From IMG/VR virus record IMGVR_UViG_2645727901_000008: a stretch of 64,000 bases of DNA, one strand, 5' to 3'. Positions 1-64,000 of this stretch are shown here, piece by piece (positions within the stretch are counted from its first letter, which is position 1; each line of letters opens with the position of its first letter). This DNA comes from a virus. Lineage: Duplodnaviria; Heunggongvirae; Uroviricota; Caudoviricetes. The translations under genes and the position numbers were made by a program. The notes under the pieces were generated by a model, which worked only from the letters and a program-made list of their open reading frames with translations, had not been told where the DNA came from and searched no databases.

Positions 1-600
1 CTCGATGACACCAGCAAAGTCACCTGATACAAAGGAAGTGTTTTTGAGTACGTCATCAGCCAAAAATGCCTTCATCTCTGCATGTGGGAAGTAGGGCGCT
101 TTGTATTTGCCATACCCCACGTTGAACTCGCCATTTTGGTTGTACCGCGTTACGCCATTAAAACAGTGACGATTAAGGTACAAAAATGCGGCAGCATGAT
201 GTAGTTGGTCATACTTTCCTCTGTTAAATGCCTCACGCACTTCGAGGTAAGCGTCAGCGTTGTTGTAATTTTTGAAAAAACTATATGACAGCGTGACGAG
301 CGAATGTCCTTCTCGCTGCAATGTCTGATAGAAGTTAATCAGGTCACCGTTAATATCATTAAGCAGGTTGTGGCGAAATCCTGCATTCGTAAATACGGAA
401 CCGCCACCAACGAATGGTTCTATTAACCGCTTACCGTGTGGTAGATGCTCAAGCACTGTAGGCAATTCTGAGAATTTACCACCTACCCATTTGAATATCG
501 GACGCTCATATTCATCCGGAGTCCGAATGGTGCGCATATAGCTAATTTCAGCCATCGTATCCTGTTTTTCTATGGCTATGCTTGCTATAGATTTACTCAT
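1..600 (-). CDS. DNA N6-adenine methyltransferase, Dam family (partial; C-terminus beyond window start)
   Basis: ATG at 600 on minus strand. Translation [47 protein letters not shown]...EPFVGGGSVF has the Dam-type FxGxG region. Start overlaps stop of the upstream cytosine-MTase-like gene (ATGAGTAA). Confidence 0.7.
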   Translation of the reverse strand, partial: MSKSIASIAIEKQDTMAEISYMRTIRTPDEYERPIFKWVGGKFSELPTVLEHLPHGKRLIEPFVGGGSVFTNAGFRHNLLNDINGDLINFYQTLQREGHSLVTLSYSFFKNYNNADAYLEVREAFNRGKYDQLHHAAAFLYLNRHCFNGVTRYNQNGEFNVGYGKYKAPYFPHAEMKAFLADDVLKNTSFVSGDFAGVIE

Positions 601-1273
601 AGAGCACCCCCTTATTCGCTTCGAAAACTGCCTTTGCGAATCCATGTGGAGTAGCACTTCGAAAATTAGCCCTGTCAGGCCCTGGTGGCGCGGCATGGAT
701 TCTGTTATCTGGCTTGCCTAATGATTCGTCCATTAGGGCATCAGGCATGACAAAGCCCTGGCCGCTCCAGAGGCATGTTTTTTTTGTGTAGTTATCTTCC
801 TGACAATATGCAGTGAAGAAGTAAGGGTGAAAGATGTGATCTGGCTTACGCCAGAATGTCGATATTTTGCTGACCGGATTTTCAATCATGTACGGACAAC
901 CGATCATCTTTGCAATGTCATAACACTGCCAGACAACCTGCATTGCTTTGAACTGGAAAACCGGATCTTTATTAGCCTTGTCCGAAAACCAGCGCGCGCC
1001 GGAAACAGCCAGGTCAGTACACGGTGGGAACCCGGCCAGAAACACGATGCGCTGCAAATTCTTACGGAGAAAAGCGTATACTTCATCGCTATCGATGATC
1101 GCACTAATACGCGTCAGAACGGCACCTGATTGCATCCGCTCGTCACTGGTCGATAAGTGCTGTGGATCGACGATAGCGGCATCGACACCGTATTCCAGCC
1201 AGGGGGCAACCATTGCCCCCGTAAAATCACAAAGACTCACAACAAGCTGTCGGTTATTATCGTTCTGCTTCAC
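593..1273 (-). CDS. DNA (cytosine-5) methyltransferase-like protein, short form
   Basis: Motifs [11 protein letters not shown] (motif I-like), [13 protein letters not shown] (PC motif), YMIENPV (ENV motif). Probable GTG start at 1273; the ORF track extends it to ATG 1345 overlapping rdgC. Translationally coupled to the dam-like gene. Confidence 0.55.
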
Positions 1274-2162
1274 CGCCAATGGCCTCCACCAGCGCGTTAA
1301 ACAGTGCAGATAATTCGCCCGTAAAGAGCACGAAATCAGCATCAAATCGTTGTGCTACATCCTCCCGGTCGATATCGTCGTTCTGGTCATAGAGATCATC
1401 ACAGAATGTCAGGGCTTTGATACTCATATCATCGTTGACTCTGAACGACGCACGGTCCATCCAGTTAATTGCAACGGTCGTAGCTACTTTCCCCGCCTCA
1501 ATGTGAGACATAATCTCGTCGGACTGTAGATCAACTTTGTTGCAGCGAACGGCACCACCATTATCGAGCAGACCCTTTAATGTGGCGTCTTCACCTGCTG
1601 TAAATCCGGCAGGGAAGCCGCTTTTAAACCACTCGGTCATTGTAATTTCCAGCGGTTCGCGTGGTGTGAATGGAATGACAGGCAGGCTGCCGAGCGACTT
1701 TCGCAATAAAGCCAGCTGGTCCTCTGCCTTTTTGGCGCTGCTTGCCTCAACGAATACCAGATGGTTGCTGCGGTCGATCAGGATTTTGGCGAGTGATTTT
1801 CTCGTGAACGCGCGAGGCAAAAGTGAATGCAGGACTTCATCTTTAAGACTGTCTCTTTCCGTTTTCTTCAGCTTGCGGGCTTGCTCTTCTTCGAGTTTCA
1901 GGACTTTTTTCTGCAACTCTTCCTTGAGCACCTGCGAGGGGAGAATTTTTTCTTCTCGCTTATGCTGTATTAGCAGAAAACCCTGGTATTCATGGGTGAG
2001 GTTGTCACCAAGAACAGGTGTCCAACCGACTTTAGCTGTGTCCTGAGAACCGCAAGGAGTAAACACGAATTTGCTAAGAGCATCGGATACTTCTGCGGCA
2101 CTCCAGTTAACTTCACGTGAAAGACGATAGATGAAGATGTTTTTGAAAGCGACTGATCTCAT
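1257..2162 (-). CDS. rdgC: recombination-associated protein RdgC
   Basis: N-terminus [25 protein letters not shown]...[17 protein letters not shown] matches the RdgC family signature. ATG at 2162 with GGTGA RBS. Confidence 0.8.
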
Positions 2163-2169
2163 GTTTCAC

Positions 2170-2211
2170 CAATTGTGTTAGAAAATTCTATTCAATTATC
2201 TAACACAATTG
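2170..2211. promoter_or_regulatory. 13-bp perfect inverted repeat CAATTGTGTTAGA-N16-TCTAACACAATTG immediately upstream of the rdgC start; carries the recurrent TGTTAGA/TCTAACA motif
   Basis: Read directly from the sequence. The arms are reverse complements. Confidence 0.6.
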
Positions 2212-2221
2212 GATGTGTTTT

Positions 2222-2875
2222 CTATCCCTTCTTGAAATCAAAGTTGCTTGCGATGGCCTGGAAGGTGCCTCCAGCCTTGAAATCAATATTTTCGTCGGCT
2301 GTCACAGTAATGTTTTTGCCATTAACGCTGATGTTATCGGCTGATTTGACGTTAACACTCCCTCCCGCATTCACTACTACATCAGCCGGACCAATGATGT
2401 ATATCTGCCCTGATTCATTCATTCCAATCCTTGAGCCTGCTGCCGTATTCGCTATTTCATATCCACCGCCAGCCGTTCGCACTTCGAGCACATTGTTGCG
2501 GTGAATCACGAAATCTTTTGTCGCCGAAAATTGCGGGCGGGGAGGCGCTCCGTCTACTTCTGGTGGCGTCCAGCCGCTACCATTGCCTGACGCCTCCGGC
2601 GCGACGTTTGGTACTCCTCCAGGCGCATCCTGAGCTGCGCCAACTATCATTGGGCGTCTGGTATCAATTCGACCATTAACATCCAGATAAGGAAACTCTA
2701 CCCATACCAGGTCGCCTTTTACTGTAGGTACAAACGCGTTACCTATGGGTAACAGGTATTCTGCCCAGGGTAGATCGTCATCAGGAACGCCATTCCAGTC
2801 TGGTAAAACACGGACCTGAGCACGCATAAGCCCTGCCGGGTGCACAGTTCCAACAATTTGCGCTCTACGCTTCAT
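2222..2875 (-). CDS. phage baseplate central spike/hub protein (gpV/gp5-like OB-fold plus beta-helix)
   Basis: IVGTVHPAGLMRAQVRVLPDW...LPWAEYLLPIG...GDLVWVEF pattern typical of gpV-type spikes, followed by a Gly/Asn-rich repetitive C-terminus. ATGA overlap with the upstream gene. Confidence 0.5.
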   Translation of the reverse strand: MKRRAQIVGTVHPAGLMRAQVRVLPDWNGVPDDDLPWAEYLLPIGNAFVPTVKGDLVWVEFPYLDVNGRIDTRRPMIVGAAQDAPGGVPNVAPEASGNGSGWTPPEVDGAPPRPQFSATKDFVIHRNNVLEVRTAGGGYEIANTAAGSRIGMNESGQIYIIGPADVVVNAGGSVNVKSADNISVNGKNITVTADENIDFKAGGTFQAIASNFDFKKG

Positions 2876-3852
2876 TTGTTCGGCACTCCTAATATCATTC
2901 GTGTTGTGTAGCCTACGCGGTCTTCAAAGTGCGCAACATTTTTTACTATCAGCTTGCGGGGCATTGATTCATCAATGCGGTTTTCCTGGTCATAGCGGTA
3001 TACGATAATCTCTATTACCATTCCCGGTTTTATATCCGGATTGCCTGCGACTTCTATATCCATTTTGGGGACGAGAGACAGCTGCATATTGCGAAGAGTT
3101 TCCATATCAGAATCGGATATATAACGCACTGGGAGTGAGCTATCGCCATATTCGACGTAGCCATCGGTCATGGAATACCCAACAAAACGATATTGATTCT
3201 TTGCTGTTGTCGCATGTTCCTGTTGGAGTAGGCGCATTTTGGACAAAGTGTATTCTGCTTTAGGGTTATTCCCCTCGTAGGTAAATGATGGCGTTTGCTT
3301 CATCAGATCAGCCAGGGTGTAAAAGTTAAATTCCCCACGGCATACCCAACATAATGCACCTTTGTCTCGCGCTATCTGCGAGAGCATTTTTGACGGTTTG
3401 TCACCGGCATTCAGATGATATGTAACTGCGCGTTTTAGCACGCTGCTGGTAATTTTAAGCTTGCCGGAATATGCCTTGAATATAGCGTCTGGTGTTTTGT
3501 TGGTATGTAAATTTGTGCGCGGGGAGGGGATCTTAAACCTGCGCACGTCTTCACTGACAGCAATAACGGTAACAACATCACCAGCCAGCATTGCAGACGT
3601 AACAAAGAAGTCTGTTTTAAAAGTGCCTGCATTACCGTTTGGATCGCCCATTTCAGCCACCAGCGATGCACCGTATTTGGCTTTCCAGTCATCAATTACG
3701 GTGCCGGTAGCGTCATGAATTTCCAGTTTTAGCAAAGGGGCTTTGAGGCTGGTTTTTTCTACATATACTGCGGTAAAAATCCAGTCTCGTGGCACTTTGT
3801 TATCGTTAATGAGCACTGACTGTAGAAAATATTGTTGTAACTCCTGGGCCAC
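2872..3852 (-). CDS. hypothetical phage morphogenesis protein (baseplate cluster)
   Basis: 326-aa ORF. GTG start at 3852 with GGGGTGA RBS. Start and stop coupled to neighbouring genes. Confidence 0.45.
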   Translation of the reverse strand: MAQELQQYFLQSVLINDNKVPRDWIFTAVYVEKTSLKAPLLKLEIHDATGTVIDDWKAKYGASLVAEMGDPNGNAGTFKTDFFVTSAMLAGDVVTVIAVSEDVRRFKIPSPRTNLHTNKTPDAIFKAYSGKLKITSSVLKRAVTYHLNAGDKPSKMLSQIARDKGALCWVCRGEFNFYTLADLMKQTPSFTYEGNNPKAEYTLSKMRLLQQEHATTAKNQYRFVGYSMTDGYVEYGDSSLPVRYISDSDMETLRNMQLSLVPKMDIEVAGNPDIKPGMVIEIIVYRYDQENRIDESMPRKLIVKNVAHFEDRVGYTTRMILGVPNK

Positions 3853-3855
3853 TTA

Positions 3856-4623
3856 TCACCCCATAGATATCGAGGTTTCGGTAATAATACGTTTTGCGTC
3901 CAACTCCCATGCTGTGATCACGTCTGCAATCACACTTATCGGCGCTTGTGTGGCATAAATACGCTCTTCTCCAATTGGTGCCGAAACATCCGTAAATCCG
4001 ACTTCTTTGGCATCCTGTATCGAGCAAATCAGCGGGACCGGGACACGAACAAGGTGAGTGGTTGCTTCAAATTGTGTACCTGTCATCAGGCGAAGCCGTG
4101 CGCCCAGCGAATTACACATCAGACTCATGGTCGCTTTATCAGTTGACATTAACGTAACGTCATACGTCAGAATGGCCTGGGTGTATTCCAGTTCTGCTAA
4201 AGGCATTCCGGTATCCGGTTCGCAAAAACTGGCTACTTTTTTGCGGTCAATCTGCTGATCATCGTTGATATAATTGATATCCATAGTGCGTGAGATATTG
4301 ACCAGGGGGAGAGCATCCCGGTTAATGTTCTGGTTTTCAGGTTTTCTCCCTTGCCCGGCATTTGCGCGACGAACTGCTTTAAGAAACTCGATCGCATTGT
4401 CGAAACGGGCCACATAGACACGCTCTGCTGGTGGACGATTCAGGAATGACGCAAAGCGTTTTTCTTCCGGCGCGGGGGCCACCAGTAAGATATCAGAAAA
4501 GATATTGCTGATTAGCGTAGCAAACGCGTTATCCACGTTTTCAAAGCCCGTGGTCTGGAATTTCCCTGTGCGTGAGGTTTGCCATTCACCTGTTCGCGCC
4601 AGGAGGGTTTTATTTGAAGTCAT
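3856..4623 (-). CDS. hypothetical phage morphogenesis protein
   Basis: 255-aa ORF. ATG at 4623 overlapping the upstream stop (ATGA). Confidence 0.45.
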   Translation of the reverse strand: MTSNKTLLARTGEWQTSRTGKFQTTGFENVDNAFATLISNIFSDILLVAPAPEEKRFASFLNRPPAERVYVARFDNAIEFLKAVRRANAGQGRKPENQNINRDALPLVNISRTMDINYINDDQQIDRKKVASFCEPDTGMPLAELEYTQAILTYDVTLMSTDKATMSLMCNSLGARLRLMTGTQFEATTHLVRVPVPLICSIQDAKEVGFTDVSAPIGEERIYATQAPISVIADVITAWELDAKRIITETSISMG

Positions 4624-5411
4624 TCGATCACTCCGTTTTGAGTCGTATCAAAATTCCTGGCAGGTATGCAGTAGTAAAGCGAACCAACATGCTGTGTGCC
4701 GTAGCTAAAAATACGGTGCACGTACCACCAGCGGCGGGCTACGCCGTTTACCATCTCTTCATTCCATTCAAGAATTGATCCGACGGGGACGTTATTTGCT
4801 GCAATACGCAGAATCAGAACATCATCGGTTAAGCCATCCTGCTCACCGTCTGCGTCAATCGCATGGAAAGAGTCACGCCCGTCCGGGTTATCCAGCACAT
4901 AAACGATTTCAGGTTCCTGGTAAGTCAGTTCGCGCTGGTTGTTATCCAGTTCAGTGAATGACTCTTCTCCTGTTTCGTCGCTGACTACCCCATATGTGCC
5001 AACATCTGGTCGATATAAGAGAGCCTGAAACGCGTCTGGGCTGGATTCAATAATCAGCATCCAGTCTGCGCGGATTTGGTCGTTAAAGGCTTTATGCCCG
5101 TTATAGCGTGCTTTTAGCTGTGGAGTTGGTTCTCTGCCAGCCAGGGAAGGTGGAAGTATGGCTATATCTGATTCGGCAGCATCCGGAGTAAGGCCAGCGT
5201 TGCTATCAGCAAAATTATCATGGCTATCAGCTTTGGCGGCGGGTTGCTCTTCCAGAATGCTGAATGAATCCGAACCGGTATTGCCATGTTCCGGCGCGCC
5301 TCCTGCATTCGCTTCAATCGGCGCTGGCGTTTCTCTCTGCGTGCTGTCATGTTCTGACTCATTACTTGCCAGGTTTGCATCGTCAGCAAACCATTCGTCA
5401 AAACGGCCCAT
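4620..5411 (-). CDS. hypothetical protein, first gene of the baseplate-like operon
   Basis: ORF runs 4620..5453. Best RBS (GAGGA-N5-ATG) supports the internal start MGRFDEW at 5411. Confidence 0.4.
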   Translation of the reverse strand: MGRFDEWFADDANLASNESEHDSTQRETPAPIEANAGGAPEHGNTGSDSFSILEEQPAAKADSHDNFADSNAGLTPDAAESDIAILPPSLAGREPTPQLKARYNGHKAFNDQIRADWMLIIESSPDAFQALLYRPDVGTYGVVSDETGEESFTELDNNQRELTYQEPEIVYVLDNPDGRDSFHAIDADGEQDGLTDDVLILRIAANNVPVGSILEWNEEMVNGVARRWWYVHRIFSYGTQHVGSLYYCIPARNFDTTQNGVIE

Positions 5412-5482
5412 AAGCATCCTCAAAGGTCGATTTATCAGGTATCGAGGGTGCATTGTCTGGAGATTGTGATTTCAATTCATAT

Positions 5483-5532
5483 CCCAACATGGGACTAAAG
5501 TGCTTTACATTGTCCCATATTGGGACTACTAT
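5483..5532 (+). promoter_or_regulatory. higBA promoter (TTTACA-N16-TACTAT) overlapped by two palindromic operators, TCCCAACATGGGA and GTCCCATATTGGGAC
   Basis: Read from the sequence. The palindromes flank and overlap the -35/-10 elements, as expected for HigA autoregulation. Confidence 0.55.
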
Positions 5533-5556
5533 ACTTTCAGAGAGAAGGAATCTGTG

Positions 5557-5859
5557 ATGAAAATAATTTCGGTAAAAACACTAAGGGATTTCTGGGCGAA
5601 GAATCCCGATGCAGAACAGCCATTAAAGGCATGGGTTGATGAAGCAACAAAGGCTGACTGGAAAAATCCGGCTGAGATCAAAGAACAGTACCGGACAGCC
5701 AGCATCCTTAAAAACAGGCGCGTGGTGTTCAATATTAAGGGAAATGATTACAGGTTAATTGTCGCAATTGCTTATCAGCGAGGATGGATGTTCGTTAAGT
5801 TTATTGGAACACATAAGGAATACGATGCCATTGAAGCGGATACAATAGAACTGGAGTAA
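5557..5859 (+). CDS. higB: type II toxin HigB (RelE/ParE superfamily mRNA interferase)
   Basis: MKIISVKTLRDFWAKNPD...FNIKGNDYRLIVAIAYQRGWMFVKFIGTHKEYDAI shows HigB-family conservation, including the THKEYD motif. Toxin-first gene order. Confidence 0.8.
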   Translation: MKIISVKTLRDFWAKNPDAEQPLKAWVDEATKADWKNPAEIKEQYRTASILKNRRVVFNIKGNDYRLIVAIAYQRGWMFVKFIGTHKEYDAIEADTIELE

Positions 5860-5862
5860 ATC

Positions 5863-6222
5863 ATGAACATTAAACCTATCCGTACAGAACAAGATTATGA
5901 GGCCGCACTGCGTGCGGTCGAACCGATGTTCGATAACGAACCGGAAATGAACACACCGGAAGGCGATTTCTTTGAAGTAATGTGCCTGCTCATTGAAGAG
6001 TACGAGAAAAAGCATTACCCAATTGAGCCACCATCACCTATTGAAGCCATTAAATTCCGTATGGAACAGCAAGGGCTGACCGTGAAGGATCTGGAACCGG
6101 CGATTGGTAAGTCAAATCGAGTTTACGAAGTGCTTAATGGGACACGAAATTTGACGTTACCTATGATTCGTCGTTTACATGCCCAGTTTGGTATTCCACT
6201 GGAAAGTCTGGTTGGTGTTTAA
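5863..6222 (+). CDS. higA: antitoxin HigA (XRE-family HTH)
   Basis: 119-aa protein starting 4 nt after the higB stop. C-terminal HTH-like region LTVKDLEPAIGKSNRVYEVLNGTRNLT. Confidence 0.75.
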   Translation: MNIKPIRTEQDYEAALRAVEPMFDNEPEMNTPEGDFFEVMCLLIEEYEKKHYPIEPPSPIEAIKFRMEQQGLTVKDLEPAIGKSNRVYEVLNGTRNLTLPMIRRLHAQFGIPLESLVGV

Positions 6223-6284
6223 GTTTGGCGGTCTGGAGGACCGCTTTTTATCTAAAATAAAAATTAGAAGGTTTGATAGCTTGT

Positions 6285-7022
6285 ATGGGCAAAAATTCAT
6301 CAACAGAAAACACATCTACAATTGACTCAATCAAGGGCACAATGGATGAAGCCATAAAAGATAAATTATTTAATAAATTATTTGCATATGTGGTGGTTTC
6401 ATTTTTTGTCGTTAATTGGCAAGAAATACTAATTTTGTTTAAATCTAAATATGATATATACACAACACTGTCTATAGTATGGGTAGGGGATAAATATCAA
6501 ATCCCTTATTTTGGAACCTTCATTGTATCTCCGTTTTTAGCTCACTTTGTGATGCCGTTTATATATGGCACTATTGCGTCCATAGTGATGCCTTATATTA
6601 CTATGCGTATATCAAAACTCACTGGTAGAAATTATGCGCAAATAAGATACATTGACCATGAATTTGACTCAGAAGAGAAAGCAAGAGTAAAGGCGTTGCT
6701 GAGAAACCTAAAGAAAAAAGAGGAAGAGCTTTTAAAATTAGAGGAACAAATAGAAGGTCAACAAAAAATACTGAATACAATCGAAGAAAAGAAGAGAGAG
6801 ATTGAGAGTGCCAGAGTGGCTCTGTATCACGGTATAAAAGTAATTGTTGATATATATAAAGCAAAAGATAAAAGGATTTCCACCAAAGAAGATTTTGCCG
6901 ATTTATTAAAAGCAATTGAAGAAAGTGATTTTTATAAAGACACTGGGTTGTGGGGTATTAATAAATTAATAGATGACGTGGAGACAATATATGAGTCTCA
7001 ATCGACATCAAAGGACAAGTAA
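6285..7022 (+). CDS. AT-rich membrane protein with 2-3 N-terminal TM helices and a long C-terminal coiled coil (unknown function; possible abortive-infection/exclusion protein)
   Basis: Hydrophobic stretches FAYVVVSFFVVNW and FGTFIVSPFLAHFVMPFIYGTIASIVMPYI, then a K/E-rich heptad region. Locally low GC. ATG at 6285. Confidence 0.45.
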   Translation: MGKNSSTENTSTIDSIKGTMDEAIKDKLFNKLFAYVVVSFFVVNWQEILILFKSKYDIYTTLSIVWVGDKYQIPYFGTFIVSPFLAHFVMPFIYGTIASIVMPYITMRISKLTGRNYAQIRYIDHEFDSEEKARVKALLRNLKKKEEELLKLEEQIEGQQKILNTIEEKKREIESARVALYHGIKVIVDIYKAKDKRISTKEDFADLLKAIEESDFYKDTGLWGINKLIDDVETIYESQSTSKDK

Positions 7023-7026
7023 TATA

Positions 7027-7051
7027 AAAGGCGGGATAACCGCCTTTGTTG
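7027..7051. terminator. bidirectional rho-independent terminator between convergent genes
   Basis: AAAGGCGGgataaCCGCCTTT hairpin followed by TTGTT. Confidence 0.6.
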
Positions 7052-7055
7052 TAAA

Positions 7056-8252
7056 TTAAGAACCTTTCTTCACATACTCCATGAACATTTTTTCAGCTTG
7101 TGCAGGTGGTGTTCCTGCCATGACCAGCGCATCAATGAACGCCTGCTTCTTCAGTGCGAACTGATCGGCCAGGCGTTGCTGAAGCTCCTTGTTTTTCTGT
7201 TTCTCACGTTGCAACGCCGCTTCTTTTGCTGCCGCCCGTTTTTTCTGTGCGTCTGACAACTTTCTGGCCTTGGTCAGTTGGTCACGTAGCTTGTCAATCT
7301 TGCCGTTGTCCTTTGCCAGTTTTGTGCTTAAAGCGGCCTGGCGCTTCTGATAGAGCCTCCATTCGCGCTTGGCAGCGTCAACGTTTGTTTTACTGTTGCG
7401 ATTGCGATTAAACTCCCTCTCGTCTTCTTTTGAGAAGTGTTTGGTTGTACGGCGGCGATCGTCACCAAATGCAATTTGCGTTGCGGCCTTTTGTAACGCA
7501 CGAGCAATACTCATTTGCCAACTAGCGGACTGTAACCGCGTCATTGAGTGGATCACGTGTTTACAGGCGACGCCTTGTAGCTTAGGGTTACGAACTTTTG
7601 GATAGGCGTATTCTTTTGGCGGGGCCAGGGCAAAGTTACCCGCAGTAGCGATGTAACGATACCAGTATTGATGACGACCACAGTCACAATCGAAAGACAC
7701 CCGCCCGGCGCACAGTGATTTAGTGATTTTCAGAGCTGATTTATCGTCTTCTGCGATGTCATCGACCATCTGATCCCATTCTTCAAAGCGTATCCGGACG
7801 ATATGGTGCTGGTGGACGGATATATCCGATGCTTCTACGCGGATATGAATCACGTTGTGGCGAAGAGATACGGGTGTAGCTCTTTTGATACCAGATCCGT
7901 CATCCACGGCGTTATTTGCACGCTTAATATCGATTGCCTGGCTGGATGCCACCAGCTGGGCGTATGTGATGCCAGCCGTCTTGCTGTCATATTTTTCGCG
8001 TGTTTTACTCCGTAGCTTTTCGAAACCTTTCAGGTCGTCTCGCGTGAAGAACGTGCCGCCTTTTTTCTTCCCTAACTTGAGAATATCTTCGGCGGATTTG
8101 TTCCTCAGTCTACCTGGCGTCAGCGTCCGGTGAGCTTGTCGGCGCTTACGGGTTTGTTCTTTCCTGATAAGGTCGAATAAACGCGTGAAGTCCTTAGAGG
8201 ACAGGCCGTCAGTGATATAGCGCCCGTCCTGGTTTTTCAGGAAATCAGGCAT
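7056..8252 (-). CDS. SWIM zinc-finger domain protein with a basic coiled-coil C-terminus
   Basis: CxC...CxH pattern (FDCDCGRHQYW...GVACKHVIH). ATG at 8252 with GGAGA RBS. Confidence 0.5.
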   Translation of the reverse strand: MPDFLKNQDGRYITDGLSSKDFTRLFDLIRKEQTRKRRQAHRTLTPGRLRNKSAEDILKLGKKKGGTFFTRDDLKGFEKLRSKTREKYDSKTAGITYAQLVASSQAIDIKRANNAVDDGSGIKRATPVSLRHNVIHIRVEASDISVHQHHIVRIRFEEWDQMVDDIAEDDKSALKITKSLCAGRVSFDCDCGRHQYWYRYIATAGNFALAPPKEYAYPKVRNPKLQGVACKHVIHSMTRLQSASWQMSIARALQKAATQIAFGDDRRRTTKHFSKEDEREFNRNRNSKTNVDAAKREWRLYQKRQAALSTKLAKDNGKIDKLRDQLTKARKLSDAQKKRAAAKEAALQREKQKNKELQQRLADQFALKKQAFIDALVMAGTPPAQAEKMFMEYVKKGS

Positions 8253-8574
8253 TTTCTATCTCCGGTTCCGCGCTCGCGTAATCACGGATCTTGTTCCTCA
8301 GCCATGCCACATCAGGAAGAGTTAACGTGGTCCCGGCGGGCATTTCTTCCATTTCTGACTCATGGCCCACCAGCACCCGGAATACCCAGCGCAAATCTGC
8401 ATTGCCATACGCCCTGTAGGCTGCAAGGTCTGAACGATATACTTCATCAATCTTTATCGTGTACTGGAAATTATCAGAGTGATACTCCGATACCCGCTTA
8501 ATCATTTCCTGGTGAAACAGCGCACGAAAAATATCGTCTTCAATGTACCTATCGTCGAGTCTGCTATAGCCCAT
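8245..8574 (-). CDS. hypothetical protein
   Basis: 109-aa ORF. GAGAGG RBS 8 nt upstream of ATG 8574. Overlaps the downstream gene start by 8 nt. Confidence 0.45.
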   Translation of the reverse strand: MGYSRLDDRYIEDDIFRALFHQEMIKRVSEYHSDNFQYTIKIDEVYRSDLAAYRAYGNADLRWVFRVLVGHESEMEEMPAGTTLTLPDVAWLRNKIRDYASAEPEIENA

Positions 8575-8767
8575 AACAAAGCCTCTCAGTCATAACATGG
8601 GGGAAACTGTATGCAGGGTGTGAAATGCGAGAAACAGACAGGCCACCAGTTCAGGGGGATGTGGTTCATAAATCCCCTCACTGGTGACAAGTGACTTTCA
8701 TTAATCTTTATGCGGGGGCCAGCTTCATTTGCTGGCATTAGATTAAAAATTAAACGGAGTGAATGAC

Positions 8768-8902
8768 ATGGATGTTATTCTAGAATTGTTAAAGCTTATT
8801 GATCTGTTTATGAACGCCTCATTGACCACTCAAATACTGGCGTCAATATTTTTGTTACTCTTCTACCTGGTATTGAGGGAGTTAACAAAGCTACTAATGT
8901 GA
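8768..8902 (+). CDS. small hydrophobic protein (44 aa), possible type I toxin-like or membrane peptide
   Basis: MDVILELLKLIDLFMNASLTTQILASIFLLLFYLVLRELTKLLM. GGAG RBS 9 nt upstream. Preceded by a structured untranslated region. Confidence 0.3.
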   Translation: MDVILELLKLIDLFMNASLTTQILASIFLLLFYLVLRELTKLLM

Positions 8903-9556
8903 TCAAAGTATCACGGTATCTTCATCAACTTCTTTCCCAGCCAGTGACTTTGGCTGGGAGGTGCCTGCTTTAACTTTTTCATGCCCAATAATGGAAAGGA
9001 ACGAAGCGAGTATGCCTGTTTTTTGCTCTTTCTCGACTGTACCGGTCATCTGCTCTACATAATCTGCACTGGCAACGTTGTGGTATACGGTCGCGTAGCA
9101 ACACAGGATCATCAGAATATGCTCCGGCCTGATATCCTGCCAGTTCACCCTGTAGACTTCTTCTCCGTTACCGTTGTATTCGGTATCAACGATAGAGTCG
9201 GGGATTTCGAAAGCACCTTTGTTATTTTGCGGCAGGGATAATAGTTTCTGGAGTTTTAACTCTCTGTATCTTTCCATCCCGACGATGATTGCTGCTCTTC
9301 CATCGGCATGACGGGTCTTGAGAGTCACCTGACTTGCTCCGGTGCCAGCGGAGATCGTTGGCGTAATTTCGTCTACCAGTACCTTAAATTTGCTTTTCCG
9401 CAGGGCTGCTATAGCTGGAGGAATTTTTTGCTTTTGCTCCAATGCTGACGCGGGAAGGGGTTTTACTTCGTTAATAATGAGAGCACCGTCTTTCAGTATT
9501 GCAGTGAGCATTTGAGGCTTGCTGGTGGTCAGGCTGAATATTGCGATCTTTTCCAT
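8903..9556 (-). CDS. hypothetical protein
   Basis: ORF 8903..9598. Strong GGAGGA RBS supports the ATG at 9556 (MEKIAIFSL...). Confidence 0.5.
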   Translation of the reverse strand: MEKIAIFSLTTSKPQMLTAILKDGALIINEVKPLPASALEQKQKIPPAIAALRKSKFKVLVDEITPTISAGTGASQVTLKTRHADGRAAIIVGMERYRELKLQKLLSLPQNNKGAFEIPDSIVDTEYNGNGEEVYRVNWQDIRPEHILMILCCYATVYHNVASADYVEQMTGTVEKEQKTGILASFLSIIGHEKVKAGTSQPKSLAGKEVDEDTVIL

Positions 9557-9583
9557 TGTCCTTCCTCCACGGATGACGGATAC

Positions 9584-9607
9584 AAAAAAAGGCCGCACAT
9601 GGCGGCC
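9584..9607 (-). terminator. rho-independent terminator-like hairpin (GGCCGCCATGTGCGGCC plus TTTTTTTG on minus strand)
   Basis: Read from the sequence. Lies just 5' of the 8903..9556 gene, so its functional role is unclear. Confidence 0.4.
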
Positions 9608-9824
9608 TGCTTTGGCGTTATGACTCCCTACCGCGCTTCGGCTGAAAGTTAATCGTCAAAAGAACCTTCAACGGGAGCCGTTAGCGCGATGGATTATGTG
9701 CAGTTTGTGATTTCCAAAATAGTGTCAACCACTTTTTGTGGATTTTATTTTTTGACCGAAATTTGGCCTAAATCATGTTGATGTAGTTAATTGTTTTTAT
9801 AACATAAAACTTCATTTTGTTTAC

Positions 9825-10448
9825 ATGAAGGATGGTGTAGTGAAGTTAAGGGTTTTAGGGGCCGCGCTCGCGGCTATGTTGGGATGCGTATCTGCTAATA
9901 CTGCCAATGCAACTGCGTTACCTGCACAATTCAGGGCAGGGCAGCAGGTTATGAATAATGCTGGTGGGGATCATTCACAAGCGGCCATTATGGACTTTTG
10001 CAAGAGGGAGGGCATTCCATTACGGCCTGTTGGAACTCAGTTTATTGGTAAAACTGACTTTTGCGTTTTTGCATATACAGCATATCTGACGGACAAAGCT
10101 ATAACAAAAACAGGTTATTCAACCAAAGATACTCTTTCCAGATTAAGTCAGGGATGGCAGCAATTCGAAGTGTATCGCCAGCAAGGATTAGGTGAGTTAT
10201 TGCAACCACTTTTTATGCTTGCGTTGGTGCCCGAGGGGCAGCAATTTTTGGTTAAAAAGGGAATGCTTCGCCAAAGTGATATTGCCGGGTTCGATAGCAT
10301 GATGGCTTATGAGCGCAAACTAACCGAGCAGCGAAATAAAAAACCATCTGCTTCATGTGTGCAAAGTAAAACAGCAGAATACAGTGCAGTAGCCGGGCCT
10401 TTAGCCAAACAAATGGCAGAGCAATGGTGTAAAAAATACGGGCAATAA
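9825..10448 (+). CDS. putative lipoprotein or secreted protein
   Basis: N-terminal signal peptide KLRVLGAALAAMLGC with a lipobox-like LGC. Possible GTG start at 9840 after an AAGGATGG RBS. Confidence 0.45.
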   Translation: MKDGVVKLRVLGAALAAMLGCVSANTANATALPAQFRAGQQVMNNAGGDHSQAAIMDFCKREGIPLRPVGTQFIGKTDFCVFAYTAYLTDKAITKTGYSTKDTLSRLSQGWQQFEVYRQQGLGELLQPLFMLALVPEGQQFLVKKGMLRQSDIAGFDSMMAYERKLTEQRNKKPSASCVQSKTAEYSAVAGPLAKQMAEQWCKKYGQ

Positions 10449-10468
10449 GTTACGCAGCGGAGGCAGAA

Positions 10469-10861
10469 TTGAAAAGATTGACTATTGCTTTACTGGCGTC
10501 TTTCCCTTTGATCGCGAGCGCCGGAAATTTACAAGTTAAGTGCGGTCGGTTTGATATAAAAATCTATCCAGATGCCATATTTCTGAATGGGAATAAGGTT
10601 GATAACGTACACCGAAAAACTAAATCTGACGTAATGAGCTATGTGTTCCAGGAGTATGCGGAGATGGGGGGAACTTACACGCTGTACTCGCTGGATGTTC
10701 CTTCTCGCGGTGATATGACATTATCCCATCAATGGCAGAACGCCGATGGCGAAGCTCTGCGCGAAGTTAAAACAGAAAAATGCGGCACTTTCCATTCTTT
10801 TAAAGGGAAAGTGCCAAATGTTAAATCTGTGCTTGAAAAACAGCGCGCAGGTGATTTTTAA
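10469..10861 (+). CDS. secreted protein (signal peptide), unknown function
   Basis: TTG start after a GCGGAGG RBS. MKRLTIALLASFPLIASA signal sequence. Confidence 0.45.
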   Translation: MKRLTIALLASFPLIASAGNLQVKCGRFDIKIYPDAIFLNGNKVDNVHRKTKSDVMSYVFQEYAEMGGTYTLYSLDVPSRGDMTLSHQWQNADGEALREVKTEKCGTFHSFKGKVPNVKSVLEKQRAGDF

Positions 10862-10883
10862 ACTGCGTTAGCACTTTGAACAT

Positions 10884-10928
10884 GGCGACAACACATCTTG
10901 GTGGCTGCGTTGTCGCTGTATGTTTTTA
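10884..10928 (+). terminator. rho-independent terminator after the secreted-protein genes
   Basis: GGCGACAAC...GTTGTCGC hairpin followed by TGTATGTTTTTA. Confidence 0.5.
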
Positions 10929-10949
10929 TAATATAAAGCATTAAAGTTT

Positions 10950-11567
10950 TCATTTTTGTCGGATCTTTTCCAGCATATTTAATTCATTATCACTTTCTGC
11001 TGCTGAGACGGTTGGCCTCACATTTCCGAAATATTTCCTGTGAGACTCATGACTTATGTATTCACCGACAGTTTCATTCTTGAATATACGAATTTGACAT
11101 ATGCGAGATCCAACAATAAGTTCTACAGGGCTATTCCCATGATTAAATAACTCTAAAGATATACAGCCTCTGTACCCTGGTTGTATCATGGTATTTAATG
11201 AAAGACCAAGCCTTGTATAGCTGCTTCTGGACAATACATCAGCGTAGCAATCTGGTGGCAAACAAACATATTCTAATGTTGTTGCCAGTACCACTTGATT
11301 CGGGTAAACAATGAATCTATCCCCAAGATCTCTCCTTGTTTCCTGGAAAAATGTTCTGATTGGTTGATGAGTATCATTGTTTTTTGATGGAATTAACTCT
11401 ATTGACGGCTTCCTTGTCATAATAGACACTAAAAAATCGTAACCAAGTCTAAGGTCTATGGTGAAGTTCCCAATTTGGTTTTTATTTAGAAGAGGTTCAA
11501 TGAACAACGACTCAGGTTCTTCTGATTCATAATATTGCAGCAATTCAGCTTTGCTTAGGAGATTCAT
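10950..11567 (-). CDS. dCTP deaminase (Dcd/dUTPase-fold) family protein with catalytic residues conserved
   Basis: Alignable by eye to E. coli Dcd: IDLRLGYDF ~ [44 protein letters not shown] ~ [49 protein letters not shown] ~ GWSGCIVLEFYNSG (RSS and the catalytic Glu are retained). GGAGTG RBS supports the MNLLSK start at 11567, which overlaps the upstream stop (ATGA). Confidence 0.65.
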   Translation of the reverse strand: [205 protein letters not shown]

Positions 11568-12637
11568 TGTGCACTCCATTTTTCAAGAATCATTACGTTT
11601 CGAATCGATTTTTCAACCAAATCATTTATAGTTTTTTCTATGGCTTCTTGTGACAACCCAGACCATATACCCGTAGGTTTTTCCCATTCAGAGCATAAGT
11701 ACTGCCAGCTGCTGTTAATAAAAGCATGCATTTCATTGTGGTCGCGAATAACAAAAGGACGCACATTATCAAAAGCTGATTTCACATCAAGCAAAGGTGT
11801 CGGCAATGTCAAACAAGGAGAAATAATCTGCCCACCATTATGTAAGGCTGATATCACAGCATTGAACATGCCAACAACTGGATTTTCCACTTTGTTCAAA
11901 AAGTCGCTTACAATTTTAACTCTATCTTCTGTGGATGGGTGAGTATAGCTTGCAGGATGAGAGCCAGCTAATTTGTATAAGAAATCTACCCCACTTTTTC
12001 CAATAAATTGGGCACTAAATAGATCTGCAAAATATTCTCTGCAATGATTTATCCAAATAACATCAGGTAGATTACTCCATTCTGGTCCAGGAAGTGTGCC
12101 TTTGTCCTTGGAACGATAGTTAAGACAGGCAAGCTCAGAAATACCTTTGCTAATATCAACGAAATGTCCCAATTCGTGATATAAAGGTATAGAGCATAAT
12201 GGTCGTCTTCTGTACATTTCAGGTAATGAAATCTGAATTAATTCGACATCGAATTTGACATTTAAAACTTCGTCAAATAAAGAATACAAATTCTTGTTTA
12301 CAGACTTAAAATAAAACCCATGCATATCTGGAGATAGGGCTGTGGTTATAAGTGTTTTTTCACTTATCCATTTTTTACAGGCATCATTTAAGCAATAGAC
12401 AATCTCGTAGGGAATTTTCTTTGTAGTACTGCCAGTGAAAAAATTAACTGCATCGGTGATAAAAAAAGTACAATCCGCAATTATTTTATCAGCAACATTC
12501 ACATGGTTTTCATAGAGCTTATCCACCGCTTCTTGTAGAACAGCAAGATATTCATGCATGTCTTTAGAAAAATAGGGAGATTCTGATATCTCCCTTAGCT
12601 TATTTCGAACTAATGTAAGTTGTGTAAATGCAAGCAT
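11564..12637 (-). CDS. ImmA/IrrE-family (M78) zinc metallopeptidase-like protein with extra N- and C-terminal regions
   Basis: HExxH (LYHELGHFVD) followed about 27 aa later by HCREYFADLFSAQF, resembling the E..AN.FA..LL third-ligand motif of ImmA/IrrE. AT-rich. Coupled to both neighbours (TAATG and ATGA overlaps). Confidence 0.55.
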   Translation of the reverse strand: MLAFTQLTLVRNKLREISESPYFSKDMHEYLAVLQEAVDKLYENHVNVADKIIADCTFFITDAVNFFTGSTTKKIPYEIVYCLNDACKKWISEKTLITTALSPDMHGFYFKSVNKNLYSLFDEVLNVKFDVELIQISLPEMYRRRPLCSIPLYHELGHFVDISKGISELACLNYRSKDKGTLPGPEWSNLPDVIWINHCREYFADLFSAQFIGKSGVDFLYKLAGSHPASYTHPSTEDRVKIVSDFLNKVENPVVGMFNAVISALHNGGQIISPCLTLPTPLLDVKSAFDNVRPFVIRDHNEMHAFINSSWQYLCSEWEKPTGIWSGLSQEAIEKTINDLVEKSIRNVMILEKWSAQ

Positions 12638-12942
12638 TAAATGTACTCTAATACATTCCGGGCCATTACGGGTTCTAACATATCTTCGCTAGTTACTTTG
12701 GTTAGCACCTGGGCGAGCGCCTTAGTGTGGCGTATCTCTACCGCGAGCGAGATGGACTCTCTGTGAGAAGGAATCTGTAATTGATCACCTTTATCTACAC
12801 TTAAGTTTGAGGCTTCTCTGATCACCTCATAAACCCGTAACTTTAACTGCTGTGACACTTCTTGTTGAGATGCTATAAGCTGAAGTACAGTCTTGATCAA
12901 CTTCAAAGAATCAGAAGCTTGCTGAGGAACCGCATAGAGCAT
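12637..12942 (-). CDS. small alpha-helical protein (101 aa), first gene of the peptidase-deaminase operon
   Basis: Strong AAAGGAGGGG RBS before ATG 12942. Stop overlaps the next start. Confidence 0.5.
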   Translation of the reverse strand: MLYAVPQQASDSLKLIKTVLQLIASQQEVSQQLKLRVYEVIREASNLSVDKGDQLQIPSHRESISLAVEIRHTKALAQVLTKVTSEDMLEPVMARNVLEYI

Positions 12943-13079
12943 AACCCCTCCTTTCCCTTATCTATAACCGCTTTCTTTTTTCTGTGTATGTTAAAAGTAG
13001 AAGCGGTTTTTACCTTTTGTAATATATATAGTGTCTAAAACTAACTTTGGCACTATATATGGCATGATATCTATGTTTT

Positions 13080-13121
13080 AAAGACACAAAAGCTCTGTTA
13101 AAACAGAGCTTTTGTGTCTTT
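13080..13121. other. near-perfect 20-bp inverted repeat hairpin (AAAGACACAAAAGCTCTGTT / AACAGAGCTTTTGTGTCTTT) between P1-like backbone and the accessory operon
   Basis: Read from the sequence. Confidence 0.6.
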
Positions 13122-13267
13122 AACTTGATCATTTTCTCGCTGAAGTGTATGTCAGGCTTAGCTCATAATCAAGTTGCTTCCAAGCTAAAAATGAGCTAGC
13201 TCCCTGAAACACTAAGAGCGGGGTGTTTCATTTATTAGCGTTGGGCCTGACGGTGTGTAGGTGAATT

Positions 13268-13555
13268 TTAGCTCATTACTCGATAACGACGGGGAATGGA
13301 ATTCTCCATCAGGCCACGAATTACTCCCGCCTCACGTAGTTCCTCTGTCTCCCAGTATCTGTTTGTCACCAGATCGAGGCTGGCTATGACCTTGTGCCGG
13401 TCATTCGGCATAGCTAATTTTTCTGCTATAACCATCAGTGAAAACTCTTCATCCAGTAGAATTTGATAGCAGTTTTTTGATAGTTCCACTTCCCTTATGA
13501 GACTGAAACGTCGCTGGATTGTGGCAGTAGAGTAAGTGAAATCTATTTTCTTCAT
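13268..13555 (-). CDS. hypothetical protein
   Basis: 95-aa ORF. Confidence 0.4.
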   Translation of the reverse strand: MKKIDFTYSTATIQRRFSLIREVELSKNCYQILLDEEFSLMVIAEKLAMPNDRHKVIASLDLVTNRYWETEELREAGVIRGLMENSIPRRYRVMS

Positions 13556-13584
13556 CGTGCGGAGAATCCGATTATTTAGCAGTT

Positions 13585-13607
13585 AAAGCCCCGGACAGGC
13601 CGGGGCA
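13585..13607 (-). terminator. GC hairpin GCCCCGGACAGGCCGGGGC downstream of the Rha-family gene (part of the dispersed repeat)
   Basis: Read from the sequence. A near-identical hairpin lies at 51537..51555. Confidence 0.45.
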
Positions 13608-13614
13608 ACAGTAA

Positions 13615-14541
13615 TTAACTAACAATCCAGTCCATAGCAACCATATCCTCTGGCGCTAAATCAATAGCATGGATTTTCCCATCCCGGATAGTGCGCCAGT
13701 GCTTCCTTGATCCGCCTTCGGGCCATACCCATACACCTTCAGACCATGAGGCGCGACGGCATACCGTTGCATATCCACTTCTGATCTTCTCTCTGGCGGT
13801 ATGCAGTGACAGATTATCTTTTGGGATTTCCGGTAAAGGATGATGGATTGCCTGAAACAGCCCCATCTTGGGATGATACCAGCGTTTGTTGCGTGGTTCT
13901 GCCTCCGACATAACCTGCTTGAAGGCTTTCTGGAAGGGGGCCAGGGCCACAATGGAGCGTCGCGCAAGCAAACCATCTGGAGTTAAAAACTCATGCGTAT
14001 CGGTGGGAATCCGGAAAGCGTTAACCAGGTTGCGACATTTGGCTTCGGTCAGGCCACATTTCGCCGCCAGCTGGCGGTAGCCAATGTAGCCTTCCGGAAT
14101 ATTGCCTTTCTTTATTTGCTCGAGTGTTTCAGCGACCATCGATACTTGTGCTGATACCTCGGCTACCTGGGCATTTACGGCGTTGATCCGGCGTTCATGC
14201 TCAAGATGCATTTGCGCCATTTCAGCCAGGATTTCGGCTTTTGATTTTAACTGTACCCGGGCATTCTCCAGTTCGCGCCAGCGGTCCACCAGCCGGGCGG
14301 TGAATTCGGGAGAGAGCTGCGCGACGACGACAATACTATCGCGCTTGCCTTGCTCGCCTTCGAAGACGTAATAGCTCGCCGGGCGGCCTGCGGTGGGCTT
14401 TTCCTCAATTTGAGGAAAAGATATTACGCCCCGTTCCGCCAGGTGTTCAATGGTGCGTTTAACGTTATCAGGGCGCTTACCTACCAGTTCCGCGATCTCA
14501 ATGCTGGTCATTGTCGCTTTTTGAGAGATGGACAGATTCAT
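13615..14541 (-). CDS. Rha-family phage regulatory/antirepressor protein with a C-terminal extension (copy 1, fused form)
   Basis: MTSIEIAELVGKRPDNVKRTIE... is a typical Rha (Phage_pRha) N-terminus. The C-terminal ~60 aa match the separate 66-aa ORF at 51564..51764. Confidence 0.7.
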   Translation of the reverse strand: MNLSISQKATMTSIEIAELVGKRPDNVKRTIEHLAERGVISFPQIEEKPTAGRPASYYVFEGEQGKRDSIVVVAQLSPEFTARLVDRWRELENARVQLKSKAEILAEMAQMHLEHERRINAVNAQVAEVSAQVSMVAETLEQIKKGNIPEGYIGYRQLAAKCGLTEAKCRNLVNAFRIPTDTHEFLTPDGLLARRSIVALAPFQKAFKQVMSEAEPRNKRWYHPKMGLFQAIHHPLPEIPKDNLSLHTAREKIRSGYATVCRRASWSEGVWVWPEGGSRKHWRTIRDGKIHAIDLAPEDMVAMDWIVS

Positions 14542-14756
14542 CAGTGCGCCTCCACGCAGTTCATCGGCAGATTCCAGTAATTGAGGATCTCCATCGCATC
14601 AAGAGTGAAGCGAGCAGCAAAAATGCAGGGTTCTTCGGGAAGGTATGAGCGCGCCTCTGCTTCGGTAGCAGCCATGACGCAGATATACAGGTGTTTTTGG
14701 CAGGAATAGAAACGCCAGATAAATTCAGAATGAGTTGGGGTAGGGATAGTAGCCAT
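14541..14756 (-). CDS. small protein (71 aa) coupled upstream of the Rha gene (icd-like position)
   Basis: AGGAGG RBS 9 nt from ATG 14756. ATGA overlap with the Rha gene. Paralog at 52468..52692 (shared EFIWRF..QKH, AATE.EAR motifs). Confidence 0.55.
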   Translation of the reverse strand: MATIPTPTHSEFIWRFYSCQKHLYICVMAATEAEARSYLPEEPCIFAARFTLDAMEILNYWNLPMNCVEAH

Positions 14757-14940
14757 ATTGGCAGCCTCCTTTGACTAAGTTAAGGAGCTACCGCGTGAGG
14801 TTCCAATCTCAATGGCGGTAGCACTGACTGGGTTGGAACTACCGGCGTCAAAGGGAACCGGCCTGCCTTTCGGCAGCCCAGCCAGCACTACCATTGATCT
14901 CTGAGCTAAACGCTACGTATGGCTGTGCGATGGCATGACA

Positions 14941-14965
14941 CAAAAAAAGACGCTTTCGGCGTCTG
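14941..14965 (-). terminator. rho-independent terminator (AGACGCCGAAAGCGTCT plus TTTTTTT on minus strand) upstream of the small-protein/Rha operon
   Basis: Read from the sequence. Confidence 0.5.
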
Positions 14966-15557
14966 TGTCGCCTTTGACATTATCCGGGGTTCCAATCCCG
15001 GCACCCGTTTTTCTAAGGTGCCGTAGAAATATACCCCACGATAATGCCAGGGCGCAACAGTCAGTATTTTATGCTTTGGCGGATTTCTTCCGGGCTTGCT
15101 TGCAGGCGTAGGCCATTGCTTTAGCTTTCACTTCATCCAGCTTCCCGGTGATCGCTTCTTTTCCGAGAGTGACAAACCAGTCATAGCAACCGCCAGTGAT
15201 GTTCTGGATTTGAAAGTTGAGGTAGCGAACGGTCATTTTGACACCCCCAGCGCGAGTAAAGAATGCAGATTATCGCGTGAGTGGCGGACAACGAGTGATG
15301 GGAAAAGACAGTAGCTGTTCATAGTGTAGTGACTCCTTGCTTTCGGAGCCGCCATCGACTGTTCCACGGTCTGGTGGCGGCGCAATAAAGGCTGGAACAC
15401 CGTGAGTCAACGGGGGCTTTTCAGCCACCTATATTGCACCGCCATAGGTATAGCGGCGGCAATAATACGAAAAACTAAACAGTTTGTCTCAAAAAGTTGA
15501 CCGGTGTGCCAATCGGTAGTGAATGTACATCGGAGAAATTTACAATTCAACTTAAAA

Positions 15558-15572
15558 TGTTAGAAAACTAAT
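15558..15572. promoter_or_regulatory. recurrent motif TGTTAGAAAACTAAT (rc ATTAGTTTTCTAACA) at the ref 3' end / upstream of the small-RNA-icd-like-Rha region
   Basis: Member of the motif family described in findings. Confidence 0.45.
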
Positions 15573-16146
15573 TTATCAATTCAATCGCCATCTGATACAA
15601 CGTCATTTCATCGGCATTGTGCCGCATGAAATCTGCTTTTCCGCCTATTTTTCCGTCAGCATGAACAGGGACCAGCCAGGGATATTGTTCTCGGACCTCG
15701 GCTGGCGCTGCGTACTGGTGGTGCCATTTACACAAAGGGAGGACATATTTATGCGCGTTCTCTGCCGTTCTCCCGAAGATATGGTGCAGGGATACTACTG
15801 GGCTATGTTGTCCGTGAATATGGCAGGCAATGCAGGGGAGAGTACCGATAGCGGTCTGTATCCGGCGTTCATCAGCTGTGAGTGATCTGCCCTTCAGGCC
15901 GCGTGACGTGCGTGTTTTTTTGGGCGGAGCGGATACAGCTTTATCTTTTCTCCGCTGTTCATATTGCTTTGCTTTTTCAATTTTCTTTTGCCGATATTCA
16001 GGCGATGCGGCTTTTTCTCTCGCTCGCTGCTGCTGGCGTTGAGCTTGTTGAAGGCGCTTTGCCCTTTGTTCCTCTCGCCAGGCCGGGTCAGCCAATTTTT
16101 GCATGGCTTTTTGTCTCTGTTTCTCCCAATAGCTCTGTTTCTGCAT
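15568..16146 (-). CDS. ref: Ref-like HNH endonuclease (recombination enhancement function): basic N-terminus plus HNH core
   Basis: K/R/Q-rich N-terminal ~90 aa, then CIACHIHGQHSPVVSLHHIFGRTAENAHKYVLPLCKWHH, matching the P1 Ref architecture. Confidence 0.6.
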   Translation of the reverse strand: MQKQSYWEKQRQKAMQKLADPAWREEQRAKRLQQAQRQQQRAREKAASPEYRQKKIEKAKQYEQRRKDKAVSAPPKKTRTSRGLKGRSLTADERRIQTAIGTLPCIACHIHGQHSPVVSLHHIFGRTAENAHKYVLPLCKWHHQYAAPAEVREQYPWLVPVHADGKIGGKADFMRHNADEMTLYQMAIELIN

Positions 16147-16194
16147 GATGGCAGTCTCTTACTTTTCAATGATTTTTCTATGATTGATCAAAAC

Positions 16195-16224
16195 TGTTAG
16201 ATATTCAAAATTGATTTTCTAACA
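16195..16224. promoter_or_regulatory. imperfect inverted repeat TGTTAGATATTCAAAA/TTGATTTTCTAACA in the divergent ref / early-operon control region
   Basis: Read from the sequence. Confidence 0.5.
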
Positions 16225-16263
16225 CAAAACATTAATATCATTCCTGATAACTGTTTGGAGGAC

Positions 16264-16419
16264 ATGATGCTTATAGCTTTAAGTGCGATCCACCAGCCAT
16301 CTGTGAATGAAATTGGCCTGTTCTATGTGTTGTTTTTCGGGGCGTTGGCGCTACTTGAGCTTGGTATTGAGCTTTTCGCAGTGCTTATGTTTTGCGTCAC
16401 GATTTTGGGGAAATTTTGA
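16264..16419 (+). CDS. small hydrophobic protein (51 aa, 2 predicted TM segments)
   Basis: TGGAGGA RBS before ATG 16264. Stop overlaps the ATG of the next gene (TGATG). Confidence 0.4.
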   Translation: MMLIALSAIHQPSVNEIGLFYVLFFGALALLELGIELFAVLMFCVTILGKF

Positions 16420-17042
16420 TGGTGAAACGAGTTTTGAAAATTTACATCGCGGGGCCGATGACTGGTTATCCAGATTACAACCGTGCTGCGTTTAATGCGA
16501 AAGCGAGCGAGCTGATGGCTGAAGGGCATATCGTTCTGAATCCAGCTGTGTTACCTGGTGGCCTTTGTCAGAGTGAATACATGGATATTTGCCTGGCAAT
16601 GGTGCGTTCTGCTGATGCGATCTACTTGCTCAATCGATGGGAGGAATCGATTGGTGCTCGTGCAGAGCACGCGCTGGCTGAAAAGCTGGGGCTGACTGTA
16701 ATTTATGAATCACCAACCAACATTGAATGCCAGGTTGCTCCGCATATTTACCGGGAACTGGTCAATGCGTTACGTGATGTTGCTATTGAATGTCACGGCA
16801 CGGATCAGCTTCGCGCTCGCTTAAGCCAAACCCTTTCCAGTTACCTGTCTTTGGCTGAAGGATACAACCTCCGACAGCGAAGAATGGTCAAATTAATCAC
16901 TCTTTTATCGCAATCCCTTGCAAATGCTGAACCAACCAATCCGCTACCTGGTGACGCAATGAATTATCTGAAGTCATGCGGTGTTGTTTCTGAAGATGCA
17001 GTTCGTTTTGTGGAGTTTATGTCTCGGAGGATGTCGGCGTGA
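16419..17042 (+). CDS. DUF4406 / nucleoside 2-deoxyribosyltransferase-like protein
   Basis: MVKRVLKIYIAGPMTGYPDYNRAAFN...VLNPA is the DUF4406 signature. The C-terminal 80 aa are shared with the 25135..25758 protein. Confidence 0.55.
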   Translation: MVKRVLKIYIAGPMTGYPDYNRAAFNAKASELMAEGHIVLNPAVLPGGLCQSEYMDICLAMVRSADAIYLLNRWEESIGARAEHALAEKLGLTVIYESPTNIECQVAPHIYRELVNALRDVAIECHGTDQLRARLSQTLSSYLSLAEGYNLRQRRMVKLITLLSQSLANAEPTNPLPGDAMNYLKSCGVVSEDAVRFVEFMSRRMSA

Positions 17043-17356
17043 GCTGGCGGGGATGGGGAAGGGCAGAAATCATGATACTCCGCCAGTGCGCCGGAACTAT
17101 GACGGTAGAGAGTATTGGGAAGCTGATCGGTCGTACCGGTGATGCCGTCAGGACTAAAGCGCGGGAGCTGGGGATCAGCATGATTCTGAAAGGAGACTTT
17201 CATCCGTCAGCCAAATACCGGCAGAGCGATATAGAACTGGCACGGCAGCTTCATCAGTGTGGTGTTCCCCGCCGTGAGATCGCGGAAAAACTCGAAATGC
17301 CCCTGGGCATGATTAATCAGTACGTTTATTTCGAAAGGAGAGTACATGAAGTCTGA
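17039..17356 (+). CDS. putative HTH DNA-binding protein
   Basis: GTG start overlapping the upstream stop. Helix-turn-helix-like AGTMTVESIGKLIGRTGDAVRTKARELGI. Confidence 0.4.
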   Translation: MSWRGWGRAEIMILRQCAGTMTVESIGKLIGRTGDAVRTKARELGISMILKGDFHPSAKYRQSDIELARQLHQCGVPRREIAEKLEMPLGMINQYVYFERRVHEV

Positions 17357-17771
17357 AGGTTTAACGCCAGAGCAACTGGCGGAGCGTAACGCTCAGTATG
17401 TGACGGAAATTTCCCGTCTTGAGAAAGAGCGCGCGGCGCTGGCGGCGGAGAATGCAGGGCTAAAGGCGATATGTGATGACTGTCGCAGGTTCATCATGAA
17501 TGGTGTGCAGATGGGTTATATCAAGGTGCCAACAGCGGAAACAGATCCAGACCTTGAGACAATACGTATTGCTATATCACCACAAAAGCCCATTCCAGCC
17601 ACCGATGCTTTTCTGGCTGAAGTCCGGGCACAGGGATTGGAGATGTTTGCTCAGAAATGTAACTCAAAATCAGAACAGTCGATTGCATCTGATATACGCG
17701 ATAACTGGAAACTACTCGGTGAACATGCCACTGACTTTGCCGCAGAGCTTCGCAAGGGAGGGAAACAGTGA
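17346..17771 (+). CDS. hypothetical coiled-coil protein
   Basis: AGGAG RBS. 141-aa ORF. Confidence 0.45.
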   Translation: MKSEGLTPEQLAERNAQYVTEISRLEKERAALAAENAGLKAICDDCRRFIMNGVQMGYIKVPTAETDPDLETIRIAISPQKPIPATDAFLAEVRAQGLEMFAQKCNSKSEQSIASDIRDNWKLLGEHATDFAAELRKGGKQ

Positions 17772-18016
17772 GTAATTCAGCACGACTACAGCTTGGTTTT
17801 TCACCGCTATCAAAAACCATCGTGTTGGCAAAAATGCGTGACTTAGGGGATGGAACAAAACGTCGTGTTGGCAATGATCGCGGTCGTGATGTAACCAACG
17901 AGGCCGCTCAACTCGTCTGGCATCTGGTCATGGCAGAAGGCGGTGAAATTAATTGGGAGCTGGATGATGGTTCGCGCATGGTATTGAAGGCAGAAAAGCA
18001 GGAGCCACCACAGTGA
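17768..18016 (+). CDS. hypothetical protein
   Basis: GTG start overlapping the upstream TGA. Lies in a run of coupled small genes. Confidence 0.35.
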   Translation: MSNSARLQLGFSPLSKTIVLAKMRDLGDGTKRRVGNDRGRDVTNEAAQLVWHLVMAEGGEINWELDDGSRMVLKAEKQEPPQ

Positions 18017-18306
18017 ATATCGACACCACGATAACGATCGATACGGCCCTCAACACAGGTTTGGCCCTGCTCGGTTGGTTTTACATCATGTTCAGTGCGG
18101 GGAAGTGGGCGGCCTCTGTTTTTCTAAAGCAGTGGGGAAAGCGCCGCAAACAGGAGATACGCCAGAAAGCGTTAGAGGCGTTCTATGACGCCTTTGAACT
18201 TAGCCGCATTGAGCCTGGCACAACAGCCAGGGTAGCAACAAAAGATGACCTGATGATCGTGATGTTCCGACAGGAGAAAGCAAATGGCAGCAAAGCGAAT
18301 GACTAA
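18013..18306 (+). CDS. small membrane protein
   Basis: TM segment GLALLGWFYIMFSAGKWAASVF. GTG overlapping the upstream stop. Confidence 0.35.
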   Translation: MNIDTTITIDTALNTGLALLGWFYIMFSAGKWAASVFLKQWGKRRKQEIRQKALEAFYDAFELSRIEPGTTARVATKDDLMIVMFRQEKANGSKAND

Positions 18307-18508
18307 TCGCGAACTTGTTGATGCCGCGATTGAACTTGCTGGCGATTTTTATTCCATGATGGGGTACACGCATCGCCCAGGCTTCAAATATTGGGAGTCT
18401 CCGCACCCGCAAGAGCAACGGGTATTTCAAATGGCCTGTCGCGCTTTTGAAGTTATTCGCGGTTCTGATGTGATGGACGCGATTGCTGATTTGGAGGATG
18501 AAGAGTGA
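18284..18508 (+). CDS. hypothetical protein
   Basis: 74-aa ORF starting at an ATG. Confidence 0.35.
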   Translation: MAAKRMTNRELVDAAIELAGDFYSMMGYTHRPGFKYWESPHPQEQRVFQMACRAFEVIRGSDVMDAIADLEDEE

Positions 18509-18816
18509 ACACAATTAAAGAAATGCCGGTAGAACGTGATGAATATGGCTGCTGGACACATCCGGAGTATGAGAAGTTTTGCGCAGGTCGTGAATATATT
18601 TCCACTGAGGAATTTGACGCCTGGATGAAGGAAAATAATCTTCAGTGGACTATTCGCAGTATGGATGAAGATGATTTTGATCTGGACGCAGCTGGTCCCG
18701 ATATTGCCGCCTGGGAACCGGAGCGACCAGAAGGTGAAGGCTGGTTTGTTGGCTCTATTCATGACACTGAAGATGGTCCAGTTTGTATCTGGCTGCGGGA
18801 GAAGGTTGCCGCATGA
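18505..18816 (+). CDS. hypothetical protein
   Basis: GTG overlapping the upstream stop. Confidence 0.35.
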
Positions 18817-19505
18817 TCCAAGCTATGCATGAAGTGAATTTATATAGCCGTATTGATGGTTCTGGCTACAGAAACATATGGGTAGTTGGTGATCTGCATG
18901 GTTGCTACACCAGACTGATGTCCGAACTCCATCGTGTGGATTTTGACCCGGCGCAGGATTTACTGATATCGGTTGGCGACCTTATCGATCGCGGTACTGA
19001 AAATGTCGAATGTCTGGAACTATTACAGATGCCCTGGTTCAGGGCAGTAATGGGGAACCATGAGCGGTTGATGCTTGATGCGTTAAGTCCTGATGGCAAC
19101 GTGAATAACTGGCTAATGAATGGCGGACAATGGTTCTTCATGCTGGACACTGATCAGGAAATATTAGCCAAGGCGCTGGTGGAGCTGGTAAAGCGTCTGC
19201 CATATATCATTGAGTTGAACACCGGACATGAAACTATCGTTATAGCCCATGCCGACTATCCAGGTGGAGAGTACCAGTTCGGTAAGGATGTATCGCTTTT
19301 TGATGTTGTCTGGTCGCGCAGTCGCGTCGGTGATTCGATAGATGGCATTGGTGGAGAAATCACAGGCGCAGATCGCTTTATCTTTGGGCACACACCGGTA
19401 CGAAGACCAAAAGCATACTGGAATCAGCACTACATAGACACGGGCGCGGTTTTTTGTGGAAATCTGACGCTAATGCAGGTGAAGGGAGGGCAGCTTAAAG
19501 TCTGA
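18813..19505 (+). CDS. serine/threonine protein phosphatase (lambda-phosphatase/PrpA-like metallophosphoesterase)
   Basis: GDLHG, GDLIDRG and GNHE motifs present. ATG at 18813 overlapping the upstream stop. Confidence 0.75.
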
Positions 19506-19531
19506 TCAAATCATTTACGCACTCAAAATGC

Positions 19532-19560
19532 GTTAGAACATTGATTTTAGTTTTCTAACA
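19532..19560. promoter_or_regulatory. inverted motif pair GTTAGAAC...TTTTCTAACA upstream of the 19603 gene
   Basis: Read from the sequence. Confidence 0.45.
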
Positions 19561-19602
19561 TATTATTTTACCACTCGGAACAAAACAGAGTCGGTATGCA
19601 TT

Positions 19603-20598
19603 ATGAGTGCAATAATCACCCCATATGTCGTAAATGAAACTGGTGTGGCTGTCTTTCCGGTAGACAAGCCCACCAGCAACTACATCGGCGCAGGTCGCCG
19701 TTTCATTATCTCACCACTTCCGCGAGAACAGGCTGAAAACACTCCAGATGGCGTAGTGGATCTGAATTATTCGCTGGTTGCCAACCAGTCGCTGAAACCA
19801 TTTTTTCAAAGCGAGCGCGTATTTAACGCGTTAGGCGGTGAAGATTCGCTTGTTCATTGGGTAAGTTCCAATATCCACGATTGCCAGGCGCACGATAAGC
19901 GCGATTGCAGCCACCAGCTAACCACTCATTTCTATAACGGCTCTGCCGTTCGCCTGTGCTGGAAGCATGATGCGGAATACATGATGAAGGGGTACAGCAA
20001 GCTGGACGACCAGTTATCCCTGAATCGCGCCAACTGGGTTATGAACTGGGCTGCGAGCGAGTTAAAACTACCGCCAGAACGCGATCTGAGCATGGTTGAA
20101 CTCACTTTTTGGGCCATTCGCCGGAATCTGAAAGATGAGCTGCCAGATGAAGCCGGGCGCATTGCATTTTGTCAGCCAAAAACTGAAATCCCTACCGGTA
20201 CGCTGAAAGAATCAGATATCACCTGGGAGCACAGTACCCGCGAGCTGGTGGACATAACCGCAGAGCAGATCGTCAACCTGTCTGTAGATGAGGATTCCGG
20301 CCTGCTTTATATGCGCCGACCAAAAGCGGTCCTCGGTAAAAGCCCAGCTTATCTCCGGTTTGTGGTTTCTCGTCCGTGCATCGGATGCGGTGGCAAAGTT
20401 AACCACCCGTTCATGTACCGCGCCCGCTCGTTAAACGAACACGACCGCTGGGCTGTTCCTCTTTGTGATGACTGCGCCAGAAGCGCAGAACACGATGTCC
20501 GGGCATGGGAAAAAGCACATGGCATACGCCTTTATGTAGCCGCTAACCAGCTTTTCGACTTCGCCATCGAGCGCGGAGTGATCACGTTCAATAACTGA
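19603..20598 (+). CDS. hypothetical protein with a C-terminal Cys/His (HNH/DUF968-like) zinc-binding module
   Basis: CIGCGGKVNHPFMYRARSLNEHDRWAVPLCDDC resembles the Ref C-terminal arrangement. Confidence 0.45.
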   Translation: MSAIITPYVVNETGVAVFPVDKPTSNYIGAGRRFIISPLPREQAENTPDGVVDLNYSLVANQSLKPFFQSERVFNALGGEDSLVHWVSSNIHDCQAHDKRDCSHQLTTHFYNGSAVRLCWKHDAEYMMKGYSKLDDQLSLNRANWVMNWAASELKLPPERDLSMVELTFWAIRRNLKDELPDEAGRIAFCQPKTEIPTGTLKESDITWEHSTRELVDITAEQIVNLSVDEDSGLLYMRRPKAVLGKSPAYLRFVVSRPCIGCGGKVNHPFMYRARSLNEHDRWAVPLCDDCARSAEHDVRAWEKAHGIRLYVAANQLFDFAIERGVITFNN

Positions 20599-20611
20599 TG
20601 GGAACAACGCA

Positions 20612-20911
20612 ATGAGTCAAGGTAACGGTGGTGGAGCTGCAAAGTGCAGAATCTCCACTTGTTTGATTAATGGCAGAAAAATAGAACCGTGCGCGGCGCT
20701 GGCACAATCTCTGGAGCAGGATGCTGAATACACGACGCGAAAAGGCCTGCTGAAATACAAAGTCTATAACCATGAATTAATTCATTCACAGGACCTGATC
20801 ATGCTGCGGTCTGGTGAATTTTCTAAATCGCCTATTCGAGTTTCATTTTGCCCATTCTGTGGTGAAAGTCTGAAAACGTGGGAAGCGGAGGCAACCAGTG
20901 AGCAAAATTAA
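20612..20911 (+). CDS. small Cys-rich protein (paralog of 22404..22667)
   Basis: Shared motifs CRI..C.ING..IEPCA.LA and FCPFCGESLKTW with its paralog. Confidence 0.45.
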   Translation: MSQGNGGGAAKCRISTCLINGRKIEPCAALAQSLEQDAEYTTRKGLLKYKVYNHELIHSQDLIMLRSGEFSKSPIRVSFCPFCGESLKTWEAEATSEQN

Positions 20912-21356
20912 CTATCAAGAACTGCGCGAGGCGGCGGAACAGGCAACGCAAGATGAATGGGTAGCATATATTTTGCCGGGTCATAACGGCATTTATCCTG
21001 CGCGCACGTCTGAAGGTAGGCATTGCGGATACTTTATTGACTGGCCTGGCATTGATGGACAAAGGAATGCTGGTGCTAATGCCCGTTATATCGCGGCTAT
21101 CCCACCAAAAGTTGCACTGTCACTCCTAGGCGAAATTAAGCGCCTGGAGGACAAAAATATTGATGCCATGTGCCAAATTGCAGAGCTGGAGAGCAATCGC
21201 GCGGCGCTGGCGGCGGAGCATGGTATTCAGATTGCAATAAATGAACTGCTTGCTCTGGCCCCGCGTCTGGATAAACGAGCGATGGATGCACTCTCTGTGG
21301 CTGTGGAGCACCTGTGTAAACTGATTAAGAAGGAGGCAGTCAGTGAGCAAAATTAA
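20898..21356 (+). CDS. Ead/Ea22-like family protein (paralog 1)
   Basis: MSKINYQELREAAEQATQDEW is the characteristic Ea22-like N-terminus. GTG start. Confidence 0.55.
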   Translation: MSKINYQELREAAEQATQDEWVAYILPGHNGIYPARTSEGRHCGYFIDWPGIDGQRNAGANARYIAAIPPKVALSLLGEIKRLEDKNIDAMCQIAELESNRAALAAEHGIQIAINELLALAPRLDKRAMDALSVAVEHLCKLIKKEAVSEQN

Positions 21357-22023
21357 TTACCAGGCACTGCGTGAGGCGGCAGAAAAAGCACTACATGGTG
21401 AATGGGGTTACGAGGCAGGGGCAATCTGGAATACCTGTGATAGCGGCTATGTTCAGCACATGGCAGCGGTCGAGACTGGCGATGATGTTAGCGATGAAGA
21501 GCATATGAGCAATATGCGTTTTATCACGCTCGCCACGCCAACTGTTGTTCTTGGATTGCTTGATGAGCTTTCTGAAGCTAAAGCTGCCGAAGAGAATGAG
21601 TCCAGTTGTGCTAACAGCGTTATCGACATCGCTATCAACTGGCAGATGCGAGCCAAAGATGCAGAAGCCAAGCTGGAAGCCGCAGAGAAGCGCATTGCGG
21701 AACTGGAAACAAAAGCGAACCAGCAAACCAGAATAAGCGATAAGAATCTGACCAGGCTGATTGCCGATGCTGACAAAATGCTGGGTATGCGTTCGCCGGT
21801 TATAGACAGCGAGTGGTGGACGCTTTTACGGCAGTTCCTGATTGAACTTCAGGATCGCCGCAGAAACAGCATTTCTGAATCTGGAATCCGTGCTGAAACC
21901 CTGAATGATTTAATCCGACATATTGACAGAAACCTGGATATTGACGCGATGAAATCGCCGTTTGAACTGTCATCTGAAATTGTGGATTACGTTAATAGGC
22001 AACTGCACAAGGAGAATTCGTAA
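21343..22023 (+). CDS. Ead/Ea22-like family protein (paralog 2, longer, coiled-coil)
   Basis: MSKINYQALREAAEKALHGEW. Confidence 0.55.
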   Translation: MSKINYQALREAAEKALHGEWGYEAGAIWNTCDSGYVQHMAAVETGDDVSDEEHMSNMRFITLATPTVVLGLLDELSEAKAAEENESSCANSVIDIAINWQMRAKDAEAKLEAAEKRIAELETKANQQTRISDKNLTRLIADADKMLGMRSPVIDSEWWTLLRQFLIELQDRRRNSISESGIRAETLNDLIRHIDRNLDIDAMKSPFELSSEIVDYVNRQLHKENS

Positions 22024-22242
22024 TGCAGGTGGCATTTGTTGGCCTGTTACCGCATCCGATCCGCCTTTGGGCGGATATGTCACTCATAAAAACGCATTTT
22101 TTTACTACTGATGGCGGCATTCCGGCACCAAAGCGCCGTCATACCGGTATTGCAGCGGCACGACGAGCAGCAAAGAGACGCAGGAGAGCAAAGCGATGAA
22201 AAACCGTAAAGCAAATAAAGTGGCAAAACAGGAGGCGGCGCA

Positions 22243-22407
22243 GTGAACCAGCAAACCAGAATAAGCGATAAGAGCCTGACCAGACTGATTGCCGATGCGG
22301 ACAAGGTGCTGGAGCGGAACACACCCGTTGCCGATGAGGAATGGTGGCAGGATTTCCGGGCTGCAATGCTGGAACTTCAGGAACGTCGTCGGGAGGAGTT
22401 GAAGTGA
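22243..22407 (+). CDS. short ORF (54 aa) duplicating the C-terminal module of paralog 2
   Basis: Near-identical roughly 70-nt stretch to 21715..21785 (NQQTRISDK.LTRLIADAD). GGAGG RBS. GTGA coupling to the next gene. Confidence 0.35.
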   Translation: MNQQTRISDKSLTRLIADADKVLERNTPVADEEWWQDFRAAMLELQERRREELK

Positions 22408-22667
22408 GTGAATTAAAGTGTCGAATTAATGGCAATCAGATAGAACCGTGTGCGGTACTGGCAAAAGCACTCGAATATGGAAATCCAGCCTTTAAGAGTA
22501 AAGGCATATTTATCCCGGAACGCGTGAATATAAATACCGGCGAGCCAGGCTTAGACATTGCTCAAATTCACTCCGGCCAATATGTCGGTCGTGGTGTTGC
22601 CATGTGTTTTTGCCCGTTCTGTGGTGAAAGTCTGAAAACATGGAAAAAGGAGGCAACCAGTGAGTGA
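22404..22667 (+). CDS. small Cys-rich protein (paralog of 20612..20911)
   Basis: GGAGGAG RBS before GTG 22404. Motif FCPFCGESLKTW. Confidence 0.45.
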   Translation: MSELKCRINGNQIEPCAVLAKALEYGNPAFKSKGIFIPERVNINTGEPGLDIAQIHSGQYVGRGVAMCFCPFCGESLKTWKKEATSE

Positions 22668-23214
22668 AGTTAACTATCAGGCACTGCGTGAGGTGGCAGA
22701 GGCCGCGAAGGGGGATACGACGTGGCAGAACCTACAGGCTTTTCATGCTGCGGCAACGCTGGAGGTTGTGCAGGCGTTGCTGGATGAAAACGAAAGACTG
22801 TGTCGCGATCTGATAGCTCGTAATGGTGAGATTGAAGGGCTTCGGGAGTGGGCAGAAGAACTGGAGGCACGGGAAGTGGCTTTGCCAGTAGCGTCATGCA
22901 TTGTTGAAGATGGATGCATGTGTGTTGATGGGTTCAGTGAGTATGTAGGTCACTCGCTACCTGATGGAATGCATGAGCTTTATGCTGCCCCACCAGCGTC
23001 GGTAGTGCCGGAAGGACTAGTTAAAGCAGTGCGTTTCTATGAACAGGTAAAGTGTGAGAATCCGCCAGTCGAAACCGGAGCATGGAAAGACGCTATTGAC
23101 TGGGTGCTCAAAGAGGCTTGCCAGGCTGTAAACATTGGCATCAAAGGAGAGAGATATGGCAACTTTAACAAAAAAAGAACAAGCATGGTTGAACGAATTA
23201 CAGGACGTTCTTGA
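22660..23214 (+). CDS. Ead/Ea22-like family protein (paralog 3)
   Basis: MSEVNYQALREVAEAAKGDTTW. Confidence 0.5.
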   Translation: MSEVNYQALREVAEAAKGDTTWQNLQAFHAAATLEVVQALLDENERLCRDLIARNGEIEGLREWAEELEAREVALPVASCIVEDGCMCVDGFSEYVGHSLPDGMHELYAAPPASVVPEGLVKAVRFYEQVKCENPPVETGAWKDAIDWVLKEACQAVNIGIKGERYGNFNKKRTSMVERITGRS

Positions 23215-23419
23215 TCGCTGTCCGTCACCGAAAAAAATAGGCTTTTACACCATTGGCGATAAAAACATTTACCTGTATGACCTACGCCGCATGGATGTAA
23301 TCATGGAGGCTCTTGATAATCGTTCGTCGATGGATTGGTGTGCTGCTGTCCATGATATGAATGCCGGATTTGATGAAACGATTTTGTTCCCCTCATCAGT
23401 TGAAAGCACTGCGGGTTAA
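23156..23419 (+). CDS. hypothetical protein
   Basis: AAAGGAGAGAG RBS before ATG 23156. Confidence 0.4.
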   Translation: MATLTKKEQAWLNELQDVLDRCPSPKKIGFYTIGDKNIYLYDLRRMDVIMEALDNRSSMDWCAAVHDMNAGFDETILFPSSVESTAG

Positions 23420-23429
23420 GGAGTAACAC

Positions 23430-23813
23430 ATGACCACTATTACCAAAGAACGTATTGAATTGTTCATTAAAAATCCGCTTGAAAACGGACTTACCCGTGG
23501 CGAACAAATGGAACTGGCACGAATTGCACTGGCCTCGCTTGAGGCAGAGCCAGTTGGTGCATTCCACATTGCTGAACAGCAAGTTGACGGCACAAGTGAC
23601 TACATCAAGGATGGGGAGTGGCCTATTGATAATGGGACAATTGAAGTCTACGCCGCCCCGCCAGTACCGGTAGTACCTGCTGCATTACCTGAGAACGACG
23701 ATGAGGACGGGCAGGACATTGATTATCTTGAGCCATCTGAAGTTTACGCGCTTGGGCGAACAGCTGGCTGGAACGCCTGCCGTGCTGCCATGCTTAAGGG
23801 AGATAAATCATGA
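23430..23813 (+). CDS. hypothetical protein
   Basis: 127-aa ORF. Shares a YAAPP..VVP motif with paralog 3. Confidence 0.4.
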   Translation: MTTITKERIELFIKNPLENGLTRGEQMELARIALASLEAEPVGAFHIAEQQVDGTSDYIKDGEWPIDNGTIEVYAAPPVPVVPAALPENDDEDGQDIDYLEPSEVYALGRTAGWNACRAAMLKGDKS

Positions 23814-24181
23814 TTAATCGTACCAAGCTGGAGCACATCCTCGAATATGCCAGACAGCAGAAGCGCTTTGGTCAGCATTGCAAAATTCCGCCAGGAGATA
23901 TGGTTGAAATCGTGGAGATTGCCATGCGTAAGGCTGGCAACTATCCGGTAACTCCGGATAGTTGGATAAGCTGTAGTGATCGAATGCCTGAAAAGGGCCA
24001 GAACGTGCTTATTTCGGTGAATTTCGATAGCTCTCTGGTTGAACCGCTAATATGCTCCGCACGCTATACCGGAAGCACCTTTCGGCGCGGAGATGCAACG
24101 ATTAAGCCGGGTAATGGTATTGAGCAAGCAACTCACTGGATTCCGCTACCGGAACCGCCGCAGGAGGTTAACCGTGGCTAA
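23810..24181 (+). CDS. DUF551 domain protein
   Basis: WISCSDRMPEKGQ...THWIPLPEPP is the DUF551 signature, common in enterobacterial prophages. Confidence 0.55.
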   Translation: MINRTKLEHILEYARQQKRFGQHCKIPPGDMVEIVEIAMRKAGNYPVTPDSWISCSDRMPEKGQNVLISVNFDSSLVEPLICSARYTGSTFRRGDATIKPGNGIEQATHWIPLPEPPQEVNRG

Positions 24182-24455
24182 CCTGCAACTTGCCGTCAAA
24201 GGTGAATACTTCGATGCCATGATTCGCGGGGAGAAAACAGAAGAATATCGCCTGTGTAATGACTACTGGAATAAGCGAATTATGTTCCGGGAATATGACC
24301 GCCTGATTATCACAAAGGGATATCCGAAGCGCGACGATTCCAGTCGCAGAATAGACGTCCCGTATAACGGATATGAAATCAAGACAATCACACATCCGCA
24401 CTTCGGTGATAAACCGGTAAAGGTGTTCGCGATAAAAGTGAAGATTAATAGCTAA
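24174..24455 (+). CDS. ASCH/PUA-like domain protein (probable)
   Basis: GTG start. FDAMIRGEKTEEYRL resembles the ASCH core. Confidence 0.35.
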   Translation: MANLQLAVKGEYFDAMIRGEKTEEYRLCNDYWNKRIMFREYDRLIITKGYPKRDDSSRRIDVPYNGYEIKTITHPHFGDKPVKVFAIKVKINS

Positions 24456-24478
24456 ATTTCAATTAACACGGAGTAATT

Positions 24479-24772
24479 ATGTGGCGCGGTAATAATCATG
24501 GCGGAAGCCAGATGATACTTACCGAATATACGTTCGACCCCAAAACCTATAAATCACGTTCAGTATATTTGCTTCGGCACAATAGCCGCGTAAGGAATAC
24601 CGTGCTGGAGCAAAATCTGACCGTTGAAATGGATAATTTTGGGAACTTCAAGCCAACAATTGCGCTTGATGATTTTCCGCGTGGTTTAAGCGAAAGAGAA
24701 GCAATGCTGAAATTAGCAGAATGGCTACAAAGATTAAGCATTGCTATTGAAGATAACTGGTCTGAACCTTAA
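24479..24772 (+). CDS. hypothetical protein
   Basis: 97-aa ORF. Confidence 0.35.
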   Translation: MWRGNNHGGSQMILTEYTFDPKTYKSRSVYLLRHNSRVRNTVLEQNLTVEMDNFGNFKPTIALDDFPRGLSEREAMLKLAEWLQRLSIAIEDNWSEP

Positions 24773-24778
24773 ATTTAT

Positions 24779-25153
24779 ATGATGACACTAAAACATTTTC
24801 TTGACCGCCCATTATGGGCGGCAGCCGCAGGCTATGATTTTAATTATATGGATTGCATGTCTTATACTGCCAATGCATACGACCATTCGTTCAGCCTGCT
24901 GTTTAATTCTTTAAGAATATTGCCGGAAACAGAAGTTGGAGAGCTTCATTTATGGCTATTGGGTTTTATCGCGGCTGTCGTTGGTATTGCTGTATGGCCT
25001 TTTATTTTCTGGCTGGTGGCTGTTGTAGTGTGGTTTAAGTGCAAGACATACCGGAAAAAGTATTTCTTAGGTGATGGAATGACTGATATTGCCAAAATGA
25101 ACATTGAAAAATGGACTAAGGAATGTGAAAAGAAATGGCGCAAAAAGAAATGA
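24779..25153 (+). CDS. membrane protein
   Basis: TM segments LWLLGFIAAVVGIAVWPFIFWLVAVVVWF. Confidence 0.4.
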   Translation: MMTLKHFLDRPLWAAAAGYDFNYMDCMSYTANAYDHSFSLLFNSLRILPETEVGELHLWLLGFIAAVVGIAVWPFIFWLVAVVVWFKCKTYRKKYFLGDGMTDIAKMNIEKWTKECEKKWRKKK

Positions 25154-25758
25154 CCAGAATCACTGAAGAGCGTATATCAGAGATTATTTCCCGTATCGAA
25201 ATGTATGGTCACGGAGCTGGATATACGGCAGATGAAGTATTGGAAATAGCCCAGCAGATGCTGGCCTTGAGACAAAAAGAGCAACATGAAAGTAATACGT
25301 GTAGATTGAATTTTGAGCAGTGGCTGGAACAGCAACGCGGGAAAATCGATGTGGACTGTGGTTGTGTGTCCACTGAAACATTCATGCACTGGCTGCGGGT
25401 AGCTTACGAGGCTGGCAACTATCCGGATATTCCGGATAGTTCGGCGCAAGCACCAGGGAAGGGGGGGTTCCCCGGAGAGCGGATCCGAATTAAGCCGCAT
25501 GTTTACCGTGAACTGGTTAACCGCCTCCACGATACAGCGATCAAGTGTGCTGGCACCCAGCAATTACGGGAAAGAATTAGCCGCGTTTTGGGCGAAGTTA
25601 TTACACCAGATCGTCATAAACAAGCCGAGAAAAGCGGCCTGGAAAGGAGTCATCTTGAGGCGGCATTAAACATTAAACCGGGGCATACGCTAGGTGTCAT
25701 TGATGCCATGTTGGTTCATGAAATGGCTAAGGCGTTATTGCCACTGGAGGCTGATTAA
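25135..25758 (+). CDS. hypothetical protein sharing its C-terminal domain with the DUF4406 protein
   Basis: KPHVYRELVNRLHDTAIKCAGTQQLRERISRVLGEV aligns with HIYRELVNALRDVAIECHGTDQLRARLSQTL (16419..17042). Confidence 0.45.
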   Translation: MAQKEMTRITEERISEIISRIEMYGHGAGYTADEVLEIAQQMLALRQKEQHESNTCRLNFEQWLEQQRGKIDVDCGCVSTETFMHWLRVAYEAGNYPDIPDSSAQAPGKGGFPGERIRIKPHVYRELVNRLHDTAIKCAGTQQLRERISRVLGEVITPDRHKQAEKSGLERSHLEAALNIKPGHTLGVIDAMLVHEMAKALLPLEAD

Positions 25759-25794
25759 ATTCCGGATAAAGCTGATATCTGATCACCATGCTAA

Positions 25795-25825
25795 AATCCC
25801 CTCAATTCACAGAGGGGATTTTTGT
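25795..25825 (+). terminator. rho-independent terminator
   Basis: ATCCCCTCaattcacaGAGGGGAT followed by TTTTTG. Confidence 0.65.
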
Positions 25826-25827
25826 AT

Positions 25828-26094
25828 ATGTTGCGTAGATTTTTAGGTAAAAGCGTTATTGTCGGTGCGATGTTGGCTATGTCTGGGTGTGCTATGGTGC
25901 AATACAATGACGGAGAAAAGGTTAGCATCCAGTCAGATGGTTGGTATGGCCTGGATAGCCTGCAAAAAACAGCGGATAAAGCCTGCCAGCAATACGGAAA
26001 GTCTAAAGCCGTATATCAGCATAGCGCGAACGCTAACCCTCATCTTGCGCCCGGTTCGGGTGTTCAGAATACCATCTGGAAATGTGAGCCTTAA
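25828..26094 (+). CDS. small lipoprotein (probable)
   Basis: Signal sequence with MLAMSGC lipobox. Confidence 0.45.
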
Positions 26095-26096
26095 AC

Positions 26097-26345
26097 ATGA
26101 GCGACTGGAATATTGCAGCCAAAAGTCAGGAAGAACGGGATAAGGTTAACGTAGATCTGGCTGCCAGCGGTGTGGCGTACAAAGAGCGATTGAACATACC
26201 AGTCATAGCGGAACAGGTGGCCAGGGAACAACCTGAGCACTTGCGTGCATATTTCATGGAAAGACTACGTTATTACCGCGAGCAGAGCGTGAAACTACCA
26301 AAAGGAAGTGATCCGGTATATCAAAAGGCAGATCCACAAAAATAA
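26097..26345 (+). CDS. hot: Hot, homolog of DNA polymerase III theta subunit (HolE)
   Basis: [43 protein letters not shown] aligns with E. coli theta ([43 protein letters not shown]). Confidence 0.8.
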
Positions 26346-26420
26346 GCCTTTTCAATAAGCTATATCACCACCAGCTAAAAAATACATTCTGACTTGCATG
26401 AAATGCGCCCTTTAGCGATA

Positions 26421-26440
26421 TACTGTATATAAACACAGTA
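26421..26440 (+). promoter_or_regulatory. LexA (SOS) box TACTGTATATAAACACAGTA upstream of humD
   Basis: Perfect CTGT-N8-ACAG consensus. Confidence 0.75.
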
Positions 26441-26456
26441 TTTAGGAGGGCGTATA

Positions 26457-26849
26457 ATGGGATTCCCATCACCAGCAGCCGATTTTGCTGAAAGCAGAAT
26501 TTCGCTTGACGCACAATTCATCAAACGACCAACCGCAACATATTTCATGCGGGCCGCCTGCTCACATCTCCGTGAGGGGATTTTGCAAGGTGCAATGCTG
26601 GTGGTTGATTCATCTCTTCCACCACTGGATGGTTCTCTACTCATATGTGCCGTAGAGGGAGAATTTCGCGTAAAGCGATACCGCAAGCATCCTCGCCCAC
26701 ACCTTGAGGATCTGGAAAGCGGAAGACGTGAGTCACTGCCAGATGATGATGACAGCAGCTATTCCGGGAGTCAGGCCATATTCGGGGTAATCACATACAT
26801 CATTAACGATGCCAGGAGTGGGGAATTTGATGATTGCCCGGTGATTTAA
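26457..26849 (+). CDS. humD: HumD, UmuD-prime-like translesion-synthesis accessory protein
   Basis: MGFPSPAADFAESRISLD...ATYFMRAACSHLREGILQGAMLVVD follows the UmuD/HumD pattern. AGGAGG RBS. Confidence 0.8.
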   Translation: MGFPSPAADFAESRISLDAQFIKRPTATYFMRAACSHLREGILQGAMLVVDSSLPPLDGSLLICAVEGEFRVKRYRKHPRPHLEDLESGRRESLPDDDDSSYSGSQAIFGVITYIINDARSGEFDDCPVI

Positions 26850-26889
26850 GCTGCAAAGAGCTGGTGCTTTATGCTTGTGAAGTTTATAC

Positions 26890-26916
26890 TTGTGTACACA
26901 TAACGAGTACACGAGG
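26890..26916 (+). promoter_or_regulatory. phd-doc promoter/operator region with TGTGTACACA and GAGTACACGAG palindromic sites
   Basis: Palindromes lie directly upstream of the phd ATG, as in P1. Confidence 0.5.
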
Positions 26917-26921
26917 TGTTT

Positions 26922-27143
26922 ATGCAATCCATTAACTTCCGTACCGCGCGTGGCAACCTTTCTGAAGTGCTCAACAATGTTGAAGCCGGGGAAGAGGTTG
27001 AAATCACCCGCAGAGGCCGTGAGCCAGCAGTAATTGTCAGCAAGGCTACTTTCGAAGCCTACAAAAAAGCGGCGCTGGATGCTGAATTTGCATCCCTGTT
27101 TGACACCCTGGACTCCACCAACAAGGAACTGGTTAACCGATAA
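26922..27143 (+). CDS. phd: Phd antitoxin (prevents host death)
   Basis: [39 protein letters not shown]... matches P1 Phd essentially throughout. Confidence 0.9.
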
Positions 27144-27523
27144 TGAGGCATATATCACCGGAAGAACTTATTGCGCTTCATGATGCGAATATAAGCCGCT
27201 ACGGCGGCCTGCCGGGAATGTCAGATCCGGGTAGGGCAGAGGCCATTATCGGGAGAGTTCAGGCCAGAGTTGCCTACGACGAGATCACCGACCTTTTCGA
27301 AGTCTCCGCCACCTACCTGGTGGCTACGGCGAGAGGGCATATATTCAATGATGCCAATAAGCGTACCGCGCTAAACAGTGCGCTGCTATTTCTACGCCGT
27401 AACGGTATACAGGTATATGATTCTCCCGTGCTGGTGGAACTTGCGGTGGGGGCCGCAACTGGTGAAATCCCCGTATCTTCAGTAGCGGAAAAACTACGTG
27501 AATTATTTGGTTCCAATATTTGA
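27143..27523 (+). CDS. doc: Doc toxin (Fic-family kinase)
   Basis: [40 protein letters not shown]... matches the P1 Doc family. TAATG coupling to phd. Confidence 0.9.
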
Positions 27524-27526
27524 AAA

Positions 27527-27552
27527 GAAGCCCGCTCAACCAGGCGGGCTTC
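27527..27552. terminator. bidirectional terminator hairpin GAAGCCCGC...GCGGGCTTC between convergent doc and the 27607 gene
   Basis: Read from the sequence. Confidence 0.55.
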
Positions 27553-27606
27553 CTACTATCACTCAATGATTTTTTCTGCTGTCAGCCAGCTAATTCGGTG
27601 ATGTTT

Positions 27607-28413
27607 TTAGGCGTCAGCATCAGCATCCTCCGCTACCTCTGCTTCCACATCAGCCACGGCTTCATCGGACGGTTCTTCTTTGGCCTGATCTGCAATCGCC
27701 GCACGGCATTTCGCCCTGGCTGTAGCGATTGCTTCAGCTCGCACATCATCAGGAATCGTTGACGTGATATACATATCCACTTCTTCGGCGCGGAACACTG
27801 TTTGGTCCAGATATTCGCGTAGCATCCAGGTAAATTCGAAATCACACGCGATAATCTCTGCGCTACCTTCTGCACCATTTGAGAAATGAATAAATGCCTG
27901 TTTAGCCAAACCGATAACACGACATGCGGTTGCCAAAACAGCGACAACTAGGTTTACATTTTCACACGCTACGGGCTGATTAACGCCGGAGATTACTCCA
28001 TTTAACTGTCGGTTATATGGAAGGTAGTTTGAGATGCGTTCTACGCGCCATGTGCCAGTCAGGCTGCCATTTTTAAATATAATTGGTGTAACGGATAGCC
28101 CAAGCTCGCGTATAAGTCGTTGCGCTATAGCAGGATCATTAAACAGGTCTAATGCTATACATTCGAAAGACTGCGCAAGGGCAAACAGTTCTTCCAGAGA
28201 GTAGTCTTTGCCCCTGGCGGTGATGTAACGACGAACGCCGCTGTCTGCATCACTCCATATAGCTACGCCATGCTCTTCATTCAGCACTTCATTAAAGCCG
28301 AGATACGTCATGATAGTGCGTTCAATCGTGTCAAACGGCAGTGACATGTCGGCGTTAACAGCCACCAGCAGGCCATTACGCAAGCGGTATTGAATTGTTT
28401 TGGTGCTTTCCAT
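27607..28413 (-). CDS. hypothetical protein with an acidic Ala/Asp/Glu-rich C-terminus
   Basis: GGAG RBS 9 nt from ATG 28413. Confidence 0.45.
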   Translation of the reverse strand: MESTKTIQYRLRNGLLVAVNADMSLPFDTIERTIMTYLGFNEVLNEEHGVAIWSDADSGVRRYITARGKDYSLEELFALAQSFECIALDLFNDPAIAQRLIRELGLSVTPIIFKNGSLTGTWRVERISNYLPYNRQLNGVISGVNQPVACENVNLVVAVLATACRVIGLAKQAFIHFSNGAEGSAEIIACDFEFTWMLREYLDQTVFRAEEVDMYITSTIPDDVRAEAIATARAKCRAAIADQAKEEPSDEAVADVEAEVAEDADADA

Positions 28414-28419
28414 GTCAAA

Positions 28420-29097
28420 TCACTCCACTACAAACCAGTCACATGCCAGTAAGTCGCCTACAGAAGGAACCCACGGAACAACTACACCTTGTGCATTTTT
28501 TAAGGCGAAATAAGCACCATACGGAACGAGGTCGCCGGGGAAATATCCCTTAATGGGTTCCATTCGTGCCGGGTACTGTCCTTCAGGAACCAGCCAGCAG
28601 AATTGGTTTTCGCCGTTCCACCCGCGTCGAGCAACTTTCTTGCCATCCTTCAGCCACATCAGCGCGTCAGAAAAGTCGGCTGCTTCAAGGTCGATTTCTT
28701 CTTGCTGGGTGGTGATGCCACCAGCAGAAATAGTTACGCTCCCGGTAAGATTAATCATCACGCCGTTGTCATCCGTAATGATGACCGTGGTTCCATTTTT
28801 GGCGGCGTCGTTAACCAGGCCATAGCGTTCCTCAAATGGTTTCTCCGGGGCATAGAACAAATAACCGTTTTCATAAACGATCAGATACCCGCCAGTTTTT
28901 GGTCGGTGTTTTTGTAAAAACATTGCGTCAACACAAACTGTTGCCCCTTTTGGCTCAACGAGTTCGATGCAGCCCCAAAGTGGGGCATCAGTTACTCCGA
29001 AAATAACAACATTTTTGATTTTCGATGCACTAACGTTTTTGTGAGCTTTGTATTTGGGAAGGAACTTAAAAAGCTCTTTCGTTGCCATGTTATTCAT
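28420..29097 (-). CDS. two-domain protein with a C-terminal DUF2829 (Tad2-like, Thoeris anti-defence family) domain
   Basis: C-terminus ALMWLKDGKKVARRGWNGENQFCWLVPEG...PWVPSVGDLLACDWFVVE has the DUF2829 signature (A..G.K..R.GW.G......PW..S..D.LA.DW.VV). Confidence 0.5.
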   Translation of the reverse strand: MNNMATKELFKFLPKYKAHKNVSASKIKNVVIFGVTDAPLWGCIELVEPKGATVCVDAMFLQKHRPKTGGYLIVYENGYLFYAPEKPFEERYGLVNDAAKNGTTVIITDDNGVMINLTGSVTISAGGITTQQEEIDLEAADFSDALMWLKDGKKVARRGWNGENQFCWLVPEGQYPARMEPIKGYFPGDLVPYGAYFALKNAQGVVVPWVPSVGDLLACDWFVVE

Positions 29098-29111
29098 AGT
29101 CTTTTCTCTGC

Positions 29112-29606
29112 TTATAACTTTTCGTACTGAAGCGGTGAACGCTTAATTTCAAAGTGGCCTTCCGATGTGCTACCAAAGCCACCAGCACCACGTTCCGTTT
29201 CGTTGAGTTCCTCAACCTCGACTAGTGAGACTTGTTCAACACGCTCAAAAATGCCTTGCATGACAGCCATTCCTGGCTTGAGACAAACGCCTTCCCCGCC
29301 GGGATCAGTAATCAGTTTTGCCATGATTTCACCGCGATAATCGGAGTCGATAATTCCTACGCAGTTAGCCAGGCGAGTATGTTTTTTGCAGCCCAATCCG
29401 GATCGCGGATAGAGTTTCAGACACCAGCCGGGCGGGATCTCCATAGCCAGTCCGGTATACACCCACCAGCTTGAGGAAATTGCACCATTGCTATCGACGC
29501 ATGTTTTTATTTCAACAGCCTCAAAATCCATCGCCGCCGATCCGGAGGTGGCATAAGCTGGAAGTTTTGCTGCCGGATGTAGGCGTTTCACTTTTACGTA
29601 AATCAT
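29112..29606 (-). CDS. dut: dUTP diphosphatase (trimeric Dut)
   Basis: Dut motifs AAMDF, PRSGLG, GIIDSDYRGEI and the C-terminal GGFGSTS motif V. Confidence 0.8.
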   Translation of the reverse strand: MIYVKVKRLHPAAKLPAYATSGSAAMDFEAVEIKTCVDSNGAISSSWWVYTGLAMEIPPGWCLKLYPRSGLGCKKHTRLANCVGIIDSDYRGEIMAKLITDPGGEGVCLKPGMAVMQGIFERVEQVSLVEVEELNETERGAGGFGSTSEGHFEIKRSPLQYEKL

Positions 29607-30079
29607 TGTTTTTTAGCTCTCTGCGTGAAGGTGTAAACCCGACGTTTGATATGTGGAACGGTAGGAACAGGAAGACAGGAACTTTCAATAACCCCTTGCT
29701 CCTCCAGCGATCGCACCGCCCGCAAGAACTGCGACGTGTCGCCGCCAAACTGGCGGGCATAGGTGCTGCCGTTAAGAAGTATTTGAGCTATTACCCGAGC
29801 TTTTGTCTGGCTGTCACGATATGCGAATAGCCGCACGGCCTCTTCTGGCGCAATCGCTAACTGATAGCCTTTACCGGCACGGTGTCGAATGAATCCATGC
29901 GCCAGTAGGTTTTTGAGTTCGTTACGAGTGCGAACAGATCCGTAATCCAGGAAGTGCGGATTAATAACGACTGGCTTAAACCATTCCGTAGGTGCTTTAG
30001 CTAATAGAGCTAACAGCTTTCCGGACAATTCTGGATAGGAAGACGGGTAACAATTCAGAGATGGGTAATAAGTTTTCAC
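29603..30079 (-). CDS. hypothetical protein
   Basis: GTG start overlapping the upstream stop. 158 aa. Confidence 0.4.
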   Translation of the reverse strand: MKTYYPSLNCYPSSYPELSGKLLALLAKAPTEWFKPVVINPHFLDYGSVRTRNELKNLLAHGFIRHRAGKGYQLAIAPEEAVRLFAYRDSQTKARVIAQILLNGSTYARQFGGDTSQFLRAVRSLEEQGVIESSCLPVPTVPHIKRRVYTFTQRAKKQ

Positions 30080-30420
30080 CGACGCCCCCTTGCAGGATAT
30101 CGACCTGCATCAGTATCCGGTGCGATAAAGCCGGTAGTGGGGCGAGTGAAAGCGAGATTAATCTTCTCGACCATAGTGCGATAATTTTCCTGATAGTGGG
30201 CCAGGAGTTTTTCGGCGGCAATGATGGTTACTTTCCGGACGTAGCTTTCTGCTTCCTCCAGATTTCGCCAGTTTTTTTCGAGGGTAAACACAGGGACGGC
30301 CTCAAGCCCGGTCATGATGCCGAATACAACGACAGCATGACTGTTCTTAACACCAGCAGCGAAGGTTACGGTGTAACCATCCACCTTAAAGCGTCTTGAT
30401 TCCGTGATTTGACTCTGCAA
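30076..30420 (-). CDS. hypothetical protein, first gene downstream of the cre homolog
   Basis: TTG start with GGAGGG RBS. A motif site lies immediately upstream. Confidence 0.4.
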   Translation of the reverse strand: MQSQITESRRFKVDGYTVTFAAGVKNSHAVVVFGIMTGLEAVPVFTLEKNWRNLEEAESYVRKVTIIAAEKLLAHYQENYRTMVEKINLAFTRPTTGFIAPDTDAGRYPARGRR

Positions 30421-30478
30421 AGCACCCTCCGAAATAGGCGAGGGTACTTTACAGCAAAGATAACAATCTAAAAAGATG

Positions 30479-30493
30479 TGTTAGAAATTTAAT
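30479..30493. promoter_or_regulatory. recurrent motif TGTTAGAAATTTAAT between the cre-like stop and the 30420 gene
   Basis: Motif family member. Confidence 0.45.
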
Positions 30494-31522
30494 TTATGAA
30501 TCCATCAGGCGGCTATTAGCCCCCACAGACACGCCGCCACGGCGCAGATACCGCATAAGTGTTTCCGGTTTCTTCCAGGTTCCTTCCTGCATGATCTCCA
30601 CCATAGACACCTGCTTTTCAGCCATATCGATAGCGGCCCCGACACGAGCACTATGCCCGGTCCACGTCCGGTATCTCCCTTTGTTTGGCGTGGCATCTCT
30701 TTTATTCAGCAACACCCAGGCGTCGCTGAATATTTTCTCCATTGCAGGTGCAGTAAGGGGAGTTGTCGTAATCCTGGCCTTATTGCTACGGTGTATCGGC
30801 GGGAACAGCACCGCGTCAGGATGTTCACGAAGCCCGGAAACATCCAGCCAGTCATTCAGCACTGCGGTAGTGCGACGGGAAAGCACCTTATCAAGCCCGG
30901 CGGCGGTCGTTATTGTCTTCGTGTGTGAAATATGTAGCGTGACAGTGTCACCTGTTTGGTCCAGATCTCCTACACGAATACGCGAGATTTCAGACATTCG
31001 CATCAGCGTATTGTATGCAACGAAGAGGAAAGCCCGGTTACGCAGGTCCACCAGCCGTTCTGACCTGGACAACAGGACGTCGAGCAGTTTCAGATCGTCC
31101 CACCGCAGCGGTATAGCCTGGCCTGTTCGTTCGCCTTTTTCCGTTGCCGCTTCGCGCCGGATGCGCCGCATAGCCAGAGAAACACTTTTATCATCCGAAA
31201 GTGGCGGAAGGCCACAATGCGAAAGCAGCATGTTAAGCATGGCGTAGTGCTTATCAATGGTGGTCGAAGCCAGATCAGCATCATGCAGCTGAAGAAAATA
31301 CTCGCGGGCCATCTCTGGTGAGATCGGGAACCAAGCGAGCTGGCGAGCGTGGCACCATCGCGCCCAGGAGTGAAACACTAACCGGAGATCGCGCAAAGTA
31401 TTCGGCGCGTAAGCCCCCTGGTCATTCATGAACCGCATAAAGTTTTCTGCGGCCTCCTGGTACTCTTTGCCAATGTTGCGCAGAAAACCACCGGAGCTGC
31501 CAGAGATAATTAATTCACTCAT
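30494..31522 (-). CDS. cre: Cre-family tyrosine site-specific recombinase (P1 Cre homolog)
   Basis: Alignable to P1 Cre along the whole length: VSLAMRRIRRE vs VSLVMRRIRKE; AFLFVAYNTLMRMSEISRIRVGDL vs AFLGIAYNTLLRIAEIARIRVKDI; WTGHSARVGAAIDMA vs WSGHSARVGAARDMA; IMQEGTW vs IMQAGGW. The catalytic R..H..R..Y context is retained. Confidence 0.85.
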   Translation of the reverse strand: MSELIISGSSGGFLRNIGKEYQEAAENFMRFMNDQGAYAPNTLRDLRLVFHSWARWCHARQLAWFPISPEMAREYFLQLHDADLASTTIDKHYAMLNMLLSHCGLPPLSDDKSVSLAMRRIRREAATEKGERTGQAIPLRWDDLKLLDVLLSRSERLVDLRNRAFLFVAYNTLMRMSEISRIRVGDLDQTGDTVTLHISHTKTITTAAGLDKVLSRRTTAVLNDWLDVSGLREHPDAVLFPPIHRSNKARITTTPLTAPAMEKIFSDAWVLLNKRDATPNKGRYRTWTGHSARVGAAIDMAEKQVSMVEIMQEGTWKKPETLMRYLRRGGVSVGANSRLMDS

Positions 31523-31672
31523 GAAACTATTTAACCTCTATATACAGATGACGCTACGCAAAAATATAAAAATGACAGGGTAGCTATAAGTTAATTTTCA
31601 AAATTCAAGCCTTTGATTCGAGGCACGTATTTTTAGTGATGTCAACACTGATCATCTACCCATGATTATAGT

Positions 31673-31706
31673 CTAACTTTAAATAATGCCAATTATCTAA
31701 AGTTAG
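31673..31706. other. lox-like recombination site: CTAACTTTAAATA-ATGCCAAT-TATCTAAAGTTAG (13-bp arms, 12/13 symmetric, 8-bp asymmetric spacer)
   Basis: Sits 150 bp upstream of the cre-like start. Arms share TAACTT...ATA with loxP arms (ATAACTTCGTATA). Confidence 0.6.
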
Positions 31707-31878
31707 AAACTTAGGAATTTTTTTCCTTTCCCCGTAGATGGGCAATGCATTGCTGGCGTGGGCTTTAAGTTATGCCTGGCAGTTTTTAAGCAGAATTTTC
31801 TAAATTGGATGACAAAAAAATGCATCTTGATCCTTTACTCACCCTGTTATTCGGCATAGATTTGTCATAGTAATTTTA

Positions 31879-31893
31879 TGTTAGAAAACTAAA
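31879..31893. promoter_or_regulatory. recurrent motif TGTTAGAAAACTAAA immediately upstream of the RBS of the 31907 gene
   Basis: Motif family member. Confidence 0.45.
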
Positions 31894-31906
31894 TCGAGTA
31901 GGAATA

Positions 31907-32944
31907 ATGAGTAAGAAGTCGATCGAGAAAGAGTACAAACGGTTCCTGCAAACCGCTGAACGGTGGAAAGAGCTGGTGGTCGCAAACTCTGTTTTCCATG
32001 ATACCAGTTATGCCGGCGAGGAATTCCGCCACGTTGCACTAACACATGATCAGAATGTACTAGAAGAAGCTGAAAAGTGCCTCACAGAATGGAAAGCCTT
32101 TGTTGACTTGTGCCGTAACGCTGACGGCAAAGCGTCCAACATTGTTGAGTCTGTATATTCTCCGATCCCATTCATTATTGAGGACACAAATCAAAGCACG
32201 CATATTGTTGTGCAAAGCGCGACCACCACCCGCTCATTTACGCGCGAAAATCTGCTCAAAAAATATGATGCAATTATAAAGAAAAGCCTGAAAAACAAGA
32301 TATTTTCGCAGATTGTTGGTGCACTTGAAGAAGAGCGCCGTTTTTTCGCATCAGAACCTGAAGGGGAAGTTTACCGGGCGCGCAAAGATGGATACACAGA
32401 TGTAGTGCTTACAACAAACATTGAAGGCAGCAATGCTCTGTCACGATTCAGGGTAGGCGCACACGGAGCCTTAGTGTTCGCAAAACTTCCGAACACCACA
32501 GTGCCCGTTGTTAATAATGTCGGCGAACGTCGCAGCATTACTATTTATTCTGGGGTTGAGTCGATACCTTGCGGCCTGCTTGGTGACTTTAGCCTCTATC
32601 GCGTTCGCGATCTGGAGAAACACCAACCAAGCTATGTTGCGAAGTCATATATCTTGCGAAACATCGACATCCGCAATGAGAGCTTAAAGAACAAATCAGC
32701 CAAAATGCTTGAGGAAGCCGATCCGGCTATTCGCCATATCATTGAGCGTAAAATACAGACAGCACGCGAAGCGATGGCGAGACTGAATAAAATGGATCTG
32801 GAGTTGTTAGACGTAATGATGACATCCGGAGATGACCTGACAGGCATAAAACTGACAGACGCGCGGAAAAGATACGGTAAAACCATAGAAGAACGTTACG
32901 GGTTCACTTTCTCCCAAACACAGCACGCCGCTAAACTCTGGTAA
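31907..32944 (+). CDS. hypothetical protein at the position of the P1 immunity (c1) gene, between the lox site and pacB; candidate regulator
   Basis: 345-aa ORF with GAGTAGGA RBS. No similarity to P1 C1 detectable by eye, so the call is positional only. Confidence 0.4.
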   Translation: MSKKSIEKEYKRFLQTAERWKELVVANSVFHDTSYAGEEFRHVALTHDQNVLEEAEKCLTEWKAFVDLCRNADGKASNIVESVYSPIPFIIEDTNQSTHIVVQSATTTRSFTRENLLKKYDAIIKKSLKNKIFSQIVGALEEERRFFASEPEGEVYRARKDGYTDVVLTTNIEGSNALSRFRVGAHGALVFAKLPNTTVPVVNNVGERRSITIYSGVESIPCGLLGDFSLYRVRDLEKHQPSYVAKSYILRNIDIRNESLKNKSAKMLEEADPAIRHIIERKIQTAREAMARLNKMDLELLDVMMTSGDDLTGIKLTDARKRYGKTIEERYGFTFSQTQHAAKLW

Positions 32945-32948
32945 TCAC

Positions 32949-32970
32949 AAGCCCCGCATTGCCGGGGCTT
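32949..32970. terminator. bidirectional terminator AAGCCCCGcattgCCGGGGCTT between convergent genes
   Basis: Read from the sequence. Confidence 0.6.
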
Positions 32971-34478
32971 TATATATCCAGATCTGGCATTTCCACATCT
33001 GCAAGAACCTGATCGCGGAAGGTAGCCATTTCAGCGCCGATATCTTCATTAGCAGGAACATAGTCCACCAGCATTGTAAAGCAGTAGGTATCCCATCGGT
33101 CAGGTGATTTGATGTTCAGCTTTTGCCGCATGTGCTCCTTGCGCATCATCGCCATCTTCCCTTCTTCATTAAGTAAAAAGGGGATTTTTGACGCTTGCTC
33201 TGCCGTTTTAGGGTCACTGTCTATTCGCATACGACCTGACTTTATGGCATCACGAGCCATAATATTTGCGTAGGCACGTTGGTTAACAAAACGCTCCTTG
33301 TCTTTGTTCGAAAACATGGGTTTCCCCCACCGAATACGTACCGGATTAGCCCCACGGCGCACCAGCTGCGCACAGGTATCTGAACCAAAACCGTCTGCGT
33401 CAACCGCGATTGTAATATTCGGGTATTTATCCGGCGTGCATTCGTTGTATATAAAGTCAGCAAAAGCCAGCGGGTCCATAGTCCCTGGCATTTCCATTAT
33501 CTTAAAGTTAACAACGCGCCGCTTATTCCTGTGACCTGACACCTTGCAGATGTTAAGGACCGACTTGTCTCGCCCGTTCCCAACGTCAGCTGTCGCTACC
33601 CACCCCCAATTTTTCTCCAACAACACCTTGCGCCGCGCAGCGCGATCGCATTCATCACGACCAAGCAAATAGCCGTTAATCTCCCGAGGGAACTGACCAA
33701 GCACCTTAACCATATACTCAATAGAATCGCGCCCGCCATATTCCAGGAGTTTCTGCCTGATGAATTGTGGTGTGACGAACGGTGATTCTTCTGAGTTAAG
33801 AACAATTGCTGTCCAGATCCCTTTCGGGTTGTCTGGGGTTTTAGCTTGAGAATGGTGCGAATCGTAGAAATAACCACTTGGCCTTGTTGGCTGGGATAGC
33901 ATCAACATTCGGTTATCTTCTTCAGTAAGAGCACCGGTCATTACGCCGATCGCCTTATCAGATATACCAGATGCTTCATCCAGAATTAGAAGCAAATGTG
34001 CCGCGTGTTCCCCCGCCAGCGCTTCTTCGTTGCCGAGTCGATAACCTTTGCAGAGAACTTCCCAAATCCCCTTACGGGAGCGCTCATAAAACATGGTGTC
34101 AGAGAGGACAAAATAGGTCTGCAACCACCCATGACGCTTAACTGCATTCGCCCAATACTGTTTAACGTATTTGAATACGCCTGTTTTTACCTGGCCTATC
34201 TTGTTAGCAACAATGATGACACGGGCATCGGGGAACAGGATCATAAAAATCAACAGCAACATCGCGGTAAGGGACGACTTCCCCGTTCCGTGTCCGGACG
34301 TGACGGTAGTCCTACTCCCCGTTTCCTGCACTGACTGAATGATCTGCTGCTGCTGGTGGGAGGGGAACATCCCAAAAATATCGACAACAGCCTGGGTAAA
34401 GTTGTAGCGGTATTTGATTACCATATCGCGCCAGCGTGGATCGCTGGTGACGCATTTAATCTTGCGCCCGCCAGCCAT
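32970..34478 (-). CDS. pacB: terminase large subunit (PacB-like)
   Basis: Walker A GHGTGKSS and the ILDEASGI Walker-B-like motif. 502 aa. TAATG coupling to the upstream gene. Confidence 0.75.
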   Translation of the reverse strand: MAGGRKIKCVTSDPRWRDMVIKYRYNFTQAVVDIFGMFPSHQQQQIIQSVQETGSRTTVTSGHGTGKSSLTAMLLLIFMILFPDARVIIVANKIGQVKTGVFKYVKQYWANAVKRHGWLQTYFVLSDTMFYERSRKGIWEVLCKGYRLGNEEALAGEHAAHLLLILDEASGISDKAIGVMTGALTEEDNRMLMLSQPTRPSGYFYDSHHSQAKTPDNPKGIWTAIVLNSEESPFVTPQFIRQKLLEYGGRDSIEYMVKVLGQFPREINGYLLGRDECDRAARRKVLLEKNWGWVATADVGNGRDKSVLNICKVSGHRNKRRVVNFKIMEMPGTMDPLAFADFIYNECTPDKYPNITIAVDADGFGSDTCAQLVRRGANPVRIRWGKPMFSNKDKERFVNQRAYANIMARDAIKSGRMRIDSDPKTAEQASKIPFLLNEEGKMAMMRKEHMRQKLNIKSPDRWDTYCFTMLVDYVPANEDIGAEMATFRDQVLADVEMPDLDI

Positions 34479-35842
34479 TAATCATCCTCCGGCGGTTCTA
34501 TCGCGATATCATCATCTCCGGCGTCATACCCTGCATCAGATACATCATAATCACCGTAAATTTCAGCCGTTGCCGAAGGGTCAATATCCAGCTCTTCGTC
34601 GTTGGCCTCGAATTCTCCAGCTTTACGCTCGCCATTGCGGTCGTAATCTCCGCACCCCAATTCTTCAACAATGGTTGCCACATCCGCCCGGCGCTCTGCC
34701 AGCCATTGCGGATGGTTAGCCTGAAGCGTTGCAAACTCCCTTGCCTCTTTGTCCAGCTGTTCATCATCAACATCATTGACGTCAGAAACAGGTGGTTCGA
34801 GAAGAGTGATAGCTTTCGCCGCGCGCGCCGCGAGGATAGCCGGGACGCTGACCCCCTGGCGCTCGATGTATTCAGCAACACCGATATCATCCAGTTCCTC
34901 GCGCTCACGCATACGTATAGCGGCGGCGATAACTCTGGCTGCGCGTGCGTCAGCGCCAATGCGATATTCAATCTCTTTGCCACGCTGTTCGGCCTGTAGG
35001 CGTGCTAATTCGAGTTTTTCTCTGGCCTCAGCCTCTTTGAATGCTTGCTGGCGAGCGCTCTGACGAAGCTTTTCATCCCCCTGTCGCAGCTTTTGTTCGG
35101 ACTGATATATAGCTGCCAACCTACTGATAAAATCATTCATGTAGTAGGCCGCGTCACTGATTAGACCGAGAAGACGCTGCCCAGGGTGCATTCCTTCTGG
35201 CTCTTTATCGCCCAAGGCGTCTATTTCCGCCTGTAGGCGTTCGGCCTCCTGATCAACAATGCTTTGATACTGAAGTGCGCGCTCTTGCGCCATTTGAATT
35301 GCTAACCGCAGGTGTTCTTCTGCGCCGTTCTTCATCATATCGCGAGCCACATTCGTAGTGGGCAATGTGGCACGCTGCACAGCACCGTCAGGGATCATTG
35401 CAGAAGATCCCTCAATTTTTGGGGCGCTTTTATCTTCTTCGGGGATCATTTTCGCCATTTTTTCGCGCAATGATCTCCTGACAGATTCTTTTATCTCATT
35501 GTTATTATTTGCATTATTTTCATGATCCGAAGTTTTCTTTCTCGGCATACTTCGGAAAGAACCTGCGCCCTGCGAATTGTCAATTTCTGTAAATTTTGTT
35601 TTTTCTGCACCCTCTTCCAGCTTTTTTGTTGCTCTTCCCGCCCGTTTTTTTTCAGGTGATTTGGTGCTTTTTTTTGTTGTCTTTACCTGCGACCGCACCT
35701 CATTTTTTTTCATATTGAGATGCTTTCTGGCTGTATTGAAGCTAAGGCCATGCTCCTCACAGTATTCCTTTACAGTGATCCCTTTTTCTTCACGCAACGC
35801 TATAAAGCGGGCGCGGTGCTCCTCCCAATTAACCAGACTCAT
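34478..35842 (-). CDS. pacA: terminase small/pac-recognition subunit (PacA-like)
   Basis: Position immediately upstream of the terminase large subunit. N-terminal HTH-like region. Contains an internal GATC cluster (candidate pac). Confidence 0.55.
   Translation of the reverse strand: MSLVNWEEHRARFIALREEKGITVKEYCEEHGLSFNTARKHLNMKKNEVRSQVKTTKKSTKSPEKKRAGRATKKLEEGAEKTKFTEIDNSQGAGSFRSMPRKKTSDHENNANNNNEIKESVRRSLREKMAKMIPEEDKSAPKIEGSSAMIPDGAVQRATLPTTNVARDMMKNGAEEHLRLAIQMAQERALQYQSIVDQEAERLQAEIDALGDKEPEGMHPGQRLLGLISDAAYYMNDFISRLAAIYQSEQKLRQGDEKLRQSARQQAFKEAEAREKLELARLQAEQRGKEIEYRIGADARAARVIAAAIRMREREELDDIGVAEYIERQGVSVPAILAARAAKAITLLEPPVSDVNDVDDEQLDKEAREFATLQANHPQWLAERRADVATIVEELGCGDYDRNGERKAGEFEANDEELDIDPSATAEIYGDYDVSDAGYDAGDDDIAIEPPEDD
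35390..35530. other. candidate pac site: 5 GATC (Dam) sites within about 135 bp inside the 5' third of pacA
   Basis: GATC at 35393, 35406, 35454, 35472 and 35524. Local density is far above the background expectation. Confidence 0.4.
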
Positions 35843-36231
35843 AAAGCAACACCACGCTTTTTAACGGCGGCATTCCACAGCTTATTCGCCATGTCCACCA
35901 GCTCTCGTTGCTCTTTTCGCGCCTGTTCGACTGATTTCCTGCTACAGTTTTTAACCAGTAAGCTACCGTATTCAGGCGTGCGCCCGCGCACCTTGAACTG
36001 ATATCCGTTCAGACCATGTAGCCAATATTTTCGTGGATACACACGATCATCCAGCTCACAGATTGCCCTGCTTGAACGAACAAAATGACGAATGATGTTA
36101 GTTACACTTACTCGTGAAACATGGAGATGAGGGTATTTTTCTTTGGCGAGAGTGGTAATTTCAGTGACTGTCAGATAGCAGTCAGCCCTGATCATGATAT
36201 CCGCAATTTCTGCGCTGCTGATTTGTTCCAT
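35839..36231 (-). CDS. small basic protein in the position of P1 Lpa (late promoter activator), upstream of pacA
   Basis: 130 aa. ATGA coupling to pacA. A motif site lies upstream. Confidence 0.35.
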   Translation of the reverse strand: MEQISSAEIADIMIRADCYLTVTEITTLAKEKYPHLHVSRVSVTNIIRHFVRSSRAICELDDRVYPRKYWLHGLNGYQFKVRGRTPEYGSLLVKNCSRKSVEQARKEQRELVDMANKLWNAAVKKRGVAL

Positions 36232-36308
36232 TAATCCCCCGGGCAGGAAATGACCGAGGGGATGATAATGAGAATGTTAAAACTGTATAGACTGGTAAAA
36301 AGATGATT

Positions 36309-36327
36309 ATATTAGAAAATTAATATT
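36309..36327. promoter_or_regulatory. motif variant ATATTAGAAAATTAATATT upstream of the lpa-like gene
   Basis: Motif family member (variant core TTCTAATA). Confidence 0.35.
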
Positions 36328-36339
36328 AAATACCTAACG

Positions 36340-36732
36340 CTACCAGCGAGACAAACGAACAACATGTTTCACTTTTGCGATCCACTTTCCGCGATAACTA
36401 TTGATTACGGCCTGTGCCAGCTTCAAATTGGCTTCAAAATCAGCCTTACTACCATCAGACTCCACCAGCATTCCTCCATCTATTTCTGGTAAACATAGAT
36501 AATCCTGCTCAACCTGCAGCGGCATTGATGGCTCTCTGAATGGCGTTACTTGCTCTGCTTTCCAGCGAAATCTAACCCTCATCCCCCTGGTGGTCATTAC
36601 TAGATAGCCTGTTATAGTGCTTTTATGGCCCACATCAGTACGCGTGGCATTGCATGACACGATCTTACAGTTAGCGATAGACCACTCCATATTGGTGGCC
36701 TGTTGAGTGCTTAATTTGGTAGTCCCGTACAT
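36340..36732 (-). CDS. hypothetical protein
   Basis: 130 aa. ATGA coupling. Confidence 0.4.
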   Translation of the reverse strand: MYGTTKLSTQQATNMEWSIANCKIVSCNATRTDVGHKSTITGYLVMTTRGMRVRFRWKAEQVTPFREPSMPLQVEQDYLCLPEIDGGMLVESDGSKADFEANLKLAQAVINSYRGKWIAKVKHVVRLSRW

Positions 36733-37307
36733 CAGAAAGCCTCCCAGTCAGTCGCGATAATATCCACACCAGTTGCAAACCAGTCTGTCTGCGCCTGTAA
36801 ATCACCATTCATCATTACCAGGCGAGGCATCACCATCACATCGCACCCTTCCACAATATCGAATGCCTCTTCCGGCAAGAATTCGAAGAGCTTTTCTTTG
36901 CTGCCAATGCTGCCACGGAACATCGATATATAGCTCCCTTTAGGCCATGATGTCCGCCGGGCATCAAGCCCTTTCATCATCCAGTAAAAAGCCGAGGAAA
37001 AAGGGATATTCTTTTTGCCAATGATTACATTATTCGCTTCTGTGTACTTCAGGAACTTAACTAACCTTACCATTGACTCGGATAACGCAACGTATGGCTC
37101 ATGATTGATTGCTGACACGCTTACACCGTGCAATCCAACGCTTACCACTGTCATATCGCCGCTTTGTGCGGTTTCGATATTGACGCCTTTGCGAACTAAT
37201 GAGGCGTAAAGTTCCTCTCGCTTTTGGGTCCAGCGTTCACGCTTCCCTATGAAGTCACTCAAAATGAGATCTTCTTCTGCATATGCGTTATCGTTCGCCA
37301 TTAACAT
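36732..37307 (-). CDS. hypothetical protein
   Basis: AGGAG RBS 6 nt from ATG 37307. Confidence 0.45.
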   Translation of the reverse strand: MLMANDNAYAEEDLILSDFIGKRERWTQKREELYASLVRKGVNIETAQSGDMTVVSVGLHGVSVSAINHEPYVALSESMVRLVKFLKYTEANNVIIGKKNIPFSSAFYWMMKGLDARRTSWPKGSYISMFRGSIGSKEKLFEFLPEEAFDIVEGCDVMVMPRLVMMNGDLQAQTDWFATGVDIIATDWEAF

Positions 37308-37762
37308 AACGTCTCCTTTTTTACACGCGCGACTATCCCCCGGAAGTACCGGTAGTGATGTCGTAACTTCGTATTAATTAAGGGGTACAGCCTGAGCGGC
37401 TATATGATGAATTGAAAGGAGTTGTGGCGGTGGTGCCTCCACCTGCCAGGTTAGCCACTCCCGGCGACGTCACTTATCAGAACGTAGTGAATGAAAATGG
37501 CTTCGTCACGAGCGCATAGCCGCAATTACCACAACGGAAACGGCGCTCACGCTAATTAAACGCCTTTTCCTGTTGTGCGCCGTACTCTTCCGGCTGTCAC
37601 ACCGAATCGCCAGGATGGTGAGTCCTCGGTCCGACGATATGAACGGGGCTTGCACATTCCGGCTACCTGGTTTGTTGCCTGAGCTAGGGGAAAAGGTAAC
37701 CCCTTTAACGTCACCAGACCGCTAACGACGCATGTGCCATACGCCGTGTTACAACCAAATAT

Positions 37763-37838
37763 GGTGGCCCCTACCGGACTTGAACCGGTGACCGTGCGAT
37801 TATGAGTCGCCAGCTCTAACCACTGAGCTAAAGGGCCA
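37763..37838 (-). tRNA. tRNA with anticodon CAT, ileX-like (probable tRNA-Ile2 lysidine type, alternatively Met)
   Basis: GGCCCTTTAGCTCAGTGGTTAGAGCTGGCGACTCATAATCGCACGGTCACCGGTTCAAGTCCGGTAGGGGCCACCA. Cloverleaf with a 7-bp acceptor stem. Very similar to E. coli ileX. Confidence 0.8.
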
Positions 37839-37847
37839 ATTAGTGTT

Positions 37848-37961
37848 TTATTTTCGACGCCTGAGATTCTTCGCGACTTGTTCTACGCCGTATACGATCA
37901 CAAGTAGAAACAGCAAAAACCATCCAGGGTTCTTATCGATATACGTCCAAAAATCCATCAT
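37848..37961 (-). CDS. small membrane protein (37 aa), third gene of the TerB-like operon
   Basis: MMDFWTYIDKNPGWFLLFLLVIVYGVEQ... ATGA coupling with the upstream small gene. Confidence 0.35.
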   Translation of the reverse strand: MMDFWTYIDKNPGWFLLFLLVIVYGVEQVAKNLRRRK

Positions 37962-38122
37962 GAGTTCCTGAACGCACCTTCAATAATCGGCAATAGCAAT
38001 ACCACAGCTACTGAAACTAATGCCCCATCAGCCAACACCGACATCACTTTGCTGGTGAAATCCACCAGTACGGACAAAACGAGAAAGCCAATGGCGCCCG
38101 CAATACGCGCCTTGCCAATCAT
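37959..38122 (-). CDS. small membrane protein (54 aa) coupled to the TerB-like gene
   Basis: MIGKARIAGAIGFLVLSVLVDF... TAATG overlap with the TerB-like stop. Confidence 0.4.
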
Positions 38123-38556
38123 TACAGATAATCTTCCACACGAAGGCCAAGACGGCGACCAACCTCTTCCAGAACCTTATGCTCCGCAGGTTCGATTTCA
38201 CCATCTGCTTCAGCGATCGTGAGCATGTTCACGAAGACTTCTTCCGCTTCTTTGGGATCGTTTTTGATATCTTCAATTTCGCGGAGGATATTCATGCGAC
38301 CAACACGGAAACCAGCTTCCAGTTGCTCAGTAAAACGGGTGATTGTTGCGGTAATTTCGTTGCCAAAATGACTTAAGCGAGGATTAGAGCGGACAAGCTG
38401 ATCAAGTTTCGCTGTTTCTTCCTTTTCGATTTCACCATCTGCGGCAGACACCAGCAAACAGCCACCGATGATGGCCTCCATCAGATCGCGATTCTCAACC
38501 CTTTTCAGCTCTACTTTTGCTGAAGCGACTTTCTTACCGAAAAATTTACCGAACAT
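38122..38556 (-). CDS. TerB-like tellurite-resistance-family protein (TciA-like)
   Basis: Two TerB-type repeats (AADGEIEKEE... and EADGEIEPAEHKVLEEV). GAGGGA RBS supports the MFGKFFGKK start at 38556. Confidence 0.65.
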   Translation of the reverse strand: MFGKFFGKKVASAKVELKRVENRDLMEAIIGGCLLVSAADGEIEKEETAKLDQLVRSNPRLSHFGNEITATITRFTEQLEAGFRVGRMNILREIEDIKNDPKEAEEVFVNMLTIAEADGEIEPAEHKVLEEVGRRLGLRVEDYL

Positions 38557-38823
38557 TGGTTTTCCCTCAATAAACATGACGTATTTATTAGGTTGCGGTG
38601 CCTGGTGCCTCCAGGTGACGTTAACCAGTTAACAATTAACGCCGGGATTTTTGTCTTCACAATTAAGGAGGATTGTTTTAACTGTTCCGCGTGCGCTTAG
38701 CCGCATTCACCGCAATGGTAAGAGCACTTGGCTGGCTGGGCGGCGATGACGCCTGTACGCATTTGGTGAACCGGTTCTGCTTCCGGCATTCGCTTAATTA
38801 GCCAAATACTCTTAACGTTGCAC

Positions 38824-38910
38824 TGGCGGAGAGTAATGGAATCGAACCATCATCGCTTGCGCAATGGGACGGTTTTCAAGACCGCTTGAGCACCATGCTC
38901 CCTACTCTCC
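38824..38910 (-). tRNA. tRNA-Ser (anticodon TGA), type II with long variable arm
   Basis: GGAGAGT...CGGTCTTGAAAACCG anticodon arm. Variable-arm stem CATTGC/GCGATG with GCAA loop. T-arm ATGGTTCGATTCCAT. 3' CCA encoded. 87 nt. Confidence 0.65.
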
Positions 38911-39282
38911 CGTTATTGTGGCGACCGGTGCTGATCTCCGGCTTGCGGTTATTTCAGACTCTCACGGGCGTTTAATTGCCCCGCCGAACAGCTCTTTTCC
39001 GCAATAGCTGCAATGTCTTTCGCGCATCAGCCTGCGCATTCACCACAATGTTGAGAACACTGGTTGTCACGCTGCAACGCAACATTTATTCGTAGATTGG
39101 GATATGACCCCGTTACGCCAGTGTTCTCAACGTTGTAGTGCCGGTTACGGTTCCGGCCAGGCCTCTTCCTCAACGGGTTGTTCTCCATACGGACTACCGT
39201 TTATTGGTCGTTCCTGCGGTTTATGTTGTGAAGCCAGATGCTTATCTTCTGGTTGCTTCAAAGAGCTGCACTTCATCACAAC

Positions 39283-39360
39283 GGTAAGGGTACTTCGTAG
39301 GGATTCGAACCCTCTGCCAAGCACGGCGATCTCCGACGTCGCAAAATACCCTTACCTGTT
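39283..39360 (-). other. tRNA-like fragment (T-arm-like GGGTTCGAATCCC flanked by a 10-bp inverted repeat GGTAAGGGTA/TACCCTTACC); not foldable as a canonical tRNA
   Basis: Manual cloverleaf attempts fail: there are 6 extra nt between the T stem and the acceptor. Confidence 0.3.
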
Positions 39361-39364
39361 GCGT

Positions 39365-39440
39365 TGGTGCCGATTAACGGGATCGAACCGCTGACCATTC
39401 GCTTACAAAGCGACTGCTCTACCAACTGAGCTAAACCGGC
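39365..39440 (-). tRNA. tRNA-Thr (anticodon TGT)
   Basis: GCCGGTTTAGCTCAGTTGGTAGAGCAGTCGCTTTGTAAGCGAATGGTCAGCGGTTCGATCCCGTTAATCGGCACCA. Confidence 0.8.
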
Positions 39441-39444
39441 AATT

Positions 39445-39531
39445 TGGTGGGGAGTGATGGAGTCGAACCACCCGAGTCGCAATGACAGTAGATTTACAGT
39501 CTACCCCGCTACCCCTACGGACTAACTCCCC
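39445..39531 (-). tRNA. tRNA-Tyr (anticodon GTA), type II
   Basis: Anticodon arm GTAGACTGTAAATCTAC. Long variable arm. Acceptor GGGGAGT/ACTCCCC. CCA encoded. Confidence 0.75.
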
Positions 39532-39536
39532 TAAAG

Positions 39537-39613
39537 TGGCGATGGTGGGTGGATTCGAACCACCGACCGACAGCTTAGAAGGCTGCTGCTCTATCCTACT
39601 GAGCTACACCATC
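39537..39613 (-). tRNA. tRNA-Arg (anticodon TCT, reads the rare AGA codon)
   Basis: GATGGTGTAGCTCAGTAGGATAGAGCAGCAGCCTTCTAAGCTGTCGGTCGGTGGTTCGAATCCACCCACCATCGCCA. Confidence 0.8.
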
Positions 39614-39619
39614 ACTTGC

Positions 39620-40680
39620 CGGGTACGTCTCCGGCGAGGGCTTCCACCTCCGTATGCTTTTCGGCGCACCGCGCCCTGGCTGCAATTCAGTAACAGGGGA
39701 TGCATAACCCTGGCTTCCAGCGTGATTAGCGCCTTCAGCATGACGGGATATACCCGTAACCAACAAACTTTCCCATATACCATCAAACAATGGCTGTTAC
39801 GCGGGAGGGACGTAACAGGTAAGGGCGCTGACCAGAAAGACCTGACCCTTCTCATTCATCTGGTTAATCACACCAGCGCCCTTGCCTGTTATGTCTCCCC
39901 GTTCCCTAATACACAGACGGGGACACTCTGCGGTCGATTTTTTGACGGGGGACGACTCATACCCCGTGGCGTCTGGCTTCTTAGGCCGCTACCATCATCA
40001 GATCATCGTTTGCATTTACTTTAATGGTCGGTTTCTAAACCGCCGCAAAGCCGCTAACCATGACGAAAACCCTAAAAAAGCCCACCCGAAGATGGGCAAA
40101 TACGCTACATCTCACACAAGAAAGAAGCCGACTGCCTGAGCTGGATTCACTTTCAAATGCCCGCAGAAAGGGAACACAAGTCGGCTTCTTTCTTGATGCG
40201 GCACTCTCTCCGCCCGTCACCGTTCTGTCTCGGTTGTCGCGTTTGCCACGCCAGCCGTAACGAGGTTTAAAGTCTTTGCACGTTTCCATCACTCGACTGC
40301 CGTCTGTGGCTGTTCGTTGCAGCGGGGGTGCCTCCCCCTGGGGATATCCCCGGCCTTACCCCATTCTTTCAAGACACAATGCAAGGCCGCATCCGCATAG
40401 GTGCATTACCGCAACATTAAGGAGACTTAGGGCAAAAGGTAATCGCCACAAAAAAAATCCCTATGCCTCCTTAATGTTGAGGATGTGCATTGATGATGAT
40501 TCGATGCGGCGAGTCCCGTTACTCTCTGCCGGACCATCATCAATGAACATCTTAAAAAGACCTTCCGTGGCTCAACATGTCTTGTCGTTTACTCCGTAAA
40601 GTGCTCTCTCTGAAACCACTTTACGCACTAAACCTGCTGAACTTTGGCTTGCTCGGTGCCAAAGCGAGTCCCTGTATGTA
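39620..40680 (-). other. roughly 1-kb GC-rich noncoding region with multiple long inverted repeats (candidate structured RNA(s) co-transcribed with the tRNA array)
   Basis: No convincing ORF on either strand. Perfect 16-bp IR AAGAAAGAAGCCGACT (40118..40133) / AGTCGGCTTCTTTCTT (40179..40194). 12-bp IR AACATTAAGGAG / CTCCTTAATGTT (40412..40477). 23-bp imperfect IR GGACGTAACAGGTAAGGGCGCTG / CAGCGCCCTTGCCTGTTATGTCTCC. Confidence 0.35.
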
Positions 40681-40682
40681 TG

Positions 40683-40697
40683 TAATTTTCTAACACT
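40683..40697. promoter_or_regulatory. motif TAATTTTCTAACACT
   Basis: Motif family member. Confidence 0.4.
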
Positions 40698-40836
40698 TTA
40701 ATTTGTTATTTGCTGGTGGGCGAACAACAACCAATAAGTGACTATCAAGCCCAGCAAGCGAAATGTGGCAACGCTCCACCAGCAAGGAAAATTCTAAGTT
40801 AAGTTACTCTCACAATCAATACGTTCGTTTAGTGAA

Positions 40837-40852
40837 ATTAGATTTCTAACAT
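40837..40852. promoter_or_regulatory. motif ATTAGATTTCTAACAT just 3' of the 40854 gene
   Basis: Motif family member. Confidence 0.45.
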
Positions 40853-40853
40853 T

Positions 40854-42074
40854 TTATTTCCCATAAAGATCTTCTACGCCCCCATTCTTCTTGTCCCATT
40901 CGTTAGCCCACACCCGGCAGGCATCAATAATTTCTTGACGACGGTCGCCCTGCATAAAGGGGATGCTTTCATGAAAACTACTTGGGATACAGGCCACGCT
41001 GAATACGGTATCAAACGCAGTCTGTTTGATAGCTTCCAACGTCTCTGGGCGCATTTTCAATTCATCGATCGGCGCATCCTTAGAGTCCATAATCCGGCGA
41101 TGCAGGCGCGGGAAATCAGTCTCCAGGTACGCCATAATTTTATCTGCCAGGCATTCGTCTATATCGGTATTCCAGTCCGTTTCGAAGCCGGGCAGGCGAT
41201 AGTAAAGCGGCGTTCCCCATACTGATGGGATCACATCCATCGTCAGCAGGCGGTTGGTTCTAATTTGTTGATGGTAATTAGCCGTCAACAGAGCTTCACC
41301 ACGCTGACCAGTCTCCGCAACCAGACCATGCGGGTACTCATGGATATAGGCAATAGCATCCACCCCGTCATACATGAGCGGGAATGTCTCTGGCCTTTGT
41401 CCCATACCACAAGCGCGGTTCAGATCATGACCAAGCTGTGAGCACTCTCGTTTCAGCGTTTCAATAATGTTCTGCGCTGTTGCTAACTTTTTACGCAGTG
41501 TGACGCCTTCGCCTTGATACTTAATGCATTGCTGATTCAGCTCTGTTAAACGCTCTTTTAGTTCCCGACGCTCTCTTTTCAGCGCACGGTTATCCTTCTC
41601 CGCAACATCCAGTCGTTTTGACAGACTGGCTGGATAGTCTTTTTTGTAACGACTCAAATCGGCTTCTGCGGATTTGCGCAGTGTGTTTGCCTGTTCAAGA
41701 CGCGCTTCCAGATTACCGATCTCACTACGCATATTCGCGGCAAATTGATTAACAGCATTGCCAAGACTTTCAACTGTCGCTGATACGCCTGTGACTTGTG
41801 AAAAACGGATCAAGCCATCATTAACGGCTTGTTGATATCCCTCAAACTGATCCACCAGCTTGTTGTAATCAACCGTCCCTTCCTCAAGTAGCTGGTTGAT
41901 CTCCGCGACCAGGTTATCAGTAGTGGCAATGACGCTCTCATGTAACCGTCTGGACAGGTCATCCCCCGGATTCCGCTTTTGAATAAGGGCGATCTGTGTC
42001 CGCAGCGTTTCAATCGCGGCTGAGATGATTTCCAGATTAGAAGTATCAGTTTGTTGACTCATTGCAGTTCCCAT
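40854..42074 (-). CDS. hypothetical protein with an N-terminal long coiled coil plus a C-terminal globular domain
   Basis: ORF 40854..42146. First in-frame ATG at 42074 (MGTAMSQQ...). Confidence 0.45.
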   Translation of the reverse strand: MGTAMSQQTDTSNLEIISAAIETLRTQIALIQKRNPGDDLSRRLHESVIATTDNLVAEINQLLEEGTVDYNKLVDQFEGYQQAVNDGLIRFSQVTGVSATVESLGNAVNQFAANMRSEIGNLEARLEQANTLRKSAEADLSRYKKDYPASLSKRLDVAEKDNRALKRERRELKERLTELNQQCIKYQGEGVTLRKKLATAQNIIETLKRECSQLGHDLNRACGMGQRPETFPLMYDGVDAIAYIHEYPHGLVAETGQRGEALLTANYHQQIRTNRLLTMDVIPSVWGTPLYYRLPGFETDWNTDIDECLADKIMAYLETDFPRLHRRIMDSKDAPIDELKMRPETLEAIKQTAFDTVFSVACIPSSFHESIPFMQGDRRQEIIDACRVWANEWDKKNGGVEDLYGK

Positions 42075-42087
42075 TGTTTTTTGCAAG

Positions 42088-42103
42088 ATTAGTTTTCTAA
42101 CAT
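42088..42103. promoter_or_regulatory. motif ATTAGTTTTCTAACAT about 14 nt upstream of the 42074 start codon
   Basis: Motif family member. Confidence 0.45.
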
Positions 42104-42177
42104 ATTTTATTAGTATGAGAACAAGAGCGAAAGATGTGATAAACAAAAAACCCGCTAATCGGCGGGTTTTTGAGCGG

Positions 42178-42492
42178 TTATTGTGTCATTGCCTGGTAGA
42201 TAAAATACACGATGCATACCGGTACGATAGCCCATTGCAGCAATGAAAGCAGCCTCATGGCTGTCATGGGAGTAACTCCATCTACGTATTCCTTCTCTGA
42301 CATTTTCCCTAACCAACTAACCGACAAAAGGGTCGAGTTCTCCCCCATTTCCAGCTCCCTGAGGGCTTCCCGGATTAAAGGCGCTGTTACCACCTTGCGG
42401 GCAGTGTTGAGCGTAATGCTCCGCGTCCTCCCGGCGTCATCGGCAAACGCCAGGTTCACATGATATTTTTTGCTCAATGTACAAACTCCCAA
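42178..42492 (-). CDS. hypothetical protein with a C-terminal TM helix
   Basis: Non-ATG start in the ORF track. Low confidence. Confidence 0.3.
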   Translation of the reverse strand: MGVCTLSKKYHVNLAFADDAGRTRSITLNTARKVVTAPLIREALRELEMGENSTLLSVSWLGKMSEKEYVDGVTPMTAMRLLSLLQWAIVPVCIVYFIYQAMTQ

Positions 42493-42674
42493 TCATTGGC
42501 TTTCGCGCTTTCCGGGGTAATGCATACCTTGTCGCCGGTAACTATGTTTCGGGCTTCTAATGCCCCATCATCCATCTTTTTAAGCTCTATACAGAAAGAA
42601 TGAGGCCATGAGCAGCGACGAGCAACAACGTTAGCACCAGCAGGGATAAGTTCAGCCACGTTAAGTAAACGCAA
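42474..42674 (-). CDS. hypothetical small protein
   Basis: 66-aa ORF. Start uncertain. Confidence 0.25.
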   Translation of the reverse strand: MRLLNVAELIPAGANVVARRCSWPHSFCIELKKMDDGALEARNIVTGDKVCITPESAKANDWEFVH

Positions 42675-42688
42675 AACGATTTCTCCGT

Positions 42689-43132
42689 TTAATCAAGACA
42701 AACATATTCCGTGATAGCTTTTATGGCTTCATCGGCACTGCGCGCCTCAAAGCAGTAATAGCCTGCTTCCGTGAGGCGAGTCATCCAGACGAGCTGTTCG
42801 GGAGTCAGACGGTTTCTCCCGTGCTTCATCTCAATGCGCATTCCGTGATACCCACCACGAGCAAGGTCAATAGAAAGGTCCGGATAGCCCTTCTTCTGAC
42901 CTTCTGCCACCATCTTAATGGCTGTCCTTTTGCCTCTCAGGCCGCCGTTCGGTGTTGAGTGTGTGTGCTCATACACGTATCGCATGTTGCGATACAGCCA
43001 ATCCAGAACGCGAACCTGTTCGTAATGTTCGTAATTCCGTTTTAATAAGTCAGGATTTCTTTCTAACTCTCTCAGTGCAGCAGCGTGCGGGGATATTTCA
43101 GAATACGCACTATGATGCCTGCGTCTTCGCAT
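42689..43132 (-). CDS. VRR-NUC domain nuclease (PD-(D/E)xK superfamily)
   Basis: C-terminal region GYPDLSIDLARGGYHGMRIEMKHG...EQLVWMTRL is the VRR-NUC signature. Confidence 0.55.
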   Translation of the reverse strand: MRRRRHHSAYSEISPHAAALRELERNPDLLKRNYEHYEQVRVLDWLYRNMRYVYEHTHSTPNGGLRGKRTAIKMVAEGQKKGYPDLSIDLARGGYHGMRIEMKHGRNRLTPEQLVWMTRLTEAGYYCFEARSADEAIKAITEYVCLD

Positions 43133-43147
43133 CAAATTTCTAACACA
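43133..43147. promoter_or_regulatory. motif TCAAATTTCTAACAC abutting the VRR-NUC gene start
   Basis: Motif family member. Confidence 0.4.
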
Positions 43148-43320
43148 AACTTACTGAATTCATGAACACGATAATAACAAGAGCGTTAGTTTTATCAAAC
43201 CGAGGGGAATACTACTGAAGAGATAGGCGGATGCAACAGGTCGGACTTGTTTTTAGAGTAAATGGTGATGCGGGTCAACAAGCCGGGTAAATTGTATGTC
43301 ATTTACCCAACTTGTTATTT

Positions 43321-43581
43321 TTAATGGTTTATTTTATCAGGTTCGTTAATTTCCGTAACCGCCTTGTCGATAGCAATCATCCATCCTTCATAGGATAAAT
43401 CATCAACAAGTCCCACCAGCTTATCGTCAGTGTGCGGAAAATAAATCCATCCCCATTTCGAAGGGTTTCCTATATGCCGCAGGGTAAATACCCGCTTATA
43501 ACGGTGGTATTCAAGGGCGTATCCCTTCCCTTGTGAGTACGCTTTTAAGTCGTCGATCGTAAACCTACGATTCTTCCGCAT
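43321..43581 (-). CDS. hypothetical protein
   Basis: 86 aa. Confidence 0.4.
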   Translation of the reverse strand: MRKNRRFTIDDLKAYSQGKGYALEYHRYKRVFTLRHIGNPSKWGWIYFPHTDDKLVGLVDDLSYEGWMIAIDKAVTEINEPDKINH

Positions 43582-43583
43582 GG

Positions 43584-44018
43584 CTACCCCACGATTCGAT
43601 ATTTCTCTATAGACTCGTCGTAACTTGTGTATACGTATGGCTCTGTATCATCAGCATAAGGCGCGACTTCCAGAGCATGAACGGGATTGTATACCGCGTC
43701 ATTTTCCAGGCGATCGCTCGAATACAGATGCCCGGCTAAAACCGTAAGCGCCGGGCGACTCATTTTGTAGATTTCTGCCACATCACTATCTACAACTTGT
43801 CCAAATGATATGTCGCCACGCTCCAGCAATAACGTTTTAAGCGCAGGCCACCACGGCCCATAAAGATGATAAAGCTGTGGATCTCTTTTCAGCCTTTCCG
43901 CCATGCCATCCAGATATGCATCCAGAAACGCCTCTTCACTCCTGCCATTGAGCGCCTGCGGCAAAATGTCCTCAAGGTAGGATTCCGTCGGTTTTACAGT
44001 GTCAATTAATGTCGTCAT
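43584..44018 (-). CDS. hypothetical protein
   Basis: 144 aa. Immediately downstream of the darB-like gene. Confidence 0.4.
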   Translation of the reverse strand: MTTLIDTVKPTESYLEDILPQALNGRSEEAFLDAYLDGMAERLKRDPQLYHLYGPWWPALKTLLLERGDISFGQVVDSDVAEIYKMSRPALTVLAGHLYSSDRLENDAVYNPVHALEVAPYADDTEPYVYTSYDESIEKYRIVG

Positions 44019-44054
44019 TCAAATTCGGCCCCGGTTGGGGCCGCTCCTTATCTG

Positions 44055-47000
44055 TTAGGCCGCATCGGCGATTATTTTACGCAATTCATCTACCGAGTAA
44101 CGCGTAGATACCATCCATGCAGGACGGTCAAAGTTCACATCAGCAACCGGGTTTGCTTCAAAATTCCAGAAACGCCCGCCAATCTTCTTAATCGCGTCTT
44201 TGGCGTTCCGTATTGTCGAGGAACCAGGTTGGTCGGCAATGAGATAAACCGCACCGACGTCCTCGCTGACACTCCACCAGCGCCCGCGAACACGCGCCTT
44301 AGCGCGAATCGGCTTATCATTAACCACAATGATATAGTCATCATTCGCCGCTTCATCAGCTCTGGCTTCAGCCACTGCCGCCTGCTCTTCTCTTTTGCTT
44401 TCAGCCTGTTCAAGCCTTTCCGCGATCTCTGATTCGGTGGCCCCGCCGTTTTTCAGCGATACATAGTCTTGCCACGTTGCTGATTTGAGCGCATCCGGCA
44501 ACTCATTCACATAGTCACCGTCTTTCAACTCACGGGCGCGGCGGGTAGCCATTTCTACCAGGCGATTAACAGAAACAGCATCAGCAAAATCGTCCTTACT
44601 AATGTGTTTTTCATCAAATGCATTGATGACAGCCCCCACCTTAATCCACTGCGCTGCTGGCGAATCCAGAGGATTATCGGCCTGAACAATGGCTAATTTC
44701 GCTCCATCGACACCATTATTAGCCAGCTGCTCCAATGCCGACCAGCCATCGGCATCGCTGAGTGATTTATATTGCTCAAACAATGCATCGCGCCAGGCCA
44801 CCAGCGCAGCTCGTGTTTTCTCAATTTTCGCCGTAATTTTCGCGGCCTTCACCTGATTAAACATCCGTTCAATGTCATCAGTGTTGCTAAAGGCTTTCAT
44901 CCTGCCCTGGAATAAACGGTATGCCACCACGGTCTTCCAGAAAGATTCCAGCCCTTCTCCGGACGGTTTACGGAACAGGCTAAGAATATCTTCAGAAGTA
45001 ACTTTATTAAGTGAGCGACCGGACAAACCACGCCCTGCCATCCAGTTTTCAAACTCCTGGGAAACATCATCCATCGTGGCCTGTGACCCCCATGCCTGCA
45101 TTCCCTGGATGTAATCATATCCATACAATGCCTGGAGGAATCCCTCGCCGTCCACGACATTCAGCGGGTTATCACTGGCTTGTATTTTTGCCACTTCACG
45201 CTTCAGCGCCTCATCGTTGCCATCAGGGTAAATCCACCGCTCAGGCGCTATATCCGATGCTCGCCCGATTTTTTGACCTATTACGCCATCATAAGCCGAT
45301 GACAGTGCAATCTGACCATCATCGGTGCGATAAGCCCAGTATTTAATAGCTGAACCACCGCCCCATACTCTACTAGGCTTCCCGGCAGTGACATTCATTA
45401 CCCCATTGCGAATAGCATCATAGAACTGATCGCGCGTAAGTGTTGTTGATAGCTGGTGGCATTGAACACCACGTGCAGCTGTTTCACGCGATTCTGCAAC
45501 TCCCTCTTCAAAGGTTACCGATTCAATTATCAGGTTAAAGGGCAAAAATAATGCCGTCCCCGGAGAACGAGAGTAACGACTAGCCACATCCAGCCAGGAT
45601 ATGCGGCACGTACACCCGCCCCTTTCCGCATCAATGGCGGTAACACGAACAATTGCTGTCGTATTGTGATTCTCATCGATGATCGCGCGATAATGGCTGC
45701 CCTTGTGCAACAAGATATTTTTCTCAGTGCGTACATACTCCTGTGGGTTCTGCAATACATCGGCATCAAGCTCCAGAACCCCGGCTTTAATCGCACGTTC
45801 CAGATCACCACGAGAACGTTTCATAACGGTGTCAGCGTCTTTAGCTCTGGTGATCGCAAAGCGTAGCTCCCGCACACGTTTTCTGTAGTCTCGCAACTGT
45901 TCCAGAACATATTTCTGCCCGTTCCTGTTCGTCCCCGCTTTAATCAGGTCGTCAAGATTGCGCTGGTAATGCTCTACCTGCTCCATCGCGCTTTTCAGTT
46001 CTGTCTCCATCATGCCGATATCTTTCCCGGCAGCATTCGCCGCTTTCAGGTAGTTATCGAGAGCATTATTGGCTTCGCGTAGGGCTTTCAGTTTCAGACG
46101 TTCTTCACGCTCTTGCGCCTGACGACTCATGATTGCACGGCGTTCTTCCGGATTTGCCGCCAGCATAATGGCGCGTTCATCTGCGTCATCCGCATCACCA
46201 TTGGCGATCTCTGACATGTCGGAGGTCATCACCATATTGATCCAGTCCTTCTTACGTTTCAGCGTATCCAGACGGAAGTCATCAAATGTGCCTTTGCCAC
46301 AATAGTAGTGAACATTGACCTTTTCTTGTGGTGAGCCTACCCGAGCGCCGCGCCCATTACGTTGGTCGATACTGGCAGGAGTCCAGGGTAGTGTCAGATG
46401 GTGGATATCGGTTGTCCCGATGTGCAAGTTAATACCTACTTCAGCCTTCTTGTTACAGATTATGATGCGCGTGCGACCTTCGTTATAGTCGGCGGCAATA
46501 CCTTCCATGCCCTCAAGGCCAGCATCATTTTTAGCTGAGAGATAATCCTCATATTGGGCAAGTTTGCTGTAGTAGGTTTCCCATGCACCTTCTTTGTATT
46601 CACCGTTTTTATTTGGCGTAGGTTCAGTCGGCTTATTCACCTTCTTCAGCTTGACGCCGCCAGCCTGGCTAACTGTCGTCGCATTGATAATGCCTATCTC
46701 CTGCTCCGGCATTTGCAGTGCACTGGCAATAATACGGCGCAGCTTCTGGTGCTGGGCTTTTTCATCAATGAAGACGATTTGTTTACCGTTCTTCAGACCT
46801 TCACGAAGGTTTTCGATCAGCGCGGCATACTTCGGCGGGATGGGGTGTGATACCTGCTGCATATCAATACCGGCAGCCGCAATGGCCTTCAGTATTTCAG
46901 CTTCCAGTTCAATGCCAGCACGTATTTCAACATGCGACGGATGTTCGCTAAAGGTGGTCTTCACTACCTTGCTGGCACGCGTACTGACCAGCCCACCAGC

Positions 47001-50000
47001 GCCATCTTCTTCGGCCTCGTCTACATCATCTGCCACTTTACCGCCAGCTACTTTTGGCAGGGCATCAGCAATAGCTTTTACCTTGTCTGCAAGCTCAACG
47101 GGGAACTGGAATGTAATCGCACTGGCATACAGATCAGGATCTATAGCAACCTTATCCATGTCGCGGATGATGGAGAAGATGAAATCATCCGGTTTTTCGT
47201 TTGTGATATGCCCGTTTTCATCGACCGTCAGCGCATCTTTACTACTTAACTCCTGTGCACGCTTACGAAGTTCTTCGTAAATGGCCTCTTGCTCTCCTGT
47301 CATCGGGATCTGCAAGGTATTCTCGACAATATCAGGGATTTTTACCGTCGCCCCGACGTCCGCAGCAGTCTTCAGAGTAGTCCAGCGATGGAAAATACCA
47401 CGCAGACCATCCAGGTTCTGGAAGCCCACCAGTCCCTGCTTCTCTTCCACCTCACCGGAAATTTTCTGAACCTGAACTGTGGCTGTTTTACCGAACACGC
47501 GAACGAAATCATCCGGCGTAACAATACCCATGCGCATCCACTCTTCCTGCGGAATGACAGTAGACAGCATGTTGAAAGCATCAATCGGGCTGTTCACCAG
47601 CGGTGTTGCCGTCAGCATAACCACACCACGCCCGTTGTTGCGTTTCATCATGTACGCAGCTTTTACAGCCATGTCGCGGGCCATTTTGGATACTGCCGGG
47701 TTAGGCAAATATGCCAGTTGCCCCGCTTCGCGCCCGGCGCTAAAGGAGTTGCGGTAGTTATGCCCTTCGTCGGCAATTACGCTATCGAAGTTCATATCCT
47801 CAAAGTACGGGATATTCTGCTTCTTCGTTGTACCGGTATTTGCGGCCTGGTCCTTAATCTTGTTCTTCTTCTGCGCGTCACGGTGTTTGCCAGATGCCAG
47901 GTCAAGACGCCCCATTTCCACAGCATTAAAGACCGCTTGCTGTGAGTTTTCCTCAATGGTTTCTTCTCGTAGCGGGATAGACGCGAATTGCTCTTTTGTC
48001 ATGATGACCGTTCGCCAATTTGACGACGGGATCATGTTCATGCGCTGAACGATAACGGCGCTGGCGGACTCTTTCACAACATTTCTGGTAAGAGCCTGCC
48101 CGTTACTGTCGAGGCGTGGTTCGCCATTTTCATCAAGCACCGGCGCGGTCAGAATATTTCCGCTGTCATCACGAACTTCATCCAAACCGATAAACATCAT
48201 ATTGGCGAAGGCATCAGAACTGTAGAAACTCTGTGCCTCGTGATACCAGTTCTGATAAACCGCCTTCGGAACAACAATACACGTGCGTTTAGTGCGACCT
48301 GTTTCGAAGTTATACGCCTCAAGCGCAAGCGCGGTCGTGGTTTTACCCAGCCCGGTGCCAAATCCCATGATGCCGCGCCCATCTTCTGATAAGCGACGAA
48401 CTTCTTCATTCTGATAAGTCAGAGGAATGCGCTTCCCACTAATCCCCTCCAGGCCAAGCGGTGCGTCAGAATGCGTAAACGGGATGAAGCCATTAAATGC
48501 GTCGTTATAGTCGCGGGCTATCTGATCAGCCTGCGGGTGAGTGCGTAACCAGTCGTTGAAGCTAATTTCCAGTTGAGCAATCTTATCCAGGTACTCGTTA
48601 GCGTTCTGCCCACGCGGTTTAATGCCGTTCAGGTAGTTTTCTAACTGGTTCAGGAAGCCGTCTTTATTGTTGGCCTTCTTGAACTCATTCCCGTTTTTGC
48701 CGTTTACGGTTCGTAGTTGATAGCCAGTAAATACCCCGTCCTTACCTTCGTAATCGTCCGGAGATACCAGAATGCCGTCCTCAACCTTAAGGTCGGGTTC
48801 TGTATACTTAAACTCGTCATAGCCCTGCTCTGCCAGGAACTCTTTTATCAAGCGGCGATCCAGCCAGCGGGCGTTCAGATTAACGGTGACTTTATTTAGT
48901 GGCGTGAAAATGCGTTTCTCTTCGATTTTCGCCAACTGACGCTCAAAGTTCGCTTTCTGCTCACCTGTTGACGCATCACGCCAGCCCACCAGCAATGCTG
49001 TTTTGGTTGCAATATCGCCGCTGGTGGCGCGGTCCATCGGCAGCAGGCAGCCATACCCATCAATAGCGATATCATCAAATTTCGCCAGGTATTCCAGAGC
49101 AGCATCGTCGTCTCCTGGCAGTTCGCCAGCAAACGCCTCACGAAAATCGTCCAGTGTGATTGGATTAAGTGCCACGTCACTGAAAAGGTGGGTTACAACT
49201 TGTTCCGGGCGTGTAAAGTCAATACCGGCAGCACCATCCGTTACATCAAGTCGTCCAGCAAGGAGGTCAGAAGCAGAGCCGTCCTGTTTCACGTTGCCAG
49301 TGAAAGTCATCCAGTTTTTAGCGCCAGCTTCAGCAATCCCATTCAGCTTAATCGCGTGCGGCGGACCATACTTCGCAATTTCGGCTTCCGCCAGGCGCGC
49401 GGCATCAGCAAGTACATCATCAACATTTTCCCCCAGATTACGCTTATCAAGCGCCTTGTTGATCAACTGCCCTATCAGTGCGCCGCGCATAACGCGTTCT
49501 CTGTCTTTTTCTCTCTGCTTGCCAGCAAAGCGAATCATTGCCGCTACTTCATCACTGATAACCGATGGATAGTCGGACGCGATCGCCGATATCTGGTCCC
49601 ATGACAACGCCAGAATGCCATTTGTTGACTGAAACGCGATCTGCAGATCACCAAACGTCGTAACACCATATCGATTTACATCAAGCGCGGAGGATTTGGT
49701 TGTCGCGTCCTTGACCCATTTCAGACCATCAAACTCATGCCAGATGCCGCCTACAAGGCGTTTATCGCCCACTTTCGCGCCCTGCCATGCCTGAGTAGTT
49801 ACGCCAAGCAAATCCCAATTAATGCGGCTTTCAAAGCGGCGCGATAGAGCGGTTTTCATCGACTCATTGGATACACGACCGTCCTTTTTCACCACCAGGG
49901 TATTGCGGAAGCTGGTACGCTCCATATCGCCGTAAACAAATCGCTTCCCTTCGGTTGTAAACCATTTTCCTTTGAGGAAGGTATCCCAAAGGACGTTTGC

Positions 50001-50894
50001 CGATTTGAGCGTTGCATCATCCGTGTCGGGGATCATCTCCAGGAAGGTTTCCGGGTGTTTACGCAATACCCATACGTCCACCACGGTATCTGTACCGGAT
50101 TCGCTGAACGTACCAGAAGGCATACGATGTGCGCCCAAAAATTCCGCTTTACGGCTGACTTTATCGCGCAATTTTTTGTATTTCGTACCATCGGTCATGC
50201 CATTCGGCACCACCAATACAATTAGTCCACCAGGTTTAACCTTGTCGATCGTGCGCAACACAAAGTAATTGCCAACGTTCTTCTCGTTTGCATATGCCGG
50301 ATCAAGCCCGGCAACGCCGGAACGCCCTTCACCAAACGGTACGTTACCAACAGCGTGGTCATACATTGCGTCTTTCGCCGCCAGCGCCTCAAACGCCCCG
50401 ATATTCACATCGTCTTCCGGGTGCAAAAGCTGGTTTATTCGACCGGAAATCGGAGACAGTTCGGCGCTGGTCATTATCATGCCCTGCCGTTTTGTCTCCT
50501 GGAAAATACCTGTGCCCGCTGATGGTTCCAGTACGTGCCCACCATCAATACCGTAGTCAGCAAACAGATCCCATATACCTTCAGCCATAAACTGTGGCGT
50601 GTAGTATTCGTATTGGCTGCCCTCACCATCTGTCAGGCCGCCTTCACCGGTATACCCGGCAAGAATCTGACGTTGTTCGTCAGTTAATTTCGCCCCATCG
50701 AAGCCGGGCGGAAGGGAATTAAGAAGATTTACTGCGGCATTGTTTGCTGCCCGGCGTGTTTTCTGAATACTGACGCCATCGGCTTTCCTGACGCCAAAGG
50801 TCGCAACAGCACGTAATTTATGCAACCGACTAACAATTTCAATCAGTTCGCCTAAGCTGGAGGCTTCACTGATTGAATGAAGTAGTTTGTCCAA
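44055..50894 (-). CDS. darB: DarB-like giant antirestriction protein (N6-adenine methyltransferase domain plus SF2 helicase domain)
   Basis: 2279 aa. MTase motif I VLEPSAGTGIF and motif IV GNVPFGEG. Helicase Walker A GFGTGLGKTT, DEGH box and a C-terminal helicase lobe. TTG start with GAGGGGGA RBS. Confidence 0.75.
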   Translation of the reverse strand: MDKLLHSISEASSLGELIEIVSRLHKLRAVATFGVRKADGVSIQKTRRAANNAAVNLLNSLPPGFDGAKLTDEQRQILAGYTGEGGLTDGEGSQYEYYTPQFMAEGIWDLFADYGIDGGHVLEPSAGTGIFQETKRQGMIMTSAELSPISGRINQLLHPEDDVNIGAFEALAAKDAMYDHAVGNVPFGEGRSGVAGLDPAYANEKNVGNYFVLRTIDKVKPGGLIVLVVPNGMTDGTKYKKLRDKVSRKAEFLGAHRMPSGTFSESGTDTVVDVWVLRKHPETFLEMIPDTDDATLKSANVLWDTFLKGKWFTTEGKRFVYGDMERTSFRNTLVVKKDGRVSNESMKTALSRRFESRINWDLLGVTTQAWQGAKVGDKRLVGGIWHEFDGLKWVKDATTKSSALDVNRYGVTTFGDLQIAFQSTNGILALSWDQISAIASDYPSVISDEVAAMIRFAGKQREKDRERVMRGALIGQLINKALDKRNLGENVDDVLADAARLAEAEIAKYGPPHAIKLNGIAEAGAKNWMTFTGNVKQDGSASDLLAGRLDVTDGAAGIDFTRPEQVVTHLFSDVALNPITLDDFREAFAGELPGDDDAALEYLAKFDDIAIDGYGCLLPMDRATSGDIATKTALLVGWRDASTGEQKANFERQLAKIEEKRIFTPLNKVTVNLNARWLDRRLIKEFLAEQGYDEFKYTEPDLKVEDGILVSPDDYEGKDGVFTGYQLRTVNGKNGNEFKKANNKDGFLNQLENYLNGIKPRGQNANEYLDKIAQLEISFNDWLRTHPQADQIARDYNDAFNGFIPFTHSDAPLGLEGISGKRIPLTYQNEEVRRLSEDGRGIMGFGTGLGKTTTALALEAYNFETGRTKRTCIVVPKAVYQNWYHEAQSFYSSDAFANMMFIGLDEVRDDSGNILTAPVLDENGEPRLDSNGQALTRNVVKESASAVIVQRMNMIPSSNWRTVIMTKEQFASIPLREETIEENSQQAVFNAVEMGRLDLASGKHRDAQKKNKIKDQAANTGTTKKQNIPYFEDMNFDSVIADEGHNYRNSFSAGREAGQLAYLPNPAVSKMARDMAVKAAYMMKRNNGRGVVMLTATPLVNSPIDAFNMLSTVIPQEEWMRMGIVTPDDFVRVFGKTATVQVQKISGEVEEKQGLVGFQNLDGLRGIFHRWTTLKTAADVGATVKIPDIVENTLQIPMTGEQEAIYEELRKRAQELSSKDALTVDENGHITNEKPDDFIFSIIRDMDKVAIDPDLYASAITFQFPVELADKVKAIADALPKVAGGKVADDVDEAEEDGAGGLVSTRASKVVKTTFSEHPSHVEIRAGIELEAEILKAIAAAGIDMQQVSHPIPPKYAALIENLREGLKNGKQIVFIDEKAQHQKLRRIIASALQMPEQEIGIINATTVSQAGGVKLKKVNKPTEPTPNKNGEYKEGAWETYYSKLAQYEDYLSAKNDAGLEGMEGIAADYNEGRTRIIICNKKAEVGINLHIGTTDIHHLTLPWTPASIDQRNGRGARVGSPQEKVNVHYYCGKGTFDDFRLDTLKRKKDWINMVMTSDMSEIANGDADDADERAIMLAANPEERRAIMSRQAQEREERLKLKALREANNALDNYLKAANAAGKDIGMMETELKSAMEQVEHYQRNLDDLIKAGTNRNGQKYVLEQLRDYRKRVRELRFAITRAKDADTVMKRSRGDLERAIKAGVLELDADVLQNPQEYVRTEKNILLHKGSHYRAIIDENHNTTAIVRVTAIDAERGGCTCRISWLDVASRYSRSPGTALFLPFNLIIESVTFEEGVAESRETAARGVQCHQLSTTLTRDQFYDAIRNGVMNVTAGKPSRVWGGGSAIKYWAYRTDDGQIALSSAYDGVIGQKIGRASDIAPERWIYPDGNDEALKREVAKIQASDNPLNVVDGEGFLQALYGYDYIQGMQAWGSQATMDDVSQEFENWMAGRGLSGRSLNKVTSEDILSLFRKPSGEGLESFWKTVVAYRLFQGRMKAFSNTDDIERMFNQVKAAKITAKIEKTRAALVAWRDALFEQYKSLSDADGWSALEQLANNGVDGAKLAIVQADNPLDSPAAQWIKVGAVINAFDEKHISKDDFADAVSVNRLVEMATRRARELKDGDYVNELPDALKSATWQDYVSLKNGGATESEIAERLEQAESKREEQAAVAEARADEAANDDYIIVVNDKPIRAKARVRGRWWSVSEDVGAVYLIADQPGSSTIRNAKDAIKKIGGRFWNFEANPVADVNFDRPAWMVSTRYSVDELRKIIADAA

Positions 50895-51045
50895 AGGATT
50901 TCCCCCTCTAAACCGTAAAAAATTCCGCTATGCGGTACGGTTGAGAGGGTATGGAGAATGTTATTTTCAGGGGGACGATACTACCGTCAAAATCACATAC
51001 TCCCCATAGTTTGCCTACTTATTAACCCATGACCGGGAGAAAAAT

Positions 51046-51531
51046 ATGGCAAACATTGAACCTCGCTGGCTAATTGAAGCCCGTAAGCACATTGGCCTGA
51101 CTGAAATAAAAGGCGCTAAACACAACCCTGAAATCGTTCAGTTCTGGCGCGACATCAAGCGCGGCGGAATTAAAGACGATGAAACGCCGTGGTGCGCAGC
51201 ATTTGTCGGTGCAATGCTGGAACGTGTAGGCATCCGCTCAACAAGATTTGAGTCGGCAAAATCCTATCTGGATTGGGGCGAGAAATTAGATACACCGGCA
51301 TACGGATGTATCGTTGTATTTACCCGCGTAGGCGGTGGGCACGTAGGCTTCGTTGTCGGACGCCGTGCCAATGGCGATCTGCTTGTCCTGGGTGGGAACC
51401 AGGGGGATGCTGTTAATATTCGCGCATTCCCAACATCAAGAGTGTCTGGCTATCGCTGGCCTGCTGGCGAACCACGCAATACCGCTCTGTTACCAGTCGG
51501 AGACGCAGCAACCTCAACTAATGAGGCATGA
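51046..51531 (+). CDS. NlpC/P60-like (TIGR02594-type) cell-wall hydrolase domain protein
   Basis: Cys/His pair context TPWCAAFVGAM ... GGGHVGFVVG. Confidence 0.45.
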   Translation: MANIEPRWLIEARKHIGLTEIKGAKHNPEIVQFWRDIKRGGIKDDETPWCAAFVGAMLERVGIRSTRFESAKSYLDWGEKLDTPAYGCIVVFTRVGGGHVGFVVGRRANGDLLVLGGNQGDAVNIRAFPTSRVSGYRWPAGEPRNTALLPVGDAATSTNEA

Positions 51532-51556
51532 AAAAAGCCCCGGCCAGGCCGGGGCA
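51531..51556 (-). terminator. rho-independent terminator (GCCCCGGCCAGGCCGGGGC plus TTTTTT on minus strand) after the split Rha module
   Basis: Read from the sequence. Paralogous to the hairpin at 13587..13605. Confidence 0.6.
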
Positions 51557-51563
51557 TCACGCT

Positions 51564-51764
51564 TCAATTCACGATCCAATCATTACCGACTATATCAGCC
51601 GTCGATAAATCAACTTCCCGGATCTGGAGTCCATTAATACAAAACCATCCGGTAGTAGAGTAATTATCAGGCCAGGCCCATACACCAACACTCCATGCTT
51701 TACGGCGGCACACTTCAGCCTGTCCTTCCCTGATTTTTTTTACCGCCTGCATGATGTCCATCAC
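51564..51764 (-). CDS. small protein equivalent to the C-terminal extension of the fused Rha protein (copy 2, split form)
   Basis: EVCRRKAWSVGVWAWP...DIVGNDWIVN matches the C-terminus of the 13615..14541 product. Own strong RBS GGGGAGGTGA. Confidence 0.55.
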   Translation of the reverse strand: MMDIMQAVKKIREGQAEVCRRKAWSVGVWAWPDNYSTTGWFCINGLQIREVDLSTADIVGNDWIVN

Positions 51765-52468
51765 TCACCTCCCCAACCGATCACCTGGAATTGCCCCATT
51801 TTGGGGTGATACCAGCGTTTTCCTCGGTGTTCAGCCTCCGACATCATCCGGTTAAAAGCATTCATGAAGGGAGATAAGGCCACGATGGAACGACGCGACA
51901 ATACCCCCTCTGGAGTTAAAAACTCATGTGTATCGGTGGGGATCCGGTAAGCGTTAACCAGGTTGCGACATTTGGCTTCGGTCAGGCCGCATTTTGCCGC
52001 CAGCTGGCGGTAGCCAATGTAACCTTCCGGCATGTTGCCCTTCTTGATTTGCTCGACGGTTTCTACCACCTGGCTAACCTTTGACTCAACAACATGAAGC
52101 CGCTTTTGCTGCTGAACTGCATTTGCAGCCATTGCGGCGATCATCTCTATTTCGGTCAACGGCTGGCGTGCTTGTTCTTCCAGTTCGCGCCAGCGGTCCA
52201 CCAGCCGGGCGGTGAATTCGGGAGAGAGCTGCGCGACGACGATAATGCTATCGCGCTTGCCTTGCTCGCCTTCGAAGACGTAAGCCTCAACACTACGTCG
52301 TAGTCCTAAGTTATTGATTTTTTCGAAAACCTCAATTTGAGGACGAACAATAACGCCACCTTTGTCTAATGTCTCAATAGTGCGTTTCACATTGTCATGA
52401 CGTTTTCCCACCAGCTCCGCGATCTCAATGCTGGTCATTGATGGCTTTTCGAGAATGCAGATATCCAT
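51761..52468 (-). CDS. Rha-family phage regulatory/antirepressor protein (copy 2)
   Basis: MTSIEIAELVGKRHDNVKRTIE... Long stretches about 90% identical at nucleotide level to copy 1. Confidence 0.7.
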   Translation of the reverse strand: MDICILEKPSMTSIEIAELVGKRHDNVKRTIETLDKGGVIVRPQIEVFEKINNLGLRRSVEAYVFEGEQGKRDSIIVVAQLSPEFTARLVDRWRELEEQARQPLTEIEMIAAMAANAVQQQKRLHVVESKVSQVVETVEQIKKGNMPEGYIGYRQLAAKCGLTEAKCRNLVNAYRIPTDTHEFLTPEGVLSRRSIVALSPFMNAFNRMMSEAEHRGKRWYHPKMGQFQVIGWGGE

Positions 52469-52692
52469 CAGTGAGCCTCCGCAATGCCGGGATTGGTAAT
52501 ATTGCGATACCAGGGATTGGTGTTTGGTTGTGGGGAAGTGGAGAAACGACCAGTGAGAACGCCATACTGATCAGGGATCAGAGAACGGGCTTCTTTTTCA
52601 GTTGCGGCAATTGCGAAGTGATCGCAGTGTTTTTGCAGGGAGTGAAAACGCCAGATGAATTCTGGACGTGAGCAAGGATTGGCATTAACCAT
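52468..52692 (-). CDS. small protein (74 aa), paralog of 14541..14756
   Basis: PEFIWRFHSLQKH...AIAATEKEARS shared motifs. ATGA coupling. Confidence 0.5.
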   Translation of the reverse strand: MVNANPCSRPEFIWRFHSLQKHCDHFAIAATEKEARSLIPDQYGVLTGRFSTSPQPNTNPWYRNITNPGIAEAH

Positions 52693-53036
52693 AGTTACGG
52701 CCTCACTAACAGGTTTAACAACCTGCTACCCGCTGCTAAACAGGTGGCAGGACGTGACGGGGTTAGCAGACTGGCGTTAGTGAAACCAGCAGGCCGAAGC
52801 CTCCCCATCACGCCCCACCATAATTTGGGCGTAACGCGGTTTTACGGACACAAAAATACCGCAATATCGGATATCTGCGGTTGTCCGCACTAACATTCAG
52901 GCTGCTAAACCCGGTCGCAGAATTTGCTACGACGACATGAATATAAGCCTGAAAACATGGAAGATCAACTAAAAATTTCAGCAATAGATGACTTCAGTCG
53001 ATGATGCAGATCATACATTCCGATTTAGAAACGGCA

Positions 53037-53052
53037 AATTAATTTTCTAACA
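53037..53052. promoter_or_regulatory. motif AATTAATTTTCTAACA
   Basis: Motif family member. Confidence 0.45.
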
Positions 53053-53106
53053 CAAAATGTCGAGCGAGCATTTTCCGATCATTGGGATGTTTTGTAGACG
53101 CACAGG

Positions 53107-54069
53107 TCACCCCCTAAAGCCAGCCGGGATTGACCAATCCTCACGGTCAAATTCAGACCGATAGCCACGCTGTTTCATCAGGTCAAAGGCTTCACCAATG
53201 GTTGCACACCCCTGGGAGCCAGAATAATCCATTGAGAAATCCAGGGCACTGGATTGTTTAGGCTTATTCACTGCGGTAGCGGCACTACGTATCCATGCAA
53301 ATTTTTTTGCCAGCTTTTCAGCGGTACGATACAGAGCCTGCCGTTTTGTGTGCCCCTCGTCTGAACGACGCTTTGCAGCTCTCGCTTTTGCCGCCGCCAG
53401 GCAGTGGTTGGTCTGTTCTTCCCTGATTACTGTTTTTTTATCCAGCACCCCGTTATCCGTTTGAGAACTATCTGCTGGTGAAGCCTTTGGCTGAACCGCG
53501 CATGATCTTTCTCTTCTTTTGGCTATAGAGTGACTCTTATTTTCTATTGGCTGTTCATTTTGAACATGGGGGGACTTGTTCAATTTGAACAGGGGGTTCC
53601 CAGTTTCAAAAAAATAACGAACCTTTGAAATCAACTGCTTAACCAGTTTTGTGGCGTTGGCAAATTTGATGCCCTGCTTACCCCCTATCTCCATTGCTAC
53701 ATGAATGAAGTGGAGAAATTGTGTCGTAAACCGATATACGTTACACACCTGGGCATTGTTATTCGCTACCTGATGTTGCTTAACAAGCATTCCGCACTTC
53801 GTCGCTTCAGCAAATGCCCGGCGTACAGTAGAAATACTGCGTCCTGTAATCTCGGACATATCAGCATATGAGCGACGGATCATGTATTCATCGGTAGACC
53901 CTGCCAGGTTGGCGAACTCGGCAATAATGGCGCTATGTGAAGGGGAAAGAAGACCGCTATGACGAGCAAAAAAACTCAACTGATGACCTTTGATTTTTTT
54001 GTGGTATTCAGTGTTGTTTTTATACTCAGAAGTGTTGAAAGTTACTGAAACTGAATTTAAAATATTCAT
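53107..54069 (-). CDS. putative DNA-binding protein with a central HTH (possible replication-initiator/regulator)
   Basis: HTH-like MSEITGRSISTVRRAFAEATKCGMLVKQ. Basic C-terminal region. Stand-alone transcription unit between two terminators. Confidence 0.35.
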   Translation of the reverse strand: MNILNSVSVTFNTSEYKNNTEYHKKIKGHQLSFFARHSGLLSPSHSAIIAEFANLAGSTDEYMIRRSYADMSEITGRSISTVRRAFAEATKCGMLVKQHQVANNNAQVCNVYRFTTQFLHFIHVAMEIGGKQGIKFANATKLVKQLISKVRYFFETGNPLFKLNKSPHVQNEQPIENKSHSIAKRRERSCAVQPKASPADSSQTDNGVLDKKTVIREEQTNHCLAAAKARAAKRRSDEGHTKRQALYRTAEKLAKKFAWIRSAATAVNKPKQSSALDFSMDYSGSQGCATIGEAFDLMKQRGYRSEFDREDWSIPAGFRG

Positions 54070-54129
54070 CAGATAGTTCCGTGCAAAAATCTATCTACCG
54101 TATAAATCTATGCCAGTGGATTTATACAC

Positions 54130-54168
54130 CAAAAAGCCGCTTCTCAGCGGCTTTTGCTTTTTTTGGCA
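54130..54168. terminator. bidirectional terminator GCCGCTTCTCAGCGGC flanked by A-run and T-run
   Basis: Read from the sequence. Confidence 0.6.
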
Positions 54169-54242
54169 GTCGCTACCGGAGCAGTGACCGCGATCCTACT
54201 CAATCACATCGGACAGGATCAACAGTGTATATAAATACACTA

Positions 54243-54257
54243 TGTTAGAAATTTAAT
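54243..54257. promoter_or_regulatory. motif TGTTAGAAATTTAAT
   Basis: Motif family member. Confidence 0.45.
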
Positions 54258-54269
54258 TTCATGCAGCGG

Positions 54270-55268
54270 TTATCCCCGTCGCGAAACGAAGAGTAATGGG
54301 GTAGTATTTTTGCTCTCCTTCGGCGATAACTCCGGCTCTTTCTTGCCTGATATCGGCAAGCCATAAGTCGCATTTGCCCCCAGAGATTCAAGCATCGCAG
54401 CCACTATGCGAGCATCATCTTCAGACTGCATACGGCAGAGCGCCCGACGCTGTTCTGCGCTGATAAAAACAGGCAGCTCCTGGATAGCATCACGCAAAAT
54501 CCTACGGCATTTCTTCGCATCTTCGCCCTGGCTTTCCATCATTGCGGCCTGGTTGCGTAATTCGTCGCGAAGTTGCATATTTTCCACTTCAAGGAGCATC
54601 AATTCTGACTCAAGGGCTTCACGCTGTGCTGACTCGAAAATAGCCTGCTGATTCTTCATTGCTGAAAAGTGGTGAACAAGATCCGTAGCCGCGTTATCGG
54701 TAAAACCTTGTTCGATAAGTGCCGCATGAATAGCCGCGTCGCGCTCTTCTGCTGATTCCAGCATCAGACTTTTCTTGTCGAGGCTGATATAGTTAGGCAC
54801 AGTTACGTAATCAAAGCCGTGGAAAGACTTTACCAGGGATACCGATGAATCTGGACCAGATGTAGCCCACGACCAACCACCAGCACCAGAGTTAATCATG
54901 CCCTGAACAATACGCCCGGTGTCTGTATCCAGTATTTCCTGCGTATGAGTAACAATGCCGTTGTCGTCAATCGAAATGTCGATAGTCCTGTTTGACGGCA
55001 CGTTCTCCAATACAACAGGCTTCCCATCTACCATCACAACAGAGACTTCCGGCAAGTTCAGGCTTTTCGTTTTGTTATAGTGCATCGCCCGGCGACCATG
55101 ACCGTAATAACCATACATCTCACCCAGCGCGATACGCTCTTTTGTTTCTGGCGAGTTGAATGTGTCTCGTACCGACTGAATGACGTAATTTCGGTTGTTC
55201 TGCGGTGTGTGTTTGCGGATTTTCTCTACCAGGGAGAAGCGATCCGTAACAGTATTCAGTGATTGCAT
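54270..55268 (-). CDS. putative prohead protease/scaffold protein (Pro-like position after portal)
   Basis: 332 aa with GGAGGG RBS. C-terminal coiled-coil and acidic region. Call is positional. Confidence 0.35.
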   Translation of the reverse strand: MQSLNTVTDRFSLVEKIRKHTPQNNRNYVIQSVRDTFNSPETKERIALGEMYGYYGHGRRAMHYNKTKSLNLPEVSVVMVDGKPVVLENVPSNRTIDISIDDNGIVTHTQEILDTDTGRIVQGMINSGAGGWSWATSGPDSSVSLVKSFHGFDYVTVPNYISLDKKSLMLESAEERDAAIHAALIEQGFTDNAATDLVHHFSAMKNQQAIFESAQREALESELMLLEVENMQLRDELRNQAAMMESQGEDAKKCRRILRDAIQELPVFISAEQRRALCRMQSEDDARIVAAMLESLGANATYGLPISGKKEPELSPKESKNTTPLLFVSRRG

Positions 55269-55281
55269 TATTTCCCTCCGG

Positions 55282-56964
55282 TTAATTGCTCATCACAAAT
55301 TTTGCAAAGTTTATTAACTGTTCTGGCGTCCAGTTTTCCGGATCGTCACCGGACGACAACGGCGCGGATTCGTACATACCATGCTCGTTGTTTTGCTCTG
55401 ATTCATTCGCCTTAAACTCTTTGATCATGGTGTTGAGAGTGTCATCGTCGATGTGCAACTGCTCAGTGAACAGATAACGCATAAACGCGTCGCTACCAGC
55501 CAGTTTCGGGTTGTTCTGGATCTGGTCCATAATTTGGGAGATGACAGCAACAAAGTTGGCGCGTGCATCCAGTTCTCGGTTTTCCTCTTCCTGGATAGCA
55601 GTGTTCATTGAGTTGAATTGCACGTCATAAGGGCGGTTTGTTTCGGTGTAAACCTTGCCGTATTTATAAGCGAGGTGAATGTCCAGAAGCCGATAAATAG
55701 TTCGCTGGGCGGCCTGTCTGATCCAGTTCGCACGCAATGCAGCCTGGATAGCAGTTTGCTGCCAGCCGCCTTCTCCAAGCCCTCCGCTCATCTGATCAGC
55801 CCAGCCAAGCATTGTTGCGTCAATGCCGAGGCTTGCAGCAAGCTGCCGGAGGTGAAACATAACGTCTTCGATACCACTGATATCTGCGGGTATGGATTGC
55901 GTATCAATGGTGATGCCGTTCTTCCCGTCTCCCATAACAGGTATCAGATGGTTAAGCACAGTCGGAATAGCGTTGGCATTAATCGACCTTTGCGCCACCA
56001 GGTCACTATGACGCTTCAATGCCTGGCTGACGCCACGCGTATAGTTCGCCGCATTAACCGGGTCCAGTGTGTTCGTCGTAAGAGCAATCAGGCGGTCAAT
56101 TTTGGCTGCATTATTTCGCGTTGATTTCAGCGCGGCGAGCGAAGCACATAAATTAAGGTAAGGTTCATAGCTGTATTCCAGGAATGAAGTTCCGTAATTC
56201 TGCGTCTCCATTAACGGCTTATCAGCCTGATCACTTAACAGTGAATACCCTTTTGTACCGTAGCTAACCGGAATAACCTTATGCTGCGGCGTCCAATACG
56301 GGTTTTTCATGGAAACAAGATTCCACGGTTCGGTTATTACCCTGCGCAAACTATGCGTATCCAGAATGTAATCACCACTAAAACCGACCAGCTGGCTACC
56401 GCGATAAAATTCCTGGACGAAGTGTGGAAGAGTGTAATAACTGGATTCAATGCCAGTTATCCCTCTGCCCTGTTCAGCATAAGGTCGGACATAAGACACC
56501 CCAAAGATCGCCATAATCATGGCCCATGAAGGAAGTCCGTCATTAATCATTGCCCCCAAATCAGCTGTTAACTCTTCACACCTACTTACCGCCTCGGCAT
56601 CGGAACCATCTTTTGGCGAAAGCATGAATGCCAGCCCGGTTTTCTTTGAAGGCGCAAGCGCATGTGCAATATGAATGTTTAAAGCCGTTGAGATAGTCGG
56701 GCTTTTAGCCATCGTTTCCAGGATGTTGTACTTTTGCAGGCGCTCGCCGGGCAGTTCAGCGGATAAAGAAATTGAATCTGCTGCACTCGTCATGCCATCG
56801 CTGTTGCTACCCAGGATGCCTGGACGTAAAGCGGACAGGCCGGAACGAGCAACGACACTATGCCCGCTCGTAAAAACGACCGGATCGGCGGGCGTAACAT
56901 CACCACCGTTGAAGGCTTTCTTCAATGCCGACAGAAAGCCTTTGTTTTTGTCTTTCGTTGCCAT
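55282..56964 (-). CDS. putative portal protein (Prt-like)
   Basis: 560-aa protein upstream of the protease-like gene in the head morphogenesis cluster. Confidence 0.4.
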   Translation of the reverse strand: MATKDKNKGFLSALKKAFNGGDVTPADPVVFTSGHSVVARSGLSALRPGILGSNSDGMTSAADSISLSAELPGERLQKYNILETMAKSPTISTALNIHIAHALAPSKKTGLAFMLSPKDGSDAEAVSRCEELTADLGAMINDGLPSWAMIMAIFGVSYVRPYAEQGRGITGIESSYYTLPHFVQEFYRGSQLVGFSGDYILDTHSLRRVITEPWNLVSMKNPYWTPQHKVIPVSYGTKGYSLLSDQADKPLMETQNYGTSFLEYSYEPYLNLCASLAALKSTRNNAAKIDRLIALTTNTLDPVNAANYTRGVSQALKRHSDLVAQRSINANAIPTVLNHLIPVMGDGKNGITIDTQSIPADISGIEDVMFHLRQLAASLGIDATMLGWADQMSGGLGEGGWQQTAIQAALRANWIRQAAQRTIYRLLDIHLAYKYGKVYTETNRPYDVQFNSMNTAIQEEENRELDARANFVAVISQIMDQIQNNPKLAGSDAFMRYLFTEQLHIDDDTLNTMIKEFKANESEQNNEHGMYESAPLSSGDDPENWTPEQLINFAKFVMSN

Positions 56965-57048
56965 GAATCACCGCGAATTGTTTCCAGTTTCGCGGCAGCA
57001 TAATCAGTATGTGATTTGATAGGAGAGTTTTATTGGTGCTGTTAATGA

Positions 57049-57381
57049 TTACTTACACGCTTCCCTGCCCACATAGTCAGCGATGGAACCACTTACAATC
57101 CCCCCCATTTTGGGATCAGGTTTTGAATTTTTCATCTGTTCAAGCGTCTCCCCAGAACCAAGATACTTCACTTCATTTGTCATGCAATTATATATTCTCT
57201 TCGAATATGCTGTCCCAGATGGGCCTTCCCTTTTTGTAATGATAGTTTTATATTCACCTTCACGACCAATATCCAGCACTGTATAAGTAGCTTTTGGATC
57301 AGAAGGGATTTTTATCTTATAGGGCGCAGCACAAACTGATGCAGAAGCTAATAAAGCACAAACCAGGATTATATTTCTCAT
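57049..57381 (-). CDS. small secreted protein (signal peptide), AT-rich
   Basis: MRNIILVCALLASASVCAAPY signal sequence. GGAG RBS. Confidence 0.45.
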   Translation of the reverse strand: MRNIILVCALLASASVCAAPYKIKIPSDPKATYTVLDIGREGEYKTIITKREGPSGTAYSKRIYNCMTNEVKYLGSGETLEQMKNSKPDPKMGGIVSGSIADYVGREACK

Positions 57382-57425
57382 AACTATACTCCATGTTATA
57401 AATTATCAAAGCTAAGTAAGTAAAA

Positions 57426-57983
57426 CTAATCTGGATCAACAATAAGTTGTGAAACCTTCGCTGCAAGTCTTATATAGCGTTCAGCTTCATTTCTGGTGAT
57501 TTCAAAATCCAGAAAGTGCGCGGCTTCATTTCTTAGCGAGCGAAGCCGTTTTAACAGCAAAGCAGCGGAATCTTCAAGTTTTCCTTCTTGAATCAACCAG
57601 TCAATGAATAGTTCTGGATTCCGTTTCGGCTTTAACCCTCCCTGTATAAAACCAGAGCGCCCGGCAGCCTCCTCTACCATCAACCATGACTCCATAATAG
57701 CAGCTCTAGGTGAAAAATCAGCAATTCTCTCTAATTGTGCGATTTTATTTATATATTCAGAGTTATTATTACCATTGTTAATATTTTTATTCCCAACTGA
57801 TGCATCTGTTGCTAATACTTCTGCTGCGGTTAGTCCCGCATTAAACTCAGCTTCAGCTGCTCCAATCTTGAATCTACTCAGACGTACTATTAACTCCTTA
57901 ATATCAACCCCATACTTATTAACAAACCACACAAACACCAATGGCCATGCAAGAGCTGAAACCAAATCTGTAAATGATGACAT
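57426..57983 (-). CDS. N-terminal TM-anchored protein with a DUF4145-like C-terminal helical domain; AT-rich cargo gene
   Basis: TM LVSALAWPLVFVWFV. C-terminus LLKRLRSLRNEAAHFLDFEITRNEAERYIRLAAKV resembles the DUF4145 R-N-x-x-A-H core. GAGGA RBS. Confidence 0.4.
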   Translation of the reverse strand: MSSFTDLVSALAWPLVFVWFVNKYGVDIKELIVRLSRFKIGAAEAEFNAGLTAAEVLATDASVGNKNINNGNNNSEYINKIAQLERIADFSPRAAIMESWLMVEEAAGRSGFIQGGLKPKRNPELFIDWLIQEGKLEDSAALLLKRLRSLRNEAAHFLDFEITRNEAERYIRLAAKVSQLIVDPD

Positions 57984-58108
57984 CGGTTATCCTCATTCAT
58001 TATATTCTCAGCTAGTTTACATATTATTAAACAGGAACAAAAATGAATTATGCGCCCATCTTCAGATATGTTATGAACGCACAGAAAGAGCATTAAGTTA
58101 CATTGATG

Positions 58109-59485
58109 TTACCCAACAGAGGTTGACTCAAACATAGAAAAAATTAACCCTTTACCTTCGCCAAACTCAGTCTCAATTTCATCAGAAACGGCAGATAAAA
58201 TGCTACGCAGATCGACATCTCCGCCGCCGAACATATCGCCTAACGCTTGTTGTTGGTGAATAAGTTCATCGTTAATTTTTTGCGCCAGTTTCTTGAAAGC
58301 GGCCCCCATTCGCTTAGCGCTTCGGTTGTTGGCAACAATAAACAGAGCAAGCGCTTCTGCTTCCGGAGTGCTATCTCCAAACAATCCACGCTGTGCGATC
58401 ACCTCTTCTACTGCCTGACCGTTATCTTTTGCTTCACGAACAAGGTTAATTGCTTCCTGGAGTGCTGCTATCGCCTGTGTATCCAGGCCATTAACCTGCT
58501 CTATACCGTCCACTAAGCCTGTTACTGCGTCATGGTGAGCGTCGCCAGACAGCGACTGCATTTGCGCAAAATCGCTGGCTGCCGTATTTAATGCGGTCAG
58601 GATATTACGCATTTCCGGATCTGGCTCTTCCGACACTAGCCGAACAAGCCTTTCATCCTTGTACGCTTTGGCAAAAATTGCATTCTGGATGCGATCGATA
58701 AGCTGTTTCGTGGGACGCCCATCGGCAGTAAGCAAGCCTGCCGTCGCTGTATCGCCAATTTCGCGCAAAAACGCACGAATAAACGCATCATTGGACCGCG
58801 CCAGCAGATTTCCATCATCTGAAGGATTAAATAGCGCCATGACGCTCTCAGTGAGAAATTGCGCATCCGCATACGCTTTTTCACTTGCTGCCATCTCTTG
58901 CAGATCGCTAATGTTTGAATCGCGGGCAAATTGAGCGCGGTCTACATCTGTGAGTCTTTCTCGCACTAGTACGGGCATAGACATTTGCGAAATTTCGTCA
59001 GGATTCAGACCAAACTCTTTCGCATGGTCGATCAGGTACTGGCGATACTCATCCGCCTGTCCTTGCTCATAGGCACGCCAGATACCCATACTCCTTCCGT
59101 TGCCGGATTCAACAACGTTGTCCGGACCAACTATCGGCGCTCCGTGGCTGCTCATACCGGAATCCGTTAATTGTGCCGGGCGTAAATTGGAGGCAATACG
59201 GTTAACCTGGAGTTTGCTGGATAGCCGGGTACGATCTCGTGGTTGGAGTTCTTCCGGGAAGGCCGGGTTAATCATACCGTCAAGGTTGTTCGAAATGATC
59301 AGACTGCTGGCATCAACGACCTTAAAAGCCGTCTTTACCTCTGCACCTTTGCTGGTGACTACGTAGCTACTTCGCCCCAGGCGTGTTTCTTTCCTCTCTA
59401 ATGAAGAAACCAGAGCAATGACGCTGTTAATATCTGCGGCCTCGGAAAGCGCAGAAGTAACTGATTTGTTCAAAATACACTCCAA
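58109..59485 (-). CDS. putative internal head protein of the Dar antirestriction/head cluster (DdrB-like position)
   Basis: ORF starts with TTG in the track. GGAGTG RBS favours a TTG at 59473. No early ATG. Confidence 0.35.
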   Translation of the reverse strand: MECILNKSVTSALSEAADINSVIALVSSLERKETRLGRSSYVVTSKGAEVKTAFKVVDASSLIISNNLDGMINPAFPEELQPRDRTRLSSKLQVNRIASNLRPAQLTDSGMSSHGAPIVGPDNVVESGNGRSMGIWRAYEQGQADEYRQYLIDHAKEFGLNPDEISQMSMPVLVRERLTDVDRAQFARDSNISDLQEMAASEKAYADAQFLTESVMALFNPSDDGNLLARSNDAFIRAFLREIGDTATAGLLTADGRPTKQLIDRIQNAIFAKAYKDERLVRLVSEEPDPEMRNILTALNTAASDFAQMQSLSGDAHHDAVTGLVDGIEQVNGLDTQAIAALQEAINLVREAKDNGQAVEEVIAQRGLFGDSTPEAEALALFIVANNRSAKRMGAAFKKLAQKINDELIHQQQALGDMFGGGDVDLRSILSAVSDEIETEFGEGKGLIFSMFESTSVG

Positions 59486-59567
59486 CTATAGAGAAAGCTG
59501 TGAGTGTAAAAAGAGTGTGATTTATGTGAGAACAGAGAAGTGAAAGGGGCATTTCGCCCCCTTTTGA

Positions 59568-59936
59568 TTACCCGGCATAACCGTTGGCTTTCACCCAGCT
59601 TATGGTCTGTTCTTTAGCCTGCTCCAACGTAAGGAACTCGCCAACATAGTTTGAGATCCCACGCAGCGCATCAATAAATTCCATTTGTGTGGACTTTGTG
59701 AACACACCGCCCAGGAAGTCAGTCACTATCTTAGGGACTTCATCTACAACAGGATCAGTCTGTTGTTGCGGTTCCGCTGCCGGTTGCGCGGCAGTCCCCA
59801 GGCCCAATTTCAGCATCACATCAACAATCTGCTTACCAATGGTGACGCGTTGCAATACTGGCGCAGTTTTCTGCGCCTGCATTAGATCTGATAGCTCTTT
59901 ACCTAATTTCAGGCGGTCTAAAACAGAGATGGTCAT
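59568..59936 (-). CDS. small head-associated protein (DdrA-like position)
   Basis: 122 aa. TAATG coupling to the upstream gene. Confidence 0.4.
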   Translation of the reverse strand: MTISVLDRLKLGKELSDLMQAQKTAPVLQRVTIGKQIVDVMLKLGLGTAAQPAAEPQQQTDPVVDEVPKIVTDFLGGVFTKSTQMEFIDALRGISNYVGEFLTLEQAKEQTISWVKANGYAG

Positions 59937-61861
59937 TAAGCACCTCCCTGCTGAATTTCAGCCAGAATGTTGATCAGGTAGTCAACTGCTGCACCCACAG
60001 TGGCTTCGTTCTCGTCGTATCGACCTGCACTGATTAGAGCATTTGCTGCTTCCTGTACATGATCAAGTTCAGTACTGATGACCGTCAGATCGCGGGGTGT
60101 AAACTGCTCCGGAACGGATTTCAGGTACTCCAGCGCTTTATCTGCCTCCTGATCAGCTTCACTTGCTGATTCACCAGCTTCTTCTGGCTCCGGCTCCTGT
60201 TCTGTTGCTGGTTGTGGTTGTGATTCCGGATCAACCACATGCTCTGTTTTTACTTCGATTGAATGATTTTGAAGGGCGTTATACACGTCCATAATGAAAA
60301 GGTTCTCCCCATCACCAAGTGGATACGCCACGTTTGGAAACGCTTTGCGGAAAAGAATTTTCACTTGCGCCTTGAATGTTTTCAGGTCACTGCCAAACAG
60401 GTCTACATAGCCATCAATATGTTTCGACATGCTGGACACAACCAATTGGCCTGCAAAATCTTTCAGCTCATCTTCATCAGGAAGATAGAGCAACTCGTAC
60501 TGGCTGACTTCTTCATCTGTCAGTTTACGGTCATACGTAATGATACCGTGACGAGCATATTCGTAATACTGATCAGCCTGGTCAGGACGATCAATCACGG
60601 CTTTATTTCCATCCGGCACAGCACCAACACCAGCCGGGCGAGATTGAAGTGCATAGTGGTATTTACCTACATCCTGGCTCTCTTGTTGTGATACTGGGTT
60701 CGTCTCGGGGTCTGTCTGTGGTGGTTCGGAGTCTTCCTGCTGGCCTGGTAACACATCAACTTTATATTTATCTGCGTTATGCTCTCGGTAGGCTTTAAGT
60801 AATTTGGTTGCAGCATCTGCCAAACTGCCTCCTTTGACAGCACTGGCATCAATACTGAATTTACCTTCAGGTGCTACTATCGTAACGAAATTGTCACTGC
60901 CGGACGTGACATAATTAACTTCAGCGCCATTATCCAGCACTGTTTTTCCGTCAATGGCAAGATTATGTTTTACATGTCGCAGCTGGTCACTAAACGCTCG
61001 CTCTTTCGTTTTTTCACCTTTAGCAGACAACAATTTATCGCGTTTTGCTTGTAATTCCTCGTTGATGGCTTTCTGGGCATCAAGTTTTTTTTGCATCTCC
61101 GTAAGAGCAGCACGCTTTTCAGTCAGCCCACGTTGCGCAACTTCCACCTGATCAATCATTATTGACCGTTCTTCTGCCAGTTTATCTGCTTCATTGAGAT
61201 AACTCTCAATATCTGCCTTCATTTTGTCCTGGCGCTCTTTTGCTTTCTTAAATTTTTCGCTGTTACGCTCAATCAAATTAGATAGCGCCTGGCATACCTG
61301 GCTTAAAGAAACATCTCTCCCACCAATCGGGGCGACAACGTGAGTTACGTTACGTTTATTAAGTAAAAACTGAAATGCAACAAGCTCGTCGTTACTCTTT
61401 ATTTTTGCCCCGTCAGATGTTGGAGAGTGGAAAATTATGCTTGTACTCTGCCCGTCAGTAAGCGGTATCTGCGCGGTCAAAACAGGGATATTAGCTACCC
61501 GACGTACACGACCGATAATCGCACCACCAATACAATTACGTCCATTTTCATCGGCCCCGGCTTCATCAGTCCCTGCCATAATATTCGTACCATTCAGGCC
61601 ACGATTCAGCGCACGGACGAAAGCTCGCATTGTTTGAGCTAACCGAATTCTGGTTGTAGTTATGGACTCAAACATAGCTTCGTCAGACACAACCAGAATT
61701 TCATTGCCCATATAGGCAAGCTCAATATCTTCTAAGGTCGCCGCCTCAAAAATCAGGTCATCTTCGCTTAATTCTTCTGAAGACCAGCGACTTGGCATAT
61801 AGCCGGGGATCGTATCAGCAAAAGTAGACTGAATATTAATTCGTAAAGGATTGTTAATCAT
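59936..61861 (-). CDS. large internal head protein (DarA-like position and size)
   Basis: ORF 59936..61900. GGAGGA-N5-ATG supports the start at 61861. Central coiled coil. Acidic Glu/Asp-rich C-terminal region. Confidence 0.4.
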   Translation of the reverse strand: MINNPLRINIQSTFADTIPGYMPSRWSSEELSEDDLIFEAATLEDIELAYMGNEILVVSDEAMFESITTTRIRLAQTMRAFVRALNRGLNGTNIMAGTDEAGADENGRNCIGGAIIGRVRRVANIPVLTAQIPLTDGQSTSIIFHSPTSDGAKIKSNDELVAFQFLLNKRNVTHVVAPIGGRDVSLSQVCQALSNLIERNSEKFKKAKERQDKMKADIESYLNEADKLAEERSIMIDQVEVAQRGLTEKRAALTEMQKKLDAQKAINEELQAKRDKLLSAKGEKTKERAFSDQLRHVKHNLAIDGKTVLDNGAEVNYVTSGSDNFVTIVAPEGKFSIDASAVKGGSLADAATKLLKAYREHNADKYKVDVLPGQQEDSEPPQTDPETNPVSQQESQDVGKYHYALQSRPAGVGAVPDGNKAVIDRPDQADQYYEYARHGIITYDRKLTDEEVSQYELLYLPDEDELKDFAGQLVVSSMSKHIDGYVDLFGSDLKTFKAQVKILFRKAFPNVAYPLGDGENLFIMDVYNALQNHSIEVKTEHVVDPESQPQPATEQEPEPEEAGESASEADQEADKALEYLKSVPEQFTPRDLTVISTELDHVQEAANALISAGRYDENEATVGAAVDYLINILAEIQQGGA

Positions 61862-62474
61862 GCTCATCCTCCAGGCGCGCGATTTCTTCTTTAAGAGCAC
61901 GTGTCTTAGCTACTTCCTGAGACAAGGCAGCTTTAACGTTACCCGTATCTTGCATTACTTTGTCTGACTTGCTCTGGAGTTTAGACAGTTTGTCGTTAGC
62001 ATTAGCGATATCTTCACGGAGTGCATCACGTGATTCTTTCGCTTCAGCTAATTTCTGAGCGTTAGATTTAACTCCCTGCCGCTTCTTATTTCCGTCATCA
62101 ATATTTTTTGCTGCACGAGCAAGTTTTCGAGCTAATGACTTCTGGAAAGAAGTTGCTCCGCGATTAAATAAAGCCGCAAGAGATTGCCCCAAAGCCGACA
62201 TTGTTTTTACTGGCTTGAACGGTACTGTTTTACCATTCAGTTTGATCCCAGATATATCACCGGTATCGTTAACCTGAACTTCCATTGTCTGTTCATCAAT
62301 ACCAATAAGGGTAAACGTGCGCGTCATGATCCCATCTTTCTTCCTGCCATTACTTGCAGGGATCACCCTCGCTATCTTGTAACCACCTTTGCTGATTTCT
62401 TTGACGAGTTTTGCCAGCCCCTTTTCGTTTAACTCATCATAATTAAGAAGAACATAATTATTCTTATTTGACAT
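61854..62474 (-). CDS. head-size-determination-like protein (Hdf-like position)
   Basis: AGGAG RBS supports the MSNKNNY start at 62474. Lys-rich C-terminal coiled coil. Confidence 0.35.
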   Translation of the reverse strand: MSNKNNYVLLNYDELNEKGLAKLVKEISKGGYKIARVIPASNGRKKDGIMTRTFTLIGIDEQTMEVQVNDTGDISGIKLNGKTVPFKPVKTMSALGQSLAALFNRGATSFQKSLARKLARAAKNIDDGNKKRQGVKSNAQKLAEAKESRDALREDIANANDKLSKLQSKSDKVMQDTGNVKAALSQEVAKTRALKEEIARLEDEHD

Positions 62475-62910
62475 CCCAGTCTCCTTCACGCTTTTCGATC
62501 GTAAACTGGCGCTCTATGCAGTCATTGATAGGGAAAATGCGATAAAGCGGATTCAGTCGACAGTTACCGTTAGTCAATGTGACTTTCAGATCCCACTTCG
62601 TTGGCTCAAGATATTTCGTATCGATGAGCAAATACTCTTCTCTCTCACCGCGTTTTGAGGCGTCAACTGGTCGCGTTTTCCCTGAAATAACCACAGATGG
62701 ATTTTTCAGGTCTTGCAACCAATATTCGATTTGAGCATTGCTGACCCAGCTTCGCTTAACACGTAGCGAAACAGGAAATGCTATAGCGGATTCTTTCACT
62801 ACAGCGTCACCAATACTCAAAATCTCAACACTCTTGCGACGAAAAATGAAACGGTCAATGATGGCAACAAATGCCATGATAAAAATGAAATAATTTCCAA
62901 AGTTACCCAT
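62464..62910 (-). CDS. LydB-like protein (antiholin position)
   Basis: 148 aa with N-terminal TM. TAATG coupling to the holin-like gene. Confidence 0.35.
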   Translation of the reverse strand: MGNFGNYFIFIMAFVAIIDRFIFRRKSVEILSIGDAVVKESAIAFPVSLRVKRSWVSNAQIEYWLQDLKNPSVVISGKTRPVDASKRGEREEYLLIDTKYLEPTKWDLKVTLTNGNCRLNPLYRIFPINDCIERQFTIEKREGDWDVK

Positions 62911-63236
62911 TATTTCTCTCCACCTTTTCCCCCATTCGCTATTACGCTTAAGAGATTCAAGACGTTACTAGCTCTGGACTTCAAGCCCTGTAAAATTTCA
63001 CTACCGTTGTTACTGGCAATCAGAACAACGCAGAAAATGATACCTTCAGGCCATTCTTGGCTAACCGCCACCCCATACCCCGCAAGCCCGGCTGTTACCG
63101 CAGTAAACAATTCACTCGCAAGATTGAGCAGGGACGCAGAAATGCGCCCGTCTCTAACTCCGAGAAGGAATACGCCGGTTCCACTTAGTAGGGATGTTAT
63201 GACTACTACAGCCAGATTTTCATAATCTGCAAACAT
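62910..63236 (-). CDS. holin-like membrane protein (LydA-like)
   Basis: 108 aa with three hydrophobic segments and a charged C-terminal tail. Confidence 0.45.
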   Translation of the reverse strand: MFADYENLAVVVITSLLSGTGVFLLGVRDGRISASLLNLASELFTAVTAGLAGYGVAVSQEWPEGIIFCVVLIASNNGSEILQGLKSRASNVLNLLSVIANGGKGGEK

Positions 63237-63314
63237 ACCCCTCCAGAAATAACATCTAATGCGCCACTAACTTAGTCAGTTTGTTATTTCCTTACAGGAC
63301 ATCTTCTAGAATCT

Positions 63315-63337
63315 CCCCCCTTAACATACAAGGGGGG
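63315..63337 (+). promoter_or_regulatory. stable hairpin CCCCCCTT...AAGGGGGG sequestering the cin ribosome-binding site
   Basis: 8-bp G/C stem directly upstream of ATG 63342. Confidence 0.4.
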
Positions 63338-63341
63338 ACAT

Positions 63342-63902
63342 ATGCTTATTGGATACATTCGCGTATCAACTAATGACCAAAACACCGCTTTACAACGAAA
63401 CGCCCTTGAAAGCGCAGGATGTGAGCTAATTTTTGAGGATAAGGCGAGCGGCAAAAAGGCTGAACGCCCAGGGTTAAAAAAGGTTCTGCGTATTCTTTCC
63501 AGAGGTGACACCCTGGTCGTATGGAAGTTAGATCGTCTTGGGCGCAGCATGCGTCACTTGGTTGTGCTGGTGGAAGAGCTGCGTGACAGAGGCATTAACT
63601 TCCGGAGTCTCACTGACTCCATCGACACCAGTACACCAATGGGGCGCTTTTTCTTTCACGTAATGGGGGCGCTGGCAGAAATGGAACGTGAGCTTATCAT
63701 TGAACGTACACGCGCTGGACTTGATGCAGCTCGCGCAGAAGGTCGTATAGGTGGGCGTCGGCCTAAATACCAAGAAGAAACATGGCAGCAAATGCGGCGA
63801 TTGCTGGAGAAGGGCATCCCTCGTAAGCAAGTTGCAATCATCTATGATGTGGCTGTTTCCACGCTTTATAAGAAGTTTCCGGCATCATCATTTCAATCCT
63901 AA
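63342..63902 (+). CDS. cin: Cin DNA invertase (serine recombinase, Hin/Gin/Cin family)
   Basis: MLIGYIRVSTNDQNTALQRNAL...TLVVWKLDRLGRSMRHL...FRSLTDSIDTSTPMGRFFFHVMGALAEMERELIIERT is near-identical in pattern to P1 Cin. Confidence 0.9.
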   Translation: MLIGYIRVSTNDQNTALQRNALESAGCELIFEDKASGKKAERPGLKKVLRILSRGDTLVVWKLDRLGRSMRHLVVLVEELRDRGINFRSLTDSIDTSTPMGRFFFHVMGALAEMERELIIERTRAGLDAARAEGRIGGRRPKYQEETWQQMRRLLEKGIPRKQVAIIYDVAVSTLYKKFPASSFQS

Positions 63903-63922
63903 ACCTTGGTTTAAGAGAACTC
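63897..63922. other. cix inversion crossover site overlapping the cin stop (rc TTCTCTTAAACCAAGGTTTAGGA)
   Basis: Matches the hix/gix/cix consensus TTCTCTTAAACCAAGGTTT.... The invertible segment would lie beyond the window end. Confidence 0.7.
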
Positions 63923-64000
63923 GGTACCAGCGGTGAAAAGATCCCCCTGTTGAGTACGGCTAACACATGGAGTGCGCGCCAGACTTTCAACGGCGGGATC

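Follow-up and report, generated by a model that had tools for sequence, protein, structure and literature searches.

The window, that is, the whole stretch of 64,000 nucleotides analysed here, was recognised by sequence comparison as a phage D6-like, P1-related plasmid prophage. Identity to D6 (MF356679, AY753669) was 92-97% over the shared backbone; over about one third of its length the window is mosaic relative to D6. The gene order dre-rox-c1-pacB-pacA-lpa places c1 in the syntenic slot of P1 c1, which likewise lies between the recombinase/lox-type site and pacB. The C1 protein of the window is 90% identical to that of D6. A short motif with the D6-type consensus aTtAatTTTCTAACAy recurs in the window. 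It was located with a position weight matrix (PWM) of 19 columns, built from 12 sites and applied with a cut-off of 8 bits. The sites and the genes concerned are listed below with PWM scores in bits; P1 operator positions were taken from the annotated record AF234172, and all operators of the window are putative.

2174-2192 (minus) and 2189-2207 (plus): divergent pair of the hrdC operon (18.3 and 17.7 bits); hrdC(rdgC)-dcm-dam begins 11 nt downstream of 2174..2207; same pair in D6 at 64114-64147; position of Odmt in P1.
9788..9806, plus: weak, doubtful site TTTTTATAACATA (14.6 bits) with a C>A change in the core (TATAAC); ORF start at 9825, 18 nt downstream; kept in D6 at 72195-72213 (15.0 bits).
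15556..15574, minus: operator on the ref stop codon (29.2 bits), at the head of immI-like module 1 (isrK/a1b1-like RNA, C4 RNA, icd, Rha-type antirepressor; Rfam matches for C4 RNA at 14811-14898 and isrK at 14943-15021); position of Oc4.
16193..16226, both strands: divergent pair (11.8 and 27.6 bits) flanked by ref on the minus strand (start 16146) and by the orf88 operon on the plus strand (start 16267); position of Oref.
19529..19562, both strands: divergent pair (16.5 and 27.3 bits) between the ppp stop and the pdcB start, the latter 40 nt downstream; D6 counterpart at 80707-80740.
30477..30495, minus: operator on the stop of dre, the cre-like recombinase gene (29.7 bits); orf117 is 56 nt downstream.
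31789..31807, plus: degenerate second c1-upstream site TTTTCTAAAT, found by alignment; intact TTTTCTAACA in relatives; convergent with the next site, about 81 bp apart.
31877..31895, minus: c1-proximal operator (27.3 bits), c1 start codon 11 nt downstream; position of the c1-proximal operators of P1.
31907..32944, plus: c1, 345-aa repressor by homology, PF27008 (Phage_P7_repressor_C1).
35839..36231, minus: lpa, late promoter activator (PF25716, E 5e-57).
36308-36326 (minus, strong) and 36323-36341 (plus, weak, divergent): pair 76 nt upstream of lpa (25.8 and 9.7 bits); position of Olpa, 71 nt upstream of lpa in P1.
40679..40697, plus: operator at the head of the minus-strand block tRNA-tciA-tciB-tRNA-orf6-orf5 (21.7 bits), downstream of a promoter-like site at 40819-40791 (minus).
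40835..40853, plus: operator abutting the pmgS stop (28.2 bits), 16 nt upstream of the -35 of the same promoter-like site; together with 40679..40697 position-equivalent to Obanab (P1 ban operon layout).
42086..42104, plus: operator (28.1 bits) with the pmgR terminator (42171-42146) on one side and the pmgS start on the other, abutting the -10 of a promoter-like TTCGCT-16-TAAAAT; in D6 at 10315-10333 (30.7 bits); near the position of OpmgRa/b.
43129..43147, plus: operator on the pmgM start (22.2 bits), downstream of a promoter-like TTGATA-16-TATTAT (43198-43171); weakly conserved in D6; near the position of O26/Oppp.
53036..53054, plus: operator between the repL stop and immI-like module 2 (30.7 bits); a1b1 is 89 nt downstream, and the module holds a1b1 targets, C4 RNA, icd and a Roi-type antirepressor (RF03163 at 52894-52946, RF01695 at 52740-52825); position of Oc4/Orlf.
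54241..54259, minus: operator between the pro stop and repL (30.0 bits), repL ATG 171 nt downstream; counterparts in D6 at 22465-22483 and at the same place in Citrobacter; position of OrepL.

The operator-promoter overlaps are tentative, because the sigma-70 promoter predictions near the sites were weak and, with 11 against 16.4 expected from shuffled sequence, not more numerous than by chance.

The earlier note had described the motif at 13 or more sites, all intergenic and in both orientations. All 13 positions exist, and the PWM scan raised the number to 18 sites at 14 loci. The scan gave 19 matches of at least 8 bits in the window; in shuffled sequence the numbers were 5.1 with the 8-bit and 0.9 with a 12-bit cut-off. 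The match at 43764 (9.0 bits) is located within ulx and was discarded as noise, and a near-match at 48633 within darB scores below 8 bits. With at most 3 mismatches ATTAGTTTTCTAACAY was found 13 times (1.12 expected), a number reached in none of 100 shuffles, and the 13-mer core with at most 1 mismatch 7 times (0.07 expected). After removal of the ulx match all 14 loci (18 of 18 sites) are non-coding when the real pmgS start is used, although about 91% of the window is coding and only 9.1% non-coding (P ~2.7e-15). The core 7-mer TCTAACA has 13 occurrences in non-coding DNA of the window and 3 in 'coding' DNA, one of which falls between genes in the D6 annotation. Seven sites are oriented like the nearest gene and 6 against it. 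A start codon 3-40 nt downstream, as described before, holds for about half of the sites; the rest are located at stop codons (of ref, dre, pmgS and pro) or precede the start by 76-171 nt.

In D6 the motif is found at the same positions as in the window. The complete D6 genome contains all window sites and one extra site (54201), and its matches of at least 14.8 bits are 100% intergenic. Between window and D6 the motif is 95.5% and its flanks are 92.5% identical, a difference that is not significant alone (p = 0.09). Neither of the two D6 GenBank records has an operator annotated; an earlier description in print is possible.

The inverted repeat TTAG-N4-CTAA, formerly regarded as embedded in the motif, is found in just 5 of the 17 sites aligned (the 18th, 9788, was left out) and is lost in relatives. 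The information is carried by the asymmetric core TTTCTAACA, which is invariant in relatives, whereas the 5' half of the site is not conserved. Conserved two-fold symmetry, as in the dyad-symmetric half-sites of a lambda-type dimeric HTH repressor, was found neither in the 17 aligned sites nor in the relatives. The conserved feature is an asymmetric site like that of P1 and not a palindrome. Inverted repeats do occur where two sites overlap. The repeat at 2170..2211 is perfect, as had been noted, but its arms (CCAATTGTGTTAGA / TCTAACACAATTGG, 16 bp between) measure 14 and not 13 bp. This locus, 16195..16224 and 19532..19560, listed before as inverted repeats, are overlapping divergent pairs, and 36308..36341, formerly listed only as a variant, is a fourth. 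All four have an identical offset of 15 bp, with the TTAG and CTAA centres 22 bp apart. Single as well as paired, overlapping inverted operators occur in P1 too; its Obanab pair is convergent with cores 12 bp apart, whereas the pairs of the window are divergent.

For P1, 22 dispersed asymmetric operators with the consensus ATTGCTCTAATAAATTT are described (PMC8546580). Sites of the window match the positions of Odmt, Oc4, Oref, OrepL/Orlf, Olpa, Oban, OpmgR, O26/Oppp and the c1 operators, and the regulon members in common are c1, lpa, repL, c4-icd-ant, ref, dmt/hrdC, the tRNA-tci(ban) operon and the pmg genes. Operators that are numerous, about 17 bp long, dispersed, asymmetric and non-coding are common to the ImmC systems of P1/P7 and of the window. 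P1 has one immI module and the window two immI-like modules; two Rfam C4 RNAs are located downstream of two of the sites. The motif had been called unrelated to the P1 operator, which does not stand: aligned on CTAA, the P1 (TTGCTCTAATA) and D6-type (TTTTTCTAACA) sites are alike at 8 of 11 positions (TT..TCTAA.A). The flanks differ, with TGC|TCTAA|TA in P1 and TTT|TCTAA|CA in the window. The P1 PWM gave no match of at least 12 bits in the window, P1-type operators are also absent from D6, and the PWM of the window gave nothing above 11.4 bits in P1. Since the two types of sites are mutually absent and only TCTAA is common, they belong to different specificity groups of the same kind of system. 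P1 operators may also supply a -10 hexamer (PkilA in OrepL).

Among relatives the operator word changes with the C1 clade: TGCTCTAATA in P1, TTTTCTAACA in D6-type elements, AATTCTAAGG in a Citrobacter plasmid and TTCTAAA in an Acinetobacter plasmid. The core TCTAA is common to all four, which argues for a relation of the motif to the P1 operator, and the regulon positions are kept while the motif changes. In four relatives with 45-52% identical C1 (L007, L008, L009, L011) the flanking DNA has diverged but the core persists at syntenic positions. Upstream of c1, TGTTAGAAAA is the only invariant block of 10 columns in an alignment of six genomes with 51% mean identity. In the Citrobacter and Acinetobacter elements, with 28-29% identical C1, neither P1-type nor D6-type operators were found; unbiased k-mer discovery yielded new intergenic words that contain the TCTAA core and occupy the corresponding places of the regulon, AATTCTAAGG and wTTCTAAAw, respectively. 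The conjugative plasmid pK91 contains a D6-like fragment of only about 8 kb. Both strong sites in this fragment lie beside c1 and the recombinase gene, and none was found in the non-phage part of pK91. This plasmid serves as a natural control. The position behind the recombinase gene (30477 in the window) is occupied in all relatives examined (L007-L009, pK91, Citrobacter, Acinetobacter).

The C1 protein of the window, a remote homologue of P1 C1 from the same family (PF27008), is 20% identical to it over 239 aa (E 2e-5) and 62 aa longer; the family assignment was made on C1 homologs. Its AF2 model has a pLDDT of 93. With two independent high-confidence models of the C1 family (pLDDT 93 and 96.5) the only PDB matches were Tus-DNA complexes (1ecr, 4xr0-2), i.e. 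the E. coli replication terminus protein on DNA, and the similarity spans both domains. A Tus-like fold is therefore predicted for the C1 repressor family, a likeness that comes from predicted models and not from a solved structure. Tus arrests replication forks, in contrast to the putative role of C1 in transcriptional repression, and does not have the extra C-terminal helical extension of the D6-type protein. A profile of 48 C1-family sequences detected no Tus homology among PDB sequences at E up to 10, and C1 gave no match to an HTH family. The product of orf13, in the position of lxc, shows no similarity to Lxc (E 5.3), and no coi-like ORF was found between dre and c1; small fast-evolving proteins can escape detection. 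With no Lxc or Coi homolog detected, the accessory circuitry may differ from that of P1.

Taken together, the motif has a probability of roughly 85% of being the operator set for the C1 repressor of D6 type that 31907..32944 encodes; the assignment to C1 is made because both the site and its positions are homologous to P1. Genomic position, comparison among genomes and the joint change of motif and C1 clade all support a dispersed C1-type regulon with a repressor specificity different from P1, as the earlier note had proposed.

It is improbable that the motif is bound by a factor other than C1, such as a host nucleoid protein or another protein of the phage, e.g. a further repressor or a partner of the Rha/Roi antirepressors. 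A phage protein that diverged together with C1 would covary with the motif in the same way, so that the clade pattern fits it equally well. However, the motif shares homology in sequence (TCTAA, asymmetry, AT-rich surroundings) and in position with P1 operators of C1 that were defined by experiment, and in pK91 the sites survive only beside c1. A host factor would keep its site regardless of the phage clade, and outside the D6-like fragment pK91 has no strong sites.

Still less likely is a D6-type late promoter, in which an Lpa-binding box (ATTAGTTTT) would be followed by the -10-like TAACAT; a late-activator box had been considered before. The late promoters of P1 consist of a 9-bp -22 box, a 4-nt spacer and TAnnAT, and the motif superficially resembles this layout (AAGTGACTT-N4-TAnnAT): here too a TAnnAT-like hexamer comes after a short box, and the copies are dispersed in the genome. 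Site 15556 scores 9.5 bits with the P1 late-promoter PWM, and as Lpa of the window is only 31% identical to P1 Lpa, its box could differ. In contrast to P1 late promoters, the motif has a different sequence, no orientation bias and the wrong gene set. It stands in front of lpa, c1, repL, ref and both immI modules, all of them early units under C1 control in P1, and the regions upstream of lydA, prt, darB, gene 26 and gene 7 lack it. Five sites (40679, 40835, 42086, 43129 and 53036) point antisense into minus-strand genes, four loci carry divergent pairs, and separate P1-late-promoter-like elements are present at 8689-8707 and 40791-40809. Late operons without the motif and the mixed orientation thus argue against a late-promoter box; lpa would be a regulated target and not the binder of the motif.

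A generic promoter piece (TAACAT as sigma-70 -10) or an RNA hairpin (UUAG-N4-CUAA) is the least credible: some sites have a -35-like hexamer 16-17 nt upstream of TAACAT (e.g. TTGAAT-16-TAACAT at 15556), and the -10 of PkilA is a precedent from P1, but half of the sites end in TAACAC without the essential final T and orientation is mixed. The 4-bp stem is restricted to the few palindromic sites and lost in relatives, in contrast to the invariant asymmetric core. A common RNA element is excluded by the presence of sites on both strands relative to transcription.

For the C1 operator set, we infer binding by C1, its stoichiometry, and which promoters are repressed and how, as follows. About 18 asymmetric sites with the core TTTCTAACA, most of them single and those at four loci divergent overlapping pairs, would be occupied by C1 in the lysogenic state, and the lytic genes would thereby be kept silent. 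The promoters of lpa, repL, both c4-icd-antirepressor modules, ref and hrdC-dcm-dam would be blocked, furthermore those of the tRNA/tci operon, pmgS, pmgM, the dre-adjacent genes and c1 itself; site 31877..31895 presumably serves this autoregulation. For P1 C1, DNA binding as a monomer is reported. Because of this and of the predicted Tus-like fold, one C1 monomer may read one asymmetric site through beta-strands, and at paired sites two monomers would be placed on the same DNA face. The specificity of immunity would be set by 2-3 bases on either side of the invariant TCTAA core. The motif would thus represent D6's own form of the scattered operators known in P1.

The 16-bp motif aTTAGTTTTCTAACAy is most probably the operator of a D6-type C1 repressor, and we put this reading at about 85%. 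That the motif recurs, as claimed by the earlier note, is borne out by its frequency. With up to three mismatches, 13 matches to the 16-mer were found in the window compared to 1.12 expected; the 13-mer core was found seven times with up to one mismatch compared to 0.07 expected. A position weight matrix (PWM) with 19 columns was built from 12 sites. At 8 bits or more it matched 19 times in the window and 5.1 times in shuffled sequence (0.9 times at 12 bits). One match falls within ulx and is regarded as noise; the remaining 18 form 14 loci. With the real pmgS start, all 14 are non-coding, the non-coding share of the window being 9.1% (P ~2.7e-15). The sites are thus intergenic, as had been stated, and chance occurrence within coding DNA is not the pattern. 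Furthermore, CTAACAC, TCTAACA and TTCTAAC were among the top five 7-mers enriched in intergenic versus coding DNA in an unbiased comparison. TCTAACA was counted 13 times in non-coding and three times in 'coding' DNA.

The information content of the motif is asymmetric, with TTTCTAACA nearly invariant and a weaker 5' portion (aTtAa/g). The palindrome TTAG-N4-CTAA, stressed by the earlier note, was not upheld; it requires G at position 5, which is found in five of 17 aligned sites. The occurrence in both orientations was confirmed, as seven sites have the same and six the opposite orientation relative to the nearest regulated gene. Overlapping divergent pairs are present at four loci (hrdC, the ref/orf88 region, the ppp/pdcB region and lpa). 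Their offset is 15 bp in all four cases, which places the TTAG and CTAA cores 22 bp apart. The hrdC pair has perfect inverted arms of 14 bp. In contrast, the paired sites of P1 Obanab are convergent, with cores 12 bp apart.

Among the relatives of the P1-like phage-plasmids, D6 is the closest. The window belongs to a D6-like plasmid prophage; in megablast, 87% of a 15-kb probe aligned to Escherichia phage D6 (MF356679), with 92.6% identity. Plasmids of about 90 kb from E. coli and Shigella reached up to 94.6% identity to the window (megablast). Whole-window blastn against the rebuilt D6 genome gave colinear blocks of 92-97% identity, broken by mosaic stretches. Nucleotide similarity to D6 is absent or weak at 5472-7064, 9882-13332, 17464-18011 and 20929-26457. 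These mosaic accessory regions are partly covered by other D6-like plasmids, with a single-record maximum of 77% of window 5000-27000. A named gene map was obtained by transfer of the D6 genes onto the window. It comprises dam-dcm-hrdC, the tail genes 5/6/24/7 and 25/26, mat, two icd-antirepressor modules, ref, ppp, pdcB, phd/doc, dut, dre (cre-like), c1 (31907..32944), pacB/pacA, lpa (35839..36231), a tRNA/tci block, pmgS/R/M, ulx, darB, repL, pro/prt, the dar operon, lydAB and cin. The five tRNA genes (Met, Ser, Thr, Tyr, Arg; 37762-39613) are all on the minus strand, in the same orientation as tciA/tciB. The D6 GenBank record has three tRNAs, placed on the plus strand and against the direction of tciA/tciB; this record seems to be in error about the strand.

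P1 C1 is reported to act on 22 operators scattered over the genome, whose asymmetric consensus of 17 bp is ATTGCTCTAATAAATTT (PMC8546580). All C1 operators and late promoters are annotated in the P1 GenBank record AF234172. No operator is annotated in either D6 GenBank record, and no description of D6 operators was found in a literature search of papers other than the D6 genome paper itself. The sites in the window occupy the functional positions of the P1 operators, in agreement with the dispersed P1-like C1 regulon proposed before.

Sites in the window and P1 operators at the same functional position
Upstream of hrdC-dcm-dam: P1 Odmt
Upstream of ref: P1 Oref
Head of each c4-icd-antirepressor module: P1 Oc4
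Upstream of repL: P1 OrepL
Between the repL stop and immI module 2: P1 Orlf
76 nt upstream of lpa: P1 Olpa (71 nt)
Upstream of the tRNA-tci operon: P1 Obanab
Around pmgR, pmgS and pmgM: P1 OpmgRa/b, O26 and Oppp
11 nt upstream of c1: P1 c1-proximal operators

Two immI-like modules are present in the window (14811-15021; 52740-52946), compared to one in P1. Their C4 RNAs lie at 14811-14898 and 52740-52825, with a1b1/isrK elements upstream (Rfam). In each module a C4 antisense RNA (RF01695) is accompanied by an icd gene and, upstream, by a target element of the a1b1 or isrK-like kind. The antirepressors differ, one being of the Rha type (13615..14541) and the other of the Roi type (51761..52468).

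The late promoter activator Lpa is encoded in the window (PF25716). It is merely 31% identical to P1 Lpa; therefore the possibility that the motif is a late promoter was tested explicitly. P1 late promoters follow the pattern AAGTGACTT-N4-TAnnAT, and the sole good matches in the window are:

8689-8707, plus strand: P1-late-promoter-like element, AAGTGACTTTCATTAATCT, 18.8 bits
40791-40809, minus strand: P1-late-promoter-like element, GAGTAACTTAACTTAGAAT, 12.7 bits

An obvious P1-type late promoter is absent from most late operons in the window. The motif itself was rejected as a late promoter. It has no orientation bias, occurs in divergent pairs, precedes lpa itself, c1 and early genes, and is not found upstream of lydA, prt, darB, gene 26 or gene 7. 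The late-activator box offered as an alternative by the earlier note is contradicted by this orientation and gene content.

The C1 operator reading was also examined by comparison with relatives. The complete D6 genome has the same sites and an extra one at 54201 (gene 23/orf52 interval), beyond the range of the window; PWM matches of at least 14.8 bits are all intergenic in D6. Specificity is reciprocal, as the window and D6 are without P1-type operators and P1 is without D6-type sites. Motif conservation relative to the flanks was not significant between the window and D6 (p = 0.09), because the two are too similar; deep alignments were used instead. In four metagenomic relatives with C1 45-52% identical (L007, L008, L009 and L011), TTTTCTAACA is kept at syntenic positions: behind the stop of the recombinase gene, at two places before c1, before lpa and flanking pmgS. 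The ATTAG half is lost in all four. When the region upstream of c1 was aligned for six genomes (mean identity 51%), TGTTAGAAAA was the sole run of invariant columns. About 85 bp further upstream there is another box, in convergent orientation, whose copy in the window (31789-31807) is degenerate. The region upstream of lpa shows the same pattern. In its alignment (A2), TTTTTGCCAGTCT and a TTAYCATCC...CCGG...CCGGAGGGA block between the operator and the start codon (36232-36300) are kept in relatives. These conserved elements may represent a promoter or a 5' leader with structure.

In the S. Typhi conjugative plasmid pK91 (L012, NZ_CP029874; IncFIB multiresistance) the D6-like part is a fragment of about 8 kb only (16900-24800). 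Both strong sites of this plasmid lie within it, one before c1 and the other behind the recombinase stop, and none elsewhere. The c1 gene is intact and 70.6% identical to that of the window; with its two operators it might give immunity against D6-group phage-plasmids.

Contig L010 (C1 30% identical) showed neither D6-type nor P1-type operators within its 4 kb, too short for the derivation of a motif of its own. Neither operator type was detected in a Citrobacter phage-plasmid (L014 and L015, NZ_CP099371; C1 28% identical). Unbiased k-mer discovery gave AATTCTAAGG there. This word precedes rdgC and, in three copies, c1; it also flanks pmgS, and it lies in the ref divergent region, behind the recombinase stop and behind pro. 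An Acinetobacter element (L016, CP060164; C1 29% identical) has wTTCTAAAw at the same kinds of position. With such dispersed intergenic motifs on the TCTAA core, these two distant P1/D6-like phage-plasmids appear to form additional immunity groups. When CTAA is used as the anchor of the alignment, the consensus reads aa.AtTGCtCTAATaAaTtt for P1, aTtAatTTTCTAACAca for the D6 type and cctttaaTTCTAAGG for Citrobacter. Therefore, the D6-type operator is a diverged relative of the P1 operator with a fixed core, and the former view that the two are unrelated has to be revised. Four flank groups surround TCTAA: TGC..TA in P1, TTT..CA in the D6 type, AAT..GG in Citrobacter and wTT..Aw in Acinetobacter. 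As judged from the alignment, the core is fixed and the candidate specificity positions are -3/-2 and +1/+2.

The c1 product lies in the syntenic slot and is a remote homolog of P1 C1 (20% identity over 239 aa, E 2e-5). A Pfam search with the protein itself gave no match; its homologs carry PF27008 (Phage_P7_repressor_C1) in precomputed annotations. Clustering at 50% identity yields only 59 groups for this family in a set of 1.84 billion proteins, and C1 homologs are present in 155 PLSDB plasmid records. Because the sites are homologous to those of P1 in both sequence and position, we infer that the motif belongs to C1 rather than to another co-diverging protein. In P1, lxc encodes the C1 co-repressor. 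No homologs of Lxc or Coi were found in the window, and the interval from dre to c1 (31523-31906) holds no coi-like ORF. Immediately downstream of ulx, the lxc position in P1, lies orf13 (43321-43581; 86 aa), without similarity to Lxc. A rox-like recombination site, tctaactttaaataatgccaattatctaaagttaga (31665-31708), overlaps the sigma-70 promoter-like TTGGCA-16-TATAAT, which has 11 of 12 consensus matches and is directed towards dre.

By the precedent of P1, C1 would repress through promoter occlusion or as a roadblock. Sigma-70 matches near the sites were weak in two scans, and their number was not above that of shuffled sequence. Some of these promoter-like elements make contact with an operator. 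TTCGCT-16-TAAAAT adjoins 42086-42104, right after the strong terminator closing pmgR, and GATAAT lies within the hrdC pair. For TTGAAT-16-TAACAT at 15556, a hexamer is supplied by the 3' end of the operator. The site 43129-43147 overlaps the pmgM start, with TTGATA-16-TATTAT upstream. TTGATT-17-TAGAAT at the head of the tRNA/tci block is bracketed by two sites. Another heptamer, TGTATGT, is about 50-fold enriched in non-coding DNA (seven copies versus one in coding DNA; 10917, 12985, 13146, 40673-40683, 43293 and 63324). Two copies lie in GC-rich hairpin loops (43285-43308; about 63310-63340) and a tandem copy abuts operator 40679.

To our knowledge, C1 has no recognised DNA-binding motif. For the C1 family a Tus fold was predicted with high confidence. 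The significant PDB matches of two independent models, of the window C1 and of the short-form protein P0058 (32% identical to P1 C1), are Tus-DNA complexes only. The P0058 model (pLDDT 96.5) matches Tus alone (E ~1e-9, TM 0.44-0.50). A C1-family sequence profile gave no Tus signal against PDB sequences, and no paper connecting C1 with Tus was found in a literature search. Tus, a replication-terminator protein, is a monomer that clamps the asymmetric Ter site through interdomain beta-strands; P1 C1 has been reported as a monomer on its asymmetric operator. The family-invariant R41 and R159 and the near-invariant A105 and R157 are located on predicted strands, and the invariant G187 beside one. 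In the models, these residues together with the precedents of Tus and P1 C1 support a single monomer on each asymmetric site. The pairs would carry two monomers on the same DNA face, 22 bp or about two helical turns apart. We regard it as evenly balanced whether the C1 family consists of Tus-fold monomers on an asymmetric operator, with the invariant TCTAA and 2-3 bases per side setting the immunity group.

In general, this kind of system is well known from P1. The operator sequence and regulon map of the D6 group, the divergent pair geometry and the family-wide TCTAA code appear to be new. Should the TCTAA code and the Tus-like fold be confirmed, they would account for the recognition of asymmetric sites by a repressor that has no helix-turn-helix. 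C1 would then be explained in structural terms for the first time, and a phage immunity repressor would be tied to a replication-terminator fold. The immunity code would be predictable and possibly reprogrammable, and at the D6-type pairs C1 would bind cooperatively in a second way. E. coli, Salmonella and Shigella commonly harbour D6-like and P1-like phage-plasmids, which often carry resistance genes. Knowledge of the D6-group operator would improve annotation, including that of the D6 records, and help to design reporters and inducible derivatives. It would also allow the recognition of remnants that may still give immunity, such as the c1-plus-operator fragment of pK91. Together with the regulon, it would serve to predict immunity and incompatibility among co-resident phage-plasmids.

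Follow-up and report, generated by a model that had tools for sequence, protein, structure and literature searches.

A HigBA-type toxin-antitoxin operon and a candidate exclusion gene at a tail-gene junction of a D6-like phage-plasmid

Described relatives and the higBA operon

HigB-HigA of Escherichia coli K-12 (YgjN-YgjM; PDB 5IFG, 5YCL, and 6KML) is a toxin-first operon in which HigB cuts translated mRNA, whereas HigA neutralizes HigB and represses the promoter via inverted repeats (PMC2814082, PMC11980606). In this study, we analyzed a 64-kb stretch of DNA (the window), which is a D6-like, P1-related phage-plasmid and carries, beside its tail genes, a higBA pair of the same PF09907 toxin family, followed by a gene for a membrane protein that we call g3 (Table 1). 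The two operons are alike in their gene order, in the inverted repeats of their promoters, in the T-H-x-x-Y-D and R66 signature of HigB, and in the layout of HigA, which has an N-terminal toxin-binding part and a C-terminal XRE helix-turn-helix. They differ in that the sequences share only ∼28% identity, in that HigA has 138 aa in K-12 and 119 aa here, and in that the K-12 operon is chromosomal.

Among the relatives of this HigB subfamily that have been studied by experiment, the closest is component A of PD-lambda-2, a system in which component B is toxic and the HigB-like component A neutralizes it (Vassallo et al. 2022, PMC9519451). HigB of the window matches component A (PDLC03979) over positions 1 to 96 of 97 (E = 1e-41), and HigA matches component B over positions 1 to 119 of a 402-position profile (E = 7e-43). 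Yet component B is a protein of ∼400 aa that ends in an ImmA/IrrE-type peptidase, a domain that HigA of the window lacks according to Pfam, and component C—P4-antitoxin-like and needed for defense—is not found in the island, nor does g3 match it. Because the roles of the two proteins are inverted in PD-lambda-2, the toxicity of HigB cannot be taken for granted here. A third point of comparison is the toxin-antitoxin-chaperone (TAC) modules, in which the third gene is SecB-like, whereas g3 encodes a coiled-coil protein with two transmembrane (TM) helices and neither a SecB nor any other Pfam domain.

Judged by its sequence, the pair is a genuine representative of the HigBA family known from E. 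coli K-12, and its operators are conserved. HigB is a RelE-fold toxin of the PF09907 (YgjN) family, since its match spans the profile from position 1 to 74 of 74, and among PDB sequences it matches chains 5IFG_A and 5YCL_B (E = 1e-7); HigA matches HTH_3 at residues 63 to 115, where the C-terminal XRE helix-turn-helix lies, and PDB 5IFG_B over residues 6 to 112 (E = 2.8e-8), and its homologs of ∼119 aa fill more than 7,900 clusters. These Pfam and PDB matches confirm both members of the pair that had originally been predicted; the THKEYD motif then noted in HigB corresponds to its residues 85 to 90. When HigB is aligned with its K-12 counterpart and two further homologs of 21 to 26% identity (21 to 28% over all three), residues K52, G62, R66, T85, H86, Y89, and D90 are invariant, and we infer a catalytic role for them. 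The toxin gene is preceded by a Shine-Dalgarno sequence (AAGGA, 5545 to 5549), is separated from higA by 3 bp, and has one promoter-like site upstream of it. This is the sole σ70-like site on the plus strand upstream of higB; given that the count of promoter-like sites in the region does not exceed the chance level, the higBA promoter was assigned by position and by its operators.

The operators themselves are distinctive. The motif TCCCANNNTGGGA has two copies in the whole window, both at the higBA promoter (0.07 expected by chance), and none of 100 shuffled sequences contained two or more. Among related loci, including one of 87% identity (L016), the arms of O1 and O2 are invariant while spacers and flanks differ, and the motif occurs strictly with this type of higB, being missing from the other loci. 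The two palindromes had been predicted to overlap the promoter; this holds for O2, which lies inside the spacer, but not for O1, which lies outside the core. Their centers are 31 bp apart, about three helical turns. A HigA dimer would bind both TCCCA-N3-TGGGA operators through its helix-turn-helix, and, with O1 and O2 on one face of the DNA and one of them within the promoter spacer, the operon would repress itself. The N-terminal part of HigA would bind HigB, which in turn would act as a ribosome-dependent mRNA endonuclease; for this pair, these steps are extrapolated from family membership and the conserved operators. In a low-copy plasmid prophage, HigBA would be expected to give postsegregational killing alongside phd-doc, which we located in the window as an antitoxin gene followed by a toxin gene with a one-base overlap (position 27143), so that the element does carry at least two addiction modules, as had been proposed. 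The higBA part is thus ordinary—a canonical operon of the E. coli K-12 type with nothing new in kind—and its value lies in showing operator conservation in a clear, natural case.

TABLE 1 Positions of the island, its flanking genes, and phd-doc in the 64-kb window
Feature	Position	Strand	Evidence or description
P1 tail gene 7 homolog (left flank)	4620..5453	-	98-100% identity to D6 orf69
Operator O1, TCCCA-ACA-TGGGA (5+3+5)	5482-5494		Palindrome; 10 bp upstream of -35
higBA promoter-like site, TTTACA-17 nt-TACTAT	5504-5532	+	9/12 consensus matches
Operator O2, GTCCCA-TAT-TGGGAC (6+3+6)	5512-5526		Palindrome; occupies -35/-10 spacer
higB, 100 aa	5557-5859	+	Pfam HigB_toxin PF09907, E 3e-34, 117.4 bits vs cutoff 27
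higA, 119 aa	5863-6222	+	HTH_3, 24.1 bits vs cutoff 23
Terminator-like hairpin, GGCGGTC-TGGAG-GACCGC + TTTTTAT	6227-6251	+	-12 kcal/mol, z -2.8
g3, predicted inner-membrane protein, 245 aa	6285-7022	+	phrog_8191 (function unknown), E 1.5e-112
Bidirectional terminator	7027-7047		Both strands fold: -15.4 and -11.7 kcal/mol, z -4.9 and -3.9
P1 tail gene 25 homolog (right flank)	7056..8252	-	98% identity to D6, 57% to P1 gp25
phd	26922-27143	+	PhdYeFM_antitox, 49.8 bits vs cutoff 29.8
doc	27143-27523	+	Fic/DOC, 37.6 bits vs cutoff 24

Insertion site and the g3 cassette

Only 3 bp separate genes 25 and 7 of P1, which share an operon, and the island occupies exactly that junction, on the strand opposite to the tail genes; in D6-like plasmids it likewise lies between the homologs of genes 7 and 25 on the other strand. 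Related elements differ in what the island contains, which bears out its description as an accessory island. On the left side, where D6 orf69 is annotated as 'similar to P1 gene 7', the conserved backbone picks up again at about position 5471; the start of the gene 7 homolog is placed ∼14 codons further in among RefSeq relatives. Since the island has split a P1-type operon, gene 7 must have gained a promoter of its own, and none could be assigned when we searched for it. An Rfam search of positions 4500 to 8500 gave no match.

Phage D6 itself (MF356679) carries orf70 to orf73 at this site. D6 orf72 is 97.5% identical to HigA of the window, but in place of the window-type higB and operators D6 has a HigB-like toxin of PF05015 that comes with a HigA of its own, so that orf72 is left as an orphan antitoxin gene. 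The membrane protein encoded by orf73 is a member of the g3 family, with only 38% identity to g3. The locus therefore documents the replacement of one toxin-antitoxin cassette by another that leaves a decaying orphan antitoxin gene, a record that helps in considering how related plasmids compete.

At 32.4%, the GC content of the third gene (29.7% at third codon positions) is below that of the tail genes on either side (50%) and of the window as a whole (47.5%), so that the gene is as AT rich as originally described. Two hydrophobic segments (∼32 to 52 and ∼76 to 106) support the lower number of the two to three TM helices once proposed. An AF2 model built on 62 sequences (mean pLDDT of 88; an earlier one from 14 sequences was poor, with 65) comprises an N-terminal amphipathic helix, TM1 at ∼32 to 52, a short helix at 58 to 67, one unbroken helix from 83 to 193 that forms TM2 and a cytoplasmic coiled coil, and a three-helix C-domain at 201 to 242. 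In this model the coiled coil is indeed present, but with ∼85 rather than the suggested ∼120 residues. The protein would thus pass the membrane twice with both termini in the cytoplasm, and the coiled-coil stalk probably drives oligomerization.

The gene lies between two hairpins. The one at 6227 to 6245, which the original description did not include, separates higA from g3 and forms the left border of the g3 cassette; because the T-run that follows it is variable or missing in other alleles, read-through into g3 is possible. The right border is the terminator shared by g3 on the plus strand and gene 25 on the minus strand, which folds on both strands as had been foreseen. In a locus that has no g3 (L004), a single hybrid hairpin consists of the left arm of the 6227-to-6245 hairpin and sequence from beyond position 7047. 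The 39 bp upstream of g3 (6246 to 6284) contain no σ70-like site; a −10-like TAAAAT at 6253 to 6258 keeps its position among alleles, with the −35 element missing, and expression of g3 may depend on read-through from higBA. With its presence/absence polymorphism at a fixed site, its deviant GC content, and its own terminator, g3 fits a moron-type cassette, and it would be self-contained between its terminator hairpins.

A profile search grouped the g3 family into 79 representative clusters, and tblastn found g3 in 156 plasmids, of which ∼98 come from Escherichia, Salmonella, and Shigella; by comparison, 115 plasmids have a gene 25 of ≥90% identity. The alleles are 37 to 100% identical and are set in near-identical backbones: for the same pairs of elements, dS is 0.4 to 2.1 in g3 compared to 0 to 0.13 in genes 24, 25, and 26. 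Across alleles of 35 to 94% identity, 41 columns are invariant, and dN/dS is 0.16 to 0.5 in both halves of the gene; as judged from these alignments, g3 is functional and under purifying selection. Positive selection was rejected as the source of the allelic diversity, given dN/dS values of less than 1 and a dS that greatly exceeds that of the backbone. The diversity is unevenly distributed, with 50 to 97% identity in the membrane module and 13 to 96% in the coiled coil and C-domain, and some alleles are mosaic. The gene is frequently swapped between near-identical phage-plasmids as old, divergent alleles. Accessory slots are also where its relatives are found, in P2-like prophages, in integrative islands, and in other phage-plasmids.

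Candidate functions of the membrane protein

Several temperate-phage morons encode small inner-membrane proteins for superinfection exclusion or abortive infection, such as HK97 gp15, P22 SieA and SieB, lambda RexB, and T4 Imm. Like g3, these come from nonessential, low-GC genes of temperate phages, which often lie within late or tail regions and are flanked by terminators. To our knowledge, none of them is extended into the cytoplasm by a long coiled coil and a C-domain as g3 is, and our Pfam, PADLOC, PHROGs, and Foldseek searches revealed no likeness between g3 and proteins of this kind.

More generally, no homology or fold linked g3 to characterized exclusion, abortive-infection, holin, or defense families in the databases searched. 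Its single Pfam match, DUF6947, is below threshold (17.5 bits compared to a cutoff of 27); PADLOC gave no match at E values up to 1; and the matches in NCBIfam and among PDB sequences were subthreshold or due to coiled coils alone. The same searches with 62 family members returned only coiled-coil noise, for example, LmuB and JetC. The PHROGs matched by more than two members (8191, 4780, 13369, 35327, 22645, and 24478) are all of unknown function, and Foldseek comparisons of the model with PDB and BFVD found nothing at E ≤ 0.001.

Taken together, we favor a reading in which two independent modules share one tail-gene site, a canonical HigBA operon and a g3 cassette that protects the lysogen, and we assign it a probability of about 0.5. 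Judged from its context, it is plausible that g3 is an exclusion or abortive-infection protein, which would most likely protect the lysogen from other phages, either by superinfection exclusion or by abortive infection. The variable cytoplasmic part would then set specificity, while the conserved membrane part would act on the membrane; a variable part in the cytoplasm suits the sensing of a phage product inside the cell but not classical exclusion, in which DNA entry is blocked on the periplasmic side. Tail-gene hotspots of P2 are known to carry defense systems (PMC13586616), and according to a published survey, D6-like phage-plasmids carry almost no recognized ones. Most of them hold one allele of the unannotated g3 at a recombination hotspot, so that g3, if it is a defense or exclusion factor, would fill this gap and represent a compact, single-gene modular system with a conserved effector and a swappable specificity. 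For this reason, g3 matters more than the higBA part. A bolder version, which we put forward only tentatively and consider rather doubtful, is that g3 founds a new, widespread single-gene antiphage family, which would take in at least 79 clusters at 50% identity and five PHROGs whose function is not known. The conserved two-TM module would oligomerize through the coiled coil into a membrane pore, the hypervariable stalk and C-domain would be the phage-specific trigger, and alleles would be traded as immune specificities at toxin-antitoxin hotspots by phage-plasmids and P2-like prophages.

It is unlikely, in our view, that g3 instead has a role in the phage cycle itself, such as timing lysis, injecting DNA, or assembling virions at the membrane. 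Its position always within or beside tail and baseplate gene clusters, its presence in most D6-like elements, and the match of one distant member out of 62 to an Rz-like spanin PHROG (weak, E = 8e-5) are consistent with such a role, as is a lineage of Citrobacter type in which g3 runs in the same direction as the structural genes, an arrangement that also speaks against the exclusion reading. However, P1, P7, and their relatives share the same tail genes and do without g3, as do some D6-like plasmids: we did not find it in P1, P7, SJ46, RCS47, or locus L004, a distribution that does not agree with a conserved structural or lysis component, the finding by which the original prediction was to be judged. 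In D6-like elements, moreover, g3 is opposite in strand to the late operon and insulated by terminators, and it is not part of a lysis cassette; the protein of the window, 245 aa long and encoded between tail genes on the opposite strand, matches no holin or spanin family in Pfam or PHROGs. Finally, the swapping of alleles between near-identical backbones is atypical of a protein that must fit conserved partners.

Equally improbable is that g3 is a lysogenic-conversion or plasmid-lifestyle gene unrelated to phages, involved in envelope or ion physiology or in plasmid tethering or competition. As an accessory, low-GC gene of mobile elements it could be one, and the literature ties D6-like plasmids to particular pathogenic lineages. 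In addition, the order of its elements—TM1, a short helix, and TM2 running into a long cytoplasmic helix—is that of the pore domains of two-TM cation channels such as NaK and the NavSulP chimera 3VOU, which are the top PDB hits for g3 in Foldseek, at values that are not significant (E = 0.65, probability of 0.33, TM-score of 0.17 to 0.26). Yet no selectivity-filter motif is conserved across the g3 family, nothing specific favors such a role, the neighbors of g3 are toxin-antitoxin or defense-like and not metabolic or virulence genes, and conflict systems are the more typical setting for strong allelic diversity that is limited to a cytoplasmic part.

The original wording suggested one unit of three genes, and HigB, HigA, and g3 might accordingly form a tripartite system, with the membrane protein as a sensor or effector coupled to HigBA, for which PD-lambda-2 and the TAC modules would be precedents. 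The matches of HigB and HigA to PD-lambda-2 components A and B (the latter in its N-terminal part) and the missing promoter of g3 fit this view, and the order PF09907 HigB-HigA-g3 recurs in three deeply diverged versions: in the window itself, in locus L043, with 25, 29, and 40% identity to the three proteins of the window, and in locus L044, from a different phage-plasmid lineage, with 22, 33, and 25%. The comparative data nevertheless point to two independent modules, in which g3 is autonomous and not a third toxin-antitoxin component, and make one system highly improbable. First, g3 has four other upstream partners or none: RelE/HigA of PF05015 in 25 loci, a TacA/GNAT toxin in Citrobacter-type phage-plasmids, and umuDC in Klebsiella grimontii are among them, and in P2-like prophages g3 stands alone between gpV and gpS; conversely, loci L004 and L016 have higBA without g3. 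Second, in 15 of the 25 RelE/HigA loci the leftover gene for the 119-aa HigA is truncated or split, and g3 is full length in all 15. Third, recombination breakpoints fall between higA (dS of 0.17 to 0.35) and g3 (dS up to 2.1), where a hairpin also separates the genes. Fourth, there is no peptidase domain in HigA, and g3 has no match to PD-lambda-2 component C. We rejected the tripartite system because of the partner swapping of g3 and the decay of the orphan HigA.

That the third open reading frame is a decaying or spurious frame in an AT-rich spacer, as its low GC content, its lack of a Pfam domain, and broken copies in a few loci might suggest, is effectively refuted by its intactness in nearly all loci, by the dN/dS values, invariant columns, and number of clusters given above, and by the confident AF2 model.

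The few frameshifted or shortened copies are in loci L022 and L037 and in Klebsiella plasmids. A profile search of the genome contigs with a close g3 alignment yielded no confirmed relative, and the contigs of three distant family members are too short for gene context. Two members have defense-like neighborhoods, which favor the protective reading: a distant relative of g3, within a recombinase island, follows at 12 bp a DUF4145 gene with a match to PD-T7-4, and the copy in Klebsiella has a Cap4 nuclease and HicAB in its vicinity.

The island and its insertion site

The genes beside the island are D6 homologs of the P1 tail and baseplate genes 5, 6, 24, 7 and 25, 26, and we therefore assign the window to a D6-like, P1-related phage-plasmid. 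The P1 genes 26-25-7-24-6-5 (L056, 3501-5450) are a single late operon with a gap of 3 bp between genes 25 and 7; the 1.6-kb island lies exactly between the homologs of these two genes, on the opposite strand, so that the term "accessory island" used in the original prediction is correct. The features named in that prediction, including the second addiction module phd-doc, are all present, and the hairpin between higA and the third gene, g3, is an addition to them. The 1.7-kb region is matched by 123 plasmids from Escherichia, Salmonella, and Shigella, almost all of them ~90 kb in size and non-mobilisable, and among phages by D6 only.

Features of the island and of other regions of the window
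Feature	Coordinates	Strand	Remarks
O1	5482-5494		TCCCA-ACA-TGGGA; palindrome just upstream of -35
promoter-like	5504-5532	+	TTTACA-17-TACTAT; spacer filled by O2
O2	5512-5526		GTCCCA-TAT-TGGGAC; palindrome; O1-O2 centres 31 bp apart
higB	5557-5859	+	Pfam HigB_toxin, 117 bits; C-terminal THKEYD
higA	5863-6222	+	XRE helix-turn-helix; 3 bp after higB
hairpin	6227-6245	+	second terminator-like hairpin with T-run, between higA and g3
g3	6285-7022	+	245-aa predicted inner-membrane protein
terminator hairpin	7027-7047		after g3; folds on both strands
three-gene cluster	10950-12942	-	AT-rich (32-42% GC)
phd-doc	26922-27523	+	second addiction module
coiled-coil gene	40854-42146	-	430 aa

The island and its bidirectional terminator break up the P1-type gene 25/gene 7 late operon, and genes 7-24-6-5 thus need a new promoter, which must fall in the 145 bp (5411-5556, divergent) shared with the higBA promoter and operators; a search of this divergent region yielded no promoter assignable to gene 7. 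Because backbone sequence picks up again only at ~5471, each toxin-antitoxin (TA) cassette supplies different sequence upstream of gene 7.

The membrane protein g3

Described as strongly AT-rich, g3 has indeed only 32% GC compared to 47.5% for the window, and its start codon is backed by the conserved N-terminus of its homologs. Hydropathy gives two membrane segments (about 32-52 and 76-106), not the third that had been allowed for, and since positive charges follow the second, both termini are predicted to be cytoplasmic. In an AlphaFold2 model built on a 62-sequence alignment (mean pLDDT, 88), a helix (10-28) precedes TM1, a short helix (58-67) lies in the periplasmic loop, one uninterrupted helix (83-193) comprises TM2 and a stalk, and three helices (201-242) make up the C-domain; a coiled coil is thus present as proposed, extending ~85 residues past TM2 rather than 120. 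The best Foldseek matches, 2-TM cation-channel pore domains with a C-terminal coiled coil, were not significant (E, 0.65), and we regard the likeness to channel pores as a lead only.

The bidirectional terminator predicted at the end of g3 was recovered, and we found no promoter of its own in the 39 bp upstream of the gene. The GC-rich hairpins on either side of the g3 cassette are related. In the g3-less locus L004 (4825-4850), a single hybrid hairpin, in which the first hairpin's left arm is fused to what follows the second one, outlines a 0.8-kb cassette and suggests that g3 was gained or lost via recombination at the hairpins.

A word-based search returned 20 clusters, from Enterobacteriaceae only, and a profile run against 1.8 billion representatives returned 79 (E of 0.001 or better), which have an N-terminal signature (N44, W45, S54, P91, and P103) and little else in common. 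All but one of 62 family members match phrog_8191, and most also match phrogs 4780, 13369, 35327, and 22645, all of unknown function; g3 is an uncharacterised family. By tblastn it occurs in 156 plasmids, compared to 115 with gene 25 at at least 90% identity, and among phages in D6 only. About 55 large Klebsiella plasmids (e.g., NZ_CP137420) have g3-like sequence; in many, the match is limited to residues 15-130 and another fragment is present at a different place in the record, pointing to copies that are split or truncated.

The backbones that carry g3 are 95-100% identical in genes 24, 25, and 26, and the g3 alleles on them are 37-100% identical; synonymous divergence for the same element pairs is 0.4-2.1 in g3 versus 0-0.13 in these genes. 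Together with a dN/dS of 0.16-0.5 in both halves, this argues for old, functional alleles exchanged by recombination; fast evolution in place was rejected on the same grounds. Conservation is concentrated in the membrane module (50-97% identity), with the coiled coil and C-domain dropping to 13-18%, and some alleles are mosaic, such as P0004 (C-domain 96%, N-terminus 52% identical).

A conflict role for g3 is argued here from guilt by association. The gene shares its slots with swappable TA modules; in locus L055 (6309-7732), a DUF4145 gene that matches PD-T7-4 (E, 5e-13), a defence system consisting of a single gene, is followed after 12 bp by a remote g3 family member (profile E, 4e-7), and the island that holds the two genes also has two serine recombinases; and on a Klebsiella grimontii chromosome (L005, 191-8345), a Cap4 nuclease gene and hicAB are near g3. 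Tail-gene hotspots of P2 are known defence sites (PMC13586616). Borne by this context, an exclusion role is a plausible interpretation, and it is unlikely that g3 serves the phage's own cycle instead. As an exclusion protein, g3 would be expressed in the lysogen as an inner-membrane oligomer joined by its stalk; its variable cytoplasmic end would recognise something phage-specific, and the conserved membrane part would then alter the membrane or block a membrane step. In L005, g3 stands after umuDC-like genes and before homologs of gene 25 (in two reading frames) and gene 26, and the locus resembles a defence-like islet derived from a degraded P1/D6-type prophage.

Linkage or independence of g3 and higBA

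Across the 45 loci examined for linkage, the insertion site of D6-like elements is a mosaic of slots. Slot A is occupied by one of two toxin types, this higB together with its operators or a PF05015 HigB-like toxin accompanied by a HigA of its own; slot B is occupied by the 119-aa HigA and slot C by g3. In D6-type loci, the PF05015 pair stands in place of PF09907 higB and the operators, leaving the 119-aa HigA orphaned, with no operator on the element; examples are D6 orf72 (L002, 4943-5302) and its equivalents in L025-L033, L039, L012-L015, and L021. In the 25 loci with a PF05015 toxin, this orphan is intact in 10; in the other 15 it is either split or shortened to 66-75 aa, and g3 is full length in every one of these 15. 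The orphan looks like a decaying remnant and could be a transient anti-addiction factor against relatives with this higB.

The order PF09907 HigB, HigA, g3 is found again in L043 and L044, each a deeply diverged version, which speaks for one tripartite system, but this is outweighed by partner swapping: g3 follows a TacA/GNAT-toxin module in Citrobacter-type phage-plasmids and umuDC in the K. grimontii element, and stands alone on the opposite strand between gpV and gpS in P2-like prophages, and higBA also occurs without g3. We therefore consider a tripartite system very improbable. Some D6-like elements (L012 and L014, with extra features at 6823-7311 and 9157-9728) have an extra gene after g3, of the YjaZ family according to precomputed data, an assignment that a Pfam scan did not confirm; in these two, and in L021 (in its own coordinates), gene 26 and the mat homolog are separated by an additional PF05015 toxin/HTH pair.

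The higBA module, its candidate operators, and other genes

The predicted higB-higA pair was upheld by profile matches to both genes. Its nearest solved structures are Escherichia coli K-12 HigB and HigA (5IFG, 5YCL, and 6KML; E of about 1e-7 to 1e-8), and K52, G62, R66, T85, H86, Y89, and D90 are invariant in K-12 HigB and two more homologs at 21-26% identity. By experiment, K-12 HigB-HigA is a translation-dependent mRNA interferase system whose antitoxin represses its promoter via inverted repeats (PMC2814082; PMC11980606). Judging from family membership, the module would conditionally repress itself via two same-face operators, and an mRNA endonuclease would give post-segregational killing. 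HigA falls in a very large stand-alone antitoxin family (>7,900 clusters; E of 1e-10 or better), and the module is an ordinary one of a kind already well known.

Both palindromes said to overlap the promoter exist; O2 does so, and O1 ends just short of it. Their core motif has only these two copies in 64 kb (chance expectation, 0.07; no shuffle gave two), and in close relatives substitutions inside the palindromes are restricted to the central base. An 87%-identical higBA on a different P1-like plasmid (L016), beside c1 and an integrase, retains the TCCCA/TGGGA arms and their spacing while spacers and flanks differ, and the motif is confined to loci with this higB type. Comparative support for O1 and O2 as candidate operators is thus good.

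HigB matches component A of PD-lambda-2 in PADLOC (1e-41), and HigA matches component B over the first 119 of 402 positions only; because the module, unlike PD-lambda-2, has neither the peptidase domain nor component C, we rejected this identification. In PD-lambda-2, the second component is toxic and the HigB-like protein rescues (PMC9519451), an inversion that calls for caution in presuming the roles of HigB and HigA.

Elsewhere in the window, one product of the three-gene cluster, of 209 aa, resembles dCTP deaminase (Pfam DCD; E, 1e-30), and the other two (357 and 101 aa) have no match in Pfam or PADLOC. The 430-aa coiled-coil protein has only weak matches to DivIVA, ERM, and JetC-type coiled coils.

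What the first reader, a model, noticed from the sequence alone, without database searches (positions are those of the whole stretch)
10950..12942. AT-rich three-gene operon: small protein, ImmA/IrrE-like HExxH peptidase and a catalytically intact dCTP deaminase. Candidate protease-gated nucleotide-depletion (or nucleotide-pool remodelling) module
Three tightly coupled minus-strand genes with overlapping stops and starts sit in a low-GC island. The island is flanked by a 20-bp perfect hairpin (13080..13121) and a terminator. The last gene aligns with E. coli Dcd through the RSS loop and the catalytic Glu (LELFN). The middle gene carries HELGH plus an E..A..F third-ligand motif typical of M78 ImmA/IrrE peptidases. 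Those peptidases normally act as damage- or infection-sensing switches (ImmR/ImmA, CapH/CapP). The known deaminase-based defences I am aware of use a zinc cytidine-deaminase fold, not the Dcd/dUTPase fold. A peptidase-coupled Dcd-fold enzyme on a phage-plasmid would therefore be new. An alternative reading is a phage dTTP-boosting pathway, given the separate dut at 29112..29606.
Basis: partly seen in the sequence, partly recalled or inferred. Interest (0 to 1): 0.8.

Follow-up and report, generated by a model that had tools for sequence, protein, structure and literature searches.

The report
Mobile Dcd deaminase–zincin–small protein triad
A 2.4-kb low-GC cassette on a P1-type E. coli phage-plasmid carries an always-linked gene trio (small acidic protein, new zinc peptidase family, dedicated dCTP-deaminase-fold enzyme) that sits in mobile and defence islands across two phyla and is probably an undescribed nucleotide-pool-attacking defence or stress module.

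Summary
The three overlapping minus-strand genes, the low-GC island and the perfect palindrome are real. C (10950-11567) is a catalytically intact Dcd-fold enzyme. It belongs to a dedicated subfamily with D128->Q and a loop deletion. B (11564-12637) is an HExxH...E gluzincin of a small new family with a weak M48-like signature. It is not an M78 ImmA/IrrE peptidase. A (12637-12942) is an acidic, fast-evolving orphan protein.

The trio is obligate. Dcd follows the zincin in 53 of 55 informative genome loci. The zincin precedes the Dcd in 59 of 59 metagenome loci. At least 23 natural zincin-Dcd fusions exist.

The context is mobile elements and defence islands: QatABCD, BREX, a Tn7-CAST and integrases. 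About a third of loci lie next to CapH/CapP regulators and Bub ubiquitination-like operons, whose biological role is unknown.

No publication I could search describes the trio, and PADLOC 2.0 does not detect it.

Best reading: a peptidase-gated (d)CTP-deaminase defence or stress module. This is a new variant of nucleotide-depletion immunity. Function is inferred, not shown. The metabolic (dTTP-boosting) reading is disfavoured.

The parts
10864..13280 (.). Whole inserted cassette (2,417 bp, GC 0.374), replaced by about 31 bp in a sister P1-type plasmid. No target-site duplication or terminal inverted repeats.
   Evidence: blastn of the window against L068/L069 and junction inspection. Only 12 of 46 matching plasmids carry it. 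It is present in 8 of 5,426 complete E. coli genomes, always on plasmids.
12637..12942 (-). Gene A: 101-aa acidic, helical orphan protein. It evolves fast, and only the N-terminal M-[LFYI]-x-[AS] motif is conserved. Proposed inhibitor, sensor or substrate partner.
   Evidence: ORF. No Pfam, PADLOC or NCBIfam family. Homologous small ORF abuts B in 52/56 genome loci and 56/59 metagenome loci. Median pI 5.3. The profile search finds only ~100-aa orphans.
11564..12637 (-). Gene B: 357-aa soluble zinc metallopeptidase-like protein of a new gluzincin family. It has an N-terminal three-helix bundle plus a zincin core. Invariant residues are H154-E155-x-x-H158, D161, E201-x-F-x-D205, H233-P234, R239 and a C-terminal N-x-L-x-E-K-S-x-R-N...W helix.
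   Evidence: Alignment A1. AF2 model with pLDDT 90 and pTM 0.90. Weak M48 hits in 15/28 members, ATLF in 8/28 and M78 in 0/28. No significant PDB or BFVD neighbour. Family size 535 clusters in 1.84 billion proteins.
10950..11567 (-). Gene C: 205-aa Dcd/dUTPase-fold (d)CTP deaminase-like enzyme (209 aa from the alternative ATG at 11579). Dedicated subfamily. Catalytic R118/S119/S120/R123/E143 (E. coli R110/S111/S112/R115/E138) are conserved in at least 98% of members. Differences: D128->Q133, a 3-residue deletion in the H121/V122 loop, an FFQETRR motif and a C-terminal helical extension.
   Evidence: Pfam and NCBIfam. PDB sequence search. Family alignment against E. coli Dcd. C-terminal helix confident in the fusion model.
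12947..12953 (-). Shine-Dalgarno AAGGAGG, ending 4 nt upstream of the ATG of gene A.
   Evidence: Read directly from the sequence. Conserved GGAGG/GGGGG in related leaders.
13024..13060 (-). Leader inverted repeat 2 (ATATATAGTG...CACTATATAT). Conserved, with a compensatory change, in related Gammaproteobacteria.
   Evidence: the repeat finder. Alignments and RNAalifold.
13078..13123 (-). Leader hairpin 1: perfect palindrome with 22-nt arms, at or just after the predicted transcription start. Pairing is kept by double-sided changes in Proteus and Shewanella copies.
   Evidence: the repeat finder. RNAalifold gives 34 pairs, 14 with compensatory changes. Covariance model R1 hits only close gammaproteobacterial copies. 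No Rfam family.
13128..13155 (-). Putative sigma-70 promoter (CTGACA-16-AATGAT). The -35 TTGACA box is conserved in Dickeya and Proteus.
   Evidence: Consensus scan and leader alignments. Inferred, not shown.
10899..10918 (+). Terminator-like hairpin between the convergent genes. The T-run is on the + strand only, so it is not a clear terminator for the operon.
   Evidence: Scan and sequence.

Best explanation
A-B-C is a self-contained, horizontally mobile three-gene conflict module of the anti-phage, abortive-infection or DNA-damage-stress type.

Its output is an accessory, probably unregulated Dcd-fold deaminase (C). C would convert dCTP to dUTP. That would starve replication of dCTP and flood it with dUTP/dUMP.

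C is held in a complex with a dedicated zinc peptidase (B). The small acidic, fast-evolving protein A is the third partner. A most likely acts as an inhibitor or pseudo-substrate whose removal or cleavage by B, after a trigger, releases deaminase activity.

In many bacteria the module is placed under the DNA-damage-responsive CapH/CapP switch, next to or within Bub ubiquitination-like operons. In the E. coli phage-plasmid it stands alone, behind its own promoter and a structured leader.

Shown here: gene anatomy, catalytic-residue conservation, obligate linkage, fusions and genomic context. Inferred: the deaminase substrate, toxicity, who cleaves whom, and the trigger.
For: (1) Obligate linkage in both directions. 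A Dcd-subfamily gene lies immediately downstream of B in 53 of 56 genome loci; of the other three, one is cut by a contig end and two lack C. B lies immediately upstream of C in 59/59 C-seeded metagenome loci with enough sequence, and A is present in 56/59.

(2) At least 23 distinct natural B-C fusion proteins exist. They are still preceded by A. The fusion AF2 model has pTM 0.86, implying a defined B-C arrangement.

(3) Both enzymes keep all catalytic residues across phyla. C is a second Dcd beside the host's housekeeping dcd. It lacks the H121/V122 loop segment.

(4) Context:
- Proteus copy: integrase/AlpA island abutting QatABCD.
- Dickeya copy: integrase island with an HTH-M78 gene.
- Shewanella copy: next to TniQ-Csy2-Csy3.
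- Flanking genes elsewhere include CapP (10 of 133 neighbours, best E 7e-73), BrxL, PglZ, DpdF, IetA, PsyrT and LmuA.
- CapP-like genes occur in 15/56 loci and Bub E1 genes in 18/56 and 18/78 loci. Co-directional BubAB-BubCD-BubE-A-B-C and capH-capP-A-B-C arrangements both occur.

(5) The cassette is low-GC, rare and patchy, and a clean swap in a variable slot of P1-type plasmids.

(6) A is acidic and the fastest-evolving component: mean column identity is 25% for A, 46% for B and 54% for C. C is basic.

(7) dCTP deamination is an established defence output, in another fold.
Against: - There is no experimental evidence of defence, toxicity or deaminase activity for any member.
- PADLOC 2.0 does not recognise any of the three proteins.
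- Bub operons, the most frequent partner, have themselves not been shown to protect against phage (PMC11601596, PMC13373217).
- The D128->Q change and the loop deletion could mean a different substrate or altered chemistry.
- Two loci keep A-B with an intact B active site but no C. B may therefore have a role that does not need C.
- Neighbour annotation used crude ORF calls.
Confidence: 0.55

Rival explanations
1. A-B-C is an output or accessory arm of Bub (6E/DUF6527) ubiquitination-like pathways. Under this view it needs BubA conjugation to act, or B processes Bub components. Stand-alone copies such as the E. coli one would be secondarily independent or partly functional.
For: Bub E1-containing genes lie within 4-6 kb in 18/56 genome and 18/78 metagenome loci across Alpha- and Betaproteobacteria and Bacteroidota. 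Bub genes and A-B-C are co-directional with roughly 50-nt gaps in Mesorhizobium, Caulobacter and Sphingomonadaceae. Bub targets and role are unknown.
Against: About two thirds of loci show no Bub genes within the sampled flanks. This includes the window and the Proteus, Dickeya and Aeromonas copies. The Bub papers report 544 operons without mentioning such a module. In several Bacteroidota loci A-B-C is convergent to capP rather than co-transcribed with Bub.
Confidence: 0.15
2. A-B-C is chiefly a toxin-antitoxin-like addiction module that stabilises plasmids and islands. The acidic labile antitoxin A neutralises the basic toxin C, and B is a dedicated antitoxin protease.
For: Small acidic upstream gene overlapping the next gene, and a basic enzyme. 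Location on non-mobilizable plasmids and integrative islands. The sister plasmid backbone carries other TA genes (HigB).
Against: A dedicated protease encoded between antitoxin and toxin is atypical, and so is fusion of that protease to the toxin. Association with CapH/CapP and defence genes points to inducible immunity. The TA and defence roles are not mutually exclusive.
Confidence: 0.12
3. The roles are reversed. The Dcd-fold protein is a nucleotide sensor, for example of phage-made modified dCTP or dUTP. The zincin is the effector that cleaves an essential host or phage protein, as the Lit protease cleaves EF-Tu.
For: Two loci keep A-B with an intact HExxH/ExFxD/THP set but no C. dUTPase-fold proteins can act as signalling proteins (general knowledge). 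B's active site is invariant.
Against: All deaminase catalytic residues of C (R110, S111, S112, R115, E138) are at least 98% conserved. A pure sensor would not need that. B is never found with a different partner in place of C.
Confidence: 0.1
4. It is a metabolic module that benefits the phage-plasmid. An extra Dcd would boost dUMP/dTTP synthesis for replication, together with the plasmid's dut.
For: C passes the TIGR02274 equivalog cut-off and is annotated dcd in RefSeq. A dut gene exists at 29112-29606. Some phages encode Dcd (phrog_1663).
Against: dut with its DUF2829 neighbour occurs in at least 118 plasmids against 12 with the cassette, so the two are not linked. Only 3 viral contigs carry the module. 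Most copies are chromosomal-island cargo next to defence genes. No thymidylate synthase appears among the frequent neighbours. A metabolic Dcd has no need for an obligate zincin and an orphan partner.
Confidence: 0.05

Closest known systems
Defensive dCTP deaminase / AvcD (Tal et al. 2021-22; Hsueh et al. 2022)
   Same: The predicted biochemical output is the same: deamination of deoxycytidine nucleotides to deplete dCTP during infection. The genomic habitat in defence islands and mobile elements is also shared.
   Different: The fold is entirely different: trimeric Dcd/dUTPase beta-barrel against zinc-dependent CDA fold plus kinase/P-loop domain. There is no PADLOC match. The regulators differ: a zincin plus an acidic small protein instead of an intramolecular kinase domain or the AvcI sRNA.
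Housekeeping dCTP deaminase Dcd (E. coli b2065; TIGR02274, PF22769)
   Same: Same fold. Same catalytic Arg-Ser-Ser...Arg...Glu constellation. Scores above the equivalog cut-off.
   Different: A distinct subfamily (E about 1e-15 to E. coli Dcd against 1e-43 to 1e-87 within the subfamily). It has D128->Q, a 3-residue deletion in the H121/V122 loop, extra conserved motifs and a C-terminal helix. It is always encoded with the zincin and is sometimes fused to it. It is accessory and mobile.
CapH/CapP and ImmR/ImmA (M78 peptidase plus HTH repressor switches)
   Same: The concept is shared: a zinc peptidase paired with a small partner gates an immune or MGE response. Genuine CapH/CapP pairs flank the module in 15/56 loci.
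   Different: B is not M78. A is acidic and has no HTH. B is physically coupled or fused to the effector enzyme rather than acting only on a repressor.
M48 metallopeptidases (HtpX, Ste24, BepA)
   Same: The motif pattern HExxH ... ExxAD ... HPxxxxR is shared. Weak PF01435 hits occur in 15/28 members, over the Glu helix and HP motif.
   Different: All hits are below the Pfam gathering score. The A1 profile matches no PDB sequence, and Foldseek finds no significant PDB fold match. B is a soluble protein with an N-terminal three-helix bundle. The family is self-contained, with 535 clusters.
Bub (6E/DUF6527) bacterial ubiquitination-like operons (Ye et al. 2024; PMC11601596)
   Same: They co-occur in the same loci and sometimes in the same apparent operon. 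They share CapH/CapP regulation and a mobile-element habitat.
   Different: A, B and C share no domains with BubA-E. Most copies of the module, including this one, have no Bub genes nearby.

Membership tests
dCTP deaminase Dcd (TIGR02274 / PF22769) | Profile match above the curated cut-off | tested here: met
   TIGR02274 gives 113.3 bits against a cut-off of 92.8. PF22769 gives E 1.3e-30.
dCTP deaminase Dcd (TIGR02274 / PF22769) | Catalytic Ser111, Arg115 and Glu138 (E. coli numbering) | tested here: met
   S119, R123 and E143 are at least 98% conserved in 53 family members.
dCTP deaminase Dcd (TIGR02274 / PF22769) | Conserved Asp128 (I-D-P-G-W) and the H121/V122 loop of regulated Dcd enzymes | tested here: not met
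   Gln replaces Asp in 94% of members, and the loop has a 3-residue deletion. The functional consequence is unknown.
dCTP deaminase Dcd (TIGR02274 / PF22769) | dCTP to dUTP activity and dTTP feedback inhibition | not testable with these tools
   Needs an enzyme assay.
M78 ImmA/IrrE/CapP peptidases (PF06114) | Profile homology beyond the HExxH motif | tested here: not met
   No PF06114 hit in 28/28 members. hhalign against the CapP family gives 15 columns and probability 22%.
M78 ImmA/IrrE/CapP peptidases (PF06114) | Cognate HTH repressor as the adjacent partner or substrate | tested here: not met
   A has no significant HTH match, has a median pI of 5.3 and is an orphan.
M48 peptidases (PF01435) | Profile match above the gathering score | tested here: not met
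   16.1 bits against 20.3 for the window protein. The best family member reaches E 2.3e-4.
M48 peptidases (PF01435) | HExxH ... ExxAD ... HPxxxxR motif set | tested here: met
   Invariant H154, E155, H158, E201, D205, H233, P234 and R239.
Zincin metallopeptidase fold (clan MA gluzincins) | Beta-sheet, active-site helix bearing HExxH, and a downstream Glu-bearing helix | tested here: met
   AF2 secondary structure shows strands 95-102, 109-111 and 132-139, helix 151-164 (HELGH) and helix 192-212 (E201), at pLDDT 90. Fold searches gave no significant neighbour, so this rests on topology and motifs.
Known nucleotide-depletion defence deaminases (dCTP deaminase / AvcD) | Zinc-dependent CDA-fold deaminase domain with an N-terminal kinase/P-loop domain | tested here: not met
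   No PADLOC match. C has only Dcd/dUTPase-fold domains. The architecture of the known system is taken from the paper.
CapH/CapP-controlled immune operons | capH+capP pair adjacent to the operon | tested here: inconclusive
   Met in 15/56 homologous loci, including capH-capP-A-B-C co-directional cases. Absent from the 64-kb window.
Bub (6E/DUF6527) operons | Ubl, E2, E1 and DUF6527 genes in the locus | tested here: inconclusive
   Present next to A-B-C in 18/56 and 18/78 loci. Absent from the window.
Anti-phage defence system (functional class) | Protection against phage when expressed | not testable with these tools
   Only guilt by association is available.

The most novel reading that the evidence does not exclude
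The triad is the missing output module of a subset of Bub ubiquitination-like pathways, or more broadly of CapH/CapP-controlled DNA-damage responses. Induction or Ubl conjugation would trigger the zincin to unleash an unregulated Dcd-fold deaminase. That enzyme would convert dCTP to dUTP, or act on a modified cytosine nucleotide given the D128->Q change. It would be the first immune use of the Dcd/dUTPase fold and the first functional handle on Bub systems.
Probability: 0.2. Interest if true: 0.88.

Novelty: new variant of a known kind. Interest (0 to 1): 0.72.

Why it matters
If the inference holds, it adds a third, structurally unrelated route to nucleotide-pool immunity, using a housekeeping-type Dcd fold. 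Annotation pipelines currently label that enzyme as ordinary 'dcd', which hides it.

It also defines a new soluble zincin family that is obligately coupled, and sometimes fused, to a nucleotide enzyme. That is an unusual regulatory pairing.

It gives the Bub ubiquitination-like operons a concrete, testable partner. Their targets and biological role are still open according to 2024-2026 papers.

It identifies accessory cargo in a variable slot of P1-type phage-plasmids. Such cargo could shape superinfection outcomes in E. coli and Salmonella.

Tried and rejected
- M78 ImmA/IrrE assignment of B: rejected.
- CBASS hypothesis for the neighbouring E1/JAB genes: rejected. The genes examined by Pfam are Multi_ubiq+Prok-E2_E, JAB+ThiF and DUF6527, which identifies them as Bub. 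No CD-NTase was found among them.
- A as a DNA-binding autorepressor of the conserved palindromes: considered unlikely because A is acidic and has no HTH. Not excluded.
- Rfam match for the leader: none.
- Leader covariance model as a universal fourth component: rejected, because it is restricted to close gammaproteobacterial copies.
- Transposon-like cassette ends: none found.
- dut linkage: rejected.
- Interface analysis of the B-C fusion model: not possible because coordinates and PAE are not exposed.
- A first attempt to find M78 neighbours with the Dickeya HTH-M78 protein as seed found nothing. The CapP family was found with a Bacteroidota seed instead.
- Literature: ten searches and six papers read found no description of the trio. 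The DefensePredictor 'dUTPase' candidate is a different architecture.
Full report
ANATOMY. The window carries three minus-strand ORFs:
- A, 12942..12637, 101 aa.
- B, 12637..11564, 357 aa.
- C, 11579..10950, 209 aa.

RefSeq and the family consensus favour a C start at 11567 (205 aa). That gives a 4-nt ATGA overlap with B. A and B overlap by 1 nt.

GC is 0.34-0.39 over the operon against 0.45-0.52 in the flanks. Comparison with a sister plasmid shows that 10864..13280 (2,417 bp, GC 0.374) is a clean cassette. About 31 bp of unrelated sequence replaces it there. There is no target-site duplication or terminal repeat.

The replicon is a ~90-95 kb non-mobilizable P1-type phage-plasmid of E. coli and Salmonella, carrying icd, ant, ref, mat, dam and tail genes. 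Only 12 of 46 matching plasmids carry the cassette. So do only 8 of 5,426 complete E. coli genomes, and never on a chromosome. Other plasmids hold unrelated small genes in the same slot, beside the icd/ant immunity region.

THE THREE PROTEINS.

C is a Dcd/dUTPase-fold enzyme. PF22769 gives E 1.3e-30 and TIGR02274 gives 113 bits against a cut-off of 92.8. The best PDB matches are dCTP deaminases.

I aligned 53 family members with E. coli Dcd, which I fetched from K-12. The catalytic R110, S111, S112, R115 and E138 are at least 98% conserved. Three features set the subfamily apart:
- D128 is Gln in 94% of members.
- The H121/V122 loop is 3 residues shorter.
- Subfamily-specific motifs (FFQETRR, R-P) and a C-terminal extension are present.

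Members from other phyla match the window protein at E 1e-43 to 1e-87, against about 1e-15 for housekeeping Dcd.

B has invariant H154-E155-x-x-H158, D161, E201-x-F-x-D205, H233-P234, R239 and a C-terminal N-x-L-x-E-K-S-x-R-N...W helix. Its AF2 model (pLDDT 90, pTM 0.90) shows an N-terminal three-helix bundle followed by a zincin-type sheet, an active-site helix and a Glu helix.

The family assignment of B was tested in several ways:
- Against Pfam, 15/28 members hit M48 weakly, 8/28 hit the lethal-factor zincin family and none hits M78.
- hhalign against genuine CapP/M78 peptidases aligns only 15 columns, at probability 22%.
- No solved or viral predicted structure is a significant neighbour.
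- The family has just 535 clusters (50% identity) among 1.84 billion proteins.

B is therefore a new gluzincin family with an M48-like motif set. It is not an ImmA/IrrE peptidase.

A has no family in any library searched. It is acidic (median pI 5.3) and the fastest-evolving of the three. Mean column identity is 25% for A, 46% for B and 54% for C. Only an N-terminal M-[LFYI]-x-[AS] motif is shared. A profile search finds only ~100-aa orphans, with no fusions.

LINKAGE. A genome scan seeded with B returned 56 loci from Alpha-, Beta- and Gammaproteobacteria, Desulfobacterota, Leptospirales and many Bacteroidota.
- The Dcd-subfamily gene is immediately downstream of B in 53 loci. Of the other three, one is cut by a contig end and two genuinely lack C while keeping an intact B active site.
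- An A-like ORF abuts B in 52 of 56 loci. The proteobacterial and Bacteroidota A families are bridged by L054.
- In the reverse test, a metagenome scan seeded with the C subfamily, B was immediately upstream in 59/59 loci with enough sequence, and A was present in 56/59.
- At least 23 distinct natural B-C fusion proteins exist in Chitinophagales-type Bacteroidota, still preceded by A.
- The fusion model has pTM 0.86. The Dcd insertion loop and C-terminal lid are disordered, and the C-terminal helix is confident.

CONTEXT.
- Proteus mirabilis: the trio lies in an integrase/AlpA island abutting QatABCD.
- Dickeya: an integrase island with an HTH-M78 gene.
- Shewanella: next to TniQ-Csy2-Csy3 of a Tn7-like CRISPR-associated transposon.
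- Aeromonas: next to uvrD.
- Only three viral contigs carry the trio.

I sampled 133 flanking ORFs, up to two per side. The commonest families were Peptidase_M78 (10, matching PADLOC capP at up to E 7e-73), ThiF (7), phage integrase (6) and Prok-JAB (5). Single hits included BrxL, PglZ, DpdF, IetA, PsyrT and LmuA.

Iterative searches place CapP-like genes in 15/56 loci and a ThiF-containing gene in 18/56. Pfam identifies the partners as Multi_ubiq+Prok-E2_E, JAB+ThiF and DUF6527. That is a Type I Bub operon, or a Type II-like set. It is not CBASS.

Three arrangements recur:
- BubAB-BubCD-BubE-A-B-C, co-directional, in Alphaproteobacteria.
- capH-capP-A-B-C, divergent from Bub.
- A-B-C convergent to capP-capH, with Bub beyond.

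According to PMC11601596 and PMC13373217, Bub operons are often controlled by CapH/CapP. Their targets and biological role are unknown, and no phage protection has been shown. Neither paper mentions a deaminase. The 64-kb window has no Bub or CapH/CapP genes.

LEADER. Upstream of A lie four elements:
- A conserved -35-like TTGACA box.
- A perfect palindrome with 22-nt arms (13078-13123).
- A second inverted repeat (13024-13060).
- A strong Shine-Dalgarno.

Across E. coli, Proteus, Dickeya, Aeromonas and Shewanella copies, both stems are kept. Of 34 predicted pairs, 14 show double-sided changes. No Rfam family matches. A covariance model finds the element only in close gammaproteobacterial copies. 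It is a clade-specific cis-element, either a 5' leader RNA structure or a hairpin-type operator. I could not decide which.

INTERPRETATION. The data support a dedicated, mobile conflict module. Its conserved output is most plausibly cytosine-nucleotide deamination by an accessory Dcd that is physically coupled to a zincin. An acidic, fast-evolving third partner accompanies them.

The most economical mechanism has three steps, all inferred:
- A restrains the B-C complex as an inhibitor or pseudo-substrate.
- A trigger such as infection or DNA damage leads B to remove that restraint.
- C then depletes dCTP and raises dUTP/dUMP.

dCTP deamination is an established defence output, but in a kinase plus zinc-CDA architecture.

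The metabolic reading is weak. The plasmid's dut occurs in at least 118 plasmids against 12 for the cassette. Thymidylate synthase is not among the frequent neighbours. A metabolic Dcd has no need for an obligate zincin.

Three alternatives are not excluded:
- A Bub-dependent role.
- A TA-like addiction role.
- A reversed sensor/effector assignment. The two A-B-only loci hint that B can stand without C.

PRIOR KNOWLEDGE. Ten literature searches and targeted reading found no description of this trio. PADLOC 2.0 has no model for it. PHROGs lists the three proteins as unknown-function families. The 'dUTPase' candidate in DefensePredictor is a MazG-C/dUTPase/aGPT-Pplase system, which is unrelated. 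I could not check the newest DefenseFinder or PADLOC releases, or subscription-only papers.

VERDICT. I rate it a new variant of nucleotide-pool immunity, built from a new Dcd subfamily, a new zincin family and an orphan protein. It has an unreported link to Bub/CapHP loci. Function is unproven. Interest 0.72.

Noticed in passing
window 28420-29606 (minus strand): A dUTPase gene (29112-29606, PF00692, E 6e-15) sits next to a 225-aa protein with a Tad2-like Thoeris anti-defence domain (DUF2829, 28420-29097). The pair occurs in at least 118 P1-type plasmids, independently of the cassette.
   Followed up: partly
L016-L021, L003, L009, L020, L022, L028, L031, L033, L034, L043, L047, L048, L053, L055 (genome loci); 18 of L074-L153: Bub (6E/DUF6527) ubiquitination-like operons and CapH/CapP pairs lie next to the A-B-C trio, sometimes co-directionally. 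This association is not mentioned in the Bub or CapK/CapS papers I read.
   Followed up: partly
L037 1826-3736; L051 5857-7728; proteins P0121-P0143: Natural zincin-Dcd fusion proteins of 547-640 aa occur in Chitinophagales-type Bacteroidota. The fusion AF2 model has pTM 0.86, but the interface could not be inspected.
   Followed up: partly
L015 5676-7077; L053 5490-6939: Two loci carry A and B, with intact HExxH / ExFxD / THP motifs, but no Dcd gene or remnant. In L053 the pair abuts a Bub operon.
   Followed up: partly
L073 1-6095 (Shewanella sp.): The trio lies directly beside TniQ-Csy2-Csy3. This suggests it is cargo of a Tn7-like CRISPR-associated transposon.
   Followed up: no
window 13268-13555 (minus strand): The right cassette junction replaces the 3' end of a conserved small gene. 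The gene is 95 aa here and 103 aa in the sister plasmid, and the C-termini diverge exactly at the junction.
   Followed up: partly
window 13078-13146, both strands: The leader covariance model also scores on the opposite strand at the palindrome (50-54 bits). This is expected for a perfect palindrome, so strand of function cannot be inferred from it.
   Followed up: no
L001 6786-7451 (sister plasmid NZ_CP117014): A HigB/HTH toxin-antitoxin pair lies about 5 kb from the cassette on the same plasmid backbone. I did not check it in the window itself.
   Followed up: no
L062 11779-13521 (Dickeya): An HTH-M78 fusion protein (375 aa) and a 199-aa unknown protein lie immediately downstream of the trio on the opposite strand. 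This may be another regulator pair.
   Followed up: no
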